Assembly: GCA_035292885.1 (NCBI GenBank) | Contig: DATDPG010000019.1 | Location: 59,570-123,569 of the forward strand | Length of the DNA stretch: 64,000 nt | Direction of reading: 5' to 3' | DNA from: Bdellovibrionota bacterium | GTDB lineage: Bacteria; Bdellovibrionota_G; JALEGL01; DATDPG01 | In this document: piece after piece, positions 1-64,000 of the stretch | Layout of the letters: every line of letters begins with the position of its first letter | Position numbering within the stretch: the stretch's first letter is position 1 | The notes under the pieces: model-generated | The model's database searches: none | Told to the model about the DNA's origin: nothing | The model's input: only the letters and a program-made list of their open reading frames with translations | Program-made: the position numbers and the translations under genes

Positions 1-500
1 TAGGGAAGGGAAGAGGCCATGATCGTCGTGTTGATCTGCAGCGGGATGCCGAACTCGTGCGCCCAGTGTGTCGCCTCGATGGTTCGGTCGAAAGCTCCCG
101 GGACCCCGCGGAACTCGTCATGCAGTTCGGCCCTCGGAAAATCGAGACTGAACGCTACCTGATCCAGGCCAGTTTTTTTAAGGTTTCGGATGAGTTCGCG
201 AGTAAGCGTGGGTGCCGCTGCCGGAATCGTTCCCATGCGCAGATCGCGCTTTTTCCCGTGGGCGATCAGCTCGAACAGGTCGGGACGCTTGACCGGATCG
301 CCGCCGCTCAACACCATGATCCGTGTTCCCATATCCGCCACTTGGTCCAGGAGATTTTTCCCTTCATCCGTGGTCAGTTCGTTTCGGGATCGGAGCGGCT
401 GCGCCATCGCCCGGCAATGTTTGCAGACGAGATCGCACGCCTGCGTGGTTTCCCAAATGGCGAGAAACGGAGCGACCGAAAAATCGAGCGGTGCGGGCAT
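1..500 (-). CDS. Radical SAM/SPASM-type enzyme (NirJ/AhbD-related), N-terminal part; gene runs off window start
   Basis: Open-ended, so absent from the ORF track. Reverse translation from ATG 500..498 gives MPAPLDFSVAPFLAIWETTQACDLVCKHCRAMAQ...VLSGGDPVKRPDLFELI...LHDEFRGVPGAFDRTIEATHWAHEFGIPLQINTTI. It has the CX3CX2C radical-SAM motif and the GGDP SAM-binding motif. The ATG shares one base with the TGA of the upstream porin gene. Confidence 0.8.
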   Translation of the reverse strand, partial: MPAPLDFSVAPFLAIWETTQACDLVCKHCRAMAQPLRSRNELTTDEGKNLLDQVADMGTRIMVLSGGDPVKRPDLFELIAHGKKRDLRMGTIPAAAPTLTRELIRNLKKTGLDQVAFSLDFPRAELHDEFRGVPGAFDRTIEATHWAHEFGIPLQINTTIMASSLP

Positions 501-1849
501 CATAAGCTGAACTTCACCTGCGTGTAGGCAAAGTAGGCCAGATCAAGGCCGATCACATGATCCATATAGGCTCCGGGGAAGAAGAGGCCGCCCAGAGCTT
601 CGAGATGAACATGATCGTTCACTTTCAGCGCCACGAGGAGATCGAGCTCTTCGCCCGCGTGAAGCCCGGTCTCGGTAGGGGGCGAGGCCTGACCGGCCAG
701 GGGCAATTCCGTCGCAATCGAGTAAAGCACGTCGTTCTGATCCACACGCCAAAACGTATGGAGATCCGATGTGAACGTCCATGCGGCGGTTGGTTTCCAA
801 GAGAGGCGAAAGACGCCGGATTGAACGTTTTGTCTTCCGAGAATATCCATGTACCCGAGCCATCGATGTGCGGTCGGGAAAAGTTGATGGAAGCGGGTGA
901 ACGTCGACGTCGACGAGTCGTCTCCGGAGGCGCGATTGTATTCCAAACCGACACGAAGCCCTTCGCGCACGGCGAACGTATAGCCGGTCTCAAGGTCCAA
1001 CATATACGCCCGCATGTCCTCGCCGCGGTGTTCGCCCACCTGGAACGCTCCTTCAAAGCGGCCGTCGACCAGGCCTACAACAAATTTTGTCCGCGCTCCC
1101 AGCGTGGCGAAGTTAAATGTGGTGGGGGAGCCTGCACGATCGTCACGGAGCCAGAGGGTGTAGAAATCCAGAGCCTTCATCGGCTCGGGAAGCCCGATGC
1201 CGGCGTACGCACCCGCGAAGTCCGAGCCGCCACCGATTCCCGAATCCGCAACATCGCTCTCTCCCAGTTTTGAATAAAATGCGTCGATCCAGTGAGCGTT
1301 CCGGTGAAAGCGAACCAGCGCCGCATCGAACGAGCGACCGACGTTCGAAAAGTCGACGTTTCCGATCACCACGGCATCGCCGTAGTTCATCTCTTGCCGG
1401 CCGACTTTAAGGAGGAGCTCGGGATTCATATCCCACTTCACGTAGGCTTGGTGAAGTGAGAGGTCCCGATCCTTTAAGGCGCCACTGGTCGACGTTCCGC
1501 CTGTGATCGTTCCGCCCCCGCCGATGCCGGCTTCCGTCTGTCCCCAAAAGCCTGAGAATTGCGGTTGGATGAATCCCTCAAGGGTGGCCATGGGGCGCAA
1601 CGTTACGTTCATTCGGATTCGCGATCCGATGAAACGTGATCCGTCATCGGTCGTGTTTGAAAAATCGGAATTCTCCCGGCCTTCATATCGAAAACGCGCT
1701 TCCCCGCCGAGTTCCCACTTGGGCGGTGCCGCGGGTTGCGGAGAAGGAGTGGGCGTCGGAGCCGCAACTTCCTCCAGTGGTTTCGTTTCTTGAGCGTGAA
1801 GACGTGCAGCGATGAACAGGAAAGCAACGAACACTGCGCTGTTGTTCAT
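500..1849 (-). CDS. Outer-membrane beta-barrel, alginate-export (AlgE-like) porin family
   Basis: Likely start is MNNSAVFVAFLFIAARLHAQE (signal peptide), in an ATGA overlap with the upstream CBS gene. Motifs WELGGEARFRYEGRENSDF and VGRQEMNYGDAVVIGNVDFSNVGRSFDA resemble the alginate-export family. Amphipathic strand pattern throughout. Confidence 0.65.
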   Translation of the reverse strand: MNNSAVFVAFLFIAARLHAQETKPLEEVAAPTPTPSPQPAAPPKWELGGEARFRYEGRENSDFSNTTDDGSRFIGSRIRMNVTLRPMATLEGFIQPQFSGFWGQTEAGIGGGGTITGGTSTSGALKDRDLSLHQAYVKWDMNPELLLKVGRQEMNYGDAVVIGNVDFSNVGRSFDAALVRFHRNAHWIDAFYSKLGESDVADSGIGGGSDFAGAYAGIGLPEPMKALDFYTLWLRDDRAGSPTTFNFATLGARTKFVVGLVDGRFEGAFQVGEHRGEDMRAYMLDLETGYTFAVREGLRVGLEYNRASGDDSSTSTFTRFHQLFPTAHRWLGYMDILGRQNVQSGVFRLSWKPTAAWTFTSDLHTFWRVDQNDVLYSIATELPLAGQASPPTETGLHAGEELDLLVALKVNDHVHLEALGGLFFPGAYMDHVIGLDLAYFAYTQVKFSL

Positions 1850-2259
1850 TCGACATCCCAAGACAACGTGAGGAAATCGGCTTCCGTGACAATCCCGACC
1901 AAGCGTTTTTCGTGATTGATGACCGGCAGACAGCCGACTTTGGTGTCGAGCATCAAAGCGGCCACTTCACGCAGATCGGTCTCCGGTGTCGTGGTCAACA
2001 CTTTCTTCCGCATGATCTCTTTCACGATGACATGCGCAAAAATTTCCTCTTGCCGGTTCTTTGGAAGACGGGCCAAACTGGAAACGGCGGCTTTTAGAAG
2101 GTCCCGATGCGTGAGCATTCCGACGACGTGTCTGGACTGATCCACGACCGGAACATGGCGGATCCGCTGCCAGCGCATGAGGTCTTCGGCCAGATCGAGC
2201 TTGTCGTCCGGATGGACGAAGAAAACTTCGGAAGTCATGATGTCTTTGACTTTCTTCAT
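1846..2259 (-). CDS. CBS-pair domain protein
   Basis: 137 aa with two CBS repeats: VKDIMTSEVFFVHPDD...HVPVVDQSRHVVGMLTHRDLL and VKEIMRKKVLTTTPETDL...GCLPVINHEKRLVGIVTEADF. Confidence 0.85.
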   Translation of the reverse strand: MKKVKDIMTSEVFFVHPDDKLDLAEDLMRWQRIRHVPVVDQSRHVVGMLTHRDLLKAAVSSLARLPKNRQEEIFAHVIVKEIMRKKVLTTTPETDLREVAALMLDTKVGCLPVINHEKRLVGIVTEADFLTLSWDVE

Positions 2260-2356
2260 ACGAGTTCCCCGGTATCATGATGTCTCGAGGGTCGGTGCGA
2301 AAGTATGACTTGGATCATGTTGAGAAGAGTGAATCGGACCGCGGAGACACAGGCGA

Positions 2357-3553
2357 ATGAAGCCCATACCCATTACTGAGACCCACGGGACACCGGCTTC
2401 AGAGCACGCCATTGATCCGTACCGCGTCTTTTTCCCATTGGGCGTGGTGGCCGGCCTGGTCGGAGTCGGAATCTGGCCCCTTTATGCGGTCGGGTGGATT
2501 TCGACGATTCCATCGTCCATCCACGTGGAGCTTCAGCTGCAGGGCTTCCTATTCGCGTTCGTGCTGGGTTTCTTGATGACCGCGCTTCCGAGATTTTCGC
2601 TCACGTGGCACGCGACGTGGCCGGAGCTCGCCTGGTTTTCCGGCCTGTTCTTGATCGGAAATGTGGCCACCGCGTTTGGATATTTTCCCATCGGCCGAGC
2701 GGCATATCTGATCAATATGATTTCGCTGGCGATCTACGCCATTCGCCGTTTTCGGAAACGGAAATCGGATCCGCCTCCTGAATTTGTATTTGTAGGCGCG
2801 GCTCTTTTGATCGGTTTGTTCGCCGCGACTCTTCGCGTGGCGGGACTGTTCGGCTTCATGGAGTCCGGCGCCGAAGTTTTCGGGCGCAGATTGATGTCCG
2901 AAGGCATGATGTTGATGCTCGTCCTGGGAATCGGAGGCAAGCTCGCTCCGATGTTTTTCGGTTTCGACGCCACCTCTCCGCTCATTTCGAAGATGGGGGA
3001 GGGCGTCCGTTTTACGCGGAAACATCTTGCCTATCTTGGGATCGCGCTGGTTCTTCTTTTTTCTTTTGTCGCGGAATACGCGGTCTCCGAAAAGATCGGC
3101 CTCTGGCTCCGGGCGATCGCGGCGACACTGATTTTCTTGGGAACCATGAAGCTCCATCGCCGGACAAAAACCAAAGGGGTCCTGGTGGGAGTGCTGAAAT
3201 TTTCGTCCTGGGCGGTCTGCTTGTCGCTCTGGGGTTCCGCCATTCATCCGCGATATCGCGTGGAGGTCTTGCACGTCATGTTTATCGGCGGATTTGGAAT
3301 GATGATTTTGGCGATCGCCACGCGCGTGATCCTGTCCCACGGAAATTATCCTCTGGATCTAGAGCGACGATCGAAGTCTTTGTTCTTCGCCGCGTTTCTT
3401 CTGTTCGGCGCGCTGATTTGTCGTGCGATCGCGCCGCTATTTGTGGACGCGTATTTCCCCCTCCTCGGATTGGCCGGAACCTTCTGGCTTTTCGGCCTCC
3501 TCCTTTGGGGCGCACTCTTTTCGACCCGCACGATCGTCGTTCGGAAAAAATAA
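2357..3553 (+). CDS. nnrS: NnrS-family polytopic membrane protein (haem/copper, NO-stress associated)
   Basis: 398 aa and hydrophobic throughout (about 12 TM). The segment IHVELQLQGFLFAFVLGFLMTALPRF resembles the conserved NnrS N-terminal His...TAxP motif (from memory). Confidence 0.6.
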   Translation: MKPIPITETHGTPASEHAIDPYRVFFPLGVVAGLVGVGIWPLYAVGWISTIPSSIHVELQLQGFLFAFVLGFLMTALPRFSLTWHATWPELAWFSGLFLIGNVATAFGYFPIGRAAYLINMISLAIYAIRRFRKRKSDPPPEFVFVGAALLIGLFAATLRVAGLFGFMESGAEVFGRRLMSEGMMLMLVLGIGGKLAPMFFGFDATSPLISKMGEGVRFTRKHLAYLGIALVLLFSFVAEYAVSEKIGLWLRAIAATLIFLGTMKLHRRTKTKGVLVGVLKFSSWAVCLSLWGSAIHPRYRVEVLHVMFIGGFGMMILAIATRVILSHGNYPLDLERRSKSLFFAAFLLFGALICRAIAPLFVDAYFPLLGLAGTFWLFGLLLWGALFSTRTIVVRKK

Positions 3554-3555
3554 AA

Positions 3556-3583
3556 GGGAGGAAGAGGTTTCCCTCTCCCTCCC
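3556..3583. terminator. Imperfect GC-rich hairpin between convergent genes
   Basis: gggaggaagagg-ttt-ccctctccctccc lies directly after the nnrS stop, between convergent nnrS and hsp20. Pairing is imperfect. Confidence 0.4.
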
Positions 3584-3605
3584 TTCGGAGCATCAGTCAG
3601 TCAAG

Positions 3606-4115
3606 TTACTCAGCGGTTTTCAGATGGATGGTCTTCCGCTCAGTTTTGGCCGCGTCAGTCTTGGGGAGAAGAACCGACAAAACTCCTTTCTTAAATACGG
3701 CTTCCGCTTTATCGGCTTTCACCTCACAGGGAAGCGGAATCGAACGATAGAAAGATCCATAGGCTCTTTCAGCCCAGTAATAATCTTTCCGTTTCTCCTC
3801 GACCTCGGATTTCTTCTCGCCTTTGATGGTCAGCGTTTCGTTGGTGAGAGAAATCTCGATGTCCTTCTCGTCCACTCCCGGAAGTTCAGCCAACACCTGG
3901 ATATCCTTTTCGGTATCCTTGACGTCGATCTTCGGCGTGTAAGCCTCCACGCTCTCCGTCATGTAGCGGAATTGAGTTGGCATGAAGTCGCGATATAACT
4001 CGTCGAACATGCGGCTCATCAGGCGCGGCATAGCGAAGAACGGAGACTCTTCACCGAATCTCTTTCGAGGCGCTTGCGACTCTCGAAGAATCGGGATGAC
4101 ATTGGGTAGTGCCAT
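3606..4115 (-). CDS. Hsp20/alpha-crystallin small heat-shock protein
   Basis: Alpha-crystallin domain: DVKDTEKDIQVLAELPGVDEKDIEISLTNETLTIKGEK...YGSFYRSIPLP...AVFKKGVLSVLLPK. Confidence 0.9.
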   Translation of the reverse strand: MALPNVIPILRESQAPRKRFGEESPFFAMPRLMSRMFDELYRDFMPTQFRYMTESVEAYTPKIDVKDTEKDIQVLAELPGVDEKDIEISLTNETLTIKGEKKSEVEEKRKDYYWAERAYGSFYRSIPLPCEVKADKAEAVFKKGVLSVLLPKTDAAKTERKTIHLKTAE

Positions 4116-4392
4116 TCAAGTCTCCTTTCTTTTCTTTGGTTGACGTTTGACAGCCCGTTACAACCCGCAAACTTTTTCTACGTCCGAAAAGAGAAAATTC
4201 ACTGACATGTGTCATGGTTTTTGATAAATATTAACATCAAATATGTGCCGTAATTTCAACGACGGCGGGCCGAATCGCAGGTAGCTGCACGAATCGCCAC
4301 GTCCTCCGTCCCTAGAACCGAAAAACCGTGAGACAAATCAGTTTTGTTTCTGGCGGGATGCGCAGAATGACTTCAATTACAAGGGAGGTCGT

Positions 4393-4863
4393 ATGTCGAC
4401 GTATCGAGCTCGGGATATAATGAAGCGCGACGTCATGACCGTGCCGGAAGATATGACCGTTCGCGAACTCGCCACTTTTCTGATCGAAAACCAAATCAGC
4501 GGCGCCCCCGTGACCAATAAGAGGGGGAGGATCGTCGGCGTCGTATCGATGCGCGATATCGTTGGCGTGGACGTCGACCGGCCCGACTCGGTGTCCGGCT
4601 CGCGCAACCGCCCGGAATTTTACGACATGTCATGGGACAACATGAATTTGATCGACGAGGTTCCGCAGATGCACATTGAGCGGCAGGGCATGCTGGTCGG
4701 AGACGTCATGAATTCCGCGGTTTACAAGGTTCACCCCGACGCTCCGGTTCGAGACATCGCACAGACGATGCTCCAGGCGAAGATTCATCGGGTGATGGTC
4801 ATGAACGGCGGAGACCGTCTAGAGGGTATCGTCACGACGATGGATCTCCTACCTCTGATCTAG
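4393..4863 (+). CDS. CBS-pair domain protein
   Basis: ARDIMKRDVMTVPEDMTVRELATFLIENQISGAPVTNKRGRIVGVVSMRDIV plus a second CBS repeat VGDVMNSAVYKVHPD...HRVMVMNGGDRLEGIVTTMDLL. RBS AAGGGAGG lies upstream. Confidence 0.85.
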   Translation: MSTYRARDIMKRDVMTVPEDMTVRELATFLIENQISGAPVTNKRGRIVGVVSMRDIVGVDVDRPDSVSGSRNRPEFYDMSWDNMNLIDEVPQMHIERQGMLVGDVMNSAVYKVHPDAPVRDIAQTMLQAKIHRVMVMNGGDRLEGIVTTMDLLPLI

Positions 4864-4873
4864 TTGATCACGC

Positions 4874-4912
4874 AAAAATAGCCTTGGGCTCCTGCCACCC
4901 AAGGCTATTTTT
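4874..4912. terminator. Bidirectional rho-independent terminator
   Basis: Perfect 15-bp stem aaaaatagccttggg / cccaaggctattttt with a 9-nt loop and A/T tracts on both sides. It sits between convergent genes. Confidence 0.8.
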
Positions 4913-4953
4913 GTGTCAGCTTAGCCCGACTAGTTCCCCCTTGTATTACCGGA

Positions 4954-5436
4954 CTAGGCCGCTTCTTTTTCGGCGTTGTGGACCTGGAACTTATGCCACC
5001 GGACCGTGAGCACCGGGCACAGGGCGTTTCGCACCACCCTTTCGGCTACGCTGCCCATCACAAAGCGGTCGATTCCCGTTCGTCCGTGCGTTGACATCAC
5101 GATCCAGTCGGCTCCGGAGTCGTCCGCTTCGTCACAAATCATCTGCGGAACCGAACGATTCGTGGATACGACCACCGACGTCACCTTTACGGGCGCCTTT
5201 AACTCCTGAATGTACTTGTCCATTTCTTTCCGCGCCGTATCGTTTGTCTTTTGTTCCAGATTTCGTCCCGGCCAGAGCGAATCCTCGCCGTAGATCACCA
5301 AACCGCTCAAATCCCGGACGTGAACCAGGCGCAATTCGGCGTTAAAGGCTTTACATAACTCCATCGCTTGTTCGGCCGCTTCTTTTGAAGCATCGGAAAA
5401 ATCAATGGGTACCAAAATTTTCTGGATCATGGTCAT
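4954..5436 (-). CDS. Universal stress protein (UspA family)
   Basis: KILVPIDFSDASKEAAEQA...LRLVHV...WIVMSTHGRTGIDRFVMGSVAERVV is the classic Usp ATP-binding signature. Confidence 0.9.
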   Translation of the reverse strand: MTMIQKILVPIDFSDASKEAAEQAMELCKAFNAELRLVHVRDLSGLVIYGEDSLWPGRNLEQKTNDTARKEMDKYIQELKAPVKVTSVVVSTNRSVPQMICDEADDSGADWIVMSTHGRTGIDRFVMGSVAERVVRNALCPVLTVRWHKFQVHNAEKEAA

Positions 5437-5875
5437 GGGAGGCTCCTTTCTGTAGATTAAGTTTCTTTCCGAGCGCCGCCTGAACGAGGGCTACAAAATC
5501 GACCTCAGTGACGATTCCCACGAGCTTCCCGTTCTCAATTACCGGAAGGCAACCCACCTTCTCCTTAGCGATCAGTTCCGCGGCCATCTCGAGCGGCATA
5601 TCCGGACTTGCGGTTACGACATGGCTTCGCATCAGATCACGAACAGGAATGTGCGCGTTTAGATTCTTTTGATGATCGGGATGGGGATTCGCAAAACAAG
5701 AAATGGCCCCCCGCAATAGGTCCCGGTGAGTGACCAGGCCGACCAACCGACGATTGTCGTCGATGACGGGAATGTGGCGGATTCGATGCCATTTCATAAT
5801 CTCCTCCGCCATGTCGAGCGTTTGATTCTCGAGCAGTGTAAAGAGATTCGTGGTCATGATGTCGGAAACTTGCAT
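5402..5875 (-). CDS. CBS-pair domain protein
   Basis: VSDIMTTNLFTLLENQTL...HIPVIDDNRRLVGLVTHRDLL and VRDLMRSHVVTASPD...GCLPVIENGKLVGIVTEVDF. Its end overlaps the usp start. Confidence 0.85.
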   Translation of the reverse strand: MQVSDIMTTNLFTLLENQTLDMAEEIMKWHRIRHIPVIDDNRRLVGLVTHRDLLRGAISCFANPHPDHQKNLNAHIPVRDLMRSHVVTASPDMPLEMAAELIAKEKVGCLPVIENGKLVGIVTEVDFVALVQAALGKKLNLQKGASHDHDPENFGTH

Positions 5876-5983
5876 CGTATACCCAGAGATAGAATCCCGC
5901 TTCGGGCTCGGTATACTATGATCCCCATCATAGACGGATGACTGCAGCGCGTTAGAAAGAGAAATTCCTATAGGAGGTGTGAA

Positions 5984-6427
5984 ATGAGATGCAAAGATCT
6001 CATGAACGGCAACGTTCGTTTCTGCCGAGAATTAGACCCCATTCATCTCTGCGCAAAGCTGATGCGCGATCATAATATCGGTTTTGTCCCGGTTCTGGAT
6101 GTGAACGATCGGGCGGTTGGAGTGGTCACCGATCGGGACATTACGTGCCGCGTTGTGGCCGTACAAAAATCGTTCGCACTTCCGGTGCGCGAGATCATGA
6201 CGCGACATCTGTTATCGTGCGGCGCGGAAGACGAACTCGGGTACGCCGAGGCCAAGATGAGCCAGCAAAGAAAGTCGAGAATCCTCGTCATGAACGAGGA
6301 AGGCAAAGCGGTGGGCGTGATCAGTCTGTCCGATATCGCCCGTGCGGAGCCTCATCGGCGTTCCGGGCGCGTGCTGGAAGAAGTCACGCGCCGAGAGGGC
6401 AGTTCGCGCCCGGTCGTCGTGATCTGA
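5984..6427 (+). CDS. CBS-pair domain protein
   Basis: CKDLMNGNVRFCRELDP...GFVPVLDVNDRAVGVVTDRDI and VREIMTRHLLSCGAED...ILVMNEEGKAVGVISLSDI. RBS AGGAGG lies upstream. Confidence 0.85.
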   Translation: MRCKDLMNGNVRFCRELDPIHLCAKLMRDHNIGFVPVLDVNDRAVGVVTDRDITCRVVAVQKSFALPVREIMTRHLLSCGAEDELGYAEAKMSQQRKSRILVMNEEGKAVGVISLSDIARAEPHRRSGRVLEEVTRREGSSRPVVVI

Positions 6428-6489
6428 CAAGGCTATTGCGGCATCCCTTCGACATGGGCCCAAGCGCCCTTGCCGAGGGGATATCGATA

Positions 6490-8175
6490 TCAAGAAGGAC
6501 CCGAAAACTGGCTGACGAGCGTTTCTAGTTGCTCTGGTTTCATCTCGAGATGCAAGCTGACGCTATGTTTCCGCTGGTCGACGGGCTGGCAGACGACAAC
6601 TTTTCCTTTCAATAGAATCCGCTGAAACGTGTGAGGAAGGTGGATTCGAACGAAAACCGTTTCACCGGTCTCTACGAAACGTTCCGACTCTATGAACATT
6701 CCGCCATGTTTCATGTTCCTTTCGAATTCCACCCGAAGCGCGTCGGCGGTCATAAAAAAAACATCCAGGACAACAAGATCAGGTTCATTTCGTTCCTGTT
6801 GTTCGGACGGGTCGTGGTCTTGAAGGTGGTTTTGGATGTAATGATTCAGAGCGGCAATGCCGGATTGTGGAATCTCCGTGAACCGGAGCGCGGCGAATGT
6901 TTTTTTGTCTTTCGAGACCTCATAAAGAAGCCGGCCGACGCCACGAACCTGGGCGTATCCGGCGCCCAGGTGAACGACGACGGGATATTCCTGCCCACGC
7001 CGGGGGACCAACCCTTCCCACTTTACGAGCATTCCGCCGCAACTTAGCTCGCGAACTTCGAATTGAACCTTTGCCCGCTGGACCGTGTCGATGAGGTCCG
7101 TTTGGATCGCCGCCGTTTCCGTGGAAATGCGCGGATGCTTTCGGCGGTCGGCTTGGGCGAGCAAAGATTCCAGATTGGAAGAAGCGTTGGCGGCAGCCCT
7201 ATCGGCTTTGTCCGAAGTTCGAAACTCATTCAATTTAGCCGTCCATTCTGCATCCAGGACTCGTAAGCGATTTGTAAAACGCTCATGAAAATAACCGGTT
7301 ACTTCCGTAAGTTCCGTCAACGGCTGCTGGGAAAAGTGAACGTGAAATAAATGCCGCTCAAACTCGTCCACGGTTTTGAAACGCATCTCCAGTTCTTTGC
7401 CCAATGCACGATTGAAAAAGATCCGAAGAACGTTTTCATCATTTGAGCTTCGAACCAGATCTTTGCAGGGAAGGCGAGGGATCGAACCCTCCTCGATCGC
7501 GCGCGTTAGGTCAATTTTGCTGGTCCCTTCGAAGGGGCGTTGACCGAAGAAGAGATAGAACGCCAAGACGCCAAGCGAGTAGATGTCCGTTCCGGTGCTG
7601 GGTGCCGCACCTTTGAAAACCTCAGGGGGAAGAAAAGCGAGCTTTCCAAAGTGTCGGTGTGTGGCATCGGCAAAGCTTTCCTGCCCGGCGCTTCCAAAAT
7701 CGACGATGCGGATCGTGCCGTCCTGAGCGATCATCACGTTGTCCGACGATAAATCGCCATGGAACAGAACGGAATTCGAGTTCTCAAAGATGGACGTTCG
7801 GTGAAGATAACGGAGGGCCTGGCAACAATCTCGGATCAAATAAAGGGAAAGCGGCAGGGGCACTTTTTGTCCCGCCTGCTGATAATCGTCGATCAGTTGC
7901 TGAACGCTTCCGCCAAGCAAAAGCTCCATGACCAGGAAGTACGTGTCGTTTATCCGTCCTTGATCGAGAATGGGAAGGATGTTGGGATGGCGCAATTTCG
8001 AACCGATCCGAACTTCACGAATAAAGTCCGCCACGGCCTGAGGTTCATGAACTCGTTCGGCTTTCAGGCATTTAACCGCATACGGCTGTTGATCCTTTAC
8101 TCCAAGGTAAACATTGGAGAGCCCCCCTTCGCCGATCTTGTGGATTAGATGGTATCTGCCGAGACGAGGGGGCAT
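6490..8175 (-). CDS. Hanks-type Ser/Thr protein kinase fused to two C-terminal PilZ-like domains
   Basis: Kinase motifs: IGEGGLSNVY (G-loop), YAVKCLK, HGDLSSDNVMI (atypical catalytic loop), VDFGSAG, LPPEVF. C-terminal region: RRKHPR...ELSCGGMLV (PilZ RxxxR / DxSxxG-like), then a second PilZ-like beta-barrel segment HGGMFIESERFVETGETVFVRIHLP. Confidence 0.8.
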   Translation of the reverse strand: MPPRLGRYHLIHKIGEGGLSNVYLGVKDQQPYAVKCLKAERVHEPQAVADFIREVRIGSKLRHPNILPILDQGRINDTYFLVMELLLGGSVQQLIDDYQQAGQKVPLPLSLYLIRDCCQALRYLHRTSIFENSNSVLFHGDLSSDNVMIAQDGTIRIVDFGSAGQESFADATHRHFGKLAFLPPEVFKGAAPSTGTDIYSLGVLAFYLFFGQRPFEGTSKIDLTRAIEEGSIPRLPCKDLVRSSNDENVLRIFFNRALGKELEMRFKTVDEFERHLFHVHFSQQPLTELTEVTGYFHERFTNRLRVLDAEWTAKLNEFRTSDKADRAAANASSNLESLLAQADRRKHPRISTETAAIQTDLIDTVQRAKVQFEVRELSCGGMLVKWEGLVPRRGQEYPVVVHLGAGYAQVRGVGRLLYEVSKDKKTFAALRFTEIPQSGIAALNHYIQNHLQDHDPSEQQERNEPDLVVLDVFFMTADALRVEFERNMKHGGMFIESERFVETGETVFVRIHLPHTFQRILLKGKVVVCQPVDQRKHSVSLHLEMKPEQLETLVSQFSGPS

Positions 8176-8220
8176 CTTCGATGCATTATACCCCCGCTTA
8201 AGACGGAGAGGATATCGTAC

Positions 8221-9888
8221 TTAAACGTAGTTCAGATACGTCGGCCGGTACTGTTTGGCCTGAACGAAGCTCGGAATATCGGACGGCTTCGGTTCTCGCG
8301 CAAGCTCCCGCCGATGAGCGATCTCCATAACGGCCCCTGCAATAGCCGCCGAGACTTCCCGGATTTTCGATAGAGGCGGATAAATCGATCCACGCTCCAG
8401 GTCCTCCTTCGATACGTGCTGCGCCAACGTCTTCGCCGAGGCGAAAAACATTTCATCCGTCACGAATCTTGCTCCGCTAAGAACGACGCCCAAGCCGACG
8501 CCGGGGAAAATGTACGCGTTGTTTCCCTGGCCGGGAGCGAAACGCTTGCCTTCGTACGTCACCGGATCGAACGGACTGCCGCTGGCGAAGATCGCCCTCC
8601 CTCGGGTGTGAACGTATGCTTCTTCGGCCGTACATTCCGCCTGGGAGGTCGGATTCGACAGAGCAAATACGACCGGCCGCTCGTTGAGCTTGGCCATTTC
8701 TTCCAATATCTCCTTGGTAAACTGCTTCGGATGACCCGATACGCCCACAAGCGCCGTCGGTCGCAATGAACGAACGGCCTGGAAAAGATCCGCCATCGGC
8801 GCGTGGGAATGTGCGTACGGACGTTTATGTTCCTGAAGATCTTTGCGAGAGCTTTCTACGAGTCCCTTGGAGTCGACGAACCAGCATCGTGATATCGCTT
8901 CCGGTTTGGCTAACCCGCCCTCCATAATCGCGCTGACGATCAAGTCGCCGATCCCGATGGCGGCTTCACCCGCTCCATGCATCAAAATTGTCTGGTCCGT
9001 CAGCTTTTTCTGCGTGATCTTCATGGCCGAATAAATTCCCGCCACGGTTACGGCGGCGGTTCCCTGAATGTCGTCGTTGAAGCAGCAAACCCGCTCCCGG
9101 TATTTGTTCAAAAGCCGGAAAGCGTTGTGATTGGCGAAGTCCTCGAATTGAAGAAGGGCCTTCGGGAAGATATCCTGGACCGCACTGACGAACTCTTCTA
9201 TGAGATCGTCGTATTCCTTCCCTTTCAATCTTGGCGCTTGCGTTCCCAAATAGAGCGGATCTTTCAAGAGTTCCTGATTGTTCGTGCCGACGTCCAGCGT
9301 GATCGGCAGCGATTGCCTGGGGTGGACGCCCGCGCACGCGGTGTAGAGGGCCAGTTTTCCCACCGGAATCCCCATGCCGTTGGCGCCCAGATCACCCAAA
9401 CCGAGGATTCGCTCGCCGTCCGTCACGACGATGACGCGAACATCCTTCTCCGGCCAATTTTTGAGAACTTGGCGGAAGCGGCTGCGTTCATGGCGGGTGA
9501 GGAACATGCCGCGCGACCGCCGGAAGATATGGCCGTACAGCTGGCAAGCCTTTCCCACGACGGGCGTGTAAATAACCGGCATCATCTCTTCGATGTGATC
9601 TTGAATGACGCGGTAGAAAAGGGTCTCGTTCCGGTCTTGGAGACCTCCCATATGAATGAATTTCTCGAGTTCATTCGGTTTTTTTCGGTAGTTTTCCAAG
9701 ACTCGAGCCACCTGTTCGTCTTGCGAACAGATCCGGGGAGGTAGAAGCCCCTCCAGGCCGAGTCTTCGCCGTTCATCGGCGGTGAATGCCGTGCCTTTGT
9801 TCAACCCCGGGTCGTGAAGCAGTTCGTCACCCGTATAGGCGACGCGAAGCGTGTGCTCATCCAGGGATCGATGTTTGCTCGATGACAT
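8221..9888 (-). CDS. maeA: NAD-dependent malic enzyme
   Basis: 555 aa with LHDPGLNKGTAFTADERRRLGLEGLLPP, VVTDGERILGLGDLG, FNDDIQGTAAV and LSNPTSQAEC. Textbook malic-enzyme signatures. Confidence 0.95.
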   Translation of the reverse strand: MSSSKHRSLDEHTLRVAYTGDELLHDPGLNKGTAFTADERRRLGLEGLLPPRICSQDEQVARVLENYRKKPNELEKFIHMGGLQDRNETLFYRVIQDHIEEMMPVIYTPVVGKACQLYGHIFRRSRGMFLTRHERSRFRQVLKNWPEKDVRVIVVTDGERILGLGDLGANGMGIPVGKLALYTACAGVHPRQSLPITLDVGTNNQELLKDPLYLGTQAPRLKGKEYDDLIEEFVSAVQDIFPKALLQFEDFANHNAFRLLNKYRERVCCFNDDIQGTAAVTVAGIYSAMKITQKKLTDQTILMHGAGEAAIGIGDLIVSAIMEGGLAKPEAISRCWFVDSKGLVESSRKDLQEHKRPYAHSHAPMADLFQAVRSLRPTALVGVSGHPKQFTKEILEEMAKLNERPVVFALSNPTSQAECTAEEAYVHTRGRAIFASGSPFDPVTYEGKRFAPGQGNNAYIFPGVGLGVVLSGARFVTDEMFFASAKTLAQHVSKEDLERGSIYPPLSKIREVSAAIAGAVMEIAHRRELAREPKPSDIPSFVQAKQYRPTYLNYV

Positions 9889-9974
9889 GATTTTCTCCTT
9901 TTCCGGCGCGGCTTTAAGCGGCGCGATTCAGGGCATTTTCTACCGCGATTCGGCGCATGACAAGATGATTCGGA

Positions 9975-10421
9975 TCAGCGATTCGGAACGAGAAGAATCT
10001 CACCCGCGACATCGGAATCCAGCGCTAACGTCGTCTCGTCAATCTGTATAACGACGGACGGCCTGAGCTGTTTCAGTCGGAGTCGGGTCCCCGGAAGAAT
10101 GCCTAGGGAAGAGAGTTCATTGAGTCGCGTGGGATGACTCACTTGAAGCGCCGCGACTTCACCACATTGTCCGGGTTGCAGATCCAACAAGCGGGTCATG
10201 CCTCCTTCGCCGTTGATTCTTGGATGTTGGTGCGTTCCGAAAATGCGGCTCAGCCATCGCGCGGCGATCGATCGAGAGGGATCCGGAAATTCATAACCGC
10301 ACGTAGGACAGCGGATCAAGCCGCATTTTCCGGCAAACGGGCAGGCACACGTTTCCGCTTGCGGCGAGAACGCTTTGTTGCATAGAGGACAGCGAAGGGA
10401 AACTTCCGGTGTCAGAGCCAT
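9975..10421 (-). CDS. feoA: FeoA-domain protein with N-terminal Cys-rich zinc-ribbon
   Basis: Start chosen at MALTPEVSLRCPLCNKAF (10-nt overlap with the feoB stop). The CPLC...CAC...C...CPTC cluster is followed by the FeoA SH3-like domain LLDLQPGQCGEVAALQV...LGILPGTRLRLKQLRPSVVIQIDETTLAL. Confidence 0.75.
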   Translation of the reverse strand: MALTPEVSLRCPLCNKAFSPQAETCACPFAGKCGLIRCPTCGYEFPDPSRSIAARWLSRIFGTHQHPRINGEGGMTRLLDLQPGQCGEVAALQVSHPTRLNELSSLGILPGTRLRLKQLRPSVVIQIDETTLALDSDVAGEILLVPNR

Positions 10422-12463
10422 GCGGACCTCATGGCGAGATTGACCATTCCACCCACGAAAAACGCGAGAGGAAAAATCAGGGCCGTCATCCAAGCCGCTG
10501 TTTTGAGGCCATGTTCTTTAATCACCACAAAGAAGTTGGCGATACATGGAATGAAAAGCGTCATTGTCACCATCGCAACCACCACTTGAATCTCCGTTTC
10601 CGGCGCCACGCGCCCGGCCGCCAATCCCGGCCGGAATAGATCGTAAAGGCCGGCGGCGCCGTAATCCCGGCGGAGAAACCCGATCAAAAAAGCGTCCGTG
10701 GCTTTCGCCGGGAGATCGAGCCACCCGGTCACTAAGGGAGAAGCTGCTTGCTGCAGCCAACGAAGCGCGGAAAGGCGGTCCAGAAACCACAATATAAATG
10801 TGCCCAGAAAAAAGAGCGGGACGGCTTCGCGCAGATACCACTCGATTCGAGCGGCTGTTTTAATCAAGACGTTTGAGCCCAACGGTTTGCGCAAGGGGGG
10901 TATTTCGAGGATGAAATCGCTCCCGCGTCCCGGATAGAGTTTCCCGGCTAAAAAACCCACGACCATCATGACGGCGACGACGGTTCCCACCCACCAGAGC
11001 GTGGCCGCCAGGCTCAGCTGAGCGAGGAGCCCGAGGATGACGCCGAGCTGGGCCGAGCACGGAATGGCGAGCGCCAGGAGCAGCGTGACGATGATCCGTT
11101 CTTTTCGGCTGGTGAGCGTTCGTGTAGTGATCGTGGCCATGGTGTCGCATCCCAGGCCGAGAACCATCGGCATCACGGCTTGGCCGTTGAGGCCGAACAG
11201 ACGGAAAAATCGATGCAACAGAATTGCGAGCCTCGGCAGGTAGCCGCTGTCCTCCAAAATCGAAAACGCGATGAAGAAAAAACCGACGATCGGAAGGACG
11301 ATGGCGACAGAGTAGGAAAGCGCCATGGAAAAGAGGCCGTAGTCGCCGATCAAAAGGCCGGGACCCGTCCCGATCTCCACGCCTTTCGCGCCGATGAAAA
11401 AGGGTTCCCACGATGCCGGCAGAAGTACTCGGAGCGTCCAATCGAAAGCCGGCGTCAGAAATTTTGCGAAGACGGTGTTTTCAAGGAAATCCACCGCTTT
11501 TCCGGCTCCCAATACGCCGACGAATAGATAGATGCCATAAAGCACGGCGAGAGCCAGAGGGAAACCCCAAACCGAGTGTGTCGTTATTTCGCCCAATCGC
11601 GTGAGCCACGTCTGCGACTGTGTGATCTTTTGGCGACGGACGACGCTCAAGACGCGATCGACCCATTCAAACCGGCAACGTGCGACTTCCGCTAAAAGCC
11701 CGGGGCCGAGTTCTTCTCGCAATTGATTCGCGGTAGTCTCGGCCTCCCTCGCCCGGTCGTGGAGCCACGATTTCGCGCGGCCGGGCAACGAACCGTTTCC
11801 AATCAAAAGCAGCAGCGCTCGCCCCCGGCGCCCCGGCATTTCAGCCGGCATCAAGGACGCGATCCGGTGGAGCGCGGATTCAATCGCCGGCGGATACGAA
11901 AGACGGATTCGTCCGCGCTGGTAGCGAAGCTTGAGGTCCAATAGCTCTTCAAGTCCCTTATTCTGAGTAGCCACGGTACCCAGTACGTGAACGCCGAGTT
12001 CCTCGCGGAAAGCCTTGAAGTCGATTTCAAATCCGGCTGCGAGCGCCTCGTCCATCATGTTACATACAAGGACGGTGGGTGCCTCCAATTCAAGCAACTG
12101 AATCGTCAGGAAAAGAGCCCGCCGAAGGTTTTTAGCGTCGCAGACCTGAATGACTTCCAGGCCGGGGTGGTCCAATCGGTCGAGGAGCGCATCCCGAGCG
12201 ACGCGATCCGCGTCGGAAACGGCGAATAGACTGTTCGTTCCCGGCAGATCGAGGATTTTGGTATTCCGGCCTTTGAAAATACCCTGGAGAATTTCGACGG
12301 TCGTCCCCGGGTAATTCGACACATGGGCGTAATGGCCGGTCAGATGCCCGAATATCGCGCTCTTCCCTACGTTGGGATTTCCGACCAAGAGCGTCGAGGT
12401 CGTGGGCGTGGGCGCCGGTGCCTCCGCTATCGCGGCCCCGGCGCATTGCGAGTGGGCAATCAC
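10412..12463 (-). CDS. feoB: Ferrous iron transporter FeoB
   Basis: GNPNVGKSAIFGHLTG (G1), NYPGTTVE, DLPG, NMMD, then a long polytopic permease domain. 683 aa. Confidence 0.95.
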   Translation of the reverse strand: MIAHSQCAGAAIAEAPAPTPTTSTLLVGNPNVGKSAIFGHLTGHYAHVSNYPGTTVEILQGIFKGRNTKILDLPGTNSLFAVSDADRVARDALLDRLDHPGLEVIQVCDAKNLRRALFLTIQLLELEAPTVLVCNMMDEALAAGFEIDFKAFREELGVHVLGTVATQNKGLEELLDLKLRYQRGRIRLSYPPAIESALHRIASLMPAEMPGRRGRALLLLIGNGSLPGRAKSWLHDRAREAETTANQLREELGPGLLAEVARCRFEWVDRVLSVVRRQKITQSQTWLTRLGEITTHSVWGFPLALAVLYGIYLFVGVLGAGKAVDFLENTVFAKFLTPAFDWTLRVLLPASWEPFFIGAKGVEIGTGPGLLIGDYGLFSMALSYSVAIVLPIVGFFFIAFSILEDSGYLPRLAILLHRFFRLFGLNGQAVMPMVLGLGCDTMATITTRTLTSRKERIIVTLLLALAIPCSAQLGVILGLLAQLSLAATLWWVGTVVAVMMVVGFLAGKLYPGRGSDFILEIPPLRKPLGSNVLIKTAARIEWYLREAVPLFFLGTFILWFLDRLSALRWLQQAASPLVTGWLDLPAKATDAFLIGFLRRDYGAAGLYDLFRPGLAAGRVAPETEIQVVVAMVTMTLFIPCIANFFVVIKEHGLKTAAWMTALIFPLAFFVGGMVNLAMRSAWL

Positions 12464-12624
12464 CTTTTGAATTCTGCTCGGGTTGGCTTAAGCAAAACAT
12501 GATATGGAACAGGGTCGGGCTTAGGGGTCGGGCGAATCTTTCGCGAAACGGCGGAGTCATGTAAAAGACTGCGCGCTAAGATCGTGAGGTTGTTGTCGTC
12601 AGAAATTCAATCAGGAGGATCAGA

Positions 12625-12975
12625 ATGAAATCGCTTGTTGTGGTTTTGGGTGTTCTTTTCGCGTCGAGTGCCATGGCGCAAGACAAACTCGCCTCGCAGA
12701 AGGCGTTGTTCGATAAGTATTGCAAGAAATGTCATGCCGAGGATGGGAGTGGGAAAAAGCCCACCGGTGAATGGCTGCCGGTCGTAAAGACGCTTAAATT
12801 GGAAAAGCCGGAAATGTTGAGCATCATCTCGGATGAAGCCAAGAAGAAGACGGACGACGACATCAAGAAAATGATCCTGGAAGGAAAAGACAAGATGAAG
12901 GCGACCAAAGCGACGCCGGAAGAGGCGATTGAACTGGTCGCATACGTTCGTCATTTGCAGGGCGGCACGAAGTAA
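12625..12975 (+). CDS. Small periplasmic monohaem cytochrome c
   Basis: Signal peptide MKSLVVVLGVLFASSAMA and a single CKKCH. RBS AGGAGG. About 60% identical by eye to the protein at 45214..45588. Confidence 0.85.
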   Translation: MKSLVVVLGVLFASSAMAQDKLASQKALFDKYCKKCHAEDGSGKKPTGEWLPVVKTLKLEKPEMLSIISDEAKKKTDDDIKKMILEGKDKMKATKATPEEAIELVAYVRHLQGGTK

Positions 12976-13011
12976 CAAAGACCGTTTTTAGGCTGTTCAA
13001 AGCCGGTCAGT

Positions 13012-13311
13012 TTAGAGGCCGTTTGTGCCGTGGCAACCGGCGCAGGCGGCCTCGCCCTGTGTGCGGACGATTTCCTGTATCGCGTCCAGATCGATCCCGG
13101 CAAGCGAACTCTGATTACTCTGGTGGATGTTCTTCGGAAGGTGGCACCCGAAGCAATCTGAACGCTGCCACCCCGGCTGATGCTCTTCTTCCGTGAGAAT
13201 CAACGACTGCGGCGAGTTAATAATGTCTCCATAATTTTCGCCCGGACTGTCATGACCGCAGCCGCTCATGAGGACCGCGAGGAAGAAAAGGATGTACGTT
13301 GGGCGGGTCAA
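13012..13311 (-). CDS. Dihaem cytochrome c lipoprotein
   Basis: I moved the start to TTG 13311 (TTGA overlap with the upstream stop; RBS GAAAGGA 8 nt upstream). This gives MTRPTYILFFLAVLMSGC (lipobox). Two motifs, CFGCH and CAGCH. Confidence 0.7.
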   Translation of the reverse strand: MTRPTYILFFLAVLMSGCGHDSPGENYGDIINSPQSLILTEEEHQPGWQRSDCFGCHLPKNIHQSNQSSLAGIDLDAIQEIVRTQGEAACAGCHGTNGL

Positions 13312-13910
13312 AAGGAGATTCCTTTCTTCGTATGGCAATCCCGGCAAAACTGAATCTGATGGCACGAACCGCACGAATGAGGATTCGCCCGCGCTTCGAC
13401 GGAATGGACGTAAAGGAACGTGCGCGGATGGACGGTCTGAAGGATCGAATCACGCTGCATGTGGCAATCGACACAGCTCGATCGATCGTGGCACGTGGCG
13501 CAGGAAAACTCGTCCAATCGGGCGAAGACGGCGTGCCGCTGCGTCCAATCGAGACGATGGTCCGCCGGGATTAGCGGCCGGACATCCTTGTGACAGAGAA
13601 AACATCTTTGGGTGGCCTGCGCGGCCATCTCCGGTTTGCGATGACAGTCATGGCACTTCCATACCGGGCCGGCTTCGCTCGTTATTACGAGCGGTTTTAG
13701 GGCGTCGCGCTGCGGATGACAGCTCAAGCAATGGAGATTCTTCTCCTGAATTACAGGCGCATGAACGGCGTGGTTAAACAAAATGGATGGATGAACGGTT
13801 TGCTTGGGTGTGACCTGGCGCCAGTCCCCGGTGCGGACGCATCCGCCGATGATCGTAACGGCGATCGGCGCGATCCAGAAAAAATGTTGGCGTAGTTTAG
13901 AAATAAACAT
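13308..13910 (-). CDS. Heptahaem cytochrome c, probable lipoprotein
   Basis: MFISKLRQHFFWIAPIAVTIIGGC (lipobox-like). Seven motifs: CLSCH, CHDCH, CFLCH, CATCH, CVDCH, CGSCH, CRDCH, including paired CxxCH-x4-CxxCH units. The start overlaps the barrel gene stop by 14 nt. Confidence 0.85.
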   Translation of the reverse strand: MFISKLRQHFFWIAPIAVTIIGGCVRTGDWRQVTPKQTVHPSILFNHAVHAPVIQEKNLHCLSCHPQRDALKPLVITSEAGPVWKCHDCHRKPEMAAQATQRCFLCHKDVRPLIPADHRLDWTQRHAVFARLDEFSCATCHDRSSCVDCHMQRDSILQTVHPRTFLYVHSVEARANPHSCGSCHQIQFCRDCHTKKGISF

Positions 13911-15126
13911 AACGAGCCGAGACTCCCACGCGAACATCCGCCGTTTGATCGATGTTCGAATTGATTTCGCCGTTTACGCCGAGCTCAAGTCCCCATCGCC
14001 ATGCGTACAAGCATCCCAGGCCGGTGTGAAGAGCGTAATCTTCCGACCCGGTCACCTTGTCATATCGAGCGACGGCGAAAGATCCTCTGGCCCGCCATCC
14101 GAGCGAGATCTGTTTTTCGAGCGAGCTCGTGAATCCTCCGGATCGTCCGCCGTAACTATCCTGAAAGAATGCTCGGACGGAGGCGATCCAGGGGCGAACC
14201 CCCTCGATCCATTGAAACCCGCCATCCACCATATGGCCGTCCTCGGATCGGGTGGTCAGAACTTCATAACGTTGAAAACTGTACCCCGCCTGAACCGAAA
14301 GTTTCGAAGAGACTCGGTACGCCGCTGCACCTCTCCCTTGCCATTCCTCCCCCTGGGAAAAGAGCGTAAAAATCCGGTCCTGCCATTCGAAATTATCGCG
14401 GGATTCGTTGTATCGGGCGAACTCTCCGGAGAGGAGCAAGGCATCCATGGGGAAGAGTTCAAGTCCTGCACGACCTGATCCGAAAAGGGTTTTGTCCGCC
14501 AGGTAATCGATCGAACCATATAATAGAGGCGTCCAAAAAAACGGGAGCGCTTGTTTGGCTCCGGCCACGATCCATTGCCGGTGGACTGTCTCCAGATCGT
14601 CTTCATACCGATACCCCATCGTCAGTGTGGTCGAGGAGAACGGTTGCAGCGTCAGGTCGGCGCCGATCAACGTGGATTCTTCGTCGAAATCGGAAATTTC
14701 AGGATGCCTTCGCAAGCCGCCGAAGAGACGTCCCGATATTCGTCTCCGGGTACCCAGAGAAACTTGCGCGCCGTCGAGAAGGATCAGCGACTCGAACGGG
14801 TTCGCCAGAAATCTCCCCGCCTGGGCGTTCATTCCCCATTCGGGCCGATTCCACGAAACACTCGCTTGGTAAAGATCGGCCTTGTTGTCCGGATTTATCA
14901 GATTGGACAAAATCTGGCCGTCCATTGAAAATTCCCCTTGCAGCGGGGAAATTGGGGCGCTCAGGCGAAGGCGATTCACCCACGGGAGTTCCCGGTCTCC
15001 GATCAGATTTTCCCGGATCTGATTATACGATCTGAGTTCGACGGTCGGACCGGCCCAAGAGAGTGTTGGAGCAAGAATGACCATCCATCCCAGCGTCCGA
15101 TACACCCCTCGAAAAAGAAATGGCAT
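13897..15126 (-). CDS. Outer-membrane beta-barrel (porin component of a porin-cytochrome module)
   Basis: Signal peptide MPFLFRGVYRTLGWMVILAPTLSWA, alternating amphipathic strands, and a C-terminal ...VSARYVYF (aromatic terminus). Paralogous by eye to 49972..51312 (AGRFLANPFESLILLDG vs AGRQFRQEFESLYFDG). Confidence 0.65.
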   Translation of the reverse strand: MPFLFRGVYRTLGWMVILAPTLSWAGPTVELRSYNQIRENLIGDRELPWVNRLRLSAPISPLQGEFSMDGQILSNLINPDNKADLYQASVSWNRPEWGMNAQAGRFLANPFESLILLDGAQVSLGTRRRISGRLFGGLRRHPEISDFDEESTLIGADLTLQPFSSTTLTMGYRYEDDLETVHRQWIVAGAKQALPFFWTPLLYGSIDYLADKTLFGSGRAGLELFPMDALLLSGEFARYNESRDNFEWQDRIFTLFSQGEEWQGRGAAAYRVSSKLSVQAGYSFQRYEVLTTRSEDGHMVDGGFQWIEGVRPWIASVRAFFQDSYGGRSGGFTSSLEKQISLGWRARGSFAVARYDKVTGSEDYALHTGLGCLYAWRWGLELGVNGEINSNIDQTADVRVGVSARYVYF

Positions 15127-15203
15127 ATGGATATTTTAGTGTTCGTCTCCCGAAGAATAAGAACCATGATATGCATCATGCCGGGATAATTCCCGTCAAG
15201 GGC

Positions 15204-16301
15204 ATGATCAAAGAAATGCGCGCTCGGCATCCATTGGGGTTGTGGAGTCTTATTTTCACGTTGCTGAGTGTTTCCCCGGCGCTGGCGGAAAAGGAGAAAC
15301 CTAAGAGCGGCTGTATCGCCGAGGGATGCCATGCCGTTCTCATGAACGCGAAAGTCGTGCATTCGGCGATCGAGGATGGCGCATGCGACGGATGCCATAC
15401 ACCTTCGGAGGGGAGCAGTCCCGACCAGGCGGGTGCCAAACATAAATTCGAGAAGATCGACGTCGGCCAGGCCTGCGGAGATTGCCATGAGGCCGCGAAA
15501 GACAAATCGATTCACAAGCCGTACGGCGAAGCGAAGTGCACCGCTTGCCACAATCCGCACTCGTCCGACCAGCCGGCTTTGTTGCGGGAAGAGTCGCCGG
15601 CACTTTGCCAGCCATGCCACGAAAAGATCGCCGCAATTTCCTCGCGAGGTTCGAGCGATCATCTGGTGGCCGACGGAAAACTCGCCTGCCTGAGCTGTCA
15701 CGAAGGTCACCTGTCGAAAATACCGAAACTTCTCCGAAAATCGCCGAAAGAACTCTGCTTGGGATGTCACAACAAGGAAATCTCGACACCTCAGGGAACT
15801 CTGGTCGATATCGCCGGTAAGCTCACCGACAAAAAAGCGACCGTCCATGACCCCGTCGCCGATGGGTGCGTCTCTTGCCATAATCCGCATGGGAGCGAAC
15901 TCCCGCGGCTCCTCGTCCGTTCGTATCCGACGGCCTGGTACGGCAATCCATCGATTTCTGCGTACGGCCTCTGTTTTGAGTGCCATGAAGCGGCCGGTTT
16001 TGAAGCCAAGGAGACCGAGGAGGGGACGGCGTTTCGAAACGGCAAGAAAAATCTCCATGCGGTCCACATCTTGAACGATCCGCTGGGCCGCTCCTGTTCC
16101 GCCTGCCACGACGTGCATGCGGCGGCGGGAGAGCACCTCATTCCGTCGCAAGTTCCCTTTTTCGGTTTCTTGGTTCCCACGAATTTCAAGACGGCGGAGA
16201 ACGGCGGCAGCTGTTTCCCGGGTTGCCATGAAGCGAGAGCCTACGATCGCTTGGAGGCTGTGCCTCTATCTAAGCCGGACTCGGGACACCCGAAACCTTA
16301 A
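15204..16301 (+). CDS. Periplasmic multihaem cytochrome c (9 canonical + 2 non-canonical motifs)
   Basis: Start taken at MIKEMRARHPLGLWSLIFTLLSVSPALA. Canonical motifs: CDGCH, CGDCH, CTACH, CQPCH, CLSCH, CLGCH, CVSCH, CFECH, CSACH. Non-canonical: CIAEGCH (CX4CH) and CFPGCH (CX3CH). Repeated CHNPH signature. Confidence 0.85.
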   Translation: MIKEMRARHPLGLWSLIFTLLSVSPALAEKEKPKSGCIAEGCHAVLMNAKVVHSAIEDGACDGCHTPSEGSSPDQAGAKHKFEKIDVGQACGDCHEAAKDKSIHKPYGEAKCTACHNPHSSDQPALLREESPALCQPCHEKIAAISSRGSSDHLVADGKLACLSCHEGHLSKIPKLLRKSPKELCLGCHNKEISTPQGTLVDIAGKLTDKKATVHDPVADGCVSCHNPHGSELPRLLVRSYPTAWYGNPSISAYGLCFECHEAAGFEAKETEEGTAFRNGKKNLHAVHILNDPLGRSCSACHDVHAAAGEHLIPSQVPFFGFLVPTNFKTAENGGSCFPGCHEARAYDRLEAVPLSKPDSGHPKP

Positions 16302-16406
16302 GAACCAAACGGCATCCGGTCAAAATAGTTTCCGTACGAGAACTGATACAAATCATGGTTCACAAGGAGGCGTTCTGTTCTCCTAATTCTAGTAACCGGA
16401 ATTCAT

Positions 16407-16910
16407 TTGGAACCGAACGGAAGATGGCTTTTGTATGCGTGTTGTTGCGTAGGGTCGGCACTGATCGTCTCCGGATGTCAGAGCGGGAGCGGTCAGCCGA
16501 TTCAATACAATCATAAAGTTCACGTGGAAGAGGCGGGAATGGATTGCGTGTCGTGCCACGTCAACGTCCAGAGCGGCGCCCGCGCCACGATTCCGAACAT
16601 CGACGTATGCCAGGATTGCCATTCCGAGGAGCCTTCGGCGGATAAAACGGAACTGAAGAAGTTATTCTCTTATACTTCGTCGAATAAAAAGATTCCTTGG
16701 CGGAAGGTTTACCGTGTGGACGCGCATATCTTTTTTTCGCATCGAAGGCACGCGGTTCTCGGGAACATTTTGTGTGAAACATGTCACGGAAAGGTTGGGG
16801 AGAAAATGACTCCGGTGACCGGACGGGCCGTGGCCATCACGATGAAAGGTTGCATGGATTGCCATGAGAAGAGGGGGGTAGCTAATGACTGCCTTCTTTG
16901 TCACCGGTGA
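16407..16910 (+). CDS. Pentahaem cytochrome c lipoprotein (ActA/QrcA-like)
   Basis: TTG start. LLYACCCVGSALIVSGC lipobox. Motifs CVSCH, CQDCH, CETCH, CMDCH, CLLCH. Sits directly upstream of the molybdopterin-family subunit. Confidence 0.8.
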   Translation: MEPNGRWLLYACCCVGSALIVSGCQSGSGQPIQYNHKVHVEEAGMDCVSCHVNVQSGARATIPNIDVCQDCHSEEPSADKTELKKLFSYTSSNKKIPWRKVYRVDAHIFFSHRRHAVLGNILCETCHGKVGEKMTPVTGRAVAITMKGCMDCHEKRGVANDCLLCHR

Positions 16911-16939
16911 GGCGGAGCGGACAGGAGACCTGAAACGAC

Positions 16940-19444
16940 ATGGCGAATATTGACCGAAGAAAATTCCTGAAGATCCTCGGCGCGAGCGCGACTGGAACGG
17001 CGCTGGGGGGTACGGCAACGGGCGCCATGGCCTGGCTTTGGAAGGTCCCGGACCACCTAATTGAAGAAGCGTTGCGTGGACCCGGGTTCGAGACGTTCAA
17101 GAATTCCGTCTGTCAATTGTGCCCGGCGGGTTGCGGCATACGGGTCCGACTGATCGATAACATCCCCGTCCGGATCGACGGGAATCCGACACACCCGATC
17201 AATCGTGGAGGCATCTGCCCGCAGGGCGCGGCCGGCCTCGATTTTCTGTTCCATCCCGATCGGATTCAGACGCCGCTCATCCGTGTGGGGCCGAGGGGGA
17301 AGGGGGAATTCAAAGCGATCGGTTGGGACGAGGCGCTGGGCAAATTGGCTGAACGTTTGGGAACCCTACGACAGAAAAGAACCCCCGAGCAGCTGGCCTG
17401 CTTCGTTTACGAAAAACGCGGGTTGATGCACGAAACGATCGGTCGATTCATGGACGGATTCGGATCGCGAAATTTGATCGCAACGGACGACGGGGAGCAC
17501 GATTATCTGCCCTATCAGCTCCTCTTCGGCTGGAAGAACCTGCCGGCGTACGACATCGAGAATGCGCGCTACCTGCTGAGTTTCGGCGCGAACATTCTGG
17601 ACGACGGCGTTTCTCCGCTGCACGCGATTCACGGATACCGGAAAATGAGGGAAGGCGCCGCCGGGGAACGGGGAAAGTTTGTTTTCGTGGATTCCCGGCA
17701 TTCCGTGACCGCCGCCAGCGCGGATGTTTATCTGCCGATCCTGCCCGGAACCCACGGAGCGTTTGCGCTTGCCGTGGCGTATGTGTTGATCAAAGAACGG
17801 CATCTCGATACGGCGTTTCTCCGCGACCACGTCGACGGCTTTGAGTCCTGGACCGACGACCGGGGGAATCGTCACGCGGGCTTCAAGGACTATGTCCTCG
17901 CGGACTTCTATCCCGAACGCGCCGCGAAGATCACCGGAGTTCCCGCGGAGAGAATCATCGACGTGGCCCGGAACTTCGGAAGAACGCGCCTGTCGTTGGC
18001 AGTCGTGGGAAATTTGGGCACCGATACGACCAACGGCCTCTGGAACGCGCTCGCGGTTCTCTCGCTGAACGTTCTCGTCGGGAATATCGAAACCAAGGGG
18101 GGCCTTCTTGTTCCGCGGGCGGCACCGTTTTCAAAACTCCCGGTCGTTCGTCCGGATGAAATCGCGAAGCGAGGGCTGAACAAACCTCTCCTCTTCGAAG
18201 CCGAGAATCGCCAGGCTCCCTTGGTTTCCGACTCCATGGGCCTCGCGTGCGAACGGATGGCCAAAGGCGAACCGTATTCCATCGATACGCTCTTGGTCTA
18301 TGGCACCAACCCTGCGTTTGACCACCCGTACGCGAAGAGTGTTCGCAAAGCGCTCGAGAAGATTCCGTTCATCGTCTCGTTTTCGGGAATTCGGGACGAG
18401 ACTGCGGAATATGCCGATCTGATCCTCCCCGATCATGCGTTTCTCGAAAAATGGTTCGATAGTGCCGACACGCCCGGCATCAAGTTCGCTCACGCGTCGG
18501 TCGGTTCCCCGGTAGTGAATCCCCTTTATCAAACCCGGCACACGGGAGATGTCCTGACGGAAGTTGCGGCGAAGCTGGGAGGGAGTGTGGCCCAGGCATT
18601 TCCACAATCGGATTTCCTTTCGGCCTTGCAGCAAAAGTTCAAGGGGATTTTCGCTTCCGGCGAGGGAACCGTCGTATCGGGCTCGTTCGAGGAATCGTGG
18701 GCGCAGTTCCTTAAAGAGCGGGGCTGGCAGAACCTCGTCTACGAGTCCTTCGAAGGTTTCTGGAAGGTATTGGCGGAGCGCGGCGGGTGGTGGGATCCGA
18801 CGCAGGATGTGATGTCTATCAAAGAAGCGATTCAGACGCGCACGGGGAAAATTATGCTCCGGCTCGACGAGCTTCAATCCAAAGCAAGTGAAGCGGCACG
18901 ATCCGTGGGTAAGGAAAATACCTCCCCTGAAGCCGCAAGCCGGATACTGGCTGCCTGGGGAATTCGAGAAACCGCTGACGCCGCCTTTCTTCCACACTAC
19001 GAGGAGCCCACGTTCACGGGCGAAGTAAAAGAGTTCCCGTACGTGTTGGTCACGTTCGGCTTGCTTTCAAATCGCAGAGGTTTCGGCTCATTTTCGCCGT
19101 TGCTCCAGGAAATGTTTGGTTATCCCGAGCGGATTTACTGGGATTCTTGGGTGGAATTGAATCCCCATACGGCGCACGAGCATCATCTTGTTTCGGAAGA
19201 CTGGGTGAAAATCTCGTCGCCGGCGGGGTCGCTTCGCGCGCGGGTTGTTTTCAATGAAGCGTTGGAGCCCCATACGGTGGCCGTACCGTTCGGCATGGGT
19301 CATACGTCCGGCGGGCGTTACGCCAAGGGCGTGGGTGTGAATCCCTATGAGATTCTGACGGAAGTGAGCGACGTCTTGCGGGGAAAGCCGGCGAAAGTCG
19401 CGACGCGCGTGAAAATTGAGAAATCCGAAAGGAAGGTCCGCTAA
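16940..19444 (+). CDS. Molybdopterin-oxidoreductase-family large subunit (PsrA/ActB1/QrcB-like), Tat-exported
   Basis: Twin-arginine signal MANIDRRKFLKILGASATG. FS0-type motif CQLCPAGC-x27-C. 834 aa with family-typical blocks (GWDEALGKLAERL, LLSFGANILD, LVYGTNPAFDHP). Confidence 0.85.
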   Translation: MANIDRRKFLKILGASATGTALGGTATGAMAWLWKVPDHLIEEALRGPGFETFKNSVCQLCPAGCGIRVRLIDNIPVRIDGNPTHPINRGGICPQGAAGLDFLFHPDRIQTPLIRVGPRGKGEFKAIGWDEALGKLAERLGTLRQKRTPEQLACFVYEKRGLMHETIGRFMDGFGSRNLIATDDGEHDYLPYQLLFGWKNLPAYDIENARYLLSFGANILDDGVSPLHAIHGYRKMREGAAGERGKFVFVDSRHSVTAASADVYLPILPGTHGAFALAVAYVLIKERHLDTAFLRDHVDGFESWTDDRGNRHAGFKDYVLADFYPERAAKITGVPAERIIDVARNFGRTRLSLAVVGNLGTDTTNGLWNALAVLSLNVLVGNIETKGGLLVPRAAPFSKLPVVRPDEIAKRGLNKPLLFEAENRQAPLVSDSMGLACERMAKGEPYSIDTLLVYGTNPAFDHPYAKSVRKALEKIPFIVSFSGIRDETAEYADLILPDHAFLEKWFDSADTPGIKFAHASVGSPVVNPLYQTRHTGDVLTEVAAKLGGSVAQAFPQSDFLSALQQKFKGIFASGEGTVVSGSFEESWAQFLKERGWQNLVYESFEGFWKVLAERGGWWDPTQDVMSIKEAIQTRTGKIMLRLDELQSKASEAARSVGKENTSPEAASRILAAWGIRETADAAFLPHYEEPTFTGEVKEFPYVLVTFGLLSNRRGFGSFSPLLQEMFGYPERIYWDSWVELNPHTAHEHHLVSEDWVKISSPAGSLRARVVFNEALEPHTVAVPFGMGHTSGGRYAKGVGVNPYEILTEVSDVLRGKPAKVATRVKIEKSERKVR

Positions 19445-20131
19445 ATGCCGCGATGGGGAATGGTGATCGATCTCGATAAGTGCACCGGCTGCGGCGCTTG
19501 CGTGGCCGGGTGCAAAGTGGAGAACAATGTCGCCGTCGGCTCGGCTGAACTCGGGCGGGAAAACCGAGCCATGTTCTGGATGGAGATGGTGAAGTTCGTG
19601 GAAGGGGAACACTATCCCGATGTGCGGATTCGGTACGTGCCGCGGCCTTGCTTTCAATGCGACAACCCACCGTGCACCCGTGTTTGTCCCGTCCGCGCGA
19701 CGTATCTCTCCGATGAGGGGATTGTGGCCCAAATCTACGCCCGCTGCATCGGATGTCGCTATTGCCAAGCGGCCTGCCCGTACACCGTCAAGTCTTTCAA
19801 CTGGTACGAGCCGAAGTGGAGCCAAGAACGGTCCAGTTGCTTGAATCCCGATGTGTCTCAGCGGCCGAAAGGGGTCGTGGAGAAGTGCACGTTTTGTCAC
19901 CACCGCCTGCAGGTGGCGCGGGAGAAAGCACGGGCCGAAAACCGATCTCTCCGCGAGGAGGATTACAAAGTGGCTTGCCAGGACGCCTGTCCGGCCGGAG
20001 CGATATTGTTCGGAGACTTGGAAGACAAGTCGACGCAGGTGTTCAAGCTCAGCAAGAGTCCGCGTGCCCAACGTCTCATGGAAGATCTCGGAACCGAGCC
20101 GAAGGTCTTCTACCTTTCGAGGGGAGGATGA
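19445..20131 (+). CDS. 4Fe-4S ferredoxin-type subunit (PsrB/NrfC/ActB2-like)
   Basis: WGMVIDLDKCTGCGACVAGCKVENN, RPCFQCDNPPCTRVCP, CIGCRYCQAACPY, KCTFCHHR. The start abuts the upstream stop (TAAATG). Confidence 0.9.
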   Translation: MPRWGMVIDLDKCTGCGACVAGCKVENNVAVGSAELGRENRAMFWMEMVKFVEGEHYPDVRIRYVPRPCFQCDNPPCTRVCPVRATYLSDEGIVAQIYARCIGCRYCQAACPYTVKSFNWYEPKWSQERSSCLNPDVSQRPKGVVEKCTFCHHRLQVAREKARAENRSLREEDYKVACQDACPAGAILFGDLEDKSTQVFKLSKSPRAQRLMEDLGTEPKVFYLSRGG

Positions 20132-20132
20132 C

Positions 20133-21485
20133 ATGAAAGCCCGGCCGGAAGATCTGGGAGCGGAGGAACATCTCCTCAAACCGCTTCATCGGGTTTCCCC
20201 GAAGCTTCTCGTTCTTTGCGGCCTGCTTTTCCTGGCGGTTCTCAACATGCTCTTCGCCTTCGCGGGACAGGTTTGGTTCGGTCTCGGTGTCACCGGAATG
20301 AATCAGCCGGTGACGTGGGGTTTCTATATCGTCAACTTCGTCTTCTTCATCGGGATCAGCCACGCGGGGACGCTCATTTCCGCGATCCTGCGCTTGTCAC
20401 AGGCTGAATGGAGGCGGCCCATCACGCGAATGGCGGAAGTCATTACGGCCCTCGTTCTTGCGATCGGCGGTATCCAGCCGATCATCGATCTGGGAAGGCC
20501 GGACCGGGTCTTCAATATCTTTACGTCGGGCAGACTCCAGTCGCCGCTTTTGTGGGATGTGACGTCGATATCGGCCTATTTTATGGCCAGCACGGTCTTT
20601 CTCTATTTGCCCCTCATTCCGGATATCGCGCTTCTTCGGGACCGGGGAGGAAAGCTTCGCTGGGCCTACGACCTGATGTCCTGGGGATATCGCGGGACGG
20701 AACGCCAGAAGCACGTGCTGGAACGAGCCATGACGATCATGATGATCATTGTCATCCCGATCGCCGTATCCGTTCATACGGTGATCTCCTACATCTTCGC
20801 CATGACGATTCAGCCGGGGTGGCACAGCACGATCTTCGGCCCTTATTTCGTGTGCGGGGCGATCTTTTCCGGAATCGCGGCGCTCTTGATCGTCATGATC
20901 GCCTTTCGGAAGGCCTATCACCTGGAGGACTACTTAAAACCCATTCACTTCTCCTACCTGGGACAACTTCTTTTGATCATGTCGCTCCTCTGGTTTTACT
21001 TCACGTTTTCGGAATACCTTACGGCCTTCTTCGGGAACGAACCGCAGGAACTTCGTGTCGTGAATTATAAATTTACGGGGGCATACTGGCCGCTCTTCTG
21101 GGGGATGATCGTCGCGAACTTCGTCATTCCGGTGGCTCTTTTGAGTTCACCCAAAATCCGAACCATCCCGAACATCTTGGTGGCGTCGATCTGCGTGGTG
21201 ATCGGAATGTGGCTGGAGCGATTAAACATCGTGGTTCCGTCGCTCGCGAATCCGAGGCTCCCATACGCGACGGGCTTCTATATTCCCTCGTACACCGAAT
21301 GGTCCCTTTTCTTAGGGATGGCGGCGCTTTTCGTCTTGATGTTCATCGGCTTCTCCAAGTTTTTCCCGCTCATCTCGGTTTGGGAAATTCAGGAAGGGAG
21401 GACGCACGGCGTGAAAGAGGTGACCGAAAGGGTCGAGAGCTACCTTCCTCCGATGGCGCTCGAAGGAAAGGGGCGGGATTCATGA
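20133..21485 (+). CDS. NrfD/PsrC/ActC-like polytopic quinone-interacting membrane subunit
   Basis: The track ORF 19851.. is an extension overlapping the FeS gene. The real start is MKARPEDLG at 20133, 1 nt after the FeS stop. 450 aa with about 10 TM helices (GFYIVNFVFFIGISHAGTLISAILRL etc). Confidence 0.8.
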   Translation: MKARPEDLGAEEHLLKPLHRVSPKLLVLCGLLFLAVLNMLFAFAGQVWFGLGVTGMNQPVTWGFYIVNFVFFIGISHAGTLISAILRLSQAEWRRPITRMAEVITALVLAIGGIQPIIDLGRPDRVFNIFTSGRLQSPLLWDVTSISAYFMASTVFLYLPLIPDIALLRDRGGKLRWAYDLMSWGYRGTERQKHVLERAMTIMMIIVIPIAVSVHTVISYIFAMTIQPGWHSTIFGPYFVCGAIFSGIAALLIVMIAFRKAYHLEDYLKPIHFSYLGQLLLIMSLLWFYFTFSEYLTAFFGNEPQELRVVNYKFTGAYWPLFWGMIVANFVIPVALLSSPKIRTIPNILVASICVVIGMWLERLNIVVPSLANPRLPYATGFYIPSYTEWSLFLGMAALFVLMFIGFSKFFPLISVWEIQEGRTHGVKEVTERVESYLPPMALEGKGRDS

Positions 21486-21715
21486 CGAAAAAGAAAATTC
21501 TTTTTTTCAGCCAGCTCGTCTCTCTGGCGGGGATCTGGGTCTTCGTCTTGGGAATCAGCGTCTGGATTCTCCATCTCATCCGGATGGCCAACAAGCTTCA
21601 TGACGCTCCGACGGCGTCCGTATCGATCAGCCTGGTGGCCATTCCCGTCTTTCTCACAGGCGCGAGCGTGCTGACATATGTCTTCGTCGGCATACAGAGA
21701 GGTGGAAAGGAATAA
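21482..21715 (+). CDS. Small two-TM membrane protein (ActD-position subunit)
   Basis: ATGA overlap with the NrfD-like stop. MTKKKILFFSQLVSLAGIWVFVLGISVWIL...ISLVAIPVFLTGASVLTYVFVGI. Confidence 0.55.
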   Translation: MTKKKILFFSQLVSLAGIWVFVLGISVWILHLIRMANKLHDAPTASVSISLVAIPVFLTGASVLTYVFVGIQRGGKE

Positions 21716-21719
21716 TGCG

Positions 21720-22931
21720 ATGAACGGGCGGATTCCGATGGCCGTGTTCACCGTCGTTTTGGGCGCATCCTTCATGCTCGGCGGCTTCGCTCGGAGTGAG
21801 GAGGAGAATTGGCTTCCATCGGAGCCGCTCAAGGGGCGAGTTGTCTTCGAGCAAAAGCACTGCCCGCAGTGCCATTCGATCGGAGGCGCGAAAGGCGGGG
21901 TCGGTCCCGATTTAGCCGAAGCGGGAACGTATTTTCACGGGAGCTTTCTCCAGCTCTCATCCATTTTATGGAACCACATTCCGGACATGCTGGTGGAATA
22001 CAAAACGCGAAATCTTTCTTGGCCGAGTTTCTCCGAGGACGAGGTCGGCTATCTGATTTCCTATCTGTACTATCTGCGATACTTGGGAAGCCCGGGCGAT
22101 GTCGCCAACGGCCAGCGCCTCCTCCAGACGAAAGGGTGCGTCGCCTGTCATGCCGTCGGGAAACAAAAAAAGGCGGGGGACGCGCCTCCGCTGGATCAGC
22201 TCAAGAAATATGTTTCGCCGCTCTACCTGGTGCAGGCGGTTTGGAATCACGGGCCCCGGATGCAGCGGATGATCGAACAAAAGGGAATCAAGCGGCCGAC
22301 ATTCGACGGTCAGGAAATCAGCGACATGAGCGCGTACATCCGCAACGTAAGCCGCTGGAACACCGAGGAGAAAGTGTATCTCTCCCCGGGCGATCCGAAG
22401 AACGGAGAACGGGTGTTTGAAAGCAAGGGGTGCGTCAAGTGTCACTCCGAACAAAGGGGGAGGAAGCGGGCGCCGTCGCTGGAGAAGTCGAGCCTGAATG
22501 AGAGCGCGGCGGGCATCGCGGCGCTGATGTGGAACCATGCGGATGTCATGATGAGTTCGATGAAAGAGGAGAAAATCAGCTGGCCGACGTTCGAAGGGCG
22601 CGAGATGCCCGATCTGGTCGCATACCTGTTCTTTCTGGATTTTCTGGAACCGCCGGGAAACGCCGCAAAGGGCAAGGAGCTATTCGGCCAGAAACAATGT
22701 TCCTACTGTCATTCGATCCACGGAGCCGGGGGTACCATCGGACCCGATCTCGCGGTCGTCGGTTCTCTTTCCTCCACCCGGTCGATCCTCCGGATGATGG
22801 TGAATCACGCGGAAAACATGTCGGAAGCCGTCCTGGGCGCCGGGAAAGCCTGGCCGGTTCTGGGCGGTGACGAGATGAATAACATCTTCGCGTACTTAAA
22901 AAGCGTCGAACGGAAAGAAAAAAAGAAATAG
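21720..22931 (+). CDS. Tetrahaem cytochrome c built from four tandem class-I-like domains
   Basis: Start MNGRIPMAVFTVVLGASFMLGG (RBS GGAAAGGA). CPQCH, CVACH, CVKCH, CSYCH, each about 100 aa apart and each followed by a (W/V)NHxxxM motif. Paralog at 37130..38365. Confidence 0.85.
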   Translation: MNGRIPMAVFTVVLGASFMLGGFARSEEENWLPSEPLKGRVVFEQKHCPQCHSIGGAKGGVGPDLAEAGTYFHGSFLQLSSILWNHIPDMLVEYKTRNLSWPSFSEDEVGYLISYLYYLRYLGSPGDVANGQRLLQTKGCVACHAVGKQKKAGDAPPLDQLKKYVSPLYLVQAVWNHGPRMQRMIEQKGIKRPTFDGQEISDMSAYIRNVSRWNTEEKVYLSPGDPKNGERVFESKGCVKCHSEQRGRKRAPSLEKSSLNESAAGIAALMWNHADVMMSSMKEEKISWPTFEGREMPDLVAYLFFLDFLEPPGNAAKGKELFGQKQCSYCHSIHGAGGTIGPDLAVVGSLSSTRSILRMMVNHAENMSEAVLGAGKAWPVLGGDEMNNIFAYLKSVERKEKKK

Positions 22932-22945
22932 CCCCTATTAAATGG

Positions 22946-23512
22946 CTACCTTCGCAATTTAGACAGAAGGGAGGCCAGTGTTCGAGCTTCCCCGGCGCCA
23001 TACCGGCGGGTCAATTTCTTCAGGAGCGGGAGATCCAGCTTTTCACGCGAGACCTCCAATACCCCTCGCACGTCATCCATATCTTTAGGTCCCCCGGCGA
23101 AGATTTTCATCGCAATAAAATCCTCCGCCCCAATGATCCGTATGTGGCCTCCCATAAAGGCGGCCTCCAGAGCTCTGGACAGAGCTCCCGCTTCCATCCC
23201 TCGAATTCCCAACAACAAATCCACTCGGTTTTCGTAGGCATCCGCAAGCATGAGTACCGCCGTCACCGGGTCATCGACATCTCCTTTACTCAATTCCACA
23301 AGAAAACCCGCCCGATGCATCTCCTTTTCAAGTTCAGGCAAGTCGCCTGATGGCAGCGAAATGACTACATCCGCGTCTTGGCTGGCGCGAACCAGACCAT
23401 GGAAAGCGGCAGCAATCGCACCCACCACGGCATACGGAATCTTCAAATGATTCAAGATGTCGACCGCGTCCAAGAGGAGCAGCGTGGATTGTCCAGGTCC
23501 CGTTGTCTTCAT
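22946..23512 (-). CDS. Nucleotidyltransferase-fold protein (MNT/AbiEii-like), probable TA-type component
   Basis: VVGAIAAAFHGLVRASQDADVVI (hG-x-n-DxD NTase motif) and C-terminal IIGAEDFIAMKIFAGGPKDMDDVRGVL. Paralog at 42597..43094. Confidence 0.55.
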   Translation of the reverse strand: MKTTGPGQSTLLLLDAVDILNHLKIPYAVVGAIAAAFHGLVRASQDADVVISLPSGDLPELEKEMHRAGFLVELSKGDVDDPVTAVLMLADAYENRVDLLLGIRGMEAGALSRALEAAFMGGHIRIIGAEDFIAMKIFAGGPKDMDDVRGVLEVSREKLDLPLLKKLTRRYGAGEARTLASLLSKLRR

Positions 23513-23691
23513 GGAAATCGATCTCGCTCTGCCTTTCGGTTAGAGCGAAAGGACTTCCCGATCCTGTGGATCTCCATCACAAGACGGGAATGTTCCGCAT
23601 AGGCGATCAGGCGCTGCTCCGGCGACATACGCCGGGCACTTTCGATAAGCTTTCGCCGCATCCGTTCGCCGAGTCTGGATCTCTTTTTCAC
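23509..23691 (-). CDS. Small basic protein, putative partner of the NTase-fold protein
   Basis: 60 aa in an ATGA overlap with the downstream NTase gene. SPEQRLIAYAEHSRLVMEI resembles TPEQIILWLEGYRRMIFEV in the small ORF at 42449..42604. Confidence 0.4.
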   Translation of the reverse strand: MKKRSRLGERMRRKLIESARRMSPEQRLIAYAEHSRLVMEIHRIGKSFRSNRKAERDRFP

Positions 23692-23835
23692 ACGATGAGC
23701 ATATATCCAATTCGGAAAGGGCGGATAACTTTTCAGCGTAATTCTAGTCCTGGAACTACCTGAGTTCTGAAATCACGAGATCGGCGTCGTATACGGCGCC
23801 GGAGGAGATGGCGGAGGGACTTCCGCCGGGGTATG

Positions 23836-25218
23836 TCAGTCGCCGACCTCGCACTCCTGGAGGCTCCATGCGGGAAGCGAAGAATTACTTTCCTTGCCGA
23901 TCGACCGAAGCCTATAAAGGACGTCGCTCACCTGGACGACCTCGTATCCCCTGTAGTCCCAGCCCATCCGGCAGCGGGAATCTCCCGGGCATGTCATCCA
24001 TTCGGCGCAGCCGCCTTCGGGATCTCTCCTGTAGCATTCCGGGTGAGGACGCATCAACGGACATTGGTAGTCTCCGCTCAAACCGACCTTGGTCTCGAGG
24101 CATCCGTCCCAATTGGGATCGCCACCAAAAGCCTGAGTATCGTACGTTGGGGAAGAGGAGTAGTTGTTCGTATACGTCCCCGGGTTGAATGTGACTTTCG
24201 CGGTGTAACCCAACGCGTGGGTGGTTTGGCATTCAACGACGTCCGGTTTGCAGTTCTTGTCCATGCCATTGCCAAAAACATCCGGAGCCGTGGAATAGAC
24301 CGTCGGATCGTCGTCCTTGCAGTCGGTTCCCCCCGAAGTCATGTTCGCCTCTCCGTCTCCATCGTTATCCGCGTTGGTCGGATCGGTCAGCGGCTGCGTT
24401 GTCACCTCCTCGTAATCGGTCCGGCCGTCGCGATCCGTGTCTTTCGCCAAAGGGTCGGTCCTATAGGTGTGGACTTCCACGCCGTCATGAAGTCCGTCCC
24501 CATCCGTGTCGACGGACGCCGGGTCGGTTCCATAGGTCGACTCTTCGGGATCGCTCAGACCGTCGCCGTCCGAATCCGGGGGGCCGTACAAAAATCCACC
24601 TTCGAGGACGGACGAGCAACCGTCGGGATTTGCAGCCACAACATCCACCTTGCACGTGCCGGCACAGACGTGGTCTAGGCTTGGGACCGCTACGCCGATC
24701 GTCGAGTGGCTTACGGTCCCCTCGTACCTTGCTCGTTCGCCGCCGATGGAAACGATGGCCGAACCAGCTAAATCGACCACAAAATTTTCCCCCGATACAT
24801 CGACGTGCGTGTCCATCCTTCCGGAATTTGGAGTTAATGCCGTAATTTTCGGACGGGTCGTGCAGAGGGTCGCTCGCGTGTATGTGAAAGCATCAAAAAA
24901 ATCAGCCTTCCGCCCCTGAGCGTCGACCAAGGACACATCGACGGCTCCGACACTGTCACCGGCCGGCACCTGGACTTCAATCGCCGAGTCTTCGGCATGC
25001 AGGATCGCCGCCTCTCTTGAGGCGAAAAGAACCTTGCGAACCTCCCCGAAGCCCTTCCCGAGGATGGTGACCACCGATCCGCCTTCCCCCGAACCGGGCT
25101 CAATTCCAAGAAACGTCACGCTTTGCTGGAAGGACGTTGTTTCGCCATCGGGAGATGAACAGAAACAAAGCAAGAGACAGAGGGGGGCTACCCCAGCGAT
25201 CAGGTTCGGCTTCCGCAT
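23836..25218 (-). CDS. Secreted/lipoprotein with two IPT/TIG-like domains, TSP3-type Ca-binding repeats and a Cys-rich C-terminal domain
   Basis: Signal MRKPNLIAGVAPLCLLLCFCSS. IPT-like ITALTPNSGRMDTHVDVSGENF. Repeats DSDGDGLSD, DTDGDGLHD, DTDRDGRTD, DNDGDGE. MopE-like segment DCKDDDPTVYSTAPDVFGNGMDKNC. Confidence 0.7.
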   Translation of the reverse strand: MRKPNLIAGVAPLCLLLCFCSSPDGETTSFQQSVTFLGIEPGSGEGGSVVTILGKGFGEVRKVLFASREAAILHAEDSAIEVQVPAGDSVGAVDVSLVDAQGRKADFFDAFTYTRATLCTTRPKITALTPNSGRMDTHVDVSGENFVVDLAGSAIVSIGGERARYEGTVSHSTIGVAVPSLDHVCAGTCKVDVVAANPDGCSSVLEGGFLYGPPDSDGDGLSDPEESTYGTDPASVDTDGDGLHDGVEVHTYRTDPLAKDTDRDGRTDYEEVTTQPLTDPTNADNDGDGEANMTSGGTDCKDDDPTVYSTAPDVFGNGMDKNCKPDVVECQTTHALGYTAKVTFNPGTYTNNYSSSPTYDTQAFGGDPNWDGCLETKVGLSGDYQCPLMRPHPECYRRDPEGGCAEWMTCPGDSRCRMGWDYRGYEVVQVSDVLYRLRSIGKESNSSLPAWSLQECEVGD

Positions 25219-25497
25219 GTCAGTCTTTGCTTAAAGGGAACCCCCTTTGTTTCAGCTGCTACGATCCACCGACGACAGGTTTGTTGTATCCCCATACCTT
25301 CTCCGGGGGCCAATGCAGCAACCGGTGTGCCAGGTATATATTATGTTGGAAGTTTAAGAAGTTACGTAAAATCGTTCGTCAAAAGGCCGCAAAGTTTGAA
25401 TGAAGTTCTGCGCTGCTTGGGCAGAATGTCGGCGACGAACGTTGCGTTATCCAAGGCACGTAGCAATCGGCTTCACACACTCTTATAGTTCACGACG

Positions 25498-26397
25498 GTG
25501 TTGATCGTTTCGATACTGACTGGGGTAGCGATATCGGCTGCCGCCCCCGCTTCCACCAAGGTCGCGTTTTTGGCCGATCATGGGTACAGCGAAACAACCG
25601 ATGCCGTTTTCCGGATGGTTCGAAACGAAGGCGCTTCCCTGCTCGTGATTCAAGGCGATCTCGACTACAAGAGCGACGCCCAACAATGGGAGGAAATGAT
25701 CAACAGGACGTTGGGAGAGAATTTTCCGGTCCTCGTGGCTCCCGGCGACGAGGAATTTAAGCGCTGGAAAGACTACCAAACTGTCTTCCGCCGCCGCCTC
25801 GAACGAGCCAAAGAAGTTTCATGCGAGGGTGACCCTGGAATCCGTTCCACGTGCACGTTCCGCAATCTTCGGGTTCTGTTGCTCGGGGTGGGGTTGACCG
25901 GCGACGACTATTCTTCCTACATCCGCAATCCGGCTATCCATGGGAAGGAACCGTGGAAAATCTGCTCCTGGCATCTTAACCAGCGCCTCCTTCAGATCGA
26001 GAAGAAACCGGACGAAGCCGGATGGGACGCCTATGAAGCCTGCCGTGAGATCGGCGCGATCGTGGCAAACGGCCACGCGCACGTCTATGCCCGGACACAT
26101 CTATTGTCGAAAATGAATCCGCCGACCATCCTCTCGAAGGAACCGGTTCTTACGATCGCGCCCGGTCAGACGTTTCTCTTCATCAGCGGCATCGGCGGAA
26201 AATCAATCCGAAAGCAAAAGGACACCCTGGCCGCCAACCCCTGGTGGGCTACTGTTTATACCCGAAAACAACATGCCGATTTCGGTGCGCTCTTTTGTTC
26301 GTTCGGCGCCCAAGAGAAAAAGCCCAAAGGAGACTGCTACTTCAAAGACATTCAAGGCCGAGTCGTAGACCGTTTCGAGCTTCTCAGTCTTTTGTAG
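25498..26397 (+). CDS. Metallophosphoesterase (calcineurin-like), secreted
   Basis: GTG start with a hydrophobic N-terminus. FLADHGY, VIQGDLDY, ANGHAHVYAR (GHxH). The GNHE block is degenerate (APGDEE). Confidence 0.6.
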   Translation: MLIVSILTGVAISAAAPASTKVAFLADHGYSETTDAVFRMVRNEGASLLVIQGDLDYKSDAQQWEEMINRTLGENFPVLVAPGDEEFKRWKDYQTVFRRRLERAKEVSCEGDPGIRSTCTFRNLRVLLLGVGLTGDDYSSYIRNPAIHGKEPWKICSWHLNQRLLQIEKKPDEAGWDAYEACREIGAIVANGHAHVYARTHLLSKMNPPTILSKEPVLTIAPGQTFLFISGIGGKSIRKQKDTLAANPWWATVYTRKQHADFGALFCSFGAQEKKPKGDCYFKDIQGRVVDRFELLSLL

Positions 26398-26427
26398 CGT
26401 AGCTCCGGGTCGGATACGATCCCAGGC

Positions 26428-28017
26428 GTGAAGCGTTCGGCCCAGGTCGTTCAACCGGTACCGCCTTCTGGGGAGGTGGGGCGGGAGTATCCGGGCTTAT
26501 ACGAAGAACTCGACCAGCTGCGACGAAAGCGGTTGACGCTGGTGGCTACCGTCGGCGCGTTGATGTGCCTCACGATTCAAGTGATCAACTTCTGGACCCA
26601 AGCCGGCCCGCGGATCTATCCGCGGATGGAACCGGAGATCCTCGATCGGGCCACACTGCTCTTTCACGCCGCTTCGTTTCTTTCAGCCGCTTTCCTGTTT
26701 CGAATTCGTTCGCTTCAGACACAGACGGTTCTCGCTCTCGATCTCCTCTTGTTTGGGTTGAACATTCTCGCTCGATCCCTTGCGACGATCTGCATCGTTG
26801 AAACGGGCGATCATTTTCCGGGAATCGAGGGTATTTCCCTTGCGGTGATTTTGCATGGGGTATTCGTTCCGACCGGTATCACGATACCGATTGTGCTCGG
26901 CGCCTTGGCCACGATCTCCTTCCCGTTGGCCCAAATCGCGGGTTTACACTGGTTCGACTCGATCGCCGCACATTGGCAACAAGTAAGTGGGGCGGAGCCG
27001 TTTGCGTTCTTGCTTACTTTGAACACGCTTACGATCGCCTTTTTCGCCTTTCTCGGCGTTCTGGCCAACCGCGTTTTTTACGGCCTCGCCCGGGACGCCT
27101 ACCGCGCCAAACAGCTTGGGAATTATCTCATTGAAGGGGAACTCGGTTCGGGCGGGATGGGAAAAATTTTGATCGGACGGCATCGTCTGATGCGCCGGCC
27201 GACGGCGATCAAAGTTTTGCGGGCCGAGTTTTTGGGCGGGCCGGAAGCCTTGGCTCGTTTCGAGCGCGAAGTCGAACTGGCGTCAAAGCTTACGCATCCC
27301 AACACAATCGCCATATATGATTTCGGACGTTCGGCCGACGGAACCTTTTACTACGCCATGGAAATGCTCAAGGGGTTAAACCTCCAGGAACTCGTGGATC
27401 AATACGGTCCTCTTCCCTCGCCGCGGGCCGTGCATATCGTAAAGCAAATTTGCGGATCGCTGGCGGAAGCGCATTCGATGGGTGTCGTCCATCGCGACAT
27501 TAAACCGAGCAATATTTTTCTCACGCAGCGCGGAGGTCTGGACGACTTCGTCAAAGTCATCGATTTCGGTTTGGCCAAACAGGTCGCCACGCCCGACGTG
27601 CCGGGTGAGGGCCTTACGGAGGCCGGGCGTCTGTTCGGCACGCCGCATTTTATGGCGCCGGAGACGGCATACGGAGCCGATCGAGCGAGTCCTCAGTCCG
27701 ATATCTACAGCCTGGGCGCGGTCGCTTATTGGCTTGTAACCGGAAAGCGGCTCTTCGACGGCACTCCGGCGGAAATATTGGCCGCGCATGTGAAGACGGT
27801 ACCGAAGCCGCCTTCAAAAGTTTCAGAGGTTCAGATTCCGGCCTCACTCGAACAGACGATACTTACCTGCCTAAAGAAAAAACCGGAGGAGCGACACAAA
27901 TCGGCGATGGAAATCTTCACCGCGCTGGACGGCATCGAAGGGACATCACGTTGGTCAAACGCACAAGCGAGAGAGTGGTGGGAGATCCACCATCCGGGTC
28001 TGTTCACGCATCTTTGA
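26428..28017 (+). CDS. Membrane Ser/Thr protein kinase (N-terminal ~6-TM domain + Hanks kinase)
   Basis: LGSGGMGKILIG, AIKVLR, HRDIKPSNIFL, DFGLAK, GTPHFMAPE. Paralog of 30270..31850. Its 3' end overlaps the convergent gene by 14 nt. Confidence 0.85.
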   Translation: MKRSAQVVQPVPPSGEVGREYPGLYEELDQLRRKRLTLVATVGALMCLTIQVINFWTQAGPRIYPRMEPEILDRATLLFHAASFLSAAFLFRIRSLQTQTVLALDLLLFGLNILARSLATICIVETGDHFPGIEGISLAVILHGVFVPTGITIPIVLGALATISFPLAQIAGLHWFDSIAAHWQQVSGAEPFAFLLTLNTLTIAFFAFLGVLANRVFYGLARDAYRAKQLGNYLIEGELGSGGMGKILIGRHRLMRRPTAIKVLRAEFLGGPEALARFEREVELASKLTHPNTIAIYDFGRSADGTFYYAMEMLKGLNLQELVDQYGPLPSPRAVHIVKQICGSLAEAHSMGVVHRDIKPSNIFLTQRGGLDDFVKVIDFGLAKQVATPDVPGEGLTEAGRLFGTPHFMAPETAYGADRASPQSDIYSLGAVAYWLVTGKRLFDGTPAEILAAHVKTVPKPPSKVSEVQIPASLEQTILTCLKKKPEERHKSAMEIFTALDGIEGTSRWSNAQAREWWEIHHPGLFTHL

Positions 28018-30256
28018 GTAATTCTTTGAGAGCAGATCGTTCTTCGTCCGAGGCAAAGAGCGTGGCTCCGGTCTTTAGAAGGTCGGAAACGACATGGTCG
28101 ATCGGTCGAACGGTTTTTCGCTTTTGTTCATCGCTCAGATCGCCGATAAACGGCCACAGTCCCTTTTTCAGATCGGCGGGAAGGACCTGCTCCAGATATT
28201 CGAGGGCGAAGCTCCTGAGCTTTTCGTTCTCGAGAAGAATTCCATAATAGGCCGCCCGAACCGCCTCGGGCTCCAGCACCAGCGCCAACATACGGAAGGT
28301 ATGCTCGATCCCGAGCTCCCCTCGGCGTCCCACCCGTTCGGACACGAGATCATCCTCTTCCGGCTCGGTTTCATCCAAAAGCCGGTGCAGTTCCCAGACC
28401 GGCTTTCCACGGCTGACTTCCCCTTTCAAGGCTTCCCACACACCCGTCTTCCAATTTGTCTCCGACACCGGAAGGCCATGCTTTCGGCGGTTGGCTAAAG
28501 CGATCGCCGAACGATATCGAACTTCGAACCGTGAGTCTCCCAGAGCCACGACAAGCGCCTCATCCGCTTTGGCGATCGGAACTTTCGCCAGGACACGGGG
28601 GATTCTCCTGCGGATGACGAAATCGTTGTTTTCGTCCCGGAGAATCCCCGCCAACACGTGGAATCCGCCAGCCCCGACTCGAACCAAAGCGTGCGTGACA
28701 AGATCCTGAAGATCTTTTTGTGCCAGGAGACGGACGAGAGTCTCCGCATGGCTTTCATTCCAGTCCGTTTTCTCCATCAGCGCTTTTCGAACCTCGGTGG
28801 GATTTTTGGATTGAATCCGTTCCAATGTCGTGCTCTTCGTTGGCGTGACCGGCGCTTGAGAGACTTTGGCTGCACCCGAGGGTGGAAGGAGACCTCGGGC
28901 CTCCAAGTCGGCGGCTATACCCAGCCGGCTGAAGGTCGCCGTCAAAAGCCCTCTCCCCTCAAATCGGGCATCCGCCAGCATTCGTTCCGGTTCCGCCTTA
29001 TCCCGCAGCTGTTGAACGAGCGTCTCAAAATACTTCCTTCCGATTTGCCGGCTCAGCCCCAAGAAACCGAGGGCTGAGACTCCCACAAGAATCGAAAGGT
29101 ATTTGGAGGGAAGGCCTCCCAAGGTGATGCATAGAAAAATGAGTCCCGATCCGGCCCCTTCGGCAGCCGCGTCGACCAAAGAATCAATGAAGGTCTTCGT
29201 TTTTCGCCGGACCTGCGTGGGAAGAGGGATGTACACAACTTCGACGGCCGACCGAAAAATGGATTTCCGGATCGAATTGTCCGCGCCGCGCGCCAACGTG
29301 GCCGCTATTAATCCGGGCAAGAGAAAAAGCCCGGTGGAGCCGGCCAGCAAAACCATCGGCAGAACTGCGAACGTGGTCCCGACACCCGTCCTCGCCAAAA
29401 GCGGCGCTGTAACAACGACCTGAAGAAGAAGAGAAATAAGGCCGGTCCAACCGTAGAAGCTCCCGAAAAACCCGGCCAGCTGTTCCCTCGACTGCAAGGA
29501 AGCTCGAACTTGTTCCTTGAATTGATAGTCGAGGAGCGTGCTCGCTAACGTTGCCGCGAAAACGATTGAAGCCAACGTCCGCAGATGCTCGTTCCGCCAT
29601 ACGAGATGCAAGCTCTCACGCGTACTGGTCCGTTCGCCCTCCTTTTCCTTAGGGTCCATGTCCTTTCGCGCCGGAAGCAGGACTTGCAGAAGCAAAAAGA
29701 GGCCGACAAGCCCAATTAACGCCGGGATCATTTGAACGAGGCCGATCTGTTTGATCAGCGGCTTGATGGACGTACCCAGAGTGAGGGCGCCGATGGTCCC
29801 TCCGGCGCTGATTAACGCAAACAAACGCTTGGCGCGGCGAATCGGAAAAAATTCCGCCGTGACCACCCAGAAGCCGGAGGTCAAGACGAATGCGCCCAGC
29901 GCCGTCCAGAGGTAAAAGACAACCACGGCGGAAGCATTTTGCGTCGCAACCGGCCAAAGTGCGAGAAGGCCCATCGCGAATAGAAACACCGCGTAACGAA
30001 GGACACGTTGAGCTCCGTACCGGGCCATAAGTTTGGAAAACGTCCCAATCGTTGGCAACGCCAGAACCACGACGGCGGTCGTGATATACGGGAGCGTCTT
30101 GACGTCGAATGTGCCAAGGTAGAGGGCCTCACGAAGGGAGCGCCCGAGAATCATCATTCCGACGACGAAAAACGCGCCGAGAAAACAGAGAGCAACCGTA
30201 GGGAACTCGCCCGGCCTTATGTCAAGCCAACTTGTGAGCCGCTGGGCGGGTTTCAT
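28004..30256 (-). CDS. MFS/TLC-like (nucleotide-transporter-like) permease fused to a C-terminal HEAT-repeat domain
   Basis: N-terminal region of about 420 aa with about 12 TM helices (IRPGEFPTVALCFLGAFFVV...LREALYLGTFDVKTLPYI). C-terminal soluble region has HEAT-like repeats (IPRVLAKVPIAKADEALVVALGDSRFEVRYRSAIALA). Confidence 0.55.
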   Translation of the reverse strand: MKPAQRLTSWLDIRPGEFPTVALCFLGAFFVVGMMILGRSLREALYLGTFDVKTLPYITTAVVVLALPTIGTFSKLMARYGAQRVLRYAVFLFAMGLLALWPVATQNASAVVVFYLWTALGAFVLTSGFWVVTAEFFPIRRAKRLFALISAGGTIGALTLGTSIKPLIKQIGLVQMIPALIGLVGLFLLLQVLLPARKDMDPKEKEGERTSTRESLHLVWRNEHLRTLASIVFAATLASTLLDYQFKEQVRASLQSREQLAGFFGSFYGWTGLISLLLQVVVTAPLLARTGVGTTFAVLPMVLLAGSTGLFLLPGLIAATLARGADNSIRKSIFRSAVEVVYIPLPTQVRRKTKTFIDSLVDAAAEGAGSGLIFLCITLGGLPSKYLSILVGVSALGFLGLSRQIGRKYFETLVQQLRDKAEPERMLADARFEGRGLLTATFSRLGIAADLEARGLLPPSGAAKVSQAPVTPTKSTTLERIQSKNPTEVRKALMEKTDWNESHAETLVRLLAQKDLQDLVTHALVRVGAGGFHVLAGILRDENNDFVIRRRIPRVLAKVPIAKADEALVVALGDSRFEVRYRSAIALANRRKHGLPVSETNWKTGVWEALKGEVSRGKPVWELHRLLDETEPEEDDLVSERVGRRGELGIEHTFRMLALVLEPEAVRAAYYGILLENEKLRSFALEYLEQVLPADLKKGLWPFIGDLSDEQKRKTVRPIDHVVSDLLKTGATLFASDEERSALKELLKDA

Positions 30257-30269
30257 TCAGAGGTGTTTA

Positions 30270-31850
30270 CTACGCCGCCTCGGCGAAGTCGACCGGCTGG
30301 CGATGAAGCGACCACCACTCCCTCGCCTGATTCTGCGTCCAGAGTCTGTTGGGTTCACAGGTTTCAAGCGCACCGAGGAACTCGTCCATATTTTGAAAGC
30401 GATCTTCGGGCTTCTTGGCCAGACACCGAAGAACGAACCGGTCCAACGCTTCGGGAATGGCGATCTCGGAGAGTTCGGAAGGTGGTTTAGGGTCGGTCTT
30501 GGCGTGATCGACGAGAAGCTCGACGTTGGACGACGCGGCAAAAAGCGGCTGTCCCGTGAGCAACCAGAAGGTCACCGCTCCCAGATTATAGATATCGGCA
30601 CGATGATCCACTTTCGATGAGCCGTACACCATCTCCGGCGCGATGTACCGAGGGGTCCCGAAAATCACTCCGGTCTTCGTCAAGTGGGAGGCTCCGTCAA
30701 TTTTCATCTCTTTGGCCAGACCGAAATCCAGAACCTTTACGAAATCGTAAATGCCACCCCGTTCCGTCAGAAAAATATTCGCCGGCTTGATATCGCGGTG
30801 AATGATGTCCTTGTTGTGAGCTTCACCGAGCGAGCCGGCGACCTGACGGAGAATATGAATGGTACGAGCGGCCGGCAGGGGACCGTATTTCTCGACGATC
30901 TCCTGAAGGTTTAGGCCGTCCAGGAACTCCATCACGTAAAAAAATTTGTTGTCGTCCGTCCGTCCGAAATCATAAATTGAAATCGTATTGGGATGACTGA
31001 GTGTCGAGGCCAGTTGAACCTCCCGTTCGAAACGTTGGATCGCCGCTCCGGAATCGTCGTCGCCCGGCACAAGCATCTTTAATGCGGTCGGCCGGTGCAT
31101 CATGGCGTGATGGGCGATATAGACCTTTCCCATGCCGCCGCTCCCGATCTCTTTTTCCAGGATGTAATTGCCGACTTGCTTCGCTTGATGGAGGTCCTTT
31201 CGCATGTTGTAAAGCGTCTTTGTGACCAGAGCCGAGACAAGACCATATATCGCGATTTGAATCGCTTGCGCCGGTGTGGCTCCGACCATCGCGTCGTATC
31301 CTCCACGCGTCTCCCAAAAGGTTTGGACGGAAGGGAACCAGAGATAGGACAAGAATCGCATGACGACGAAACCGAGTGTTGCCCAAACGCCCATGCTGAT
31401 CTGGCAACTCAAGAGACAGGGAACAAATGCCGCGTGTACGAAAAGTATCAATGAAATCGGAAAAAGTGGAGCCTCGGCCGGAAATGCGATGGCCCCAACC
31501 CACGTAGCCAGCAAAAGGTTGAAATGGAATACAACGTTATCGATCGTGCGGAGGGTCCCCGCTCGCCAATCCTTCAAGGAACGTAGAAAAAGCAGTGCTC
31601 CGGCAAAAGAAGCGGCATGAATCCATTTGGAAATCAGAACCCAATTCGGCGCGATCACACTTTCCCATTGAACCGGGCCCCACAAGTATTTTGTAATAAC
31701 CCAGCCGATCACACTGAGCGTCAGGCCCAAATAGGAGACGAGAATCAGGCGCTGATGAAGAAGCCCGCACCTCTCCTTCTGAAACGAGTCGCTCGTCTGG
31801 GCGGGCGACGGTTCCTTTTTCTTACAGCAAAGGGGCATCGTGATCGGCAT
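30270..31850 (-). CDS. Membrane Ser/Thr protein kinase (paralog of 26428..28017)
   Basis: IGSGGMGKVYIA, ALKMLV, HRDIKPANIFL, DFGLAK, GTPRYIAPE. The N-terminal polytopic domain is collinear with the other kinase. Lies 13 nt upstream of the transporter-HEAT gene. Confidence 0.85.
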   Translation of the reverse strand: MPITMPLCCKKKEPSPAQTSDSFQKERCGLLHQRLILVSYLGLTLSVIGWVITKYLWGPVQWESVIAPNWVLISKWIHAASFAGALLFLRSLKDWRAGTLRTIDNVVFHFNLLLATWVGAIAFPAEAPLFPISLILFVHAAFVPCLLSCQISMGVWATLGFVVMRFLSYLWFPSVQTFWETRGGYDAMVGATPAQAIQIAIYGLVSALVTKTLYNMRKDLHQAKQVGNYILEKEIGSGGMGKVYIAHHAMMHRPTALKMLVPGDDDSGAAIQRFEREVQLASTLSHPNTISIYDFGRTDDNKFFYVMEFLDGLNLQEIVEKYGPLPAARTIHILRQVAGSLGEAHNKDIIHRDIKPANIFLTERGGIYDFVKVLDFGLAKEMKIDGASHLTKTGVIFGTPRYIAPEMVYGSSKVDHRADIYNLGAVTFWLLTGQPLFAASSNVELLVDHAKTDPKPPSELSEIAIPEALDRFVLRCLAKKPEDRFQNMDEFLGALETCEPNRLWTQNQAREWWSLHRQPVDFAEAA

Positions 31851-31927
31851 ACGCTCGCATCTCCCGGTGGGGCCTATCTAGCGATGATAATGATCATTGT
31901 CCAGGAGGTCCCCGTATCTCCTTTATA

Positions 31928-33238
31928 TTGATTCAGTCCGGAGGAAGGTCTAAAAATTACAAATTGATTCCAAGGGCTTACACGGTTCTTTTGGGGATCC
32001 TCTGCACGATGACGCCTGCGGTCGCGGAAACCGTACCCGCGCCGATCTCCGGAACAGAACCGGAAACCCCGGTCGTCATCCAGGAAAAGGAACCTCGCTG
32101 GCCCAAAATCCTCGCTTTTCCCTTGGATCTTCCACCGACGGTTGTTCGCGGCGTCGGTCTCCCTTTCTCCATGTTCGCGAATTGGGCCGAGGAGACGAAC
32201 CTGCCCCTTCGGGCGCTGGAGTTTTTTTCCAACGATGACCGAACGGCGTATTGGTACCCGACCTTTCGAATCGGCGGTAAGGGAGGCGCATTTTTCGGCG
32301 CCGGAGGAAAGCACCGAGACCTTTTCGGGAGGGGATACAGCGGTTCGGCGCTCGCGAATGTTTCGTTAGGCCTCGATCTCGATGCCAAACTTTCCTTCAC
32401 GCATCCTCATCTCGGAAACAGCGATGTCGCCGGAGGTTTGGCCGCAACGTATTACCGGCGGCAACTGGAGGAATACTACGGCATCGGCAACGATTCCCGG
32501 GCGGAAGATTCCCGGAAATTCGAAGGGCGTCTTTTATATTTGTCCGCGCCGCTTGGCGGACAATGGGGTCGTCATTTCAATTGGGACGCGGCGGCGAAGT
32601 ACGCGGTTCTTGAGCAAGATGAGGCTTTCCCTGGAGATTTAAGCGGCAATTTTCCGTCCAACGAACTCTTCGGATTGGGCGAGTCGATCTCGGGGGGAGA
32701 CTTCGGCTTTGGTCTTCGTTGGGACGACCGGGATTTTAAAGGAGCGCCCGGGAAAGGGACGGTGATCAAGGGTTCGTTCAACGGCTTTGTTGGAGAGAAC
32801 GATTTTCGTTTTATTCGGACCAAAGCGGCGTTCAGCCGTTTTCTGACGCTCCGAAAACGAGGGCGAACGCTCGGTTTCGGCGGACGGTTTGAGTGGGCGG
32901 CTACGCCCGGGGGCGGCGAAATTCCGTTCACTTTCGTTCCATACTTGGGCGGAAGCGGAAATTTTCGCGCCTACGACGATTTTCGGTTCCGAGACAACGC
33001 GCTGTTTATGCTGATTAGCGAGTACCGTTATCCGCTCTGGCGGTACGCCGACATGGCGCTCTTTTTTGAAAGCGGCCGTGTCGCGGGCAGCCCGAGAGAT
33101 CTAAGTTTCCACGATCTGCACTACTCGTACGGCGCTGAAATTCGTTTTCGGACGCTCGACATCGCCTTTTTTCAAATTCTCATCGCTCACGGGGAGGACG
33201 GGTTCCGCGCGACGATGTCTCTGAACCAAAGTCTATGA
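31928..33238 (+). CDS. Omp85/BamA-superfamily-like outer-membrane barrel (short, without an obvious POTRA array)
   Basis: Signal-like AYTVLLGILCTMTPAVA. PYLGGSGNFRAYDDFRFRDNALFMLISEYRYPLW...FFESGRV resembles the lGG..lRGY loop-6 region of surface-antigen barrels. Confidence 0.5.
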   Translation: MIQSGGRSKNYKLIPRAYTVLLGILCTMTPAVAETVPAPISGTEPETPVVIQEKEPRWPKILAFPLDLPPTVVRGVGLPFSMFANWAEETNLPLRALEFFSNDDRTAYWYPTFRIGGKGGAFFGAGGKHRDLFGRGYSGSALANVSLGLDLDAKLSFTHPHLGNSDVAGGLAATYYRRQLEEYYGIGNDSRAEDSRKFEGRLLYLSAPLGGQWGRHFNWDAAAKYAVLEQDEAFPGDLSGNFPSNELFGLGESISGGDFGFGLRWDDRDFKGAPGKGTVIKGSFNGFVGENDFRFIRTKAAFSRFLTLRKRGRTLGFGGRFEWAATPGGGEIPFTFVPYLGGSGNFRAYDDFRFRDNALFMLISEYRYPLWRYADMALFFESGRVAGSPRDLSFHDLHYSYGAEIRFRTLDIAFFQILIAHGEDGFRATMSLNQSL

Positions 33239-34989
33239 ACGCACCCTTTTTTCGCACGGTCCTGATCGTTTTATCCGTCACGGGTTGCACGCATCATTCG
33301 CCTGCGCCGATTCTCACGCAGCACCAAATCGCCGACGATCGGAAGCCGATCGCCCCGGTCAAGGAGCGAACCGACTTGAAATATGGCGAAGTCGCCGATC
33401 GAAACACGTTCGAGCGACTTGCACGGGTCGCGGACGTTCGAACCTACCTAACGGGCGTAGGAAATAGCCTGGGCGGTGACTGGGGCCCCGAAGCCCTCAA
33501 CGCGAACTCGTTCGACGAAGTCGCCGACTCCAGCTGGTTTACGAATCGGAATGCACGCCAGGAGGTCGCTCTCGATATTCTTCGAGACGGCCCGCCGCCG
33601 GCGATTCACCTGTCGACCGTAGGGCCACTCGCCATTATCAGCGGCAAGGGATCGGGGGATATTCCGGGATTCATCGTGGCGGACCCAAACAACCAGCGGT
33701 TCCTTCTGAAGTTCGATTCGAGCGAATATTGCGGCCTATCGACGTCGACCGACGTCATCTCCAGCCGTTTCTTGTATGCCGCCGGTTACAATACTCGGGA
33801 AACACGGATCGAGCATATCGATCCGGCTCGATTCGTTCTCGATCCGAAAGCAAAAACCAAAGACCGCTTCGGGAAGAAGGTTCCGATGGATCAGGAGGCG
33901 TTTGCTCGCCTGATCGCCCGGCTTCCCGGCTGCCGGAAAGACGGAAAAGTTCGAACGATGGCCAGTCGCTTTTTGGAAGGGAAACCTGCCGGCCCGTTCT
34001 CCTATCAGGGTCGACGCGCCGACGACCCCAATGACAGGCTTCCCCATCAACACCGGCGGGAGTTGCGCGGTCTCGTGGTTCTGGCGTCATGGATCAACAA
34101 CACCGACTTTCAGGATTACAACACGCTCGACATGTTCAAGGAGGCGGGCGATGGGAATGGGCATCTCGTCCATTACTTGCTCGACTTCGGCGGATCCTTC
34201 GGCCACGGGACGCTCCACCCGAAACAAAATTACCAGGGCCATATTCATTTTATTGATTTCGAGGAAGCAGGATTAAATCTTCTGACGTTCGGACTTCGCG
34301 ATCCCGTCTGGGCGCAAGATTTCCCAATTCGGTATCGGTCGATCGGAAACTTTCGGGCCGACAACTTCGACCCATCGGAGTGGCGGCCGAGCAATCCCCA
34401 TCCGGCCCAGCAACAAATGACCGAACGAGACGGATTCTGGGGGGCGAAGCTGGTGGCCTCTTTTTCCGATGAACAGATCCGCACCGCCGTCCGGGCCGCC
34501 GAGCTTCCCGAAGATGGGGCCGAAGAGGAGATGGTTCGAATTCTAAAAAGTCGGAGGGACACGATCGCGAAGTACTGGTTTTCAAAGGTCGGAGCTCTCG
34601 ATCGTTTTGTCATCGAAGGGGACGTCCCCACCGTCCGATTTGTAGACTGGAACCAGGCGGGGCTCTGGCGGCCGACGCAGGCTGTGTCGTATCGCTGGCA
34701 TCTTCGAGGGAGGAAAATCTATCGTAGCGGTACGACACTCAAACCTCGGATCGAATTATTCGCAACGAAGGAGGCATTCGAAACTTGGCAGAAACAGATC
34801 CGTAAGAGCGCCGATCGTTACCTGCGACTGAACATCACGCCGATGATCGAAGATCCCGTCAGCCTGCCGTACGAGAAAGTTGCAACAACCGCTCGCGCGG
34901 CGGGCCACTCGACCGAGGCGAGCATTTTCCTCCATGATGACGGTCGATTCTATTGGGTTGGAACCGATCGAAAGCGATCGTCGAACTAA
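33235..34989 (+). CDS. Lipoprotein of unknown function with protein-kinase-like catalytic motifs
   Basis: ATGA overlap with the upstream barrel gene. MNAPFFRTVLIVLSVTGC lipobox. RFLLKFD, WINNTDFQDYN (D-x4-N) and LLDFGGSFG (DFG). Confidence 0.6.
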   Translation: MNAPFFRTVLIVLSVTGCTHHSPAPILTQHQIADDRKPIAPVKERTDLKYGEVADRNTFERLARVADVRTYLTGVGNSLGGDWGPEALNANSFDEVADSSWFTNRNARQEVALDILRDGPPPAIHLSTVGPLAIISGKGSGDIPGFIVADPNNQRFLLKFDSSEYCGLSTSTDVISSRFLYAAGYNTRETRIEHIDPARFVLDPKAKTKDRFGKKVPMDQEAFARLIARLPGCRKDGKVRTMASRFLEGKPAGPFSYQGRRADDPNDRLPHQHRRELRGLVVLASWINNTDFQDYNTLDMFKEAGDGNGHLVHYLLDFGGSFGHGTLHPKQNYQGHIHFIDFEEAGLNLLTFGLRDPVWAQDFPIRYRSIGNFRADNFDPSEWRPSNPHPAQQQMTERDGFWGAKLVASFSDEQIRTAVRAAELPEDGAEEEMVRILKSRRDTIAKYWFSKVGALDRFVIEGDVPTVRFVDWNQAGLWRPTQAVSYRWHLRGRKIYRSGTTLKPRIELFATKEAFETWQKQIRKSADRYLRLNITPMIEDPVSLPYEKVATTARAAGHSTEASIFLHDDGRFYWVGTDRKRSSN

Positions 34990-35075
34990 GTCAGGCGCCA
35001 CGTAAGCTGCTGGAATTACTTACGATTTAAATACCTTAAAAGTCAGCCGCATAAATCGTAAAATAGAAATACTCC

Positions 35076-35861
35076 TTGTTCCGCCATTCCAATACGGGTC
35101 GTATTCTGCTGTTTTTGACAGTCCTGATCTCCATCACTTCGGCGCAGGCGGCGGAAGATTTTTCACCGGGATCCTTTGAACTGCCGCCCCATCCTCGTTT
35201 TACGGCATTCAGACAGAGCCTATTGGCCGAACAAGCAGCCCTCATCGCCGGAACAACCTTCGCCGCATCGTTTCTGGCGTATCGCCTGGTGGATACACCG
35301 CTCGGGGTCGACGGAAGCGCCGGCGCTTTAGGACCCGCCAGTCAATGGATCTCGGATATCGGCAACTATCTTCCGTTTGCGCTGCCGGTCGGGTTTTTTG
35401 CCGCGGGCCAGTTTTTCGAAAAGGGAAGTCTGGAGAGGTCCGAGGCATTTAAGACGGCCCAGGAGTTGGCCGAAGCGATCGCCCTAACCTACGGAACGAC
35501 GATAGGACTCAAGTACGCCGTGGGCCGAACGAGACCGAACGGTCAGGATGATGCATCGTTCCCCTCCGGTCACGCGTCGATGGCCTTTGCTGCGGCCGGC
35601 GTCCTCGCGCAACGATTTCCTTGGTACGTTGGCGTCCCCTCCGTGGCGTTCGCCAGCGCAGTTGGGTTCACCCGGTTGGACCTGGGCAAACACTACCTCT
35701 CCGATGTCGCTGTCGGAGCAGGATTGGGTCTCTTCTTCGCCACCACGGTTCACCTCTACCATTCCAATTTGTCTTTTATGGCCCATAAGCCATCGCAGCA
35801 GACGGTTGTCCCGATGGTGGCAAAAAACATTTTAGGTCTCAGCTTCACGGGGACCTTTTAG
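35076..35861 (+). CDS. PAP2-family (acid) phosphatase, membrane/periplasmic
   Basis: KYAVGRTRP, PSGH and TRLDLGKHYLSDV give the three PAP2 motifs. N-terminal signal ILLFLTVLISITSAQA. Confidence 0.85.
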   Translation: MFRHSNTGRILLFLTVLISITSAQAAEDFSPGSFELPPHPRFTAFRQSLLAEQAALIAGTTFAASFLAYRLVDTPLGVDGSAGALGPASQWISDIGNYLPFALPVGFFAAGQFFEKGSLERSEAFKTAQELAEAIALTYGTTIGLKYAVGRTRPNGQDDASFPSGHASMAFAAAGVLAQRFPWYVGVPSVAFASAVGFTRLDLGKHYLSDVAVGAGLGLFFATTVHLYHSNLSFMAHKPSQQTVVPMVAKNILGLSFTGTF

Positions 35862-35955
35862 TCTTCGATTTGGAAATCGGCCGACGTCGCTGCTGACTCA
35901 GGTGATCAAGTAAACCCGCTTGATTTTAGCGGTTTATGTGGTATAACGCCTTGCG

Positions 35956-37113
35956 TTGGTATCCACAAAAAAAATCATCTTTTTCTTATTCGCTTTGATA
36001 ACCTTTGCACCCCCCTCCCAGGCGGAGGGGCCGGTCCTGGGTATCGGCGATGTCTTAAATCTTCTTACCGAGCTGCGTAGGTTCCATCAGAATTGCATTC
36101 CGGACGATGGCAGAGAGGTTTCCGAGGATACCCACGCGTTTTTAAATGAATGGAACAACCTCTCCACTCTGCCGTTCAACGCAATCGACTACCCGGCTCT
36201 GGCCGCAAAGATGGGGCCGAGTCTCTTACGAATGGGGAAGCTTCTCCACAGATACACCTATGGCGGGTCCTATGACGAACTGAATCCCGGTCATTCACGG
36301 GAGTTCGGCAACGGTACAAGGAGTCGCAATTTCAGGGGACGCCGCAATCATGAACTCAGAGATCCGGAGAATTGCGGCCCGCCGGTCGTCGACAGAATTC
36401 TCGCTGAGAAACAATGGGACAGAGTCCCCGGTTTCGACCCCAGCGTTTGGCGGCAACGTAATTCATTGGTAACGCAAGCCAGATCGCTCCTTCAACCGAG
36501 TCTAATCGTAACGGCGACGACAGCAGCGGCTGTCGCTGCGCTCTCTAGTCTCGCTTTACGTCAACCATCCGCTCTCCTCTCTCAAGCGAGTTCACCAATA
36601 ATTATGCCCAGGCTAACGGACCAGATCGTTCCAGACGCCGAGATACGACGTGACCCACCAGAAGTGTTCCTCGCTCTTTGCAGCGCTATCACATCGAATG
36701 GCCGGTGCGAACCGGAGCTCGATATAAACTGGCAAAAGCTTTACGTGTTGTATGCCTCGCGGGCGATCAACGACTTTTCCGAAGTGGTGACGAAGGAAAT
36801 CGAATTCCGGGAGAAAATCCTACAAGGTTACCGACCGACTCTCGCCCAACTGCTGGAGATGTACGCGCGCCGAGATGTTCTGGGTCAGATCAAGATCTGC
36901 GACGGAAACATCGAGAGCTGTTTGCCTCCTGAAAAGGGTTTTCATTATCAAAAGGCCGCACAGATTCTTCAATGTCTTGATAACGATGCGGAAGGCTGTC
37001 GTGAACTTCCGGAAGGCTTCGGGAAGCTCAGCCGGGGCTACGTTGATAAAGCGATCAAACGACAGTTCGGAATAAGACCTTTTCCATCTCGCCTTCCTCC
37101 GAAGTGGAGCTAA
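35956..37113 (+). CDS. Secreted hypothetical protein
   Basis: 385-aa ORF with a TTG start and signal peptide KKIIFFLFALITFAPPSQA. No motif recognised. The region looks more AT-rich than its flanks. Confidence 0.5.
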   Translation: MVSTKKIIFFLFALITFAPPSQAEGPVLGIGDVLNLLTELRRFHQNCIPDDGREVSEDTHAFLNEWNNLSTLPFNAIDYPALAAKMGPSLLRMGKLLHRYTYGGSYDELNPGHSREFGNGTRSRNFRGRRNHELRDPENCGPPVVDRILAEKQWDRVPGFDPSVWRQRNSLVTQARSLLQPSLIVTATTAAAVAALSSLALRQPSALLSQASSPIIMPRLTDQIVPDAEIRRDPPEVFLALCSAITSNGRCEPELDINWQKLYVLYASRAINDFSEVVTKEIEFREKILQGYRPTLAQLLEMYARRDVLGQIKICDGNIESCLPPEKGFHYQKAAQILQCLDNDAEGCRELPEGFGKLSRGYVDKAIKRQFGIRPFPSRLPPKWS

Positions 37114-37129
37114 ACAACAGAATATGCGT

Positions 37130-38365
37130 CTACGGTAAGTGCTTCGCATTCGGACTCGCCGGAGCCAGGCTCGTCAGAAACGCATAGAGATCCGCCATCT
37201 CCCGGCCCGTCAGTTTGGGCCACTTCAAGTGTTGCTCGGTATGCTTCTCTTGCATCTCGGTGGAGTGGTTCCACATCGCCGCGACCATGCCCATGGGGGA
37301 GTTCAATTTGCTGATGGCGGCGAAATCTTTCGCCGCGTTTCGTCCCTTGCCGTTTAAGGAGTGGCACGTCAGGCATTCTCGGTCCCTAACGAGATTCTCC
37401 CCTGTGGCGGGGCTCCCCGGTGCGTCCTCCAGTTTCATGCTGTAGAGATACGCGATGACGTGCGCCATCTCCCCCTCCTTGAAATCCGGGAACGTGAGTT
37501 TCTTTTCTTTCATCATCTCCCACATGGCGGGGCCGTGATTCCACATCTTGGCCGCGATCTCGGTCACGGGATAGTTGAAATCGACCTCAGCGAAATCGGG
37601 CGCCGTGGTTGGTGGTTTGGCACGGAACGAATGGCAATGCATGCACCCTTTTTCGGTCAAGAGTTCCTTCCCCTTTGAGGGATCGCCGAGGTCATAGTCG
37701 CTGGCCGGGAAGACGGTCGGGGCCATATACGAACGGATTCCGGCGGCCAGGGCGTCCATCTCGTCCTCTTCGATGACGGGCCGATCGATCTTGTACTTCT
37801 CAAAAAGCGCCAGCATTTTCGGGCCATGGTTCCACATCGCTTCCGCCAGTCGGATGGGGGAGATGTATTCCTTTTTCGCGCTGATGTCGGGAGCGATTCG
37901 GGCGCCTTCCCCTCCAAATTGATGACAAGAGAAGCATCCCTTTTCCTTCAGCACCTTTCTTCCCATCGATTCCCTCACCGGTTCCGCCATGTACCGGATG
38001 AAAGAGAGATAGCGAACCAGCTCGGACATCTCCTTCGGCGTGAACTTCGGAAAGGCATACCCTTTGGTCTCGATCTTCTTCGCCATTCTCGGAAGGTGAT
38101 TCCACATGACGGAAGAAAGCTCGAGGTATGTACCGTAAAACTTGCGGTTGCCCAGGTCGGGACCGCCGCGGCCCCCCCTCCCGTACACGGAATGGCACTG
38201 CGCGCATCCCTTCTGATGGAAGACTTCCCGACCCGGCCACGGTGAGGCCGAAGTGGCTGCTTCCTGCGCCCGAAGGGCGAAAATGGAGCCGGATGACATC
38301 AGGAGATACGCGAGAATGAATTGCAGGAGGCGGATGCAGTTTCTCCGGGTAGTGGACATAGTCAC
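37130..38365 (-). CDS. Tetrahaem cytochrome c built from four tandem class-I-like domains (paralog of 21720..22931)
   Basis: Signal LLQFILAYLLMSSGSIFALRA. CAQCH, CFSCH, CMHCH, CLTCH, each followed by MWNHxxxM. Confidence 0.85.
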   Translation of the reverse strand: MTMSTTRRNCIRLLQFILAYLLMSSGSIFALRAQEAATSASPWPGREVFHQKGCAQCHSVYGRGGRGGPDLGNRKFYGTYLELSSVMWNHLPRMAKKIETKGYAFPKFTPKEMSELVRYLSFIRYMAEPVRESMGRKVLKEKGCFSCHQFGGEGARIAPDISAKKEYISPIRLAEAMWNHGPKMLALFEKYKIDRPVIEEDEMDALAAGIRSYMAPTVFPASDYDLGDPSKGKELLTEKGCMHCHSFRAKPPTTAPDFAEVDFNYPVTEIAAKMWNHGPAMWEMMKEKKLTFPDFKEGEMAHVIAYLYSMKLEDAPGSPATGENLVRDRECLTCHSLNGKGRNAAKDFAAISKLNSPMGMVAAMWNHSTEMQEKHTEQHLKWPKLTGREMADLYAFLTSLAPASPNAKHLP

Positions 38366-38516
38366 CTCGTCGTTTCTTGTGAGATTAAAGCCCTGCTCCG
38401 TTTATCTCATGCATGACAAGAGGGTGAACGGCTGTATATGATTTAGATCAGCTGCCGGCGGACAACCGTCTGGAGAGCAATCGACGTTGCGCTCGTGGGG
38501 TCGGCCACGAGACAAG

Positions 38517-38768
38517 CTACTTTGCGGTGCCTTTCTTCCGAAAGATTCGAATAGGAGTTCCCAGCTTGTATAGCTCGCCCACTTTGCAGATGTCTTCGCA
38601 TTGGACGGAGATGCTCGCGCCCACGACTTTTTCGACGTCCGGGATTTCCTCCCATTCCTCCTCCAGGCCGCTGATTTCGGTCGCGACGCGGTCGAGTGTT
38701 GCGTCCGGAACGAGCTTTCCGAAGTGTTTCGTCAAAACCGTTCGGATTTTATCGGCGTCCCGGGGCAT
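38517..38768 (-). CDS. Small acidic hypothetical protein
   Basis: 83-aa ORF between vapC and the tetrahaem gene. No recognisable motif. Confidence 0.4.
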   Translation of the reverse strand: MPRDADKIRTVLTKHFGKLVPDATLDRVATEISGLEEEWEEIPDVEKVVGASISVQCEDICKVGELYKLGTPIRIFRKKGTAK

Positions 38769-38828
38769 AGAATCTCTCCTTCGCTTTCCATTCTCACCGT
38801 TGTTTGCGTATTTTAAATATGACCAGGA

Positions 38829-39257
38829 TCATTCTTTGAAGGGATTGAGGATTCGCAAGTCCTCTACGTGAAAACCATGCTGCAGGTCTTCGGTATAGAG
38901 CGCGTCACAATTCGAGGCCAGTGCCTGAGCCACAATGGCCGCATCCCAGAAAGACCAGCGATAACGATGCCGAAGGCGACACGCGTGGACGAAGATTTCC
39001 TGAGTTGTCACGACCGGGTCCCATGAAAAGTAACTACGACAGACATCGACGGCATCCTCGAAGGAAAGAGGTTTCGGGATCTTGGTCGCGACCGTGACGA
39101 GAAATTCCTGCAACACCTGCAGGCTCGTCGCAGCCGATTGGTTTTCCCAATGGGCCTTTACGAGATCCGAAGATCGATTTGATTTACCGGAATCACTTCG
39201 ATCATACGCATAGACGAGAATATTCGTGTCAAAGAAAGCGCGCCTATTTTCGGACAT
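38829..39257 (-). CDS. vapC: PIN-domain toxin VapC
   Basis: RAFFDTNILVYAYD (N-terminal acidic PIN motif), plus a later FWDAAIVAQA and ...YTEDL. Overlaps the upstream antitoxin gene by 14 nt. Confidence 0.85.
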   Translation of the reverse strand: MSENRRAFFDTNILVYAYDRSDSGKSNRSSDLVKAHWENQSAATSLQVLQEFLVTVATKIPKPLSFEDAVDVCRSYFSWDPVVTTQEIFVHACRLRHRYRWSFWDAAIVAQALASNCDALYTEDLQHGFHVEDLRILNPFKE

Positions 39258-39489
39258 GCAGGGCGTCCCTCGACCAGGTCACCTTTCCCACTTCATACAG
39301 GCCCTTCGCCATTCTTCGCATTTCCTTGCGAAACGCACGTTGATGAAGCGATTTCCGCGAAATGAGTTCGTGGGCGTATTTGGCAAGAAGCCTGGAGACA
39401 GACTGGTTGGCTTCGGCCGCGGCGATTCGGAGCTTTCGCAACAACGGGCGGGGGAGGGTCAACGTGATGTTTTCGAGATCTCTCTTCAT
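39244..39489 (-). CDS. vapB: Ribbon-helix-helix antitoxin VapB
   Basis: Start at MKRDLENITLTLPRPLLRKLRIAAAEANQSVSRLL (RHH beta-strand + helix pattern). Confidence 0.7.
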   Translation of the reverse strand: MKRDLENITLTLPRPLLRKLRIAAAEANQSVSRLLAKYAHELISRKSLHQRAFRKEMRRMAKGLYEVGKVTWSRDALHVRK

Positions 39490-39551
39490 TACACTATTAT
39501 CGTGTAACACGATTATCGTGTCAATGCCTCGACCGGGTGGTGCCAAGACAG

Positions 39552-40793
39552 TTACTTGCGCGGCGGAGGAAGCGAACGGATTTTGAGAGCCAGAGCGATG
39601 ACCAACAACGTGAGGAATATTGTGCTGATTCCGAGGCCGACTCGGCGGGTTTTGTTTTCGCGGAGAGCGGCTTTCCCCAAAGCGATGGCTTGATCCACAG
39701 CTTTTCGTCCCTCCGTGATCTTCGCCTCCACCCCCGGCATGGAAAAGGAGTGAATCTCGGTTCGTGCCTGAATCAACGCCTGCCGGGCATTTTGCATGCT
39801 GTCCTCGGCTTCGGTGACGTCCATTCCCTTGTCCCTCGCTTCTTCGATAATCTTCGAAGCTTCGGCCGAATAATTCTTCAAAGAGCCGATCATCTTGGAG
39901 AACGCCATGGCCACGGCGGCGCCTTTATCCCCCTCTTTGTGGCACTTGGCGCAGATCGCGCCTTGCTGCGTCCCGATCCGGTCATCTGAGATGTGAACGA
40001 TCAGATGATTGCCGTGGCAGGAAATGCATTCGCCGTAGGGATCCTTCTGCAGGGCTTTCGCCATGGGACTCTTGAGAAACAGCTCGGCGTTGTGGACGTG
40101 GCAGGAGCCGCAAATATGGGCGATGGATTTCAGTCCCGGCGGTGTGGCGCCGTGGTTGCCGTGACAATCGTTGCAGGCGGGAGCGCCCCGGACATCTCCT
40201 TTTTCAAGCAGAGCTTTCCCATGCACACTTTTCGCGTACTCGGCATAGACGGTCGTCGAGATCTTGTACGGCTTCATATATTCGGGGTCGGCGTGGCAAT
40301 GGGCGCACATCGTCGGCAGGTTCACCGCGTAAACCGGAGACTTCGCGTCGTTGACTTTCCGGATGTTGTGCACGCTGTGGCAGCTGACGCATTCGGCGAC
40401 TTTGGTGTCCCCCTGTTTCAGTTTCTTGCCGTGCTGGCTGGTCAGGTAGAGCTCATACTGATCGACCCGAAGCATCGGGTTGTATTTCTTCATGAAGACC
40501 GGGTTGCTGTGGCATTTCGCGCAAAGTTTCGGAATGTCCGCCCTCTTCGGCGCCCCTTTGAAGCCTTTCTTCGGGTCCATTGAGATATCTTGGTCGTCCG
40601 AGGTCGGATCTCCGCCGTGGCATTCGTTGCACCCGATTCCCGCCGTGGCGTGCACGTCATCCTTCCAGCGGGTGGAGGGCTCATCTTCCATCGACTGATG
40701 GCAGATAAGGCATTGGCCGCCGGGCAGCGCAGCAGCTTCTTCGGCGTATGCCGACGAAAGTACGTTCAGCAGAATGAATAAAATCCAACTCAT
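39552..40793 (-). CDS. Nonahaem cytochrome c with C-terminal TM anchor (partner of the Rieske/cyt b complex)
   Basis: Start MSWILFILLNVLSSAYA in an ATGA overlap with the cyt b stop. CLICH, CNECH, CAKCH, CVSCH, CAHCH, CNDCH, CGSCH, CISCH, CAKCH. C-terminal GLGISTIFLTLLVIALAL. Confidence 0.85.
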   Translation of the reverse strand: MSWILFILLNVLSSAYAEEAAALPGGQCLICHQSMEDEPSTRWKDDVHATAGIGCNECHGGDPTSDDQDISMDPKKGFKGAPKRADIPKLCAKCHSNPVFMKKYNPMLRVDQYELYLTSQHGKKLKQGDTKVAECVSCHSVHNIRKVNDAKSPVYAVNLPTMCAHCHADPEYMKPYKISTTVYAEYAKSVHGKALLEKGDVRGAPACNDCHGNHGATPPGLKSIAHICGSCHVHNAELFLKSPMAKALQKDPYGECISCHGNHLIVHISDDRIGTQQGAICAKCHKEGDKGAAVAMAFSKMIGSLKNYSAEASKIIEEARDKGMDVTEAEDSMQNARQALIQARTEIHSFSMPGVEAKITEGRKAVDQAIALGKAALRENKTRRVGLGISTIFLTLLVIALALKIRSLPPPRK

Positions 40794-41881
40794 GCGAGTA
40801 CGTGTCCGGCGATGGTCATTCCTATAAAAAAAAGCAATAGCGCCATCCCGATGCCGCGGAGAATCTTTGTGGTCGATTTCTTTTTTCCGCAGTCGATCCA
40901 TGGAATAAGCAGCCAAAACACGCCGATCCCGCCGAAGATCATGTGTCCGACCAGCTCCCCGTCAATCGGCCCCACCTTGGCGGGCAAGAACTTGAGCGTC
41001 TGGAACATGAAAAGGAAATACCACTCCGGTTTGATTCCGGCCGGGGCGGAGGCGAAAGGATCGGCTTTCCTTCCCAGTTCCCAGGGGAAGAAGACCGCCA
41101 GGATCGCCAAAATATCGAGAATGATAAACCAAAGTAAAACGTCCCGGAGAAAGAAGTGCGGGAAAAACGGGATACTCTTCCGGTTTTCCGGGTGGCGTTT
41201 CCAATCTTCGGGCTCGTGCATTCCCTGGATCTGCACGAACAGCAAATGAATACCCAGAACGGAAGTGAAGATCGCCGGGAGGAGGGCGACATGCAAAGCG
41301 AAGAAGCGGGTCAGCGTAGAGCCGGTGACTTCTTCTCCGCCGCGGAGAACATGCATGAGGGTTTTCCCGATGTACGGCACGACGCCGATCATGTCGGTGC
41401 CGACCTTGGTGGCGAAGAAGGAAAGTTCGTTCCACGGCAGCAGGTAACCCGAAAACCCGAACGTCATGACGATTCCCAGAAGGGCGAGCCCCGTGACCCA
41501 GCTGAGTTCGCGGGGTTTCCTGTAAGCTCCCATGAAAAAGACGCTGAACATGTGGATGATGACGGCCAGGACCATCAAATTGGCCGACCAGCTGTGGATC
41601 GACCGGATCAGCCAGCCGAAAGGCACTTTCGATGTGATAAATTGAACGCTCTCGAAGGCCGCGTCGGCGCTCGCCTTGTAATAGAACATCAGGAGAATGC
41701 CGGTGGAGAGTTGGACGATGAAGAGAAAGAGGGAAACTCCGCCGAAGTAATACCAGATCGCGGTCTTTCCCATCGGCACTTCTTTGTGCCGCCCCCACTC
41801 AATCAGCTGTGCGATGGGATATCGGTCGGACAGCCATTCGATCGCGAGAGCGGCCCTACGCTTTAAGTGAGATGTAAACAT
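40790..41881 (-). CDS. Cytochrome b (fused b6 + subunit-IV-like) of a bc-type complex
   Basis: YYFGGVSLFLFIVQLSTGILLMFYY, RSIHSWSANLMVLAVIIHMF, GYLLPWNELSFFATKV and the PEWYFLFMFQTLK (PEWY) motif. Confidence 0.9.
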   Translation of the reverse strand: MFTSHLKRRAALAIEWLSDRYPIAQLIEWGRHKEVPMGKTAIWYYFGGVSLFLFIVQLSTGILLMFYYKASADAAFESVQFITSKVPFGWLIRSIHSWSANLMVLAVIIHMFSVFFMGAYRKPRELSWVTGLALLGIVMTFGFSGYLLPWNELSFFATKVGTDMIGVVPYIGKTLMHVLRGGEEVTGSTLTRFFALHVALLPAIFTSVLGIHLLFVQIQGMHEPEDWKRHPENRKSIPFFPHFFLRDVLLWFIILDILAILAVFFPWELGRKADPFASAPAGIKPEWYFLFMFQTLKFLPAKVGPIDGELVGHMIFGGIGVFWLLIPWIDCGKKKSTTKILRGIGMALLLFFIGMTIAGHVLA

Positions 41882-42308
41882 CTTCTCCCTGAACGTGGAC
41901 TTCGTACGTGTCGAGCGGGTGAGGCGGCGGGCCGGCCACATTGTTTCCGTTCAAATCGTATTGACCGTTGTGACAAGCGCACCAAATGCGCTCCATGTCG
42001 GGCCGGTACTGGACGATGCAGTCGAGGTGCGTGCATTTTCCCGTGAACGCGGCGAAACTGCCGTCCTTCTTGCGGACCAGCAGCGCCGGTTTGTTTCCGA
42101 ACTTGCAGATTTTCCCGCTGTTCGGGGGAATCTCGGAGACCGCAGCGACTTTCGCCGAAGAGACTTTGGCTTCGGTCTCCGCGACAGGAGTGAGGTAGCG
42201 AACGATCGGATAAAAGACGGACCCCACCCAGGCGAAACCGCTGGCCCCTAAAAGGGTGTTCAAGAATCCGCGTCGGGAGGTTTCGGTCGAGCTTCGAATC
42301 GGTTTCAT
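41856..42308 (-). CDS. Rieske [2Fe-2S] protein, Tat signal
   Basis: SRRGFLNTLLGASG. CTHLDC...CACHNGQY Rieske boxes. Confidence 0.9.
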   Translation of the reverse strand: MKPIRSSTETSRRGFLNTLLGASGFAWVGSVFYPIVRYLTPVAETEAKVSSAKVAAVSEIPPNSGKICKFGNKPALLVRKKDGSFAAFTGKCTHLDCIVQYRPDMERIWCACHNGQYDLNGNNVAGPPPHPLDTYEVHVQGEDVYISLKA

Positions 42309-42448
42309 TGAATTACAGTAACGAGATTTCGCCCCAAGAAAATGGAGGAGATTTTAGAGTGTTCCCTTGCTTCAATCCAGTTTTGAGGTCGACGAAGCGG
42401 AGTTTCGCAGGATCGGAAAGGTCGACCATGATCCAAATCAGCTTGAAA

Positions 42449-42604
42449 TTACGACGAACGGTTGATTTTTAACCACCGGTCTCGGAGCGCGGGGTTATTT
42501 CTCCAGACCTCAAAGATCATCCTTCGGTATCCTTCGAGCCAAAGAATAATCTGTTCAGGCGTGAGTTTGGGTGTTCGTCCCCAGTCATGAGTTGTTTTAG
42601 GCAC
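42449..42604 (-). CDS. Possible 51-aa small ORF downstream of the NTase-fold gene (below track cutoff)
   Basis: GTG start overlapping the NTase stop. Hand translation gives MPKTTHDWGRTPKLTPEQIILWLEGYRRMIFEVWRNNPALRDRWLKINRSS. It resembles the small protein at 23509..23691. Confidence 0.25.
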   Translation of the reverse strand: MPKTTHDWGRTPKLTPEQIILWLEGYRRMIFEVWRNNPALRDRWLKINRSS

Positions 42605-43094
42605 TTTCTTGCCCTGTAAGTTTTCTCAATTCCGCTGCGTCGAAAAGGTCCTTGTCTCTGCCGGCTCTGTCCTTCATTTCAATCAGGTCCATTTTGCCGA
42701 TCACTCTAATTTTAATTCCAAAGGCATCGACCAACAATTGCCTGCCCGCAAGTTCCTGAAATGGCTTGGGTTCTTGTGAAAAGACATCGATGACTTCAAA
42801 TGGATTTCCCGGGTGAATGAAAGAGAAAACCATCATTCCCTTTTCCTCTATCCATTCTTTGCGTTTATGCGCATCGGCGAAATCTTTTGCATCAACCGGC
42901 AGGCGGGGCTTGAAACCAAGATGCGAGACCATTTCTACAAATGCCAGGACATTTTTGCGCTCAAGGTGCACGATGAGATCAAGATCCACGGTCGCTCGTT
43001 GGACCTGATGAAAATTCACGGCGAATCCGCCTGCGACGAGATACTCGATTTTTCTTCGGTCAAGCTCAATGAAAAGTTCTTTGTACGGAACCAT
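42597..43094 (-). CDS. Nucleotidyltransferase-fold protein (paralog of 22946..23512)
   Basis: LVAGGFAVNFHQVQRATVDLDLIV and VIGKMDLIEMKDRAGRDKDLFDAAEL. AT-richer than its flanks. Confidence 0.55.
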   Translation of the reverse strand: MVPYKELFIELDRRKIEYLVAGGFAVNFHQVQRATVDLDLIVHLERKNVLAFVEMVSHLGFKPRLPVDAKDFADAHKRKEWIEEKGMMVFSFIHPGNPFEVIDVFSQEPKPFQELAGRQLLVDAFGIKIRVIGKMDLIEMKDRAGRDKDLFDAAELRKLTGQESA

Positions 43095-43236
43095 CGTTCG
43101 ATACTGTAACGAATCTGGGTAGAAATTCCCATTCGTCGCCTTGGGAGGATGGCGAAGGCCTCATCGGCGTGTAAAACCGATCGGACGGCGTCCCGCGGAA
43201 TCAAAGACTTTCCAAGATTCTCTCTCTAAGTATGGG

Positions 43237-45168
43237 TTAAGGGTTGGGGCGATCGAGTTCGCGCGGATGATCCCGTTCCATTTCATGGCGGGTCACTTTG
43301 CCCGTGAGCCACGTTACGTTCATCGGATATTCATCCGGATGGAATATCACGAAGAAGAGGTGCCACACGAGAATGGCCAGCGTCGCCAGCCACGCCTCAA
43401 AATAGTGAATCAACTCCGCCAGCGGGATGCCCCAAACGGGAAGGAATCTTGAAAACAGTTCTGGAAACCAGAGCGCAAAGCCCGTGACCGACATCACGAT
43501 CGTTCCCCAAATGAGCGCCCAATATTCCGCCTTGTGAATGTACGTGTACCGGCCGAGCTTCGGTGCCGTGGCTGCGCGCGCCCGGACGAGTTTAACGTAA
43601 TAAAAGATGTTGGCCGATAAATCCCGGACATCCGTGAGACGCGGAAGAAGCTCCCGAATCTCCTTTCGGCCCTGACGTGTGAAGATCGAATGGAAAATGT
43701 GAAGGACTCCCGCGCTTAACATGATCACCGCGCTGGTACGATGGATGACGCCGCGAGCGTGTTCACCCAAATGAACCCAATCCAAAATCACCGTCCAGCC
43801 GGCGCGAGAAAAATGAAGCGCGAAGCCGGTGATGACAAGCGTCGTAAAGCTCACCAGGAGCAGGCCGTGAGCCACGAGCTGAATCGTTGTGAATCGGGTG
43901 TAGACGACTTCTTCCCGGTGTGAGCGGATCTTTTTCACGACGGCCGCTGCATAAATGAGCAAGTTATGAAGAAGCATCAGGCCGATCGTGCTGACAATCA
44001 TCCAGAGATAGAGAATGCGAACCCAGTAGAGAATGGGGCTGGCTGTCGGAGAGGTGTCCAAGTGCACGGGAACGCGGCTGAACGCCTGCGTTGCATCGGG
44101 GTGGCACTTGCCGCAGGTCTTGGCCAGGTTGTCCGGATGAATCGAGGAGCGGGTATCGGAAGAGGGGAGAATCCGGTGCGTTTCATGGCAGCTGGAACAG
44201 TTTGCGACGGTGACCGAGCCGCGCCGGACGGCCATGCCATGATAACTCTGCATGTACGTTGAAAGCCGTTGAATTGAAAATCCGTATCGCTGGGCCAGAG
44301 TAAGATCGGAATGACAGTGGCCGCACGTCTTCGTTGTCAGCTGTGCAGGCGACACAGGCGATTCAGGCGATTTCGTGTCGACGATGGCGTGTTCGCCGTG
44401 GCAGTCCGTGCAGGCGGGGGCGTCCGTAATCCCGCGAGCGACGGCCTGTCCGTGCACGGAGACCTTATAATCTTCTAAGATATCGCTGTGGCATCTTCCA
44501 CATGTTGCGGGAATTTGTTTCTTCGAAACCGCGGACATCATTTCACGTCCCGGCTGGATCGTGTGATAGCCGTGACAGTCGGTACAGACGGCGGCTTTCA
44601 GATTACCAGCCGCAATGGCACGACCGTGGACGCTGTTTTTATACGCGCCGACAGGGTCGGACACGGGGATGTCGTATTTCTTGGCGAGTTTGATGTCGGC
44701 GTGACACTTGGCGCACAAAGCGGGGACGTTGGCTTTGCTGTGTCTCGCGGTTTCGCTGGTGAACGGCTGAATCAAATGCGCGTCGCCGTGGCAATCGACA
44801 CAAGAAGGCGCATCTGAAATCCCATTGTTCTTTGCAGTGCCGTGCGTGCTGCCGCGGTACTCCTTTTCGGCATCTTCATGACAGCTTCCGCAATTTACTT
44901 TTTGTGGAGCTTCCTCATGCTCGCCGAAGGGCCCGCCGGCGTGGCAGTCGGTGCAGGCTAGTTCGCCGTGGACGGAAGCCTTGAAAACTTTGGGATCCAC
45001 GACGTCATGGCAATCAACACACTTTTTCGGATCGATTCGGTTCGCGGCAAAAACCGACGAAATCGCAAACATTGCGCAGCCGACGAATGCCAAGCCCGAT
45101 TTTGTAAAGGGAACCCCGGTCGGTTTCAAAAATTGGACACTCATCCGATGAAAACGCCCGCCAAGCAT
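43237..45168 (-). CDS. CbcL-like inner-membrane fusion: 11-haem cytochrome c domain + HydC/FdnI-type cytochrome b domain
   Basis: Eleven CXXCH motifs: CVDCH, CTDCH, CGSCH, CVDCH, CAKCH, CTDCH, CGRCH, CTDCH, CGHCH, CSSCH, CGKCH. These are followed by a 4-TM b-type domain (YTRFTTIQLVAHGLLLVSFTTLVITGFAL...IHKAEYWALIWGTIVMSVTGFALWFP) with conserved His. The start may be the internal MSVQF at 45144. Confidence 0.8.
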   Translation of the reverse strand: MLGGRFHRMSVQFLKPTGVPFTKSGLAFVGCAMFAISSVFAANRIDPKKCVDCHDVVDPKVFKASVHGELACTDCHAGGPFGEHEEAPQKVNCGSCHEDAEKEYRGSTHGTAKNNGISDAPSCVDCHGDAHLIQPFTSETARHSKANVPALCAKCHADIKLAKKYDIPVSDPVGAYKNSVHGRAIAAGNLKAAVCTDCHGYHTIQPGREMMSAVSKKQIPATCGRCHSDILEDYKVSVHGQAVARGITDAPACTDCHGEHAIVDTKSPESPVSPAQLTTKTCGHCHSDLTLAQRYGFSIQRLSTYMQSYHGMAVRRGSVTVANCSSCHETHRILPSSDTRSSIHPDNLAKTCGKCHPDATQAFSRVPVHLDTSPTASPILYWVRILYLWMIVSTIGLMLLHNLLIYAAAVVKKIRSHREEVVYTRFTTIQLVAHGLLLVSFTTLVITGFALHFSRAGWTVILDWVHLGEHARGVIHRTSAVIMLSAGVLHIFHSIFTRQGRKEIRELLPRLTDVRDLSANIFYYVKLVRARAATAPKLGRYTYIHKAEYWALIWGTIVMSVTGFALWFPELFSRFLPVWGIPLAELIHYFEAWLATLAILVWHLFFVIFHPDEYPMNVTWLTGKVTRHEMERDHPRELDRPNP

Positions 45169-45213
45169 ATCTCAGCTTGGCGGGCGCCGAAACATGAACT
45201 CATTCTGAGCCTG

Positions 45214-45588
45214 TTATTTCGCCTTTGACTGCAGGTCTCGCGTGTATTCCGTCAACGCCGTAATGTCGGCGTCCGACAGTCCTTCCAACTTCTTCATCTT
45301 CCCTTTGCCCTCTTTCATCGACTTCTTAATGTCGTCGTCGGTGATTTTCTTGGCTTCGGGGGAAAGGATGCTGAGCCCTTCCGGCTTTTCGAGCTTCAGG
45401 GTTTTAGCTACCGGCATCCAGGAGCCGTCCGCCTTCTTTCCGCCGCCGTCTTCCGCGTGGCATTTCTTGCAATGCTTGTCGTACAGCGCCTTTTTCGCGG
45501 CGTCATCCGCCGCGAATGCGGACGCGGCAAACATCAAAGCGGGCACAACCAGGATTCCGATCAGTCCAATCAACGTCTTCTTCAACAT
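45214..45588 (-). CDS. Small periplasmic monohaem cytochrome c (paralog of 12625..12975)
   Basis: Start MLKKTLIGLIGILVVPALMFAASAFA behind RBS GGAGGA. Single CKKCH. Confidence 0.85.
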   Translation of the reverse strand: MLKKTLIGLIGILVVPALMFAASAFAADDAAKKALYDKHCKKCHAEDGGGKKADGSWMPVAKTLKLEKPEGLSILSPEAKKITDDDIKKSMKEGKGKMKKLEGLSDADITALTEYTRDLQSKAK

Positions 45589-45650
45589 AGGCTTCCTCCA
45601 GTGTTTCTTTTTAGATGATGCCAAATTTACGAACATGATTCGGATCAATG

Positions 45651-45685
45651 AAATGAAAAGAGGGCCGGCCCGTATGGGCCGGCCC
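45651..45685 (-). terminator. Rho-independent-type hairpin inside the cytochrome gene string
   Basis: Perfect 10-bp GC stem gggccggccc / gggccggccc with a 4-nt loop (45662..45685). On the minus strand it is followed by TCTTTTCATTT. Confidence 0.6.
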
Positions 45686-45719
45686 CGTCAATCGCTCTGG
45701 ACGGTTCAAACTCTCGCGC

Positions 45720-48700
45720 TTAACGCAACGTCGCGTTCGGAACCGCCACGCCGGTGATTACCTTATACGTCCCTTGGAGGACGCCGACCTCGTATCCGGC
45801 GTTATGGACGCCCATGCTGCCGTCTCGAACCACCAGATTGTGGTTCCAGATCGCCCGGCGGATCTTGTCGGATCGGGCCCACTTGAAGGCCCCGCCGGCG
45901 GGATAGACGCTAACGCCGGGGTTGCAGTCCGCGGCGTTCGTGCAGGCCGTAGTAAGGTCGTTGTCGCACTTGCCGGCAATGTACGCCCCGCACGTGCTGA
46001 GGCACTTGTCGTGCGTCGGCGTCGGATCCAAAGGATCGACCGTACCACACGAGATGGTCGTATCTTCTTTGCACCGGTTCTTGCTCGAACCCGAGGTATT
46101 GCACGGACGCGCATCCGCGCCTGCACCGTTGAAGTTCGAGTAACCCAGAGCGTCCGGAACGATGCAGTCGTTGTCCGTGGAACACTCGATCTCATCCGTA
46201 CTCCCGGCGGTGGACCTCGGTTTTGCGATGGTGCACTTGTTGGTCGCAGTGACACAGGGGCCGAAGTACATCGTCCCCGTCGTCGCAATTTTGCAGTCCT
46301 CGTCCTTGGAGCAACTATAGGCCGAACGTTGATCACACTTTCCGGCTGTGATCGTCCCGCACGGTCCGTAGTTCGTCGCTGATACGGTCGTCACATTCAC
46401 CTTCTTCAGGTTGCATCCGGCATCCGAAGTGCAGAATTGAGCGTCGGCCACAATCGTAGTACTTGCTGCCGAGCAAGTCTTGACCGCGTCGCAACTCGTG
46501 TCACCAGCCGCCGTGCAACTGATGTAGGGCGCCAGCGTACACTTCTTGTTTGCGTTGCAGTCACCCGCGTCCAGTGTAGTGACACTGCACGTTCCCAGGT
46601 TCACGTCGTCGTACGCTTTGATGGCGTCCGACAAGAGGAGCGCAAGCCCCGTGACTTCGTCCTGGATCCCCTCGATCGTCCCATCGCCGTCGTAATCGCC
46701 GCGAGCCTCACGGTTAATCTCCGTGAGATCCGTGTGACATGGCGTGCACGCGCTGATGTTCGCGAGCTCACCCGCTTCACCGGCTACGGTCTCCTCTTCC
46801 TCGGCACCGACTAGATGGCCGACGCCGTGACCGCTCATAATGTTGAAAGAGTGACCGCCCAAGTGGCGGAACCCATCCTCCGTCGCATCCGGCCCCTCGG
46901 CCATGTGGCACGTGAGGCACTTCCGGTTCTCCGTCGGCAATGTCGGGTCACCCGAAACATCCGCCAGAATAAATCCCGGCTCGGAATGGAACGAATTCCC
47001 CGTTGTGAAGACATCGTCGATTCCGTTTTTGTCGAGGTCGAGAAGAGCCCCCTTTCCTTCGAGAACGGGAGCCTGCGGATTGTAGTGGACCTGTCGCGTG
47101 TAATAGTCCGCGTTTTGCTCCAACGTCTCGCAGAGCGTATCTGAAACGCCGTCGCGATTCGTGTCGCACGAAAACTCTCCGAAACTGTAGAGGCCGTCGT
47201 GGCACTTGTAACAAACGGCCGCCTTCCCGGCATCCACTGTCGATTCGTCGATGATCATCTCGAGCTCTCCGTGCATTCGAAGCTGGTCCTCGTTTGTCGC
47301 GTCGTGCGGGTCATGACACCCAGCGCACCCGATACCGACGAAAGCCTCCTGTTCCGTGATCGGCGTGAGGGCTTCCTCGCCCCCCTCCACATAATTGATG
47401 AAGCCCTTGGAGGTATGGCAGCGTGTACAGGCTGCGTTCGTGAGCCATGAAACCTGATAGCTGGCGGAGCCGTGCGAGACGCCGGTCATGTTGTGCGAGG
47501 AGTTGATCCATTCGGCCTCTTGCGTATGACACTGGCCGCAGATACCGGTCTGAGAAGCGGAGACACCGATCTTCGTGGCGTCGCCGTTGTGTCCCGAACC
47601 CGGGCCATGGCAATTCTCACACTGAACACCGCTTAGAGCGGCCACGGAAGGCGCATCCGCCAAGAAATCGGCGTATGTGCCCGGCTGGGTGGAAACGTCA
47701 AAGCCGGTCGAGGCCACGGCCTCGTCAAATCCGCCGTTTGCGGCGGACGTATTGTAACCGACCGTTTCAAAGCCCCACAGATAGGGCTCGGGTGCCAGCG
47801 ATGACATGGCCAGATACGAATTTTCGTAGAGCTTTGAGTGATTTGTTCCCTGCCACTCGCCGACTTTGTCCGGCATCGCCGAACCGTCATGGCATCCGGC
47901 GCACTCGGGCCTCGCCGCGTCGCCGGTGATACTTCCGATGCCTACATACGTCCCGGCATACATCCGGAACGAACCCACGATCGTGCAATGATCCACGCCG
48001 CCGTCCGAGGTGTATTTACAATTGGGCGCGACACGGCCGCACGCCCGTACACCATCCGCATCGGGTCCCACAGCCGATTCATCGACCGTCGCCGTGTAGG
48101 CCACCGTGTAATACCCCTCGACATCCGGCGTGAACTTGGGGAGCTGAAGCGCTGAGGCTACGGTTCCGGAATCGGCAAAAACGGCTGCAGATCCATCCGG
48201 GGGTGTCAGCGTCCAAGACCAGTCATCGTTGATGGGCTTGGCGCGCCTCGTGGTCGGCGTGCTCGTCGAAGGCAACGAACCGTTACACGCTGTCGAAGTG
48301 GATGTGTACTCCAATATGACCGAACTGTTCGGTCCCTGCAGGTAGAGGGGAACATTCAGCGGAACGGTCCAAAGACCGCTCGACCGCTGAATCTCGGCAC
48401 CGGCGTCCTGAACATAGACCACCTGTGTCGTGCTGTCGCTGTTCCCGGCACCGTCGTCCACCGTCAACCTGAAATAGAGTTTCGTATCTTCGATCGAAAC
48501 AGGGAGCGGTTGCCACTTGTACTCATCACTTTGTCCGCCGTGCGCGGCGTTCTCCTCAGCTTCCCTCAAACCGACGGTCAGAAAATCCTTAAGCGCGGGA
48601 GCGGTGAACGGAAGAGTTGAGGACGTGCTCCCGGCCGTCGCGGTCGCGAAGGGGCCGGAGACCTGCTGCCAGCTGTAGTTCACGACACTTCCGCGGCTGT

Positions 48701-49163
48701 TTTCGCCGGAGAGAATTCCACCCGCGTCTTCCAAATCGATGGCCAGTTCATCCGTTCCGAATCGTGTGCGTGTGGTGATGGTGGAACCGGAACCGTTCGT
48801 GATGACCGCAAGAATCGTCTTGGCCGTGACGCTGACCGTGTCGGTGCTTTCGGCATCGTGGAGAGAGAGTTTCAACACGTACGTGCCGGCCGCGTCCGCG
48901 ACAAAGCTGGTCGCGATTTCGGAACCGCCCGTCAGAGCGGCGGAAGAACCGTCGGGTTTCGATTCAAGCGTCCATATAATATTGCCGACGACCGTGCTTC
49001 CGGAACCGTCCAAATTCACGGTGTCGCCGATCAGGACCTTCTGGTCCTCGCCTGCGTTAGCGGCGGCGGTCCCTTCCGGATCGTCGTCGCATGCCGAAAC
49101 ACTGATCGCCACGGCGGCAGCCGCGAGAAGATTGATCATCCAAAGTCCCTTCGTGCTTTTCAT
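45720..49163 (-). CDS. Giant surface lipoprotein octahaem cytochrome c with PKD-like domains and Cys-rich C-terminal repeats
   Basis: Start MKSTKGLWMINLLAAAAVAISVSAC (lipobox; RBS GAGGGAGAG). Motifs CAGCH, CENCHGPGSGH, CGQCH, CTRCH, CAGCHDPH, CYKCH, CLTCH, CTPCH. PKD-like DTVNLDGSGS...AGTYVLKLSLHD. C-terminal 4-Cys modules. Confidence 0.85.
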   Translation of the reverse strand: MKSTKGLWMINLLAAAAVAISVSACDDDPEGTAAANAGEDQKVLIGDTVNLDGSGSTVVGNIIWTLESKPDGSSAALTGGSEIATSFVADAAGTYVLKLSLHDAESTDTVSVTAKTILAVITNGSGSTITTRTRFGTDELAIDLEDAGGILSGENSRGSVVNYSWQQVSGPFATATAGSTSSTLPFTAPALKDFLTVGLREAEENAAHGGQSDEYKWQPLPVSIEDTKLYFRLTVDDGAGNSDSTTQVVYVQDAGAEIQRSSGLWTVPLNVPLYLQGPNSSVILEYTSTSTACNGSLPSTSTPTTRRAKPINDDWSWTLTPPDGSAAVFADSGTVASALQLPKFTPDVEGYYTVAYTATVDESAVGPDADGVRACGRVAPNCKYTSDGGVDHCTIVGSFRMYAGTYVGIGSITGDAARPECAGCHDGSAMPDKVGEWQGTNHSKLYENSYLAMSSLAPEPYLWGFETVGYNTSAANGGFDEAVASTGFDVSTQPGTYADFLADAPSVAALSGVQCENCHGPGSGHNGDATKIGVSASQTGICGQCHTQEAEWINSSHNMTGVSHGSASYQVSWLTNAACTRCHTSKGFINYVEGGEEALTPITEQEAFVGIGCAGCHDPHDATNEDQLRMHGELEMIIDESTVDAGKAAVCYKCHDGLYSFGEFSCDTNRDGVSDTLCETLEQNADYYTRQVHYNPQAPVLEGKGALLDLDKNGIDDVFTTGNSFHSEPGFILADVSGDPTLPTENRKCLTCHMAEGPDATEDGFRHLGGHSFNIMSGHGVGHLVGAEEEETVAGEAGELANISACTPCHTDLTEINREARGDYDGDGTIEGIQDEVTGLALLLSDAIKAYDDVNLGTCSVTTLDAGDCNANKKCTLAPYISCTAAGDTSCDAVKTCSAASTTIVADAQFCTSDAGCNLKKVNVTTVSATNYGPCGTITAGKCDQRSAYSCSKDEDCKIATTGTMYFGPCVTATNKCTIAKPRSTAGSTDEIECSTDNDCIVPDALGYSNFNGAGADARPCNTSGSSKNRCKEDTTISCGTVDPLDPTPTHDKCLSTCGAYIAGKCDNDLTTACTNAADCNPGVSVYPAGGAFKWARSDKIRRAIWNHNLVVRDGSMGVHNAGYEVGVLQGTYKVITGVAVPNATLR

Positions 49164-49189
49164 GTTTTCTCTCCCTCTCATGAAAGTTC

Positions 49190-49984
49190 TTACTGCGTAT
49201 GACATATGATGCAAGCCTGTCCATTGTCCGGATGCCGAAGCGGCGTATGGCAGCCCCGGCAATCCGCGTTAGGTAGATGGTTGACGTTGCTCGGTCGCCT
49301 CGGCGTGGCCATGTGAGCCGAGCTCGTTTGGTGGCACACCACGCACCTCTGTGCCCCATACGATTCCAGCGGGTAATGACAGTTCAGGCAGTGCCGATTT
49401 TGGGACGCCCCGAACCCGGCCATGTGATCGATCGGCTTCGTTTCCATATGGCACCGCTGGCAGAAGTCGGTCCGGTGGCACGTCATGCACTGCGATCGGT
49501 CGAAGCCCACCTGGAGCGCATGGCCGCGGAGGCGGAAGAATTGGTTGTGATTCGCCGGCGGCGTGATCTGGTGGCATTCCGAGCAGCTGGACTGCGTGTG
49601 GCAGAGGTTGCAGCTGTTCTTCGTGTCGAACCTAAACCGCTGCACCAGCGCGCCGTGCTCATGCTTGAACGTCAAATCGTGCCAGGCCGGTTTCGTGTCT
49701 TTGGTCATCCCGCCTTCGTGACATTCCGAACAGTCGCTGTCTCGCGCAACATCCGGGTGCTCCCACGTTGTGCCTTCGTCGCACCCTTTGTTGCCGAGAA
49801 AAAATGGGACCGCGAGCATTATTGTTAAAACAGACAACGATCGTCTGATGGGGTGCCAAGAAAATACGTTCGGGCTCCGGTCCCGACGGTACCCCCCAAG
49901 TCCATGCTCGAGACTGCGCGTGGACTTGGGTGTCCCCGTCGGGCCACCCGAACGTATTTTCTTGGCACCCTTCAAAAGTTCCAA
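49190..49984 (-). CDS. Nonahaem cytochrome c (periplasmic/barrel-inserted component)
   Basis: CSECH, CNLCH, CSECH, CMTCH, CQRCH, CLNCH, CVVCH, CRGCH, CIICH, with paired CxxCH-x4-CxxCH units as in 13308..13910. Hydrophobic segment LSVLTIMLAVPFFLGNKGC. The exact start is uncertain. Confidence 0.85.
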   Translation of the reverse strand: MELLKGAKKIRSGGPTGTPKSTRSLEHGLGGYRRDRSPNVFSWHPIRRSLSVLTIMLAVPFFLGNKGCDEGTTWEHPDVARDSDCSECHEGGMTKDTKPAWHDLTFKHEHGALVQRFRFDTKNSCNLCHTQSSCSECHQITPPANHNQFFRLRGHALQVGFDRSQCMTCHRTDFCQRCHMETKPIDHMAGFGASQNRHCLNCHYPLESYGAQRCVVCHQTSSAHMATPRRPSNVNHLPNADCRGCHTPLRHPDNGQACIICHTQ

Positions 49985-51312
49985 GCGACCCTCACATCCA
50001 ACGTATGGAAATTGTCCAGGTCACTGGTTTCAAATTCGTACCCGAGCCGCCCCTCAAAGTCTTTGAGAAACTTCACGGTTCCCCGCGCATAGTACGTTTG
50101 GACGTTGTCCGATTCGTTCCCGGCTAAAAGGTTATATCGATAGAGGTAGAAAGCTGTTCCGGCCGTCAGCCGCAGCTTCCGCTTCAACAGGTCTTGGGCG
50201 ATGGAGAAAGATGTCCCGTACGTATCGTTCTGAAGTTCGTTGTCCTGTCCCAAATAGTAATCGCCGGTTAACGAAAGGCTCATGCCGTCGAGCGGCCATT
50301 CGATCGTTGACCCCGTCAAAAAGAACCGCTGAAAACCGTGATTGAACGCACTGGCGACCTGCTCTTCAATCAAAATACGGAATGCATACCCCGCATCCAG
50401 GGCAAAATGCTCGCCGATCCCCTTCATCCCGGTGAAGGCCATTTCGTAATACGGTTTGTATTCCCCGGCGAACGAATACGGATCCAGATCGATCACGCGG
50501 ACACCGTACGACTCGAGGAGACTGAAGAAGTGAAACTGGAGAGAAAGGTTCTGTTCGATGAATCGGTACCGGGTGTCGAGGGCCAAGTCCCGGACTTGAT
50601 CCAAGAACGATGTAAACCTCGAGGAAATCATGAGCCCCGGCTGGGCGTCCCACCAAACGCTCAGGCCGAAGAGATCATCTTCGATGTCACCGACGTTCGC
50701 CCGGAAGCCGGTGAAGTCATCCTTCAAATGAACGTAATCGAAACGGGCCCGAACCACCTTGACCGGATCGATCTCAAACGCTCCGCCGGCGACAAAATCG
50801 CCGCTGTCGGAACCGGTTTCCGTTTCGTAGAAATGGACCGGAACGCCGCCGTACGACATCAGCTTGAACCCTTTGGCTTCCCGCCACTGAAGGGAGAGGC
50901 CGTCGAAGTACAGCGACTCGAATTCCTGCCGGAACTGCCGTCCCGCGCGAAGCCGATCGAATACGCCGAGGTTGTTGGCGTCGAGGTAGGCGTGGTAGAT
51001 CCGCCCCGCGGCGCCGGTGTTGAAGGAGTCGTACACGCCATTGAACGTGGAATCCGAACTGTCGCCGTCCAGGTCGAAAATCCCGCCGGCCTGCAGGGAA
51101 ACCGCCACGCGGTCGTTCAAAGGCTCGCCCATGTTGAGCGAAAGAAGCGTTTCAAGATCCTGATCGCTGGTATCGGCGGTGGCGCGCAGTTTGTAACGGG
51201 TGCTGATGGAACCGAAAATATTGGAGTCTTCCGCGATCGCCGCATCGCAATAGACATACGCCCCAAAAAGGAGAAGCGTACATCCCAACCGACGGCGGCG
51301 AGAGGCGAGCAT
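49972..51312 (-). CDS. Outer-membrane beta-barrel (porin component of a porin-cytochrome module)
   Basis: Signal MLASRRRRLGCTLLLFGAYVYCDAAIA, amphipathic strands, and C-terminal ...LDVRVAWNF. Paralogous by eye to 13897..15126. Confidence 0.65.
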   Translation of the reverse strand: MLASRRRRLGCTLLLFGAYVYCDAAIAEDSNIFGSISTRYKLRATADTSDQDLETLLSLNMGEPLNDRVAVSLQAGGIFDLDGDSSDSTFNGVYDSFNTGAAGRIYHAYLDANNLGVFDRLRAGRQFRQEFESLYFDGLSLQWREAKGFKLMSYGGVPVHFYETETGSDSGDFVAGGAFEIDPVKVVRARFDYVHLKDDFTGFRANVGDIEDDLFGLSVWWDAQPGLMISSRFTSFLDQVRDLALDTRYRFIEQNLSLQFHFFSLLESYGVRVIDLDPYSFAGEYKPYYEMAFTGMKGIGEHFALDAGYAFRILIEEQVASAFNHGFQRFFLTGSTIEWPLDGMSLSLTGDYYLGQDNELQNDTYGTSFSIAQDLLKRKLRLTAGTAFYLYRYNLLAGNESDNVQTYYARGTVKFLKDFEGRLGYEFETSDLDNFHTLDVRVAWNF

Positions 51313-51718
51313 GATAAATCAACCTACAATGTGAATCGTCCCCATACGGATTCCATGACGTAAATCAAGTTGCTGAATATTTCTCAACTTCTTGATGATT
51401 CCAAGAATAATCTCACAATCAACGCGGGCAGCCGCAAAGGATCCAGAATTTCCTCTCTTGGCGGTTTCGACGAAATCCCGCGTGATGGCGGCAGGGAGCG
51501 GGTGGATTTTCGATACAGGCGGGCGAACCGCCGAGCGGGCAATCTTCGCGCAAAGCTGTGGAAAAAGGGTCTTCCGGCCGCATCAGCTGAAGAACGCCGT
51601 TGAAGGCGAAACCGTGCGTCGCCAAAACAACGACCTTTCCTTCTTTTTCGGCCATGCGGGTTCCCGGTTTCTCGAAAACTCATTATCACCGATCATCACG
51701 CCGAAGAATAGGACTGAA

Positions 51719-51947
51719 ATCAGGATTGGAACGCTTGGACCGCCGACCAAAGGGCGAACCCGAAAAAAAGCGCCGCGGCCACCCATCGGACCCACTTCAT
51801 TTTGATCTTTTCGGCCATTCGGTCGCCCAAATAGACGGCCAGACCGCCAGCTCCGACGACCGGGCGGAATTCGTGCGTAGGAACGTCAACTCGTCCGATT
51901 TTCTCAAATCCGTACTCATTTGAGAGGCGTCGAAGGCTCTCATTGTG
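51719..51947 (-). pseudogene. Possible remnant of a UPF0016/GDT1-like membrane protein C-terminus
   Basis: Open frame between an upstream TAG and a TGA reads ...FRPVVGAGGLAVYLGDRMAEKIKMKWVRWVAAALFFGFALWSAVQAFQS. No start codon lies upstream of the internal Met, and the ExGDKT motif is missing. Confidence 0.3.
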
Positions 51948-51973
51948 CTACTCTCCACTCGACGACGAATCCC

Positions 51974-52660
51974 ATGGGCCAGAACGAACGACGAATCCAC
52001 ACACGGCTTCAGCTGAGCGAGGAGGTCCGGGCCTCCACTCCCAAAGGCTTTCTGACAGGCTACCTCCGAGATGTCTCCAAAGGGGGCGCGGGAGTCGTCT
52101 TCGAAGAGAGCGTCGGGGATGTCGGGGAAACGATCGAGATTTTTCTCCCCTTCCCCGGCGGCGTGGAGATCGCCGTGATGGCGGAGATTGTCCGAATCCA
52201 AGAAACCCAGGGCGGTCTCTTGCACGGCCTCTGCTTCAGCCTCGTTGAACCTTCGATGCAGGAAAAACTTCTGACGCTCGTCGAGACCCTCCTCGCCGGA
52301 TCGGGGGGAAAGCGACGGGAGCACCCGCGCGTCTCCAAGAGAATTCCGATCCGCTACGGGAACCAGGCGGAGTTTCAAGCCGGCCTCCAAACGATCTCCA
52401 TGGGTGGGTTGTCGATGATGATCGACACTCCCGTGGTTCTCTTCCAAGAGGTCGAAGTCTCCATTCCGGACGTCAGCGGTCGCGAACTTCTCATCCTCCC
52501 CGCCCGGGTGATCTACCAGCACAACCTCGAGAAAAGTGGAAAGAAGCAGTATGAGGTCGGTCTTCAGTTCCGTGAACTGACGGGTCCGCAGAAGGCCTGC
52601 CTCGCCGAACTCCTCCGCTACGTGATGGATACACCGGCCGACGCCACAGGTTCCAAGTGA
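51974..52660 (+). CDS. Tandem PilZ-domain protein (c-di-GMP receptor-type)
   Basis: Start MGQNERRIHTR. Two RxxxR...D/NxSxxG pairs: RRIHTR...DVSKGG and RREHPR...TISMGG. Confidence 0.8.
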   Translation: MGQNERRIHTRLQLSEEVRASTPKGFLTGYLRDVSKGGAGVVFEESVGDVGETIEIFLPFPGGVEIAVMAEIVRIQETQGGLLHGLCFSLVEPSMQEKLLTLVETLLAGSGGKRREHPRVSKRIPIRYGNQAEFQAGLQTISMGGLSMMIDTPVVLFQEVEVSIPDVSGRELLILPARVIYQHNLEKSGKKQYEVGLQFRELTGPQKACLAELLRYVMDTPADATGSK

Positions 52661-52960
52661 CTCCGTAAGCCATTTTGCGACGGCGTCCGCCTGGCCTCAC
52701 CGGGCCAAGCTTCGAACTCGGGAATTTCTAACGACCCTATACATGATGAAGATCATGTACAGACTCTCCCGACGAGAGTGTTATTGCGCGCAGGTTTAGT
52801 AGCTTCGGAGGCGTACGTCGGCTTGGGAGAAGCTGATCCACAAGATTGACTTTGAGACCCAAGAGGCATACGCCTTCGCGCGATCCGTGTGGAACGCCGA
52901 TGGCGGCCCGCACGATATTTTTCAATAAAACTCAATATTTGATTTTGGAGGAACGTACAA

Positions 52961-54211
52961 ATGCCAGAGCTCAATCCGTTTAAAATTGCTCAGCAACAGT
53001 TCGATGAGGCGGCCGAAAAGCTCGGCCTCGACAGCGCTACGCGAGAACTTCTCCGGTGGCCGATGACCGAAACGATCGTCAGCATCCCCGTCCGGATGGA
53101 CGACGGAACGACGAAAGTGTTTCGGGGGTATCGCGTTCAATACAACGGGTCCCGTGGGCCGACAAAAGGCGGCCTTCGGTGGCATCCGGAAGAGACGATC
53201 GACACCGTGCGAGCCCTGGCGGCATGGATGACCTGGAAGACCGCGTGCGTCGATATTCCTCTCGGCGGCGCAAAAGGCGGCGTTACCTGCAATCCGAAGG
53301 CGATGTCGACGAATGAAAAAGAGCGTCTGGCGCGCGGCTATATCCGCGCCGTCTCTCGTCAGCTGGGCGTCATGAAGGATGTTCCGGCGCCCGACGTCTA
53401 CACGACGCCGCAAATCATGGGTTGGATGATGGATGAGTTCGAGACGATCGTCGGCGAGCATCATCCGGGCGTCATCACCGGGAAACCGTTGCCGTTAGGC
53501 GGCTCCGAAGGTCGCGGCGATGCAACGGCTCGCGGCGGAATTTATTGCGTCCGCGAAGCGGCCAAGAAAATCGGCCTCGATCCAGCCAAGGCGACTTACG
53601 CCATCCAGGGATTCGGCAACGCCGGCCAATTTGCGGCGACGTTGCATAAGGAAGTCCTCGGCGGCGGCCGGCTGCTCGCGGCCAGCGACTCCCGCGGCGG
53701 CGTCACGAGCCCGGACGGCATGAATCCGGAGGCTCTGGTGAAGTTCAAGAATGAAACCGGCAGTGTCGTCGGATTCCCGAATACGAAGCCGATTTCGAAC
53801 GAGGAACTTCTGGTCATGAAATGCGATGTCCTCTATCCGTCGGCGCTGGAGAATGTCATCACGAGTCAAAACGCCGCGAACATCAAGGCGAAGATCGTTT
53901 GCGAGCTGGCGAACGGCCCGACGACGCCGGAAGCGGACACGATTCTGTTCAAGAATAATGTGTTCGTTCTCCCGGACTTCATGGCCAATGCCGGAGGCGT
54001 GACGGTCTCTTATTTTGAGCAGGTCCAGAATACGTACAACTATTACTGGCCGATCCAAGACGTCCATCAGCAGTTGGATCGAAAGATGACCGACGCGTTC
54101 AACGCGGTGTACGAGACCTCGCAGAAGAAAAAAGTCCACATGAGGCTGGCTGCATATATGGTGGCCGTGGCGCGCGTGGCGGAGGCCTGCAAGCTGCGCG
54201 GCTGGGTCTAA
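52961..54211 (+). CDS. gdhA: Glutamate dehydrogenase
   Basis: KGGLRWHPEETIDTVRALAAWMTWKTACVDIPLGGAKGGV, IQGFGNAGQFAA. 416 aa. RBS GGAGGA. Confidence 0.95.
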   Translation: MPELNPFKIAQQQFDEAAEKLGLDSATRELLRWPMTETIVSIPVRMDDGTTKVFRGYRVQYNGSRGPTKGGLRWHPEETIDTVRALAAWMTWKTACVDIPLGGAKGGVTCNPKAMSTNEKERLARGYIRAVSRQLGVMKDVPAPDVYTTPQIMGWMMDEFETIVGEHHPGVITGKPLPLGGSEGRGDATARGGIYCVREAAKKIGLDPAKATYAIQGFGNAGQFAATLHKEVLGGGRLLAASDSRGGVTSPDGMNPEALVKFKNETGSVVGFPNTKPISNEELLVMKCDVLYPSALENVITSQNAANIKAKIVCELANGPTTPEADTILFKNNVFVLPDFMANAGGVTVSYFEQVQNTYNYYWPIQDVHQQLDRKMTDAFNAVYETSQKKKVHMRLAAYMVAVARVAEACKLRGWV

Positions 54212-54217
54212 TTAAGC

Positions 54218-54378
54218 GTCCCGAGCCCGACATATCTTGATAGTCGGCCGCCGCTGCATCCCGGTTGGCTGCGTTGCTCCCCCTCGACGTACAGCTTTGC
54301 AAGTACGCCGTCGTCGTCGCGCCTTGCCAACCGGGCGCATCGGCGTCCTTTGTTATCAATCTATCTCGGGCTCGGGAC
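54218..54378 (+). mobile_element. 161-bp palindromic MITE-like element, copy A
   Basis: Terminal inverted repeats GTCCCGAGCCCGAcATAtcTTGATA / TATCAAtcTATcTCGGGCTCGGGAC (22/25 match; outer 13 bp perfect). Internal arms are also self-complementary. 152/161 identical (hand count, no gaps) to the reverse complement of 63143..63303. Confidence 0.7.
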
Positions 54379-54442
54379 GCTAGCGTTCCATAAGGGAACA
54401 CGGCGTTCTTTGCGGCGCCGGGTGGAATGTTATCATGCCGAT

Positions 54443-56827
54443 ATGCCCACCCGGCGCCGTCGTTTATCTCCTTCGAAATCGGCTCGTAAACGGCCTCCTC
54501 AGACTGAATCGAGTCGAGTCATTCAGCGCTATCTGCGCCGGTATCCGGGGCTCCGCGCCCGAATCATTCAGAATTTTCTCGTCCGCCTTCATTCCCAAGG
54601 GATCGTTTCGGTGGACGAAGTCTACCGGATTGCACTCGGGAAATCGGCGCTTCGGCAGCAGATCAAACACCGAGTCGCCATGAACATCGATACGGCCGTT
54701 CAATGGACGCGGACGGAACGGAACGCCGTATGGAAAACCGTTTTGTCGTACGCCGAGCGGCACTTTTCTCCGGAAGAAATTCACGATCTGGTCGGCGTGA
54801 CGGTCAAACGGGAAGAAGCGCAGAATCTTCAAGACATCGCCGGTCTTCCGGGAATTTCCTTCGAAATTCTTAAACGCAGGGTCGCGGATTTCTGCAAGCT
54901 TCCGCGGACCATCATTTCCCTGCCGCCTTCCGATCTGGTGGCGACCCGCGTCGCCCTCATGCGGCAGTTTGTCAGCGATCACATTGATTTTCTTACGGTC
55001 GCACGAAACTACGTCCAGGTGCGGGACCTGGACGTCGTCGCCCAGCGAATCATCGGTCCGAGGGAAGGAATGGGGCGGATCGGCGGGAAAGCGGCCGGCC
55101 TGCTTCTGGCCGACAAGATTTTACGCCAGCATTACCAGAACGCGGGAAGAGAGCCTCTGATGCCGCTCAAGACACCCGACTCATATTATTTGCGGTCCGA
55201 TTTGAACGACGAGTTCGTCCGCCGGAACGGCCTCATGGAATACGCGAGCCAGAAATACAAATCGCAGGAGGCGATCGAAGCCGATTACCCCCTGCTCCGG
55301 GAGCTTTTTCACGCCGGTTCATTCCCTCCCGAAGTCGTCTCCCGCATTCGAAAATTGCTGGAGAAACTCGGACCCACGCCGTTGATCGTCCGTTCCTCCA
55401 GTTTGTTGGAAGACAGCCTCGGCGCCGCGTTTTCCGGGAAATACCGGAGCATCTTTCTGGCGAATCAGGGCTCCCTTTCCAATCGACTGATTCGCTTTTT
55501 GAGCGCCGTAAAGGAGGTTTACGCGGGCGTGCTCTCGGCCGATCCACTGGTCTACCGGCGGGAGCGGGATCTAATCGACTACGACGAATTCATGGCGATT
55601 CTGATTCAACCGGTCGTGGGAAGGACGTATCGGCACTATTATTTTCCACTTTTCGCCGGCGTGGCGTTTTCGCGAAACGATTACTACCGGTGGGACCGCC
55701 GAATTCGCCGCGAGGACGGCTTGGTCCGCCTCGTCGCGGGGCTCGGCACACGCGCCGTGGACCGTGTCAGCGCGGAGTATCCGAGAATGATCGCCCTCAC
55801 GGTCCCGTCGCTCCGTCCCCAAGGGGACGTGGACGAGATCTGTCGCCAGTCTCAGCGCCGCGTGGATGTCGTGAATCTTAGAACGAACAGATTTGAAACA
55901 CTCAATTTTACCGACGCGATCGAGGCGGAACCCCCGCCGAATTTCGATCTGGTGGCTTCCATTGTAGAAGAGGAAGCCTTGCGACCGATCGTCGGAAATT
56001 TCGTGGATACCTCCCGACAATCGATCTGCCTGACGTTTGACAAATTGATTGAATCGACGCCGTTCGCGCCTCACATGCGTGAGGTGTTAAGCGTCTTGGA
56101 AAAGGGCTACGGATGCCCGGTGGACATCGAGTTCGCCAGCGATGGAAAAGATTTTTATCTGCTTCAATGCCGGCCGTTGGCGCAGAAAATCGAAGCTAGC
56201 CGTGTGCGCGTTCCGACGGACGTCGAGCCGAAGCGGGTTCTGTTCAACGCCCAGCGTGACGTGATGAACGGCATCGTGCGAAATATTGAATACATTGTTT
56301 ATGTTCCGGCCGAAGCGTACGACGACGTCTCTGATCTGACGACGAAACAGATGATCGGCCGCGTGGTGGGGCAGCTGAACCAGAAACTGCACGGCTCCAG
56401 ATTCATCTTGCTCGGTCCGGGACGCTGGGGATCCAACGACATCAATCTGGGCGTGCGCGTGAATTACGCCGACATTCGAAACAGCCGCGCTCTCATCGAG
56501 GTGGCTCATGAGAAGGACGGTTACGTTCCCGAAGTTTCGTTCGGCACACACTTCTTTCAAGATCTTGTGGAATCCGGAATCAGTTACCTGCCGCTCTATC
56601 CGGATGAGCCGGGCGGAATCTTCAATGCGGATTTTCTTCTGAATTCACCGAACCGCTTGCCGAAACTGTTGCCCAACCACAAGAGTTTTGCCCCGATAGT
56701 GCGGGCCATTCATGTCCCTGAAGTGGCGGAAGGCGAGTACGCCCATTTGCTGATGGACGGCGAGAATGAATTGGCGCTCTGTTATCTGGGCCCGATGCAG
56801 AGGGAAGAGGCGTCGACGCAGGCGTAG
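54443..56827 (+). CDS. PEP/pyruvate-binding (PEP synthase / PPDK N-terminal ATP-grasp-like) domain protein
   Basis: Start moved to MPTRRRR (the track ORF start at 54350 lies inside the repeat element). GRIGGKAAGLLLA and LIVRSSSLLEDSLGAAFSGKYRSIFL match the PPDK_N-type signature. I did not see a phospho-His swivel motif. Confidence 0.75.
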   Translation: MPTRRRRLSPSKSARKRPPQTESSRVIQRYLRRYPGLRARIIQNFLVRLHSQGIVSVDEVYRIALGKSALRQQIKHRVAMNIDTAVQWTRTERNAVWKTVLSYAERHFSPEEIHDLVGVTVKREEAQNLQDIAGLPGISFEILKRRVADFCKLPRTIISLPPSDLVATRVALMRQFVSDHIDFLTVARNYVQVRDLDVVAQRIIGPREGMGRIGGKAAGLLLADKILRQHYQNAGREPLMPLKTPDSYYLRSDLNDEFVRRNGLMEYASQKYKSQEAIEADYPLLRELFHAGSFPPEVVSRIRKLLEKLGPTPLIVRSSSLLEDSLGAAFSGKYRSIFLANQGSLSNRLIRFLSAVKEVYAGVLSADPLVYRRERDLIDYDEFMAILIQPVVGRTYRHYYFPLFAGVAFSRNDYYRWDRRIRREDGLVRLVAGLGTRAVDRVSAEYPRMIALTVPSLRPQGDVDEICRQSQRRVDVVNLRTNRFETLNFTDAIEAEPPPNFDLVASIVEEEALRPIVGNFVDTSRQSICLTFDKLIESTPFAPHMREVLSVLEKGYGCPVDIEFASDGKDFYLLQCRPLAQKIEASRVRVPTDVEPKRVLFNAQRDVMNGIVRNIEYIVYVPAEAYDDVSDLTTKQMIGRVVGQLNQKLHGSRFILLGPGRWGSNDINLGVRVNYADIRNSRALIEVAHEKDGYVPEVSFGTHFFQDLVESGISYLPLYPDEPGGIFNADFLLNSPNRLPKLLPNHKSFAPIVRAIHVPEVAEGEYAHLLMDGENELALCYLGPMQREEASTQA

Positions 56828-56828
56828 C
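56732..56828 (+). repeat. 97-bp direct repeat, copy 1 (authentic 3' end of the PEP-binding gene including its TAG)
   Basis: 92/97 identical (hand count) to 57486..57582. Confidence 0.9.
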
Positions 56829-56861
56829 GGCAAGCGTGGAGTTCGCGATCGGGAAACCCGG

Positions 56862-57143
56862 TCAGCTGATTTTTTCTTTCTCCGCCATCCGCCCGCTTAC
56901 AAACTTGTAAAGTACGCTTGAAATCAGCGTCTGATAAGGTATCCCTTCTTCCGCCGCCTTCACCCGAAGCCGCTCCAGCACCTGAGACGGAATTCTTATA
57001 TTCACCCTCTTGTCTTTGGCGAGCGTAGCGCGGGCGTATTTTTGGTATTTAGATTTTTCCCTTCTCAGTGAACGAACGGAACGCCATTCGTCTCGATCAT
57101 AAGAATCAAGAATCTCCTTCTCCTCTATATTTGGATGCTTCAT
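56862..57143 (-). CDS. brnA: BrnA-type (CopG/RHH) antitoxin
   Basis: RVNIRIPSQVLERLRVKAAEEGIPYQTLISSVLYKFVSG. 4-nt overlap with brnT. Confidence 0.8.
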   Translation of the reverse strand: MKHPNIEEKEILDSYDRDEWRSVRSLRREKSKYQKYARATLAKDKRVNIRIPSQVLERLRVKAAEEGIPYQTLISSVLYKFVSGRMAEKEKIS

Positions 57144-57421
57144 TTGCGTCCCTTTCGTATATATATTCGGGTAGCCTTACGACTCGGAATGATGGTTTTA
57201 AACACGATTTCTGCGCCCTTTTCTTCAAAGGGGACCAAACATGCGTAACCGTTGATATCGAGGACGAAAATTCGCTGAAAAGGGTACTTCGCCTTATTGG
57301 GATGTTCCAAGATATCGAGAACACCTCCTCTTTCAATGACCAAAACCGCTTCCTCGAAGGAAATTTCTCGTTGGCTCTTAAGGCTCGCATTCTTCCCCGG
57401 ATCCCACGTAAAAACCTTCAC
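57140..57421 (-). CDS. brnT: BrnT-type (DUF497) toxin
   Basis: MKVFTWDPGKNASLKSQREISFEEAVLVI... is the characteristic BrnT N-terminus. Confidence 0.85.
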   Translation of the reverse strand: MKVFTWDPGKNASLKSQREISFEEAVLVIERGGVLDILEHPNKAKYPFQRIFVLDINGYACLVPFEEKGAEIVFKTIIPSRKATRIYIRKGRK

Positions 57422-57485
57422 TGTTGCTAATTGTAAGACAATGTGTGCCTAACGTCAACAACACTCTGGGCTAGTCGTCGCAGCC

Positions 57486-57582
57486 GGCGAGTACGCCCAT
57501 TTGCTGATGGACGGCGAGAATGAATTGGCGCTCTGATATCTGGGCCCTGTGCAGAGGGAAGAGACGTCGACGCAGGCCTAGC
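57486..57582 (+). repeat. 97-bp direct repeat, copy 2 (non-coding relic of the gene 3' end)
   Basis: ggcgagtacgcccatttgctgatggacggcgagaatgaattggcgctctg... repeats 56732..56828 with 5 substitutions. Confidence 0.9.
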
Positions 57583-57651
57583 TGCAGGCTTGGACTGATT
57601 CAGATCATAGTAATTGTGCGTGCCGGCAATCATGATCCAGAATAGGAAATT

Positions 57652-58734
57652 ATGACCCAAATCCGAGCCTGGAAGTTCCAAAAAGCGGGGGAGCCGTTTT
57701 CGTTTGCGGAATCCGCCATGCCCAAACCGGCGCCGGGAGAAGTGTTGGTGCGAGTCGCGGGTTGCGGGGTTTGCCACACGGATCTCGGATACGTCTACGA
57801 CTCCGTTCGGACCGTCAAACCCCTTCCGCTGACGCTCGGTCACGAAATCAGCGGATTCGTGGAGGAGGTCGGCGCCGGGGCAAAAGAATGGATGGGAAAA
57901 GCGGTGATTATTCCGGCCATCCTTCCCTGCGGCGAATGTGATCTTTGCAAGAAGGGGAGACGATCGATCTGTCGGCGGCAGAAAATGCCTGGGAACCATA
58001 TCGACGGTGGTTTCGCAAGTCACATTGTTGTTCCCTCCCGTTTTCTGTGCGCCGTGCACGTTCGAAACGAAAATGAACATTTCGGCGATTCCGGCGTCAC
58101 GCTGAAGGAGCTCTCCGTCGTGGCGGATGCCGTTACCACGCCGTACATGGCGATTAAAAGGAGCGGCTTGGCAAAGGGCGATTTGGCGATCTTCGTCGGT
58201 GTCGGCGGAATTGGGGGTTTTGGTGTTCAGCTCGCCGCCGCTTTGGGCGCAACGGTTGTGGCCGTCGACATCTCGGACAAACGTCTTCAATTCATGAAGG
58301 AACATGGCGCCGAGGCCATTTTCAATTCGAAAGAGATCAACGGAAAGGAACTCCGAAGGGCGATCGGCGCGTTCGCGGCCGAACGAAAACTTCCGTCGTA
58401 CGAATGGAAGATTTTTGAAACCTCGGGGAGCGCCGCCGGGCAAGAACTAGCGTTTGGGCTCTTGACCTTCGGCGCTCATTTGGCCGTCGTCGGTTATACG
58501 ATGGAACAACCCGCCCTGCGCTTAAGCAATTTGATGGCGTATGACGCCCAAGCTTCGGGAAATTGGGGATGTGATCCGGTCTATTACCGGGAGGTGCTGG
58601 ATCTGGTAAAGAGCGGAAAGATCAAGCTTGCGCCGTTCGTGGAGCTGCACCCATTGAACCAGATCAACGAGATTTTCAACTGGGCGCACCACAAGAAACT
58701 GGAACGGCGCGCCGTTCTGATACCGGAAAAATAA
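57652..58734 (+). CDS. had: Zn-dependent alcohol-dehydrogenase-family enzyme, probable 6-hydroxycyclohex-1-ene-1-carbonyl-CoA dehydrogenase
   Basis: GEVLVRVAGCGVCHTDLGY, LTLGHEISGFV, structural-Zn cluster CGECDLCKKGRRSIC, and GVGGIGGFGVQ. The function is assigned from its context next to oah/dch/bcr. Confidence 0.65.
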   Translation: MTQIRAWKFQKAGEPFSFAESAMPKPAPGEVLVRVAGCGVCHTDLGYVYDSVRTVKPLPLTLGHEISGFVEEVGAGAKEWMGKAVIIPAILPCGECDLCKKGRRSICRRQKMPGNHIDGGFASHIVVPSRFLCAVHVRNENEHFGDSGVTLKELSVVADAVTTPYMAIKRSGLAKGDLAIFVGVGGIGGFGVQLAAALGATVVAVDISDKRLQFMKEHGAEAIFNSKEINGKELRRAIGAFAAERKLPSYEWKIFETSGSAAGQELAFGLLTFGAHLAVVGYTMEQPALRLSNLMAYDAQASGNWGCDPVYYREVLDLVKSGKIKLAPFVELHPLNQINEIFNWAHHKKLERRAVLIPEK

Positions 58735-58744
58735 AGGAGGACCG

Positions 58745-59845
58745 ATGTCGCCGTTTAAAGATCATGATTTGGTTCCGAATCCGAAGTTCACGCAGATCCT
58801 TTACGAATTAAAGCCGTGTCGGAACCCGAAAGGGTCGTCCGTTGCCGACCTTTTCAACGCGTGGATCACGCTGAACAATCCGGAGCAGTTCAATTCGTAC
58901 ACGACGCAGATGGTGAAAGAGACCATTTTGGCGTTTCGGACCGCGTCGAATCAGCGCAATGTGGTCGCGGTCGTCTTGACGGGCGCGGGCGAAAAAGCCT
59001 TCTGTACGGGGGGGAACACGAAGGAATACGCGGAGTACTACGCGGGCCAGCCGGACGAATATCGCCAATACATGAGGCTGTTCAACGACATGGTGACGAC
59101 GATTCTCCAGTGCGACAAGCCGGTGATCTGCCGGGTCAACGGCATGCGGATCGCCGGAGGCCAGGAAGTCGGCATGGCGTGTGACTTCTCGATCGCGAGC
59201 GACCGCGCAGTTTTCGGACAGGCCGGACCGAAGCACGGCTCCGTTCCGGACGGCGGCTCGACGGATTTCTTGCCTCTTTTCGTCGGCGTGGAGCGGGCGA
59301 TGGAAAGTTGCACGCTCTGCGAGACCTGGAGCGCCTATCAGGCGTATCGGCTCGGATTGATCACCGACGTCGTTCCGGTGCTGAAACGGAATGGAACGTT
59401 TATTTCGAACCCGGCGGTCATTACGGGCCGCTGGATCGATGAGGCCGGAAAGATCGTCTACGGCCAATTCAAGACGGGAGAGGACCGATCGAGCGCCGAA
59501 AAGATCGTTCGCGAATGCAAGGTGGATCTGTCGGCGCTCGATCGTGCGGTCGAAAGTATGTGCACGTCCCTTCTAATGACGATGCCGGGGTGCCTCTCCA
59601 AGACGCTCAGCTCCGTTCGAAAGCATAAGCTGGAACATTGGGACCGGAACCGAGAGACCAACCGCGACTGGCTCGGCCTGAACATGATGACCGAAGCGAA
59701 GGTCGGGTTCCGGGCGTTCAACGAAGGAACGAAGGAAAACCGCGAGGCCGATTTTATCGAGCTGCGCCGGAGACTTGCCCGCGGCGAGCGATGGAGCGAC
59801 ACGTTGGTCGAGGCGGTCCTCCCGTCGAAGAAGGAGAAGATTTAG
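58745..59845 (+). CDS. oah: Crotonase-superfamily enzyme, probable 6-oxocyclohex-1-ene-1-carbonyl-CoA hydrolase (Oah/BamA-like)
   Basis: 366 aa, long for a crotonase. VVLTGAGEKAFCTGGN, VNGMRIAGGQEVGMACDFSIA. Confidence 0.6.
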   Translation: MSPFKDHDLVPNPKFTQILYELKPCRNPKGSSVADLFNAWITLNNPEQFNSYTTQMVKETILAFRTASNQRNVVAVVLTGAGEKAFCTGGNTKEYAEYYAGQPDEYRQYMRLFNDMVTTILQCDKPVICRVNGMRIAGGQEVGMACDFSIASDRAVFGQAGPKHGSVPDGGSTDFLPLFVGVERAMESCTLCETWSAYQAYRLGLITDVVPVLKRNGTFISNPAVITGRWIDEAGKIVYGQFKTGEDRSSAEKIVRECKVDLSALDRAVESMCTSLLMTMPGCLSKTLSSVRKHKLEHWDRNRETNRDWLGLNMMTEAKVGFRAFNEGTKENREADFIELRRRLARGERWSDTLVEAVLPSKKEKI

Positions 59846-60616
59846 ATGGTCCCCTTCAAGAAGATCAAAGTCGACAAACTCTACGACGGCCAGGTTTGGT
59901 GGATTACGTTGAATGTTCCCAAGGGTAACGTTCTGGACCGGGAGATGATGTTGGAGATCGAAGACTCCGCGAGATCGGCCCGCATTCCGTCGGTGAAGGC
60001 GCTTGTTTTCGAGGGGGCGGGGGATCATTTCTCGTTCGGCGCCAGCGTGGCCGAACACACCAAAGAAGCGGCGCCGAGCATGCTGGCGGCGTTCCATCAA
60101 CTCTTCCGAACGTTGATCGATTCATCGAAACCTCTGGTTGCCGTCGTACGGGGTCAATGTCTCGGAGGAGGAATGGAATTGGCGACGTTTTGCCACTGGG
60201 TGTTCGCTTCCGAAAACGCCATGTTCGGCCAGCCCGAGATTCAGCTCGGCGTTTTTCCGCCGGTCGCATCGATCGTGCTTCCAGCCAAGGTCGGCCAGGC
60301 GGCCGCGGACGATCTCATCCTGACGGGTCGGTCGATTCCGGCGCGCGAAGCCAAGGAAATCGGCCTCATCACTTCCGTTTCCGGCGATCCAAAGGCGGAA
60401 GCGACGAACCTGCTCGACAAACAGATTCTCCCCAAGAGCGGTGCGGCGCTGGAATTCACCGTAAAAGCGAGCCGGTATGAATTTCATGAAGCCTTCCGCC
60501 GTGGAATCGAGCGGCTGGAGAAGACGTATGTTCGTGAATTGATGGAAACCGCCGACGCCAACGAGGGAATCGCATCCTTCCTGGAGAAACGGAAACCGGC
60601 CTGGAAAAATCGATGA
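59846..60616 (+). CDS. dch: Crotonase-superfamily enzyme, probable cyclohexa-1,5-diene-1-carbonyl-CoA hydratase
   Basis: The start abuts the upstream stop (TAGATG). LVFEGAGDHFSFGASVAEH, VVRGQCLGGGMELATFCH. Confidence 0.6.
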   Translation: MVPFKKIKVDKLYDGQVWWITLNVPKGNVLDREMMLEIEDSARSARIPSVKALVFEGAGDHFSFGASVAEHTKEAAPSMLAAFHQLFRTLIDSSKPLVAVVRGQCLGGGMELATFCHWVFASENAMFGQPEIQLGVFPPVASIVLPAKVGQAAADDLILTGRSIPAREAKEIGLITSVSGDPKAEATNLLDKQILPKSGAALEFTVKASRYEFHEAFRRGIERLEKTYVRELMETADANEGIASFLEKRKPAWKNR

Positions 60617-60624
60617 GGAATTCG

Positions 60625-60695
60625 GGGGACACACGACTGGACCCAAACTCCAATTGCTTCTCAAGAAGCCAATTCGGGTCCATACATGTGTCCCC
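60625..60695 (+). promoter_or_regulatory. 71-nt extended three-segment hairpin in the dch-bcrC spacer
   Basis: GGGGACACA/TGTGTCCCC (9 bp), TGGACCC/GGGTCCA (7 bp) and AATTGCTTCT/AGAAGC(C)AATT (10 bp with one bulge), nested. No U-tract follows. Confidence 0.5.
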
Positions 60696-60706
60696 TTAAT
60701 TAAGAG

Positions 60707-61870
60707 ATGACCGTCGAGCAGATCATCGGGCGCTGTCAGGTGCTCTACGACGATCTGGAATTCAAATACGTCCGAGAATGGAAATCGAAAAAAGCCGGGC
60801 GCAAAGCGGTGGGTTACATGCCGATCTATATCCCCCGGGAGCTGGTGCGGGCGGCCGGTATTCTTCCCGTCGGCCTGATGGGCGGGGGGGACCAGCTGGA
60901 AATCATCCGCGGAGATTCGTACTTTCAGTCATACATCTGCCACATTCCGCGAAGCACGATCGAACTGGGTCTCCTCAAGAGATTCGATGACCTCGATGGT
61001 TTGATCTTTCCGAGCACGTGCGACGTCATCCGAAACCTGTCGGGGATGTGGAAGCTTCTGTTTCCCGACCGGTACGTGAAATATTTTGATGTTCCGCAGA
61101 ATTTCGACCGAAATACGGCGGGAACGTATTACCGCCACGAGCTTCAGACGCTGCAAACGGATTTCGAACGGTTGTCCGGACAAGAGATTTCGGCGGAAGG
61201 ACTTCGAAAGGCGATCCGGCTCTATAACGAGAACCGGCGCTTGATTCGGGAGCTGTACGATCTTCGCTGCGAGCGGCCCTGGCTCGTTCCAACGACCGAG
61301 AGCTACCTGCTCCTTCGAGCGGGAAATCTCCTGGACGTCGAAGAGCACAATCGAATGCTGGCGGACTACCTCCGAGCCGTCATTCGCGTCGACCGCCGTC
61401 CTCTGGACAACAGCCGGGTCGTGATCCGGGGCGTTTTCTGCGAGCAGCCGCCGCTCAACCTGATCAAGACCTTGGAACGTTCGGGCTGTTACATCGTGGA
61501 AGACGATTTCGTCCTGGTCTCCCGCTGGATTCGAGGAGACATCCCCACCGAGGGGGACCCGCTCGAGAATCTGGTTCGCGCCTTTTTGGAGGACAGCGTG
61601 GAAACCGCCGTTCGGTACGACAGCGCGGACGAAAAAGGAACCCGATTGATCGAAATCGTCCGAAAGCGAAAAGCGGACGGCGTGATTTTTTGTGCGCCCA
61701 GTTTCTGCGATCCGGCACTTCTGGACCAGCCGATGTTGACGGCGGCTCTGGAAAAAGAGGAGATTCCTTATACGCACTTCAAGTTCGCCGAGAACACCGG
61801 GCAGTTTCAGGTCATCCGGGAGCAGGCCGGAACCTTTTCGGACTCCGTGAAACTTTGGGGGACCCTATGA
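60707..61870 (+). CDS. bcrC: Benzoyl-CoA reductase / 2-hydroxyacyl-CoA dehydratase family subunit (BcrC/BadD-like)
   Basis: 387 aa. KAVGYMPIYIPRELVRAAGILPVGLMG...YICHIPRSTIE...FPSTCDVIRN is an HGD-D-type fold signature. Confidence 0.7.
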   Translation: MTVEQIIGRCQVLYDDLEFKYVREWKSKKAGRKAVGYMPIYIPRELVRAAGILPVGLMGGGDQLEIIRGDSYFQSYICHIPRSTIELGLLKRFDDLDGLIFPSTCDVIRNLSGMWKLLFPDRYVKYFDVPQNFDRNTAGTYYRHELQTLQTDFERLSGQEISAEGLRKAIRLYNENRRLIRELYDLRCERPWLVPTTESYLLLRAGNLLDVEEHNRMLADYLRAVIRVDRRPLDNSRVVIRGVFCEQPPLNLIKTLERSGCYIVEDDFVLVSRWIRGDIPTEGDPLENLVRAFLEDSVETAVRYDSADEKGTRLIEIVRKRKADGVIFCAPSFCDPALLDQPMLTAALEKEEIPYTHFKFAENTGQFQVIREQAGTFSDSVKLWGTL

Positions 61871-63141
61871 GCGGAAAAATTCAAAAAGAACAGAGCATGG
61901 TCGTTCAAAAAGAAATGATCGCCGACTATTACAGCCGTCTTTCCCGGGCGCACGACGAAGGGAAGAAGGTCGTCTACACGTTTGTCCCCGGAAATTTGAT
62001 TGAATTGATCGACGCGCTCGGATTTTTGCCCGGTCTACCCGAGATCAACGCTCTTCAATCGGGGATGCGCGGCAAGTCGGCGGGGTACATCGCCGAGGCG
62101 GAAAAGGCGGGACATTCGGAAGATGTCTGCACGTACGTCAAGTGCGACATCGGGATGAAAAAATCGGGAAACATCGGTCCGACCGGCGAGAAAATTCCCG
62201 AACCGGATCTGTTGCTCCTGTCGTACACCGGCTGCTTCACCTTCATGAAATGGTTCGAGCTTCTCCGGAAGGAATACAACTGCCCGGTGGCGATGCTCCA
62301 CGTTCCCTACCAAGCGGACGGCGTCATCACCGACAACATGCGCAACTACGTCGTCGACCAGTTAAAAAACAACATTATCCCGACCATGGAAAAGGTGGTC
62401 GGTCGAAAGCTCGATCTGGACGAATTGTCGGCCCGCATGGCTCGCTCGGCGAAGGCGGAAGACGATTTGGTAAGCGTGTTCCAGTCGGCCAAGAAACGGC
62501 CGTCGCCGATCGACGCGTATTTCGGGGGCGTCTATTATATCGGGCCGATCTTCACGGCGTTCCGGGGCAGCGAAGCGTGCCAGACCTATTACCGCGTTCT
62601 CCGCGGTGAAGTGGAAGAGCGGATCGAGGAGCACAAAGGGCCGGTGACGCCCGAAGGGGACATTTCGCAGGAAAAATACCGTCTCGTCGTAGAGGGGCCT
62701 CCCAATTGGACCAACTTCCGGGAGTTCTGGAAGATGTTTTACGATGAGGGGGCGGTCGTTGTCGCCTCGACCTATACGAAAGTCGGGGGCGTCTACGACC
62801 GAGGCTTCCGGCACGATCCGAATCGTCCGCTCGAATCGCTCGCCGAGTACTGTCTCGGCTGTTACACGAACTTGAATCTCCCGTCGCGGATTTCGATGCT
62901 GGAAAAATATGTGAAGGAGTACGACGCGGACGGCTTTCTCATCAATTCGGTCAAGAGCTGCAATTCCTTCTCGGCCGGACAGCTTTTGATTTTGAGGGAA
63001 CTCGAAGCCCGCACGGGAAAGGCGGGAGCGTTCATCGAGACGGACCTCGTCGACCCCCGGTACTTCTCGGCGTCGAACGTGAAGACTCGACTTGAGTCGT
63101 ACTTTCGAATGATCGACATGAAAAGGGCAAGGGCAGCCTAG
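61867..63141 (+). CDS. bcrB: Benzoyl-CoA reductase / 2-hydroxyacyl-CoA dehydratase family subunit (BcrB/BadE-like)
   Basis: Real start MSGKIQKEQ in an ATGA overlap with the bcrC stop (the track ORF start 61690 is an extension). KKVVYTFVPGNLIELIDALGFLPGLPE...CTYVKCDIG...SYTGCFTFMKW...VKSCNSF. Confidence 0.7.
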   Translation: MSGKIQKEQSMVVQKEMIADYYSRLSRAHDEGKKVVYTFVPGNLIELIDALGFLPGLPEINALQSGMRGKSAGYIAEAEKAGHSEDVCTYVKCDIGMKKSGNIGPTGEKIPEPDLLLLSYTGCFTFMKWFELLRKEYNCPVAMLHVPYQADGVITDNMRNYVVDQLKNNIIPTMEKVVGRKLDLDELSARMARSAKAEDDLVSVFQSAKKRPSPIDAYFGGVYYIGPIFTAFRGSEACQTYYRVLRGEVEERIEEHKGPVTPEGDISQEKYRLVVEGPPNWTNFREFWKMFYDEGAVVVASTYTKVGGVYDRGFRHDPNRPLESLAEYCLGCYTNLNLPSRISMLEKYVKEYDADGFLINSVKSCNSFSAGQLLILRELEARTGKAGAFIETDLVDPRYFSASNVKTRLESYFRMIDMKRARAA

Positions 63142-63142
63142 T

Positions 63143-63303
63143 GTCCCGAGCCCGAAATAGATTGATAACAAAGGTCGCCGATGCGCCCGGATGGCAAGGC
63201 GCGACGACGAAGGCGTACTTGCAAAGCTGTACGTCGAGGAGGAGCAACGCAGCCAGCCGGGATGCAGCGGAGGCCGTCTATCAAGATATGTCGGGCTCGG
63301 GGC
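63143..63303 (-). mobile_element. 161-bp palindromic MITE-like element, copy B (inverted relative to copy A)
   Basis: The reverse complement aligns gap-free with 54218..54378 (9 mismatches). Fills the bcrB-bcrA spacer. Confidence 0.7.
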
Positions 63304-63309
63304 ACTAAG

Positions 63310-64000
63310 GTGGAGTGCTTTATCGGAATTGACTTGGGATCGACCACCACAAAAGCGGTCATCATCGATCGAAACCGGAATATTTTGGGCAGTGGAATTA
63401 CGAACAGCCGGAGTAATTATGACGTCGCCTGCAAGATCGCCCGCGAGGAGGCGTTCACAAACGCCCGCTTCTCTCTGATTCGCGGTAAGGCAAAGCAGCG
63501 GGGCTTGCTGAATTCGGAGGGAGAGAAGGCCCTGGTCCGACTCGGAAACGAATTTTTCGTCCAAGACTTTTTGATCCAGTTGTGGAACCTTCGCGATTTA
63601 GCCACGGAACGGCTTCGGAACGAGCGCTATGCAACTTCCCGATTGACACTGCAAAAAATTCTCAGAGAAATATTTGAAGATATTGAAGAAAAGGCGATGA
63701 AAGACGTCGGGGGAGGGGGGAGACGAAAATCGGACTTTTTCCGAGATCTGGCCGGAGCCTATTATCAAGAATCGGCGGAACGTTACGCCCGGGAGGGAAA
63801 AATCCCCTTCGAGCTGCTGATGAGCGTGTTCGACGGCGTGATTTTTCTTGTCGAGAATTCGATGGAGGAAAAAGGATTCGCTGAAATCATGAAAGGTCTC
63901 TTCGACCGGGTCGGCTTCGGCATCTTCCCGAAGGAACGGGAAACCGATTGGCGGGAGTTGATCGAGGCAACGGCCTCCACGCCTTTCAATGAAGCGGGAA
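63310..64000 (+). CDS. bcrA: BcrA/BadF/BzdQ-type ATPase subunit (BadF/BadG/BcrA/BcrD family), 5' part; runs off window end
   Basis: Open-ended, so absent from the track. Hand translation from GTG 63310 gives VECFIGIDLGSTTTKAVIIDRNRNILGSGITNSRSNYDVACKIAREEAF... (acetate/sugar-kinase-fold phosphate-1 motif). Confidence 0.75.
   Translation, partial: MECFIGIDLGSTTTKAVIIDRNRNILGSGITNSRSNYDVACKIAREEAFTNARFSLIRGKAKQRGLLNSEGEKALVRLGNEFFVQDFLIQLWNLRDLATERLRNERYATSRLTLQKILREIFEDIEEKAMKDVGGGGRRKSDFFRDLAGAYYQESAERYAREGKIPFELLMSVFDGVIFLVENSMEEKGFAEIMKGLFDRVGFGIFPKERETDWRELIEATASTPFNEAG

Follow-up and report, generated by a model that had tools for sequence, protein, structure and literature searches.

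The window analysed here, a stretch of 64,000 nt, carries on its reverse strand a gene whose product combines a Hanks-type kinase domain, a helical linker and two PilZ domains, here called PilZ-1 and PilZ-2 (Table 1). This 561-aa product is identical to a protein recovered in our protein search (P0001) under the name 'protein kinase [Bdellovibrionota bacterium]'. A sequence scan of all 561 residues found no hydrophobic segment fit for a transmembrane helix, and the protein is predicted to be soluble and cytoplasmic. Local GC is ordinary, the promoter scan called no promoter, and the terminator scan gave terminator-like sites at or below the shuffle expectation. The family with this kinase-PilZ-xPilZ architecture is rare and known only from uncultured Bdellovibrionota. 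Throughout, residue conservation refers to 20 orthologues of 32-48% identity and PilZ motif counts refer to 25 members; four further full-length members, outside the 20-orthologue set, retain an HGDxSPxN catalytic loop and a GK in the P+1 loop.

Table 1. Features of the kinase-PilZ-xPilZ gene and of its surroundings, in window coordinates.
Feature	Position	Strand	Basis or remark
Kinase-PilZ-xPilZ gene	6490..8175	(-)	ORF, 561 aa, ATG start, soluble protein
Hanks-type kinase domain, residues 6-280	7336..8160	(-)	Pkinase E=1.5e-36; PDB sequence matches; Foldseek
Gly-rich loop GEGGLSNV	8110..8133	(-)	G15, G17, G18 conserved
beta-3 catalytic Lys K35 (AVK; YAVKCLK)	8071..8073	(-)	invariant 20/20
8-residue insert (SIFENSNSVLF), then catalytic loop HGDLSSDN	7738..7794	(-)	alignment; conserved in family
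DFG, then family signature SAGQES; start of activation segment	7675..7701	(-)	D159, G161, Q165 invariant; S162 nearly
P+1 loop GKLAFLPPE; K178 at the conserved Thr/Ser position of Ser/Thr kinases	7621..7647	(-)	K178 nearly invariant
Helical linker, residues 281-337	7165..7335	(-)	long helix 298-321 in AF2 model; W311 invariant
(V)ESLLA motif, from linker C-terminal edge (E336) into PilZ-1	7156-7170	(-)	E336 nearly invariant
PilZ-1, residues 338-450, probable c-di-GMP-binding domain	6826..7164	(-)	motifs, fold, profile matches
RRKHPR of PilZ-1	7129-7146	(-)	RxxxR motif
ELSCGG of PilZ-1	7033-7050	(-)	near-canonical [E/Q]x[S/G]xxG
PilZ-2, residues 467-556, degenerate xPilZ-type barrel	6508..6777	(-)	Pfam PilZ 32.2 bits; TIGR02266 E=1.6e-6
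NMKHGG of PilZ-2	6700-6717	(-)	replaces [D/N]xSxxG
Four CBS-pair proteins	1846-2259, 4393-4863, 5402-5875, 5984-6427		kinase-gene neighbours
Usp	4954-5436		kinase-gene neighbour
Hsp20	3606-4115		kinase-gene neighbour
Stand-alone di-PilZ protein	51974..52660		PilZ E=4e-26, two stretches

The first-pass annotation had drawn attention to the CBS, Usp and Hsp20 genes beside the kinase gene. These neighbours are indeed present, but they are not conserved: when nine kinase loci are compared, the kinase is the only gene they have in common, and we dropped a functional tie to these genes for this reason. Within one subclade the kinase gene is syntenic, as expected for vertical inheritance. The stand-alone di-PilZ protein reported elsewhere in the window is recovered by the PilZ profile. 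A motif scan of the 64,000 nt found no GGDEF or HD-GYP motif, and a loose EAL pattern occurs in four window ORFs, namely two Hanks kinases, one ORF without a Pfam family and the ORF at 57652-58734.

By both profile and fold, the N-terminal domain is a PknB-like Hanks kinase. Pfam Pkinase (PF00069) matches residues 8-226 at 126.6 bits (gathering score 31.7), the top PDB sequence matches in phmmer are StkP, Stk1 and PknB, and Foldseek superposes the domain on PknB, PknA and Stk1 with TM scores of 0.79-0.86. The alignment to StkP and PknB extends through residues 272-286, taking in subdomains IX-XI as well as the P+1 loop. PknB, PknA, Stk1 and StkP have the full set of Hanks subdomains in common with the window kinase; they differ from it in having the RD arginine, the catalytic-loop lysine, a Thr or Ser in the P+1 loop, no insert, activation-loop phosphorylation, and a membrane anchor with PASTA domains.

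The catalytic loop had earlier been likened to those of RIO and Bud32 kinases. That likeness does not extend beyond a local resemblance of eight residues, the HGDL[S/T]xxN pattern, within a PknB-type fold. RIO and Bud32 kinases are not known to have an activation segment, a P+1 loop or an alpha-G to alpha-I subdomain. We rejected membership of this group on scores below cut-off (RIO1 13 bits against 22, Bud32 models 13-17 bits against 125-372) and on extent, as all matches lie within residues 77-168 and leave much of the domain uncovered. The same loop could suggest a small-molecule kinase of the APH, choline-kinase or RIO-like kind, and the APH profile does pass its cut-off of 23.2 with 25.1 bits, accompanied by local matches to Fructosamin_kin, ABC1 and RIO1; all of these cover only residues from about 116 to 170. 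However, weak APH and ABC1 matches are equally listed for many canonical HRDxK kinases, and the activation segment, P+1 loop, PPE motif, alpha-F Asp and subdomain XI Arg are all of Hanks type, which leaves this identity with hardly any probability.

Profile searches also raise the idea of a single-gene anti-phage defence kinase of PD-T4-6 or MADS6 type, with E-values of 2.5e-53 (PADLOC mad6), 1e-46 (PD-T4-6) and 1.2e-26 (NCBIfam MADS6). These matches are limited to the generic kinase domain (residues 4-284), and MADS6, at 93.5 bits, falls far short of its cut-off of 460. None of the nine loci examined has MADS or defence neighbours, and the subclade synteny and ordinary local GC likewise speak against a defence role, which we regard as very improbable.

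Turning to the active site, the Gly-rich loop, the YAVKCLK lysine, the alpha-C Glu, the DFG and the PPE are all located as first described. K35, E54 of alpha-C, H139, D141, N146, the DFG D159, D197 of alpha-F and R265 of subdomain XI are invariant among the orthologues, and the APE position is PPE here (residues 183-185) and PPE or PAD across the family. What sets the site apart is the catalytic loop: nt 7738..7761 of the reverse strand translate exactly to HGDLSSDN, and phmmer aligns 'fhgdlssdn' to 'vHRDLKPQN' of StkP, so that the loss of both the HRD arginine and the loop lysine reported in the first-pass annotation is borne out. S143 occupies the Lys position of HRDLKxxN, where every family member has Ser or Ala, and G140, invariant in 20/20, replaces the arginine and makes this a non-RD kinase. 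The family alignment has no conserved phospho-acceptor in the activation loop, and the AF2 model is of low confidence at residues 163-176. The P+1 loop carries K178 in place of the usual Thr or Ser, and a single family member (P0005) has AT instead of GK.

One could read such a site as that of a pseudokinase, a catalytically inactive scaffold whose partners sense its conformation, whether or not c-di-GMP is involved. The missing HRD arginine and loop lysine point that way, as does the lack of a conserved phospho-acceptor. By the usual operational definition, a pseudokinase lacks the beta-3 Lys, the catalytic Asp, the DFG Asp or more than one of these. With K35, D141 and D159 invariant the protein is not a pseudokinase by that definition, and since all catalytic residues, including the alpha-C Glu and the Asn, are invariant in about 25 orthologues, a dead enzyme seems quite improbable. 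A further argument against it is that a compensating lysine in the P+1 loop co-varies with the loss of the loop lysine. The kinase is probably catalytically competent, with an unusual but working active site.

This co-variation defines a class of kinases that we call 'insert + S/GK', in which 13 residues separate the alpha-E His from the catalytic His, the loop position holds Ser, Thr or Ala, and the P+1 loop holds Lys or Arg. The 13-residue spacing is found in 24/24 family members and 124/124 other class members, so that the insert length is identical in all 148, whereas the median spacing in canonical kinases is 5 residues. A Lys or Arg in the P+1 loop occurs in 147 kinases, every one of them without the loop lysine, and in 0/91 kinases that have it; after clustering at 50% the counts are 9 clusters without the loop lysine against 0 with it. 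Aligned to PknB, the window kinase places S under K and K under T and opens an 8-residue gap, and it has all three class traits (the insert, S143 and K178). The first-pass annotation had allowed that loops of the HGD..S kind might turn out to be common and fully active in a described subfamily. The loss of the lysine is indeed common: the Ser/GK swap is present in 119/119 relatives of a myxobacterial kinase (parsable best matches among 6,010 kinases, E <= 1e-10), and other Bdellovibrionales kinases, without PilZ domains, have HGDLSPxN. In these the P+1 Thr is kept, and the swap is therefore not obligatory. For activity, the literature searched gave no experimental proof for kinases of the S+GK class, and no class member is found among solved structures.

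Close parallels outside the family are myxobacterial kinases with an HRD[VIL][ST]PxN loop (gi|108761001 and gi|108756902 of M. xanthus, P0050 and relatives of Polyangiaceae), which share the 8-residue insert, the loop Ser or Thr and GK for GT. Most of them keep the RD arginine and a few have HCD or HLD, where the window kinase has HGD; their C-terminal regions are different and contain no PilZ, and the kinases are only about 29-34% identical to the window kinase domain. Judged by these alignments, loss of the loop lysine is not unique to the family of the window kinase, and only the Arg-to-Gly change that makes it non-RD is specific to it. We infer that members of the insert + S/GK class carry the lysine of the catalytic loop at a new place, in the P+1 loop, whose Ser or Thr normally touches the catalytic loop according to a review (PMC6213207). 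Our literature search found no earlier description of such a Lys/Thr swap, which is not proof of absence.

Between kinase and PilZ tandem lies the linker, in which residues 281-337 have no Pfam match. The two PilZ domains were correctly recognised at first pass: in the AF2 models each forms a six-stranded barrel with a C-terminal helix (by DSSP), each matches solved PilZ domains, and Pfam PilZ aligns in two stretches. The c-di-GMP motifs attributed to PilZ-1 likewise hold up. R345, R349 and G381 never vary and G380 hardly does, and RxxxR is invariant in 25/25 members with the consensus RRxHPR (H/Y and P/A between the arginines). The second motif reads [E/Q]h[S/G]xxG, with Ser in 19/25 and Gly in 6/25, where canonical binders have [D/N]hSxxG; E or Q at the D/N position occurs in only about 8% of the RxxxR-bearing PilZ domains sampled. 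An hhalign comparison to a canonical di-PilZ places RRKHPR on RRIHTR and ELSCGG on DVSKGG. Profile matches of PilZ-1 are Alg44 and the YcgR PilZ domain, Foldseek returns YcgR, Alg44, MotI and MapZ at probability 1.0, and c-di-GMP-bound PilZ structures are among the fold matches. PilZ-1 thus resembles the c-di-GMP receptors YcgR, MotI, PlzA and Alg44 in fold and RxxxR but differs in E/Q for D/N. Since it keeps RxxxR and a near-canonical second motif, binding of c-di-GMP by PilZ-1 is plausible.

PilZ-2 is different: it has no Arg pair ahead of the barrel, and its second motif is N-h-x-H-G-G, or NIxH[KR]R in a distant subclade. Its top PDB profile matches are the Xanthomonas type IV fimbriae assembly protein PilZ (4f48/3dsg/3cnr), and it is of the divergent, non-binding type of PA2960 and of the Xanthomonas adaptors XAC1133 and XC1028. 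By its motifs, PilZ-2 has lost both c-di-GMP signatures and resembles the non-binding Xanthomonas PilZ adaptor. The original proposal of c-di-GMP control over an atypical kinase or pseudokinase consequently survives in part: the PilZ-1 motifs are kept, but PilZ-2 is degenerate and a pseudokinase is unlikely.

Proteins that join a kinase to a PilZ domain have been described before. Like the window protein, M. xanthus Pkn1 (MXAN_1467) is soluble and carries its Hanks kinase at the N terminus and a PilZ fold at the C terminus (PMC8316039, 10.1101/814665). The two are compared by architecture only, and they differ in that Pkn1 has one PilZ without c-di-GMP motifs (PMC8844925) whereas the window family has an RxxxR-intact PilZ plus a degenerate second one. 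The host of Pkn1 belongs to a neighbouring lineage that was formerly likewise placed in 'Deltaproteobacteria'.

For Pkn1, the PilZ region is predicted to act as a ligand-independent interaction or localisation module, and the tandem of the window protein could be the same thing attached to an active kinase, with no c-di-GMP control at all. The substitution of E/Q for D/N in all members with Gly for Ser in some of them, the score of PilZ-1 alone (17.1 bits, below the Pfam gathering cut-off of 22.5), the motif-less PilZ of Pkn1 and the adaptor character of PilZ-2 all lend weight to this, and PlpA is a case in which the motifs are present and c-di-GMP is reportedly not bound (PMC8316039). Against it stands the strictness of RxxxR in PilZ-1, kept in all 25 members down to 32% identity, when PilZ-2 of the very same proteins is wholly without it. 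RxxxR gone from one barrel yet kept in the other shows that the motif decays if it is not needed, and we consider a purely ligand-independent tandem fairly unlikely.

The reading we prefer is that of a cytoplasmic, active, non-RD Hanks Ser/Thr kinase with a tandem PilZ region that probably responds to c-di-GMP, and we put its probability, with the lysine-swap and adaptor steps included, at roughly 45%. Weighing against it are the motif scan of the window, which turned up no GGDEF or EAL gene, the departures of PilZ-1 from canonical binders, the examples of Pkn1 and PlpA, and the kinases in which the Lys swap is missing. In this mechanism K178 in the P+1 loop would give the positive charge at the gamma-phosphate and catalytic Asp that the loop lysine normally provides, and with the missing charge supplied in this way the enzyme would be active. 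As the RD arginine is absent, activity would be independent of activation-loop phosphorylation and would instead be set allosterically. Binding of c-di-GMP would clamp the RxxxR segment, to which the conserved helical linker leads from the C-lobe of the kinase, against the barrel of PilZ-1; the clamping would move the two PilZ domains with respect to the kinase and so switch activity or substrate access. PilZ-2 would serve as a protein-protein adaptor that docks a substrate or the kinase itself. The gene may in this way link c-di-GMP to protein phosphorylation.

Control by c-di-GMP through PilZ domains is known for motors, glycosyltransferases, transcription factors and histidine kinases. In the literature searched we found no Hanks-type Ser/Thr kinase demonstrated to be controlled by c-di-GMP directly, which again is not proof of absence. 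Pkn1, the one studied kinase-PilZ fusion, is without binding motifs; the window family keeps them and could establish a link between c-di-GMP and Hanks kinases. A broader and more tentative reading joins both halves of the argument: a large class of bacterial Hanks kinases, for which our searches gave no earlier description, has a relocated lysine, comparable to the beta-3 lysine of WNK, and the window family is the non-RD member of it, gated directly by c-di-GMP through PilZ-1. We hold this joint reading to be possible but somewhat unlikely; if true, it would add a Hanks-type kinase to the demonstrated c-di-GMP effectors for the first time. The co-varying triad of insert, Ser and Lys points to several hundred bacterial kinases or more, most of them from Myxococcota, whose active site is built unlike that of PknB, and it bears on telling true pseudokinases from kinases that are merely 'odd-looking'.

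The arrangement of the two barrels also differs from known two-PilZ proteins. YcgR-like proteins have the order xPilZ-PilZ (10.1101/814665) and the window protein has the reverse, PilZ-xPilZ; in Foldseek, two-domain superpositions on known two-PilZ proteins give an rmsd of 15-18 A, and the orientation of the barrels is thus unlike theirs.

Sequence and predicted fold alike place the product of the kinase gene (see the table at the end) among the ordinary Hanks kinases of bacteria. The first-pass annotation had described this ORF as a Hanks-type kinase with a RIO/Bud32-like catalytic loop, joined to two PilZ-type domains. The ORF is real, and so are the motifs listed for it (the G-loop, K35 in YAVKCLK, E54, DFG, PPE, RRKHPR and ELSCGG); translation of nucleotides 7738..7761 does give HGDLSSDN. 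The product is identical to P0001, which carries the database label 'protein kinase [Bdellovibrionota bacterium]', and Pfam places Pkinase over residues 8-226 (E=1.5e-36) and PilZ in two stretches. Its top sequence matches in the PDB are StkP, Stk1 and PknB, and an AF2 model (pLDDT 81.8, pTM 0.71) superimposes on PknB, PknA and Stk1 with target-normalised TM-scores of 0.79-0.86. A sequence scan of the protein finds no hydrophobic segment, so it is probably soluble and cytoplasmic. A perfect TATAAT lies on the gene's strand 9 nt upstream of the ATG, and no obvious Shine-Dalgarno or good -35 element is seen upstream of that ATG; the leader could be very short, or transcription could run through from the malic enzyme gene, whose end lies 45 nt upstream.

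The likeness to RIO and Bud32 kinases does not hold up as membership. Matches to APH, Fructosamin_kin, ABC1, RIO1 and Bud32 span part of the kinase domain only, reaching no further than residues 77-170, the stretch surrounding the catalytic loop, and all fall under their cut-offs except APH (25.1 bits against 23.2); many canonical HRDxK kinases carry equally weak APH and ABC1 matches. Because the matches are partial and mostly below cut-off, we read the resemblance as local. The annotation had also left room for a pseudokinase, an option which the family alignment disfavours: K35, E54, H139, G140, D141, N146, D159, G161, Q165, D197 and R265 are among the invariant residues of the kinase domain, and all residues required for phosphotransfer are under selection. 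Separately, we rejected a defence kinase, as the PADLOC and MADS6 (defence-kinase model) matches reflect a generic kinase domain and score far under the curated cut-off.

How, then, would the active site work with this loop? In a phmmer search against the PDB, HGDLSSDN aligns under the HRDLKPQN of StkP, which makes Gly140 the RD arginine position and Ser143 the catalytic-loop lysine position. Tabulating loops, we found that in the retrieved, otherwise good kinases that lack the loop lysine, 'GK' replaces the 'GT' or 'GS' of the P+1 loop, with the exception of P0005, a member of the window kinase's own family. The P+1 loop of P0005 reads HFATLSYVPPE, with AT and not GK, while its catalytic loop stays HGDLSPDN; this protein has either reverted naturally or simply does not follow the swap. 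Of 6,010 kinases at E<=1e-10 in a search seeded with P0050, a Polyangiaceae-like kinase without PilZ, the top 120 relatives were taken; 119 of these were parsable, and all 119 read H[RCL]Dx[ST]xxN with G[KR]. With all kinase domains aligned to one profile, 147 sequences combine Ser, Thr or Ala in the loop with Lys or Arg at P+1; of the 91 sequences keeping the loop Lys, 0 have Lys or Arg at P+1. After single-linkage clustering at 50%, 9 clusters pair loop Ser/Thr/Ala with P+1 Lys/Arg, 57 pair loop Lys with P+1 Thr/Ser, 15 have lost the loop Lys and have none at P+1, and no cluster has Lys at both. The sample behind these counts is biased: its sequences were chosen for resembling the query, for resembling one kinase with the swap, or for carrying the pattern HGD[LI]S.

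The swap travels with an insert. In 24/24 family members, and likewise in 124/124 other kinases with the Ser and Lys, the spacing from the alpha-E His to the catalytic His is exactly 13 residues, against a median of 5 in canonical kinases. When P0050 is aligned to PknB, the insert appears as a gap of 8 residues, and the two replacements fall as S under K and K under T. In PKA, Thr201 bridges Asp166 and Lys168. The P+1 Ser/Thr is described as contacting the catalytic loop (PMC6213207). We therefore infer a lysine relocated from catalytic loop to P+1 loop, in an active site that is still competent. Nor is the swap obligatory: Bdellovibrionales kinases of ~330-400 aa that lack PilZ read HGDLSPxN, keep the Thr and have no insert, and represent a distinct, second type of kinase without the loop Lys in the phylum.

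The 8-residue insert ahead of the catalytic loop, Ser/Thr/Ala for the loop Lys and Lys/Arg for the P+1 Thr together define a structural class of bacterial kinases, here called insert/Ser/Lys, that is abundant in Myxococcota. A published compilation of prokaryotic kinase domains holds many members from M. xanthus DK1622, and also a cluster from Alphaproteobacteria that reads HRDLSPDN...AGKYNYVSPE (supplement of PMC2877116). No solved structure of the class is apparent, the top PDB match to P0050 being canonical PknB, and no description of it was found in the literature covered. What is specific to our family is the additional Arg-to-Gly change; among the myxobacterial members a few have HCD or HLD at the loop instead.

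We now consider the C-terminal half. The linker (residues 281-337) is modelled as helical, with a long helix at 298-321, contains W311 (invariant) and E336 (nearly invariant), and leads into PilZ-1. PilZ-1 opens with R-x-[H/Y]-[P/A]-R, both Arg being invariant, continues with the motif [E/Q]-h-[S/G]-x-x-G and is modelled as six strands followed by a C-terminal helix. Its profile matches the PilZ domains of Alg44 and YcgR, and Foldseek gives the C-terminal model probability 1.0 against c-di-GMP-bound YcgR, MotI, PlzA, Alg44 and MapZ. Few PilZ domains have E/Q where D/N is usual: ~8% of the RxxxR-bearing ones in the sample gathered here. PilZ-2 has no Arg pair and a motif N-h-x-H-G-G, further degenerate in a distant subclade; its closest solved relatives are Xanthomonas 'type IV fimbriae assembly protein PilZ' structures, which belong to a divergent, non-binding xPilZ group acting via protein contacts (10.1101/814665). 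PilZ-1 retains RxxxR where PilZ-2, within one and the same protein, has lost it; this difference is the best argument that PilZ-1 may still bind a ligand.

We weigh two readings of the tandem. In the one we prefer, at a probability of roughly 0.45 for the whole, the protein would be an active non-RD Ser/Thr kinase whose P+1 Lys stands in for the loop Lys. On this view c-di-GMP, bound at the RxxxR segment and PilZ-1 barrel, would reposition the tandem through the conserved linker and so change kinase activity or substrate access, and PilZ-2 would be an adaptor. The main rival, which we think rather unlikely given the RxxxR retained in PilZ-1, makes the tandem a ligand-independent interaction module, as has been predicted for M. 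xanthus Pkn1. Pkn1, one of the Ser/Thr-kinase-PilZ fusions already known, is important for development and has a PilZ without binding motifs (PMC8316039, PMC8844925). Unlike the known fusions, the Bdellovibrionota family has a PilZ with intact RxxxR followed by an xPilZ, a non-RD loop and membership of the insert/Ser/Lys class. No paper on c-di-GMP control of a Hanks kinase was found in the literature covered. Another domain order occurs in the metagenomic proteins P0045 and P0058: N-terminal PilZ, cNMP-binding domain and Hanks kinase, with loop HQD.

This is a genuine but rare family, so far known from uncultured organisms only. Searches gave 20 full-length relatives of the same architecture at 32-48% identity; JGI labels relatives 'serine/threonine protein kinase/Tfp pilus assembly protein PilZ'. 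When 1.84 billion representative proteins were searched with a C-terminal-half profile, only 12 matched at E<=1e-30. Nine of them are kinase fusions (529-580 aa), two are fragments of just 313 and 140 aa, and the last is a repeat protein of 3,318 aa matched piecemeal; weaker matches are generic PilZ. In GTDB contigs (one genome per species), full-length members occur in 7 MAGs labelled Bdellovibrionota or Bdellovibrionales and in 2 with vaguer labels.

The neighbours are as first annotated, four CBS-pair proteins, Usp and Hsp20, together with NnrS and, directly upstream on the same strand, an NAD-malic enzyme. The CBS/Usp/Hsp20/NnrS cluster looks stress- or redox-related. Across nine loci the kinase is the sole gene in common, with synteny only inside the closely related P0015-P0020 subclade, so by this criterion neither that cluster nor the malic enzyme is a functional partner, and the substrate cannot be read from gene order.

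The stand-alone di-PilZ protein noted earlier is also present. Both its domains keep RxxxR (RRIHTR, RREHPR) and xxSxxG (DVSKGG, TISMGG), and hhalign aligns both barrels of the kinase's C-terminal half to it (probability 94.8%), placing RRKHPR on RRIHTR and ELSCGG on DVSKGG. The other two Hanks kinases of the window are canonical (HRDIKPxN with GT), paralogous and apparently membrane-anchored, and lie on either side of a TLC/MFS ATP/ADP-transporter-like gene of 750 aa. The window also encodes three large multihaem c-type cytochromes, suggestive of electron transfer outside the cell or in the periplasm; one of the three is fused to a membrane domain like cytochrome b561. A 408-aa ORF and a 393-aa ORF overlap on opposite strands, and either one is a candidate gene.

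Positions of features in the window, with members of the two kinds of kinase lacking the loop lysine
Feature	Position	Strand	Remarks
CBS cluster	1846-6427		four single CBS-pair proteins with Usp, Hsp20, NnrS
Kinase-PilZ gene	6490..8175	-	561 aa, ATG start
Insert/Ser/Lys class, three linked traits	7621-7794	-	also in search proteins P0036, P0038, P0050, P0061, P0121-P0240
TATAAT	8185-8190	-	
408-aa ORF	15003-16229	-	no Pfam family at E<=0.001
393-aa ORF	15120-16301		
Kinase pair and transporter	26563-28017, 28004-30256, 30270-31850	+, -, -	
Multihaem c-type cytochromes	39552-40901, 43237-45168, 45720-49205	all -	
Di-PilZ protein	51974-52660	+	
Short PilZ-less HGDLSPxN kinases			contig loci L017, L019, L020, L021, L023, L024, L026, L027, L030 of Bdellovibrionales MAGs

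Follow-up and report, generated by a model that had tools for sequence, protein, structure and literature searches.

A modular chromosomal locus that probably connects the quinone pool to the cell exterior in an uncultured bacterium

What does a 39-kb region crowded with cytochrome genes do for the cell that carries it, and is it a unit that moves between genomes? We addressed these questions in a 64-kb window, the whole stretch of DNA analyzed, whose source organism is uncultured and bears the NCBI label Bdellovibrionota. Coordinates below are those of the window, with (+) or (-) for the strand, and the subcellular locations given are predictions read from signal peptides and lipoboxes.

An earlier note had counted by hand 70 CXXCH motifs in 12 genes. 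An automated six-frame census made without gene calls reproduced this result exactly: 72 motifs were found within 64 kb, and 70 of them fall in 12 cytochrome ORFs, with 1, 2, 7, 9, 5, 4, 4, 9, 11, 1, 8 and 9 motifs in map order. The remaining two, in a 4Fe-4S subunit (19445-20131) and an alcohol dehydrogenase (57652-58734), are incidental. By chance, the 12 proteins (4,518 residues) would be expected to contain 0.016 motifs at background amino-acid frequencies and 0.34 given their own composition. The window has 1.81 motifs/kb. Among 63 comparison loci, each built around a homologous gene and 15 kb or longer, the median was 1.64 motifs/kb and 32% exceeded the window; some reached 74 motifs per 22 kb. 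The haem density of the window is ordinary among loci of this kind.

The three quinone-interacting modules described in the earlier note are in place at 20133-21485, 40790-42308 and 43237-45168, and Pfam assigns them to unrelated families (NrfD, Rieske/cytochrome b and Ni_hydr_CYTB, respectively). The NrfD-type unit is an Alternative-Complex-III (ACIII)-like quinol:cytochrome c oxidoreductase, because the best solved relatives of its three core subunits are ActA, the C-terminal half of ActB, and ActC. The first of these subunits is an ActA/QrcA-like pentahaem lipoprotein (16407-16910 (+); five CXXCH, lipobox …VSGC), whose best PDB matches are ActA, from each of the four ACIIIs with a solved structure (E 3e-21 to 7e-17). 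The four-cluster Fe-S protein B2 (19445-20131 (+); Fer4 families) best matches the C-terminal half of ActB (6f0k_B, 1.3e-58). The ActC-like, NrfD-family quinone-interacting membrane subunit (20133-21485 (+); 450 aa, 9-10 TM helices, PF03916 at 116 bits) has best PDB matches that are all ActC (6f0k_C at 4.2e-73, then 8k9e_C, 6lod_C and 6btm_C), and it shares 82% identity with its homologue in locus L083. The QrcA, QrcB and QrcC models scored under their cutoffs on the pentahaem protein (94.9, cutoff 180), on the B1 subunit (320, cutoff 440) and on B2 (306, cutoff 400).

B1 itself (16940-19444 (+); 834 aa) is a split subunit of the Mo/W-bisPGD family (PF00384, PF04879, PF01568), predicted to be TAT-exported from a weak TAT match. 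If B1 worked in the periplasm as an Arr/Psr/Phs-like reductase of oxyanions or polysulfide, then cluster A would be a conventional CISM enzyme lying near cytochromes by chance. Its best solved relatives are indeed ArrA (6cz7, aligned over the full length at 4.6e-66) and PsrA (2vpw), it combines the TAT-type signal with intact FS0 [4Fe-4S] cysteines, and Asp residues close to an alignment gap could in principle ligate Mo. However, that gap falls where both ArrA and PsrA have their Mo-ligand Cys, which B1 lacks through a 2-residue deletion common to the whole close B1 subfamily; distant homologues retain SSICADG. The NCBIfam reductase models also score far under cutoff (ArrA 247 vs 1600, PhsA 267 vs 694, TtrA 95 vs 1750), and the partner subunits are of ActA, ActB2 and ActC type, not Arr or Psr type. 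We consider a reductase extremely improbable. B1 in the ACIII-like complex is probably cofactor-less. Two homologues that lack the cofactor, QrcB and ActB, pair with NrfD subunits of 10 TM helices (PMC6303296).

Overlapping the ActC stop codon is a 77-aa two-TM subunit (21482-21715 (+), an ORF inside 21209-21715). No DUF3341 (ActD) match was found in this subunit, and loci L083 and L084 have small ORFs (79 and 77 aa) at the equivalent position. The ORF was missing from the gene list of the earlier note. Tetrahaem-B (21678-22931 (+), probable start 21720) has four class-I cytochrome c domains, with four CXXCH and PF00034 at 106.8 bits in three stretches; it is ActE-like but carries four haems, whereas ActE is monohaem. 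Of 24 long loci, 23 have a homologue of this type (36-58% identity) beside the ACIII-like operon. Its paralogue tetrahaem-A (35% identity; 37130-38365 (-), four CXXCH, PF00034) lies on the far side of a 14-kb segment from the operon. At 49% and 47% identity to the upstream tetrahaems of L083 and L084, tetrahaem-A is the orthologue of the operon-opening tetrahaem in those loci, displaced here. Two tetrahaem class-I cytochromes replace monohaem ActE in the ACIII-like complex. The same architecture, ActABCD with a four-haem ActE-like protein, occurs in an MBNT15 genome, for which Fe(III) reduction was proposed (PMC9386147).

The second module comprises a Rieske [2Fe-2S] subunit anchored at its N terminus (41856-42308 (-); PF00355 at 51.9 bits and a sub-threshold TM_PetC match), a cytochrome b (40790-41941 (-)) and a nonahaem cytochrome c (39552-40916 (-)). 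The cytochrome b fuses a b6-like N-terminal half (PF00033, 177.7 bits) to a subunit-IV-like C-terminal half (PF00032, 38.6 bits); its best PDB match is cytochrome b6 (1e-53), and it is 52-64% identical to homologues in loci of Kryptonia and Ignavibacteria. The nonahaem protein (nine CXXCH, probable start near 40793) begins with a signal peptide and is anchored by a C-terminal TM segment at residues 424-442. Of 24 ACIII-like loci, 12 have a homologue of it beside the cytochrome b gene, as do the 10 of 80 CbcL loci that contain Rieske/cytochrome b. The nonahaem protein is the c-type subunit of the Rieske/cytochrome b complex.

The third module is a CbcL/MtrH/MtoC-type fusion (43237-45168 (-)) of an 11-haem periplasmic c domain (11 CXXCH) with a HydC/FdnI-type b membrane domain, recognized by its TM segments and by PF01292 (Ni_hydr_CYTB, 37.9 bits at residues 425-611). 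The b part is a dihaem b and the fusion weakly matches FdnI (1kqf_C) in the PDB. It is 100% identical to HLG18483.1 and has at least 6,986 homologues. Members of the CbcL/MtrH/MtoC family are known from 15 phyla, carry 3-23 haem motifs and are often encoded next to conduit and cytochrome genes; they are found in Fe(III) reducers and Fe(II) oxidizers alike (PMC6295460). Upstream lies its partner, a monohaem class-I cytochrome c (45214-45648 (-); PF00034), and this gene pair also occurs in locus L002 and on the P0004 contig. A 62% identical paralogue of the monohaem protein opens the region (12625-12975 (+); 116 aa, signal peptide, PF00034, PF13442, one CXXCH). A strong terminator-like hairpin (45661-45686 (-); 11-bp stem with 10 G·C pairs, then a T-run) marks the boundary between the pair and the genes of conduit B. 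Promoter and terminator scans of the locus gave matches at chance level.

The earlier note had proposed two outer-membrane conduits. Conduit B is well supported as a predicted assembly of a barrel, a nonahaem cytochrome and an 1180-aa PKD/octahaem lipoprotein. Structure prediction gave barrel B (49972-51312 (-); 446 aa) about 22 strands at pLDDT 86, and its structural matches are outer-membrane barrels only. The nonahaem cytochrome (49190-49984 (-); nine CXXCH) is a candidate periplasmic or barrel-inserted partner. Its true start is probably near 49850-49865, and alignment to its 54% homologue in L002 begins at residue 46. A very stable single-copy hairpin with perfect 24-nt arms (49851-49970 (-)) lies between the barrel-B stop codon and the nonahaem start; the 151-nt stretch 49835-49985 folds at -94.9 kcal/mol (z = -10.1). 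The lipoprotein (45720-49262 (-); eight CXXCH, lipobox …VSAC, PKD-like domains matching K319L-like_PKD) is the candidate extracellular terminal cytochrome. A search for a solved relative of the lipoprotein returned none, and a 44% homologue is present in L002 with gene order kept.

Conduit A, which would consist of barrel A, an MtrA-like cytochrome and two lipoproteins, one heptahaem and one dihaem, is only probable because its barrel is a sequence orphan. Putative barrel A (13897-15126 (-); 409 aa) has a signal peptide, a C-terminal …YVYF, 13% aromatic residues and an amphipathic-beta periodicity resembling that of the Alginate_exp porin in the window. A homologue search with barrel A found none, its DUF2490 match is sub-threshold, hhalign against the barrel-B family gave a probability of 31% (E 5e-4, 309 collinear columns), and a single-sequence AF2 model was uninformative (pLDDT 30). 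The heptahaem lipoprotein (13308-13937 (-); seven CXXCH, cytochrome c3/c7 Pfam families, lipobox …IIGGC) is the candidate outer partner. The dihaem cytochrome (13012-13374 (-); two CXXCH, Paired_CXXCH_1), with a lipoprotein-type signal (…LMSGC), is the last gene of the barrel-A operon. The MtrA/DmsE-like periplasmic multihaem cytochrome (15120-16301 (+), probable true start near 15204) matches Paired_CXXCH_1 (135.8 bits) and Mtrc-MtrF_II-IV_dom, and falls below cutoff for the DmsE-family decahaem model; its best solved relative is chain A of the Mtr complex (6r2q_A, E 1.5e-13). This protein may bind 10-11 haems, because variant CX4CH and CX3CH motifs accompany its nine CXXCH. Its gene occupies the place of the first tetrahaem gene in relatives.

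Is the proximity of these modules meaningful? In a cytochrome-rich genome, unrelated respiratory operons might come to lie within 39 kb by coincidence, and the surroundings of such genes are commonly haem-dense, as the comparison loci above illustrate (median 1.64 motifs/kb, up to 74 per 22 kb). However, the same module pairs are adjacent in many lineages that are independent of one another, and the modules are sometimes interleaved within a single string of genes. Of 24 long metagenomic loci, 12 have Rieske/cytochrome b/multihaem genes next to the ACIII-like operon (8 of 17 clusters after dereplication at 95% identity, 7 of 13 at 85%), and a CbcL-like gene is followed by Rieske, cytochrome b and multihaem genes in 10 of 80 species-representative genomes. 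By our estimate, chance alone would place a Rieske/cytochrome b operon no more than 10 kb from a given gene in roughly 1% of genomes, compared with an observed share of about 50%. Coincidence is very improbable. The data support a co-location that is not accidental, because about half of the independent ACIII-like loci adjoin Rieske/cytochrome b and L083 unites all three modules.

In L083, the ACIII-like operon, the Rieske/cytochrome b/nonahaem genes and the CbcL-like gene stand side by side in about 14 kb. L084 has the ACIII-like operon alone, and the operon, with its small ORF and both of its tetrahaem genes, is kept in L083, L084 and L085. Synteny with L002/L003 (44-61% identity) covers the five genes from conduit B to CbcL; this is the nearest relative of that block, and no Rieske/cytochrome b was found there within 10 kb. 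Among the 24 ACIII-like loci, a CbcL-like gene occurs in one and the barrel-B family in none. These patterns suggest that the ACIII-like and Rieske/cytochrome b/multihaem pair forms a widely conserved core. On this reading, individual lineages would have added CbcL and the conduits.

The window looks like this conserved core split by a native segment and rearranged. The ancestral contiguous cluster is one that we infer from organisms of other lineages (L083, L084). The 14.2-kb non-respiratory segment between the two halves (22946-37113), absent from L083, encodes a DUF6036 protein, a TIG/TSP3 protein, two paralogous Ser/Thr kinases (42%), an MFS/TLC-type transporter, PAP2, a weak Metallophos match (20.3 bits, cutoff 21.5) and three ORFs without a Pfam match. 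Its composition equals that of the flanks and the segment is native by this measure; a homologue (51%) of its PAP2 gene stands at the corresponding site of L002. Smaller interruptions are a PIN-domain gene (PF01850, 37.3 bits) with a small upstream ORF, between tetrahaem-A and the nonahaem gene (38829-39546 (-)), and a DUF6036-like nucleotidyltransferase gene between CbcL and Rieske (42597-43094 (-)). The small ORF, with weak sub-threshold RHH_5 and DUF6364 matches, possibly encodes an RHH-type antitoxin. The 42597 protein has no Pfam match of its own and was recognized by BLAST through its 27% identity with the DUF6036 protein encoded at 22946; its gene is the sole compositional outlier, at GC 0.46 (0.464). 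The interruptions by a 14-kb segment and toxin-antitoxin-type genes reported earlier are thus present.

The earlier note also suggested that the 39-kb block might be a transferable extracellular-respiration island, moved, gained or lost as one unit. Several observations lean this way: toxin-antitoxin-type genes lie at module boundaries (DUF6036 at 22946 and 42597, PIN at 38829), the 42597 gene has its deviant GC, and the CbcL-to-PAP2 segment is wholly different from that of the nearest relative. The closest ACIII-like and Rieske/cytochrome b relatives (57-82% identity) are on contigs that bear T9SS-tail genes, as L083 and L084 do, and are probably of the FCB group, while the source is labelled Bdellovibrionota. 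Such relatives would be compatible with ancient transfer of individual modules between phyla. However, GC, GC3, codon usage and 4-mer profile of both clusters do not differ from those of the flanks. No integrase or transposase was found in Pfam scans, no tRNA in a tRNA search and no flanking direct repeats at the borders. Plasmids yielded no CbcL-like genes, and plasmid ActC is canonical only, at <40% identity. The modules combine differently among genomes (L002/L003, L084, the 24 ACIII-like loci), which speaks in part against presence or absence as a unit. A mobile island is not supported and strikes us as quite improbable; we read the locus as chromosomal.

How might electrons move through it? 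Porin-cytochrome hardware together with three quinone-pool modules supports extracellular electron transfer as the predicted function. Menaquinol oxidation would take place at one, two or all three of the inner-membrane modules, and electrons would pass to the periplasmic mono-, tetra- and MtrA-like cytochromes. They would then cross the outer membrane via cytochromes threaded in barrels, and lipoprotein cytochromes at the surface would hand them to an insoluble acceptor, for example Fe(III) or Mn(IV). The comparison with Geobacter networks made earlier is a loose one: the locus has no ImcH-type protein.

Such hardware is reversible in principle and could carry electrons in either direction. 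If electrons were taken up through the conduits from Fe(II), Mn(II) or a cathode-like donor, then they would be split, downhill to an oxidase and uphill to the quinone pool via Rieske/cytochrome b and the ACIII-like complex. The locus has ten class-I cytochrome c domains over four proteins along with the Rieske/cytochrome b complex. Class-I cytochromes are usually high-potential, and Rieske/cytochrome b complexes normally work with high-potential partners; together they would be consistent with electron uptake, or with a connection to oxidases whose genes lie elsewhere. Immediately upstream are FeoAB and NnrS genes, and the presence of CbcL/MtoC/MtrH homologues in Fe(II) oxidizers (PMC6295460) also fits. 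However, Cyc2, an oxidase, RuBisCO and other autotrophy markers are absent from the 64 kb, and the flanks are of heterotroph type (malic enzyme, glutamate dehydrogenase, enoyl-CoA hydratases). Moreover, relatives with CbcL-like clusters, Geothrix and Melioribacter (PMC9386147 for Melioribacter), are iron reducers. We regard uptake as unlikely.

Within 39 kb, this genome holds 12 cytochrome genes, three quinone modules and at least one outer-membrane conduit. The region is probably a chromosomal modular respiratory locus leading from the quinone pool to the cell exterior, and comparable modular clusters are found across many sediment and groundwater bacteria.

A six-frame census, independent of gene calls, found 72 CXXCH motifs in the window. 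The 12 ORFs picked out in the earlier note hold 70 of these, and the automated count reproduced its hand count for each gene (1, 2, 7, 9, 5, 4, 4, 9, 11, 1, 8 and 9). A 4Fe-4S protein and an alcohol dehydrogenase hold the remaining two motifs, which are incidental. On the basis of amino-acid composition, only 0.02-0.34 CXXCH motifs would be expected by chance in the 4,518 residues of the 12 ORFs. The protein encoded at 15120-16301 carries CX4CH and CX3CH motifs in addition. To place these numbers, we used 63 loci of at least 15 kb, each centred on a multihaem or Alternative Complex III (ACIII)-like gene. Density in the window is 1.81 motifs per kb against a median of 1.64 per kb, and because the comparison loci were chosen around such genes, this makes the window typical of its class rather than of genomes generally. 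Denser loci make up 32% of the set, some with 74 motifs in 22 kb. The haem density of the window is therefore not unusual for loci of this kind.

The earlier note had also placed three quinone-interacting membrane modules here: an NrfD-type module (membrane subunit from 20133), a Rieske/cytochrome b module (40790-42308) and a CbcL-like protein with a b-type domain (43237-45168). Searches of Pfam, NCBIfam and PDB sequences find each of them at its position and assign them to unrelated families. Judged by sequence, the NrfD-type module is an ACIII-like complex. The pentahaem lipoprotein (from 16407) is ActA-like, with five CXXCH motifs, a lipobox and ActA chains as its best PDB matches (3e-21 to 7e-17). 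For the Fe-S subunit B2 (from 19445), the best solved relative is the C-terminal half of ActB (1.3e-58), and the membrane subunit best matches ActC chains (4.2e-73). A crude hydropathy scan gave this ActC-like subunit nine TM segments, in keeping with the 10-TMH NrfD type. ActB is thus represented in split form, as B1 plus B2.

B1 (16940-19444) is an 834-aa, TAT-exported molybdopterin-family protein that aligns over its full length with ArrA and PsrA. A gap in this alignment falls exactly on the Mo-ligating cysteine of ArrA and PsrA. In a 20-member alignment, a 2-residue deletion at this cysteine is common to the close B1 subfamily, down to about 40% identity; distant homologues retain "SSICADG", and the FS0 cluster cysteines are present in all 20 members. 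Since the ligand is deleted across the close subfamily, B1 is most likely a cofactor-less scaffold. QrcB and ActB have been described as cofactor-less (PMC6303296). In view of the deleted cysteine, we rejected the reading of B1 as a working arsenate or polysulfide reductase. Among the homologous proteins collected for B1 (P0124-P0239), the family divides in two: the subfamily linked to ActA, ActB2 and ActC lacks the Mo-ligand cysteine, and the distant members that keep SSICADG are annotated as Nitrospinota, Deltaproteobacteria and Rokubacteria. This split resembles a halfway step on the evolutionary path to B subunits without a cofactor.

Other ACIII subunits are replaced or missing. Relatives keep a small ORF that in the window (21482-21715) encodes 77 aa with two TM segments and overlaps the stop codon of ActC. 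We considered it as a candidate ActD and ruled it out, as it has no DUF3341 match even at E ≤ 1. Next to plasmid-borne canonical ActC genes, it is DUF3341 genes that follow. Pfam scans of the window found no ActF and a single NrfD-family ORF, which ActF chains match weakly. The ActE position is occupied by a tetrahaem class-I cytochrome in place of a monohaem one.

We compared the complex with the solved ACIIIs of Rhodothermus marinus (6f0k) and Flavobacterium johnsoniae (6btm) and with entries 6lod and 8k9e. Shared features are the pentahaem ActA-like lipoprotein, the four-cluster Fe-S module, the ActC-like NrfD subunit and a Mo-family module without a metal ligand. In contrast to these complexes, B is split into B1 and B2 in the window, B1 is nearer to ArrA/PsrA than to ActB, ActF and a DUF3341-type ActD are missing, two tetrahaem class-I cytochromes stand in for monohaem ActE, and there are no adjacent oxidase genes. 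A similar arrangement has been reported as the "ACIII-like" cluster 4 of MBNT15 bacterium SHF-111, which encodes ActABCD and a four-haem ActE-like protein, sits away from oxidase genes and has been proposed to act in Fe(III) reduction (PMC9386147). The four-haem ActE-like protein is common to that cluster and the window.

The QrcABCD menaquinone reductase of sulfate reducers offers a second likeness. It combines a membrane-anchored multihaem cytochrome c, a separate cofactor-less Mo-family subunit, an Fe-S subunit and an NrfD-family subunit (PMC6303296), and the window shares this four-subunit logic. Qrc models are the top NCBIfam matches for three window subunits. However, all equivalog cutoffs are missed (QrcA 94.9 against 180, QrcB 320 against 440, QrcC 306 against 400, QrcD 39 against 570). 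The membrane subunit of the window is ActC-type, and, unlike Qrc, the complex is accompanied by neither a type I cytochrome c3 nor a hydrogenase, nor by any sulfate-reduction context.

In the second module, Rieske (PF00355, 51.9 bits) and cytochrome b (PF00033, 177.7 bits) proteins are encoded together by genes that overlap or abut. The cytochrome b is a b6/subunit-IV fusion with cytochrome b6 as its best PDB match (1e-53). The adjoining c-type gene encodes neither a canonical cytochrome c1 nor a cytochrome f; it codes for a nonahaem protein anchored by a C-terminal TM segment, the putative c-type subunit of the complex. A nonahaem protein in place of cytochrome c1 or f is variation of a known kind. 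Rieske/cytochrome b complexes with multihaem c subunits have been discussed by Dibrova et al. 2013 (as cited in PMC5317091). Those complexes and that of the window combine Rieske, a b6-type cytochrome b and a multihaem partner replacing cytochrome c1 or f. What sets the window apart from them, along with about half of the related loci, is genetic linkage to an ACIII-like operon.

The third module is a 643-aa fusion of the CbcL/MtrH/MtoC type, with 11 CXXCH motifs at residues 50-352, TM segments and a b-type domain at residues 425-611 (PF01292, 37.9 bits, cutoff 30.1). It has the domain fusion of the family, and its 11 motifs fall inside the family range. Members occur in 15 phyla, carry 3-23 haem motifs and include proteins from Fe(III) reducers and Fe(II) oxidisers (Zhong & Shi 2018, PMC6295460). 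We found at least 6,986 homologues. Like CbcL of Geobacter sulfurreducens, the protein joins an N-terminal multihaem cytochrome c to a HydC/FdnI-type b membrane domain and is clustered with cytochrome and conduit genes; the Geobacter protein has nine haem motifs rather than 11 (PMC6295460). Unlike in Geobacter, there is no ImcH or CbcBA partner near the gene. Identity to species representatives of named genomes is at most 45%, one MAG excepted at 61%. The monohaem cytochrome upstream of the gene (45214-45648) is a conserved partner.

Two outer-membrane conduits had been claimed for the locus, and the evidence for them differs. Conduit B has the expected gene arrangement, a large outer-membrane beta-barrel (barrel B, 49972-51312) adjoining candidate periplasmic and lipoprotein multihaem cytochromes (a nonahaem protein, 49190-49984, and a 1180-aa protein, 45720-49262). 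MtrB has 26 strands. Barrel B, with about 22 strands and 446 aa, is smaller than the 649-aa MtrB chain of Shewanella MtrCAB (6r2q). It has no match to MtrB_PioB (PF11854), which only one of 46 family members matches in Pfam, weakly, and a profile of the barrel-B family found no match among PDB sequences. In contrast to Mtr and to the Pcc and Ext clusters of Geobacter, the outer cytochrome of conduit B is the 1180-aa PKD-domain protein, which has no solved relative.

Conduit A would consist of the putative barrel A (13897-15126), hepta- and dihaem lipoproteins and an MtrA-like cytochrome (15120-16301). Barrel A (409 aa) begins with a signal peptide, ends in Phe and shows an amphipathic-beta periodicity like that of porins, and its alignment to the barrel-B family is weak but collinear (hhalign probability 31%). 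The MtrA-like cytochrome beside it matches 6r2q chain A of the Mtr complex structure (1.5e-13). A word-indexed search of 5.8 billion proteins returned no homologue of barrel A beyond itself, and a single-sequence AF2 model reached a pLDDT of 30. Because barrel A has neither detectable homologues nor a usable model, we regard conduit A as no more than a probable second porin-cytochrome conduit. The PDB label of 6r2q_A is "Cystathionine beta-synthase" in an entry titled "Structure of the Mtr complex", apparently a depositor or annotation artefact.

Two RNA-level features lie in the conduit-B region. An extended hairpin at 49835-49985 on the minus strand has perfect 24-nt arms (49851-49874 and 49947-49970), a folding energy of -94.9 kcal/mol and a z score of -10.1. 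It takes up the space from the stop codon of barrel B to the point where the nonahaem gene probably starts, and its 3' arm is near or over this start region. In the nearest relative, the genes overlap at this position and there is no such element. Because the window has one copy and none was found in 165 loci, we rejected an origin as a repeated element (MITE or REP); the hairpin could have a role in translation control or processing within the conduit operon. A second, strong terminator-like hairpin at 45661-45686 on the minus strand (11 bp, 10 of them G·C pairs, followed by a T-run) lies between the monohaem/CbcL pair and the three genes of conduit B, in keeping with the finding of that pair without a conduit on another contig.

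We asked from two sides whether the clustering of these modules is meaningful, beginning with the ACIII-like operon. The three contigs with the closest B1 homologues all carry a conserved five-gene ACIII-like operon (pentahaem, B1, B2, ActC and small ORF) flanked by tetrahaem genes. Counterparts of both tetrahaem-A (37130-38365 in the window) and tetrahaem-B (21678-22931) are present in two of these contigs, L083 and L084, and the third, L085, has the upstream tetrahaem only. On L083, the operon is followed directly by nonahaem, cytochrome b and Rieske genes on the opposite strand and then by a CbcL-like gene, which places all three modules within about 14 kb. We then scanned metagenomes for ActC-like genes, which gave 24 loci with a length of 15 kb or more. 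The four-gene ACIII-like core is present in 24/24, a tetrahaem gene in 23/24, and Rieske/cytochrome b/nonahaem genes are directly adjacent in 12/24. When the loci are dereplicated at 95% ActC identity, adjacency holds in 8 of 17 clusters, and at 85% in 7 of 13. Three loci (L126, L127 and L129) interleave the two complexes in a string on one strand, in the order Rieske, cytochrome b, pentahaem, B1, B2, ActC, tetrahaem and nonahaem(TM). This string is the strongest sign, though still a hint, that the two complexes are co-expressed.

The linkage is also seen from the CbcL side. Homologues of Rieske, cytochrome b and the nonahaem protein lie within 10 kb downstream of CbcL in 10 of 80 species-representative genomes, belonging to Kryptonia, Ignavibacteria, Eisenbacteria and Thermoanaerobaculia. 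Tested from both the ACIII-like and the CbcL sides, the clustering of modules is meaningful and not due to chance. We found no description of the ACIII-like/Rieske genetic link in the literature searched. In the window, the tetrahaem-A orthologue lies past the 14-kb segment on the opposite strand, and the place where tetrahaem-A usually lies is taken by an MtrA-like gene. The simplest reading of this gene order would be that a core which was contiguous in an ancestor has been split and its parts rearranged.

Some neighbouring genes also have counterparts at other loci. At 57652-63141, the window encodes an alcohol dehydrogenase, two enoyl-CoA hydratases and two 2-hydroxyacyl-CoA dehydratase D-component-like (HGD-D) proteins, and homologues lie near respiratory modules in two other loci. 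An Eisenbacteria genome (L055, 1197-7423) has homologues of all five genes at 29-63% identity beside a CbcL-Rieske-cytochrome b cluster, and a metagenome contig (L087) has the two HGD-D genes only, at 57-69%, upstream of an ACIII-like operon. These genes may form a conserved metabolic neighbourhood. At 4393-6427 are three CBS-domain proteins and a universal stress protein; in 8 of 80 genome loci, a homologue of the latter (32-36%) lies no more than 10 kb from a CbcL-like gene.

The earlier note had suggested that the locus is a transferable island. The data do not bear this out. With the window itself as background, GC is 0.564/0.565 in the clusters and 0.559-0.573 in the flanks, codon-frequency distance is 0.032-0.036 for every group, and GC3 and 4-mer correlation show no difference between the flanks, the clusters and the middle segment. 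Pfam scans of the window found no integrase, transposase or conjugation genes; there are no tRNAs in the window and no bordering direct repeats. A long "inverted repeat" (12690-12900 and 45292-45502) was considered as an island border and turned out to be two monohaem paralogues. The plasmid search returned no CbcL-like gene and only distant canonical ActC.

Nor does the block come and go as one unit. At the coarse resolution of this comparison, which included no very close relative, modules are inherited independently and combined differently from one genome to the next. The nearest relative of the conduit-B/CbcL block has no Rieske/cytochrome b there and has other genes between CbcL and a conserved PAP2 gene. 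L084 carries the ACIII-like operon alone. Among the 24 ACIII-like loci, CbcL is present in one and the barrel-B family in none. Identity to L083 falls from 82% for ActC and 80% for B2 to 63% for B1, 58% for cytochrome b and 37% for CbcL, and CbcL is 61% identical to its counterpart on L003, from the nearest relative of the conduit-B/CbcL block. These differences could be partly due to different evolutionary rates. Uniform composition, the lack of mobility genes and borders, and variable module combinations all speak against a mobile island.

The interruptions described for the locus are real. One is a 14.2-kb segment (22946-37113) that encodes kinases, a transporter, PAP2 and envelope-type proteins. 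The others are a PIN gene, whose partner is weakly RHH-like, and two DUF6036 nucleotidyltransferase genes. The sole hints of local insertion are the TA-type genes at module boundaries, one of which (42597-43094) has a GC of 0.46. Promoter and terminator consensus scans gave counts at or below shuffle expectation and so define no operons, and an Rfam search of the whole window had no match. The window encodes three Ser/Thr protein kinases (6490-8175, 26428-28017 and 30270-31850). Two are 42% identical paralogues around an MFS/TLC-type transporter inside the 14-kb segment, and the third has a C-terminal PilZ domain. NnrS (2357-3553) and the ferrous iron uptake genes FeoA/FeoB (9975-12463) lie immediately upstream of cluster A, and a link to the respiratory locus is possible.

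Taken together, these results partly support the view of the locus as an extracellular-respiration island. The recurrent module pairs speak for a functionally linked respiratory locus, and the lack of island signatures speaks against transferability. We infer a genuine extracellular-respiration locus that is neither demonstrably transferable nor unusually dense. The sequence shows its parts and the families they belong to, their signal peptides, lipoboxes and TM anchors, and the order of the genes. Quinol would be oxidised at the ACIII-like, Rieske/cytochrome b and CbcL-type modules, and electrons would be relayed through the periplasm by mono-, tetra- and MtrA-like cytochromes. They would then pass through barrel-embedded cytochromes and be discharged by surface lipoprotein cytochromes. 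Electron uptake, or acceptors of high potential, would be in line with the many class-I cytochromes and the Rieske complex. Similar clusters are known from the named relatives Geothrix and Melioribacter, which are iron reducers, and the genes flanking the window clusters are heterotroph-type.

Two different quinol:cytochrome c oxidoreductases stand side by side in about half of the lineages with the ACIII-like complex. This raises the idea that the ACIII-like and Rieske/cytochrome b-multihaem complexes are an obligate pair, acting as a supercomplex or as a quinone loop, with quinone oxidised by one complex and reduced by the other. We consider this unlikely. If true, it would allow the quinone pool to exchange electrons with extracellular minerals reversibly or with energy conservation. 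The linkage itself provides a testable hypothesis of functional coupling. The comparison of loci also shows a build principle, in which a widely conserved inner-membrane core of ACIII-like and Rieske/cytochrome b-multihaem complexes gains CbcL-type modules and conduits that vary between lineages. For annotation, where such a cluster contains an "ArrA/PsrA-like molybdopterin oxidoreductase", the protein is probably a scaffold without a cofactor and is no evidence of arsenate or polysulfide respiration.

Members of the Bdellovibrionota are often predatory (PMC11495043), and we found no report of extracellular electron transfer in this phylum in the literature searched. The proteins of the window match HLG18451-HLG18483 of a third-party-annotated MAG that NCBI labels "Bdellovibrionota bacterium". 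For this uncultured lineage, the locus offers a complete and readable list of the parts for extracellular electron transfer. An obligate pair together with two conduits, if true, would point to a metal-respiring lifestyle in that phylum.

Follow-up and report, generated by a model that had tools for sequence, protein, structure and literature searches.

The six genes G2 to G7 described here probably (at a probability of roughly 0.7) encode a complex of the inner membrane that belongs to the lineage of alternative complex III (ACIII), lacks ActF, has its B subunit split in two and would act as a proton-translocating quinol:cytochrome c oxidoreductase locally wired to a decahaem/porin module. 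By gene content and order, the cluster is a fresh instance of a widespread ActF-less, split-B variant of ACIII that is known from genomes alone. The first-pass annotation had described it as a hybrid complex; it is not a one-off, as the differences listed there occur together as a conserved module in most of 89 related loci. The cluster lies in the window, the whole 64-kb stretch of DNA that was analysed, within a run of seven same-strand genes at 15204-22931. The features concerned are:

G1, 15204..16301, + strand: periplasmic multihaem cytochrome with 9 CXXCH, one CX4CH and one CX3CH
G2, 16407..16910, + strand: ActA-like pentahaem cytochrome c with 5 CXXCH and a lipobox-like IVSGC
G3, 16940..19444, + strand: 834 aa, B1 subunit of the Mo-bisPGD enzyme family, Tat motif DRRKFLK
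G4, 19445..20131, + strand: 228 aa, ferredoxin-type B2 subunit with four complete Cys groups
G5, 20133..21485, + strand: ActC-type subunit of the NrfD family
G6, 21482..21715, + strand: 77 aa, two hydrophobic helices, in the ActD position
G7, 21720..22931 (alternative start 21678), + strand: 4 CXXCH and four class-I cytochrome c domains, in the ActE position
G7', 37130..38365, − strand: second tetrahaem class-I cytochrome, paralogue of G7
Divergent neighbour, 13308..15126, − strand: porin-like protein (409 aa, 13897-15126) and 7-haem cytochrome (13308-13937), both on this strand

Gene order, motifs and junctions were all found where the first-pass annotation had placed them. G3 and G4 meet at a TAAATG junction, an ATGA overlap joins G5 to G6, and the divergent starts of the porin gene (15126, − strand) and G1 (15204) are 77 bp apart, in agreement with the spacing of about 77 bp reported earlier. 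For G7, the start at 21720, with a GGAAAGGAA site upstream, is more likely than the one at 21678. No second NrfD gene was found within the 64-kb window.

The kinship with ACIII and Qrc that had been proposed for the cluster is borne out, as G5, G4 and G2 match ActC, the B2 part of ActB and ActA best. Judged from these matches, G5 is an orthologue of ActC and not a PsrC-type protein. It aligns with ActC (6f0k_C) at 250 bits (E 4e-73, residues 29-420) and with ActF at only 49 bits, and PsrC chains gave no match to it in the PDB search. When the channel and pocket residues listed for Rhodothermus marinus ActC (PMC5928083) are mapped onto G5, identity is found at 14/14 positions of the cytoplasmic half-channel, 5/6 of the periplasmic half-channel and 5/6 of the quinol pocket. 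D169 and S245 of the R. marinus protein are also identical, and Ser164, a residue named in PMC8076601, is conserved in the alignment to ActC.

The best PDB matches of G2 are the ActA chains 8k9e_A, 6lod_A and 6f0k_A (E 3e-21 to 1e-18), and G4 is matched best by the B2 part at the C-terminus of ActB (6f0k_B, 201 bits). The B2 part of ActB holds one [3Fe-4S] and three [4Fe-4S] clusters, and a [3Fe-4S] cluster is likewise contained in QrcC (PMC8076601). In G4, the third Cys group reads CIGCRYC and has all 4 Cys, whereas ActB of Rhodothermus has CIGTRYC at this place and a fused Gemmatimonadota ActB has CVGTRYC. Since all four Cys groups of G4 are complete, four [4Fe-4S] clusters and no [3Fe-4S] site are predicted; redox tuning may therefore differ from that of ActB and QrcC, which is a point against the ACIII reading. 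G4 has no signal peptide of its own and is presumably exported jointly with G3.

The FS0 motif of G3 has the form C58-x2-C61-x3-C65-x27-C93, and these four cysteines are invariant, being kept in every full-length homologue. An AF2 model of G3 (pLDDT 87.8) shows a full-length four-domain ArrA-like fold, for which ArrA (6cz7, TM 0.82) is the best match and ActB is not among the best 50; by sequence and by predicted fold alike, G3 is nearer to ArrA and PsrA, which are catalytic, than to the B1 part of ActB. The first-pass annotation had seen no obvious Mo-ligand residue and suggested an alignment to check this. HMMER alignments place the ligand Cys, which lies in SSVCAEAH in ArrA and in SLCTA in PsrA, opposite a three-residue gap in the G3 stretch IATDD---GEHDY. 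Acidic residues are present in this loop, and the alignment of G3 homologues holds no invariant or near-invariant residue between N178 and G197 (179-196).

Two further positions of the Mo site are informative. Enzymes of the FdhH/Nap type show what is done by the basic residue (K/R) that follows the fourth FS0 Cys and by the PGTD Asp in the dinucleotide-binding domain; in catalytic members, the K/R connects FS0 with the pterin. G3 has CPQG after FS0, with no K/R following the fourth Cys, and PGTH in place of PGTD. Among 47 module-type G3 sequences, the PGTD Asp is found in none (0/47) and the K/R in 3/47, and the ligand loop is shortened, with a Cys in just one of them (L006) that we judge not to be at the ligand position. 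Across these sequences the loss of the three features coincides with the gain of G6 and G7; relatives from three-gene clusters keep CPK/RG, and several also keep the ligand Cys or the PGTD Asp. One such relative has a TorD-like chaperone gene, and there is none in the G1-G7 cluster. Because the Mo-ligand Cys, the K/R after FS0 and the PGTD Asp are lost, G3 is predicted to be non-catalytic, with its FS0 [4Fe-4S] site retained. As a counterpoint, arsenite oxidase is a working Mo-bisPGD enzyme with no protein ligand to Mo, and G3 is close to ArrA and PsrA.

G6 and G7 always travel together, permuted clusters included, and fused proteins occur naturally for both pairs, G6-G7 and G5-G6; ActDE fusions are known in ACIII (PMC3362086). 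Over 21 aligned sequences, G6 has a mean column identity of 56% with 17 invariant positions, and its second helix contains no Glu, a residue that ActD conserves in its own second helix. G7 is a membrane-anchored tetrahaem cytochrome. Neither phmmer nor a profile search matched G6 to ActD chains, and G7 has no PDB match to ActE; this lack of detectable ActD/ActE homology is a counterpoint to the ACIII reading.

As a module, G2 to G7 (pentahaem ActA-like protein, B1, B2, ActC-like NrfD, 77-aa two-TM protein and tetrahaem class-I cytochrome) occurs in at least seven phyla, all the organisms being uncultured: Ignavibacteria/Bacteroidota, Acidobacteriota, Gemmatimonadota, Fidelibacterota, Krumholzibacteriia, Calditrichota and Nitrospirota. 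The homologue from a Nitrospirota MAG (P0043) is 42-44% identical, with an identical gene order. The search for an actF in the same context in other genomes, as proposed earlier, showed that the module loci lack an ActF-like second NrfD, apart from adjacent, separate NrfD-containing clusters such as the canonical ACIII in locus L077. B1 and B2 are encoded separately in more than 70 independent loci, and the idea that they were mis-split by a frameshift is therefore rejected. Each single feature of the module is already present, piecemeal, in genome papers (PMC12342949, PMC9386147, PMC4643136). Clusters of the type actAB1B2CDE without actF or actG were described in Nitrospira marina, in 47 Nitrospirales genomes and in other phyla, and in Nitrospirales an oxygen reductase follows them (PMC12342949). 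Cluster 4 of MBNT15 combines ActABCD with a four-haem ActE-like protein (PMC9386147), and iron oxidisers have a split ActB1 with CX2CX3CX27C (PMC4643136).

Compared with the canonical complexes of R. marinus (6F0K), Flavobacterium johnsoniae (6BTM), Roseiflexus (6LOD) and Chloroflexus (8K9E), the module shares the pentahaem ActA-like subunit, a B2-type FeS protein, an ActC-type NrfD with matching quinol-pocket and proton-channel residues, a B1 without Mo-site residues and, in the ActD-ActE positions, a small subunit with two TM helices ahead of a c-type cytochrome, with fusions that parallel ActDE. The differences named by the first-pass annotation (B is split, FS0 is kept, a Mo-ligand residue and ActF are missing, and a tetrahaem protein stands where ActE would be) are all correct. 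B1 and B2 are separate here and fused in ActB, and B1 keeps the FS0 Cys and a full ArrA-like fold. The loss of FS0 that the first-pass annotation gave for ActB and QrcB is seen in the alignment for ActB of R. marinus and C. aurantiacus, in which the FS0 Cys are missing, and QrcB of D. vulgaris has no redox cofactors (PMC13059093). In addition, B2 has four complete Cys groups with no predicted [3Fe-4S] site, G6 with its 77 aa lacks the cytoplasmic beta-alpha-beta motifs of ActD and an equivalent of Glu122, and G7 has four haems where ActE is a monohaem lipoprotein.

From the published descriptions, the ActF-less modules of Nitrospirales and MBNT15 have the same gene order and subunit set, with a split B and no actF or actG, and MBNT15 cluster 4 also shares the four-haem ActE-like protein; the iron-oxidiser clusters share CX2CX3CX27C in ActB1 but have actF. 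Unlike in Nitrospirales, the operon here is headed by a decahaem-type cytochrome and has a porin-cytochrome neighbour instead of an oxygen reductase. With QrcABCD the cluster has in common a four-gene core order of multihaem cytochrome, separate Mo-pterin-like B, FeS protein C and NrfD protein D. The top NCBIfam families for G2, G3 and G4 are Qrc models, although none of the scores passed its cut-off (QrcA 95/180 bits, QrcB 320/440, QrcC 306/400 and, for G5, QrcD 39/570), whereas relatives from Desulfobacterota reach 517-544 bits with QrcB and pass. The NrfD protein here is ActC-like and not QrcD-like, G2 has five haems instead of six, the [3Fe-4S] motif is absent, and G6 and G7 are extra subunits. 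The Arr/Psr/Phs-type enzymes (ArrAB 6CZ7, PsrABC 2VPZ) resemble the cluster in the best sequence and fold match of G3 (ArrA), the FS0 motif, a FeS subunit predicted to be all-[4Fe-4S] and Tat export; they differ in having the Mo-site residues that G3 lacks, while the cytochrome subunits and the ActC-type anchor are found here.

In the mechanism that we propose, menaquinol would be bound in a periplasmic-side pocket of G5, and electrons would pass from this quinol site to the proximal cluster of G4, through the five haems of G2 and into the four class-I haem domains of G7, all of high potential; from there they would reach an acceptor that is periplasmic or terminal. Protons would move through the half-channels conserved in G5. 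G3 would be a non-catalytic, Tat-exported scaffold that takes G4 across the membrane, the FS0 [4Fe-4S] cluster would form the far end of the FeS wire, and the two-helix membrane subunit G6 would tether G7 to G5. The operon has here gained the decahaem-type G1 and is a neighbour of the porin-cytochrome module, and the complex probably joins the quinone pool to extracellular electron transfer. We infer the cofactor content and activity of this module type from its sequences, and likewise which way the electrons flow, that protons are pumped and that the porin module is connected to the complex.

The role of the FeS wire in canonical ACIII is elusive (PMC5928083). In a further reading, which we consider rather improbable, the wire would gain one cluster here, with FS0 kept in B1 and B2 predicted to be all-[4Fe-4S], and could work, ending at FS0 under the vestigial substrate funnel of B1 as a second, lower-potential periplasmic electron port beside the haem wire. 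Three routes would then meet in the complex: the quinone pool, a high-potential branch of class-I cytochromes (G7 and G7') and a FeS branch that could supply multihaem partners, for example G1 and the porin conduit. The complex would also represent a living intermediate stage between reductases of the Arr/Psr type and ACIII.

Other functions can be read into the same genes. The first-pass annotation left it unclear whether G3 is catalytic or a scaffold, and the evidence now leans clearly towards a scaffold, with three cofactor positions lost together next to an ActC-type membrane subunit. A G3 that has stayed catalytic, as a Mo/W-bisPGD enzyme of the Psr/Phs/Ttr/Arr type whose metal is bound by the protein in an unconventional way or not at all and whose cytochromes only feed it electrons, is not supported and very unlikely. 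Its complete ArrA-like predicted fold, the Pfam domains Molybdopterin, Molybdop_Fe4S4 and Molydop_binding (all above cut-off), the conserved FS0, the Tat signal and the acidic residues of the ligand loop would fit such an enzyme, but they are set against the deletion at the ligand Cys in a loop with no conserved residue, the loss of the K/R and PGTD Asp that tracks the gain of G6 and G7, and a missing chaperone gene that a catalytic-type relative has. The absent catalytic residues also speak against the suggested DmsEFAB-like arrangement, an extracellular or outer-membrane molybdoenzyme served by the adjoining porin-cytochrome conduit. Despite the short divergent spacing to that module and a weak likeness of G1 to the DmsE family (NCBIfam, 93 bits, cut-off 192), we regard this as extremely improbable: the cluster has its own quinone-reactive NrfD anchor in the inner membrane and an ActA-like cytochrome, and among 85 related loci a porin homologue is found in none and a G1 homologue near the module in only one (L055).

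A complex that runs in reverse, as in Qrc, is unlikely too. Electrons from the periplasm would then enter the quinone pool, with pmf consumed or generated depending on the donor potential, and the donor could be extracellular Fe(II) or another compound reached via the porin-cytochrome module, G1 and G7. Class-I His/Met-type cytochrome domains are typical of Fe(II)-oxidation chains, and feoB, the porin module and G1 lie side by side. Of all families, the Qrc models score best with G2, G3 and G4, even if below cut-off, and Qrc reduces menaquinone with the same modules (PMC6303296). Neutrophilic iron oxidisers were proposed to run ACIII in reverse, their clusters with an FS0-bearing split ActB1 serving 'uphill' electrons (PMC4643136). 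However, G5 is far nearer to ActC than to QrcD and also conserves the periplasmic half-channel of ActC, the association with G1 and the porin is not conserved, and the oxygen reductase after the Nitrospirales cluster suggests quinol oxidation (PMC12342949).

The surroundings of the module vary between lineages. G1, the first gene of the operon here, is DmsE/MtrA/GSU2203-like and lies outside the conserved module. As no porin homologue occurs in the related loci searched, the porin adjacency is, on this comparison, specific to this lineage and outside the module; in about 10 loci, relatives of the 7-haem cytochrome recur on the downstream side of the module. In the closest relatives, the slot of G1 directly upstream of G2 is occupied by a tetrahaem class-I cytochrome, the orthologue of G7'. 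G7' is 35% identical to G7 and scores 465-484 bits against L001:6174-7454, L006:2824-4053, L002:14387-15616 and L033:5544-7856.

The best-supported reading of the seven genes at 15204-22931, which run in one direction with short or overlapping junctions, is that the last six (G2-G7, here the module) would form a quinol:cytochrome c oxidoreductase of the alternative complex III (ACIII) type. The first-pass annotation's description of the cluster, with its gene order, motifs and junctions, was confirmed in the window in every detail:

15204-16301, + strand, G1, multihaem periplasmic cytochrome with nine CXXCH, one CX4CH and one CX3CH motif
16407-16910, + strand, G2, ActA-like pentahaem protein (five CXXCH) with a lipobox-like signal
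16940-19444, + strand, G3 (B1), molybdopterin-type subunit of 834 aa with a Tat motif and C58-x2-C61-x3-C65-x27-C93
19445-20131, + strand, G4 (B2), FeS subunit, TAAATG junction with G3
20133-21485, + strand, G5, NrfD-family subunit
21482-21715, + strand, G6, two-TM protein of 77 aa, ATGA overlap with G5
21720 (probable start)-22931, + strand, G7, tetrahaem protein (four CXXCH) with four class-I cytochrome c domains

No second NrfD gene occurs in the 64-kb window; canonical ACIII has ActF, whereas the module does not. A scan for promoters and terminators returned sites no more numerous than in shuffled sequence; the G1-G2 gap had none.

When solved structures were searched, three subunits pointed to ACIII, namely G2, G4 and G5. 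G5 matched ActC of Rhodothermus marinus over residues 29-420 (250 bits, E 4e-73), ActF with only 49 bits and no PsrC chain; G4 matched ActB in its C-terminal B2 part (201 bits), and G2 matched ActA chains. The ActC residue list of Sousa et al. (PMC5928083) was mapped onto G5 through the HMMER alignment. Identical residues were found at 14 of 14 positions of the cytoplasmic half-channel, five of six in the periplasmic half-channel and five of six in the hydrophobic quinol pocket, as well as at Asp169 and Ser245. Ser164, for which quinone coordination was proposed (PMC8076601), is also conserved. The retention of these channel and pocket residues makes G5 an ActC-type quinone-reactive, and probably proton-conducting, subunit. 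The top-ranked NCBIfam models for G2, G3 and G4 are those of Qrc, with the Qrc scores of four proteins all below the curated cut-offs (95 against 180, 320 against 440, 306 against 400 and 39 against 570).

The group III cysteine motif is complete in G4 (CIGCRYC) and, in a tally of 78 higher-scoring relatives and ActB proteins, in 70; three cysteines are present in Rhodothermus ActB (CIGTRYC) and in a fused Gemmatimonadota ActB (CVGTRYC). A [3Fe-4S] proximal cluster classically arises through loss of that group III cysteine, as learned from DmsB and NarH. Since the motif is complete, G4 is predicted to be all-[4Fe-4S], as in PsrB and ArrB, whereas ActB and QrcC each hold one [3Fe-4S] cluster (PMC8076601). 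The FeS subunits at L037:10563-11258 and L068:8521-9216, two related loci, read CIGVRMC and have a predicted [3Fe-4S]-type site, which suggests that this change arose more than once in the lineage.

G6 and G7 are less easily matched to known chains. G6 has 17 invariant positions among 21 aligned sequences and 53 cluster representatives in 1.8 billion proteins. It consists of two helices only and lacks an equivalent of ActD Glu122. Single-sequence and profile searches of PDB chains detected no similarity to ActD, the sole matches being GLIC channels through chance transmembrane similarity; homology is not claimed, and only position and topology are shared. G7 gave no specific match to ActE and has four haem domains where ActE of ACIII has one. 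Natural fusions of G6 to G7 (P0243, P0271) and of the G5 C-terminus to G6 (P0259, P0274) point to an association of these proteins, although the latter pair may represent fragments or read-through in gene calling. The G6-G7 fusions parallel the ActDE fusions known in Ignavibacterium (PMC3362086).

The large subunit, G3, is nearer to catalytic enzymes than to ActB. It aligned with ArrA over its full length (227 bits) and with PsrA (153 bits), but with the N-terminal part of ActB at only 66 bits. Its AlphaFold2 model (pLDDT 87.8) superposed best on ArrA (TM 0.82) and next on PsrA (0.69), with no ActB chain in the first 50 structural matches. Even so, G3 lacks three positions linked to the Mo-bisPGD site. 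The first-pass annotation had seen no obvious Mo ligand, and indeed the ligand cysteine of ArrA and PsrA aligns to a three-residue deletion in G3; 25 homologues share no conserved residue between N178 and G197. The residue following the fourth cysteine of FS0, the [4Fe-4S] site of B1, is Gln (CPQG) instead of a basic residue, and His replaces the Asp of the PGTD motif; both positions presumably have the functional meaning known from FdhH/Nap-type enzymes. All four FS0 cysteines are invariant.

Among 47 G3 proteins from modules with G6 and G7, none has Asp in PGTD, three have Lys/Arg behind the fourth FS0 cysteine, and the ligand loop is shortened; a single one (L006) has any cysteine in the loop stretch, judged to lie off the ligand position. 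Three-gene relatives, with Mo subunit, FeS subunit and NrfD protein, mostly keep CPK/RG and the longer loop, several retain Cys or Asp, and a TorD-type chaperone gene accompanies one. The Mo-site residues are thus missing where cytochrome subunits have been gained, a pattern that speaks for a B1 without catalytic function.

The first-pass annotation was also right that FS0 is intact in the large subunit and lost in ActB, in that alignment found all four cysteines gone from Rhodothermus and Chloroflexus ActB. D. vulgaris QrcB is described as being without redox cofactors (PMC13059093). However, three Desulfobacterota relatives (L084:7995-10430, L062:7995-10457, L085:2188-4560) pass the NCBIfam QrcB cut-off (517-544 bits) and therefore anchor the true Qrc clade; unlike the cofactor-less protein, they have all four FS0 cysteines. 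Within the Qrc/ACIII lineage, proteins that have lost FS0 may be exceptional. These cysteines are also present in the fused Gemmatimonadota ActB (L077:618-3620) adjoining a module copy. On that Gemmatimonadota contig a canonical ACIII (fused ActB, ActC, ActF; 1-7213) lies directly upstream of the ActF-less copy (7280-13708), and its ActB keeps FS0 yet already has the three-Cys CVGTRYC motif. A neighbour-joining sketch (no bootstrap, reference fragments from HMMER alignments, PsrA fragment left out) places ArrA outermost, then the catalytic-type three-gene enzymes, then Qrc and the module clade. Canonical ActB falls inside the module clade on a long branch, a tentative placement that may be a long-branch effect.

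In all, 89 related loci were collected from metagenomes and GTDB species genomes, in part with an alignment of nine close sequences, and the first 85 were gene-typed by phmmer. The six genes of the module stay together in Ignavibacteria/Bacteroidota, Acidobacteriota, Gemmatimonadota, Fidelibacterota, Krumholzibacteriia, Calditrichota, Rhodothermales and a Nitrospirota MAG. The order G6-G7-G2-G3-G4-G5 is frequent in Ignavibacteria/Bacteroidota, and G6 and G7 always move together. B1 and B2, fused in canonical ActB, are separate genes in all module loci; a mis-split by frameshift, which the first-pass annotation had raised, or by assembly error is thus ruled out by an arrangement kept in more than 70 loci. 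Of some 240 best database matches to the window protein and to an 'Ignavibacterium album' MAG homologue, none comes from a cultured carrier, all being metagenomic; the window protein itself is on record from a Bdellovibrionota MAG. Identity of the module with the published 'Psr/Phs-like' clusters of I. album, M. roseus and C. abyssi was unconfirmed and dropped.

ActF-less actAB1B2CDE clusters usually have a bd-like oxidase downstream (PMC12342949), an arrangement first noted for N. marina (PMC8115632). Every unusual feature that the first-pass annotation listed is already on record, as genome annotation only, and no biochemical work on the ActF-less split-B type was found in the literature. 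The initial description as an ACIII/Qrc-like hybrid was accurate in its features, but the system is a known, widespread, biochemically uncharacterised variant of this lineage and not a new kind.

What sets the window apart is its surroundings. The closest relatives (L001, L006, L087, L088; B1 56-63% identical) have a second tetrahaem class-I cytochrome just upstream of G2. Its orthologue in the window is displaced by 14 kb, and the slot is occupied by the DmsE/MtrA-like G1. The cytochrome-rich neighbourhood includes:

37130-38365, - strand, second tetrahaem class-I cytochrome, 35% identical to G7, 465-484 bits to the relatives' orthologue, adjoining other multihaem genes
39552-40916, - strand, multihaem cytochrome of the electron-transfer run
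43237-45168, - strand, 643-aa multihaem c fused to a cytochrome b561/Ni_hydr_CYTB domain, CbcL-like architecture
45720-49262, - strand, 1180-aa multihaem protein with a PKD-like domain

A porin-cytochrome pair is transcribed away from the operon, its porin-like gene starting 77 bp from G1 on the opposite strand, and a DmsEFAB-like system would make use of such a pair. Because none of the 85 related loci searched has a porin homologue and only one has a G1-like gene near the module, the link to an outer-membrane conduit appears to be a local acquisition, which fits an organism with such a neighbourhood, including the CbcL-like fusion. We regard the DmsEFAB-like system as extremely improbable. 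A B1 that is still catalytic would accord with its likeness to ArrA, but the ligand cysteine, the basic residue and the PGTD Asp are missing and their loss tracks cytochrome gain across the 47 module proteins, which makes this very unlikely.

In the ACIII-type reading, electrons would pass from the ActC-like quinol site of G5 to the proximal cluster of G4 and on through the haems of G2 (five) and then of G7 (four), G5 would conduct the protons, and B1 would serve as a Tat-exported scaffold carrying FS0. The direction from quinol to cytochrome is one we infer; the same hardware run in reverse, as in Qrc or the proposed chains of iron oxidisers, seems unlikely. It is rather doubtful that the five-cluster FeS wire ending in FS0 functions as a second electron port.

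Among molybdoenzyme scaffolds turned into cofactor-less respiratory modules, two have been studied, ACIII and Qrc. The module, widespread in uncultured Bacteroidota/Ignavibacteria, Acidobacteriota, Gemmatimonadota, Nitrospirota and others, preserves intermediate states: FS0 kept with Mo-site residues lost, an FeS subunit whose predicted clusters are all [4Fe-4S], a single NrfD subunit and a minimal ActD-like hairpin. It could therefore test which ACIII features quinol oxidation and proton translocation need, including the dispensability of ActF and of the ActD Glu122 'cross-talk' and the role of the enigmatic FeS wire. Database labels such as 'molybdopterin-dependent oxidoreductase', 'DmsA precursor' or 'selenocysteine-containing dehydrogenase' on these large subunits are not evidence for sulfur, arsenic or DMSO respiration. 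The gain from the window itself is modest, one further member with a locally unusual extracellular-electron-transfer link; the module's value is that of an evolutionary intermediate and of a warning for annotation.

A histidine kinase and a sigma-54-dependent response regulator adjoin the module in distant relatives (L001:2047-5074, L002:3193-6381, L089:17842-20229); beside the window's operon no such pair was seen. The window's 7-haem protein (13308-13937, - strand) has multihaem relatives of about 400 aa whose genes, in Ignavibacteria/Bacteroidota and Fidelibacterota, lie 2-5 kb downstream of the module (L009:13932-15152, L010:16698-17930, L016:10545-11630, L024:11553-12905, L026:14642-15868, L046:14596-15834, L073:16431-17579 and others). 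Between feoB and the 7-haem gene (12607-13374, - strand) are two small ORFs, and further genes surround the cluster:

12607-12978, - strand, small ORF without family match, which may not be a gene
13012-13374, - strand, small ORF with two CXXCH and a lipoprotein-like N-terminus
6490-8175 (-), 26428-28017 (+) and 30270-31850 (-), eukaryote-type Ser/Thr protein kinases
28004-30256, - strand, TLC-family ATP/ADP-transporter-like gene
2357-3553, + strand, NnrS gene
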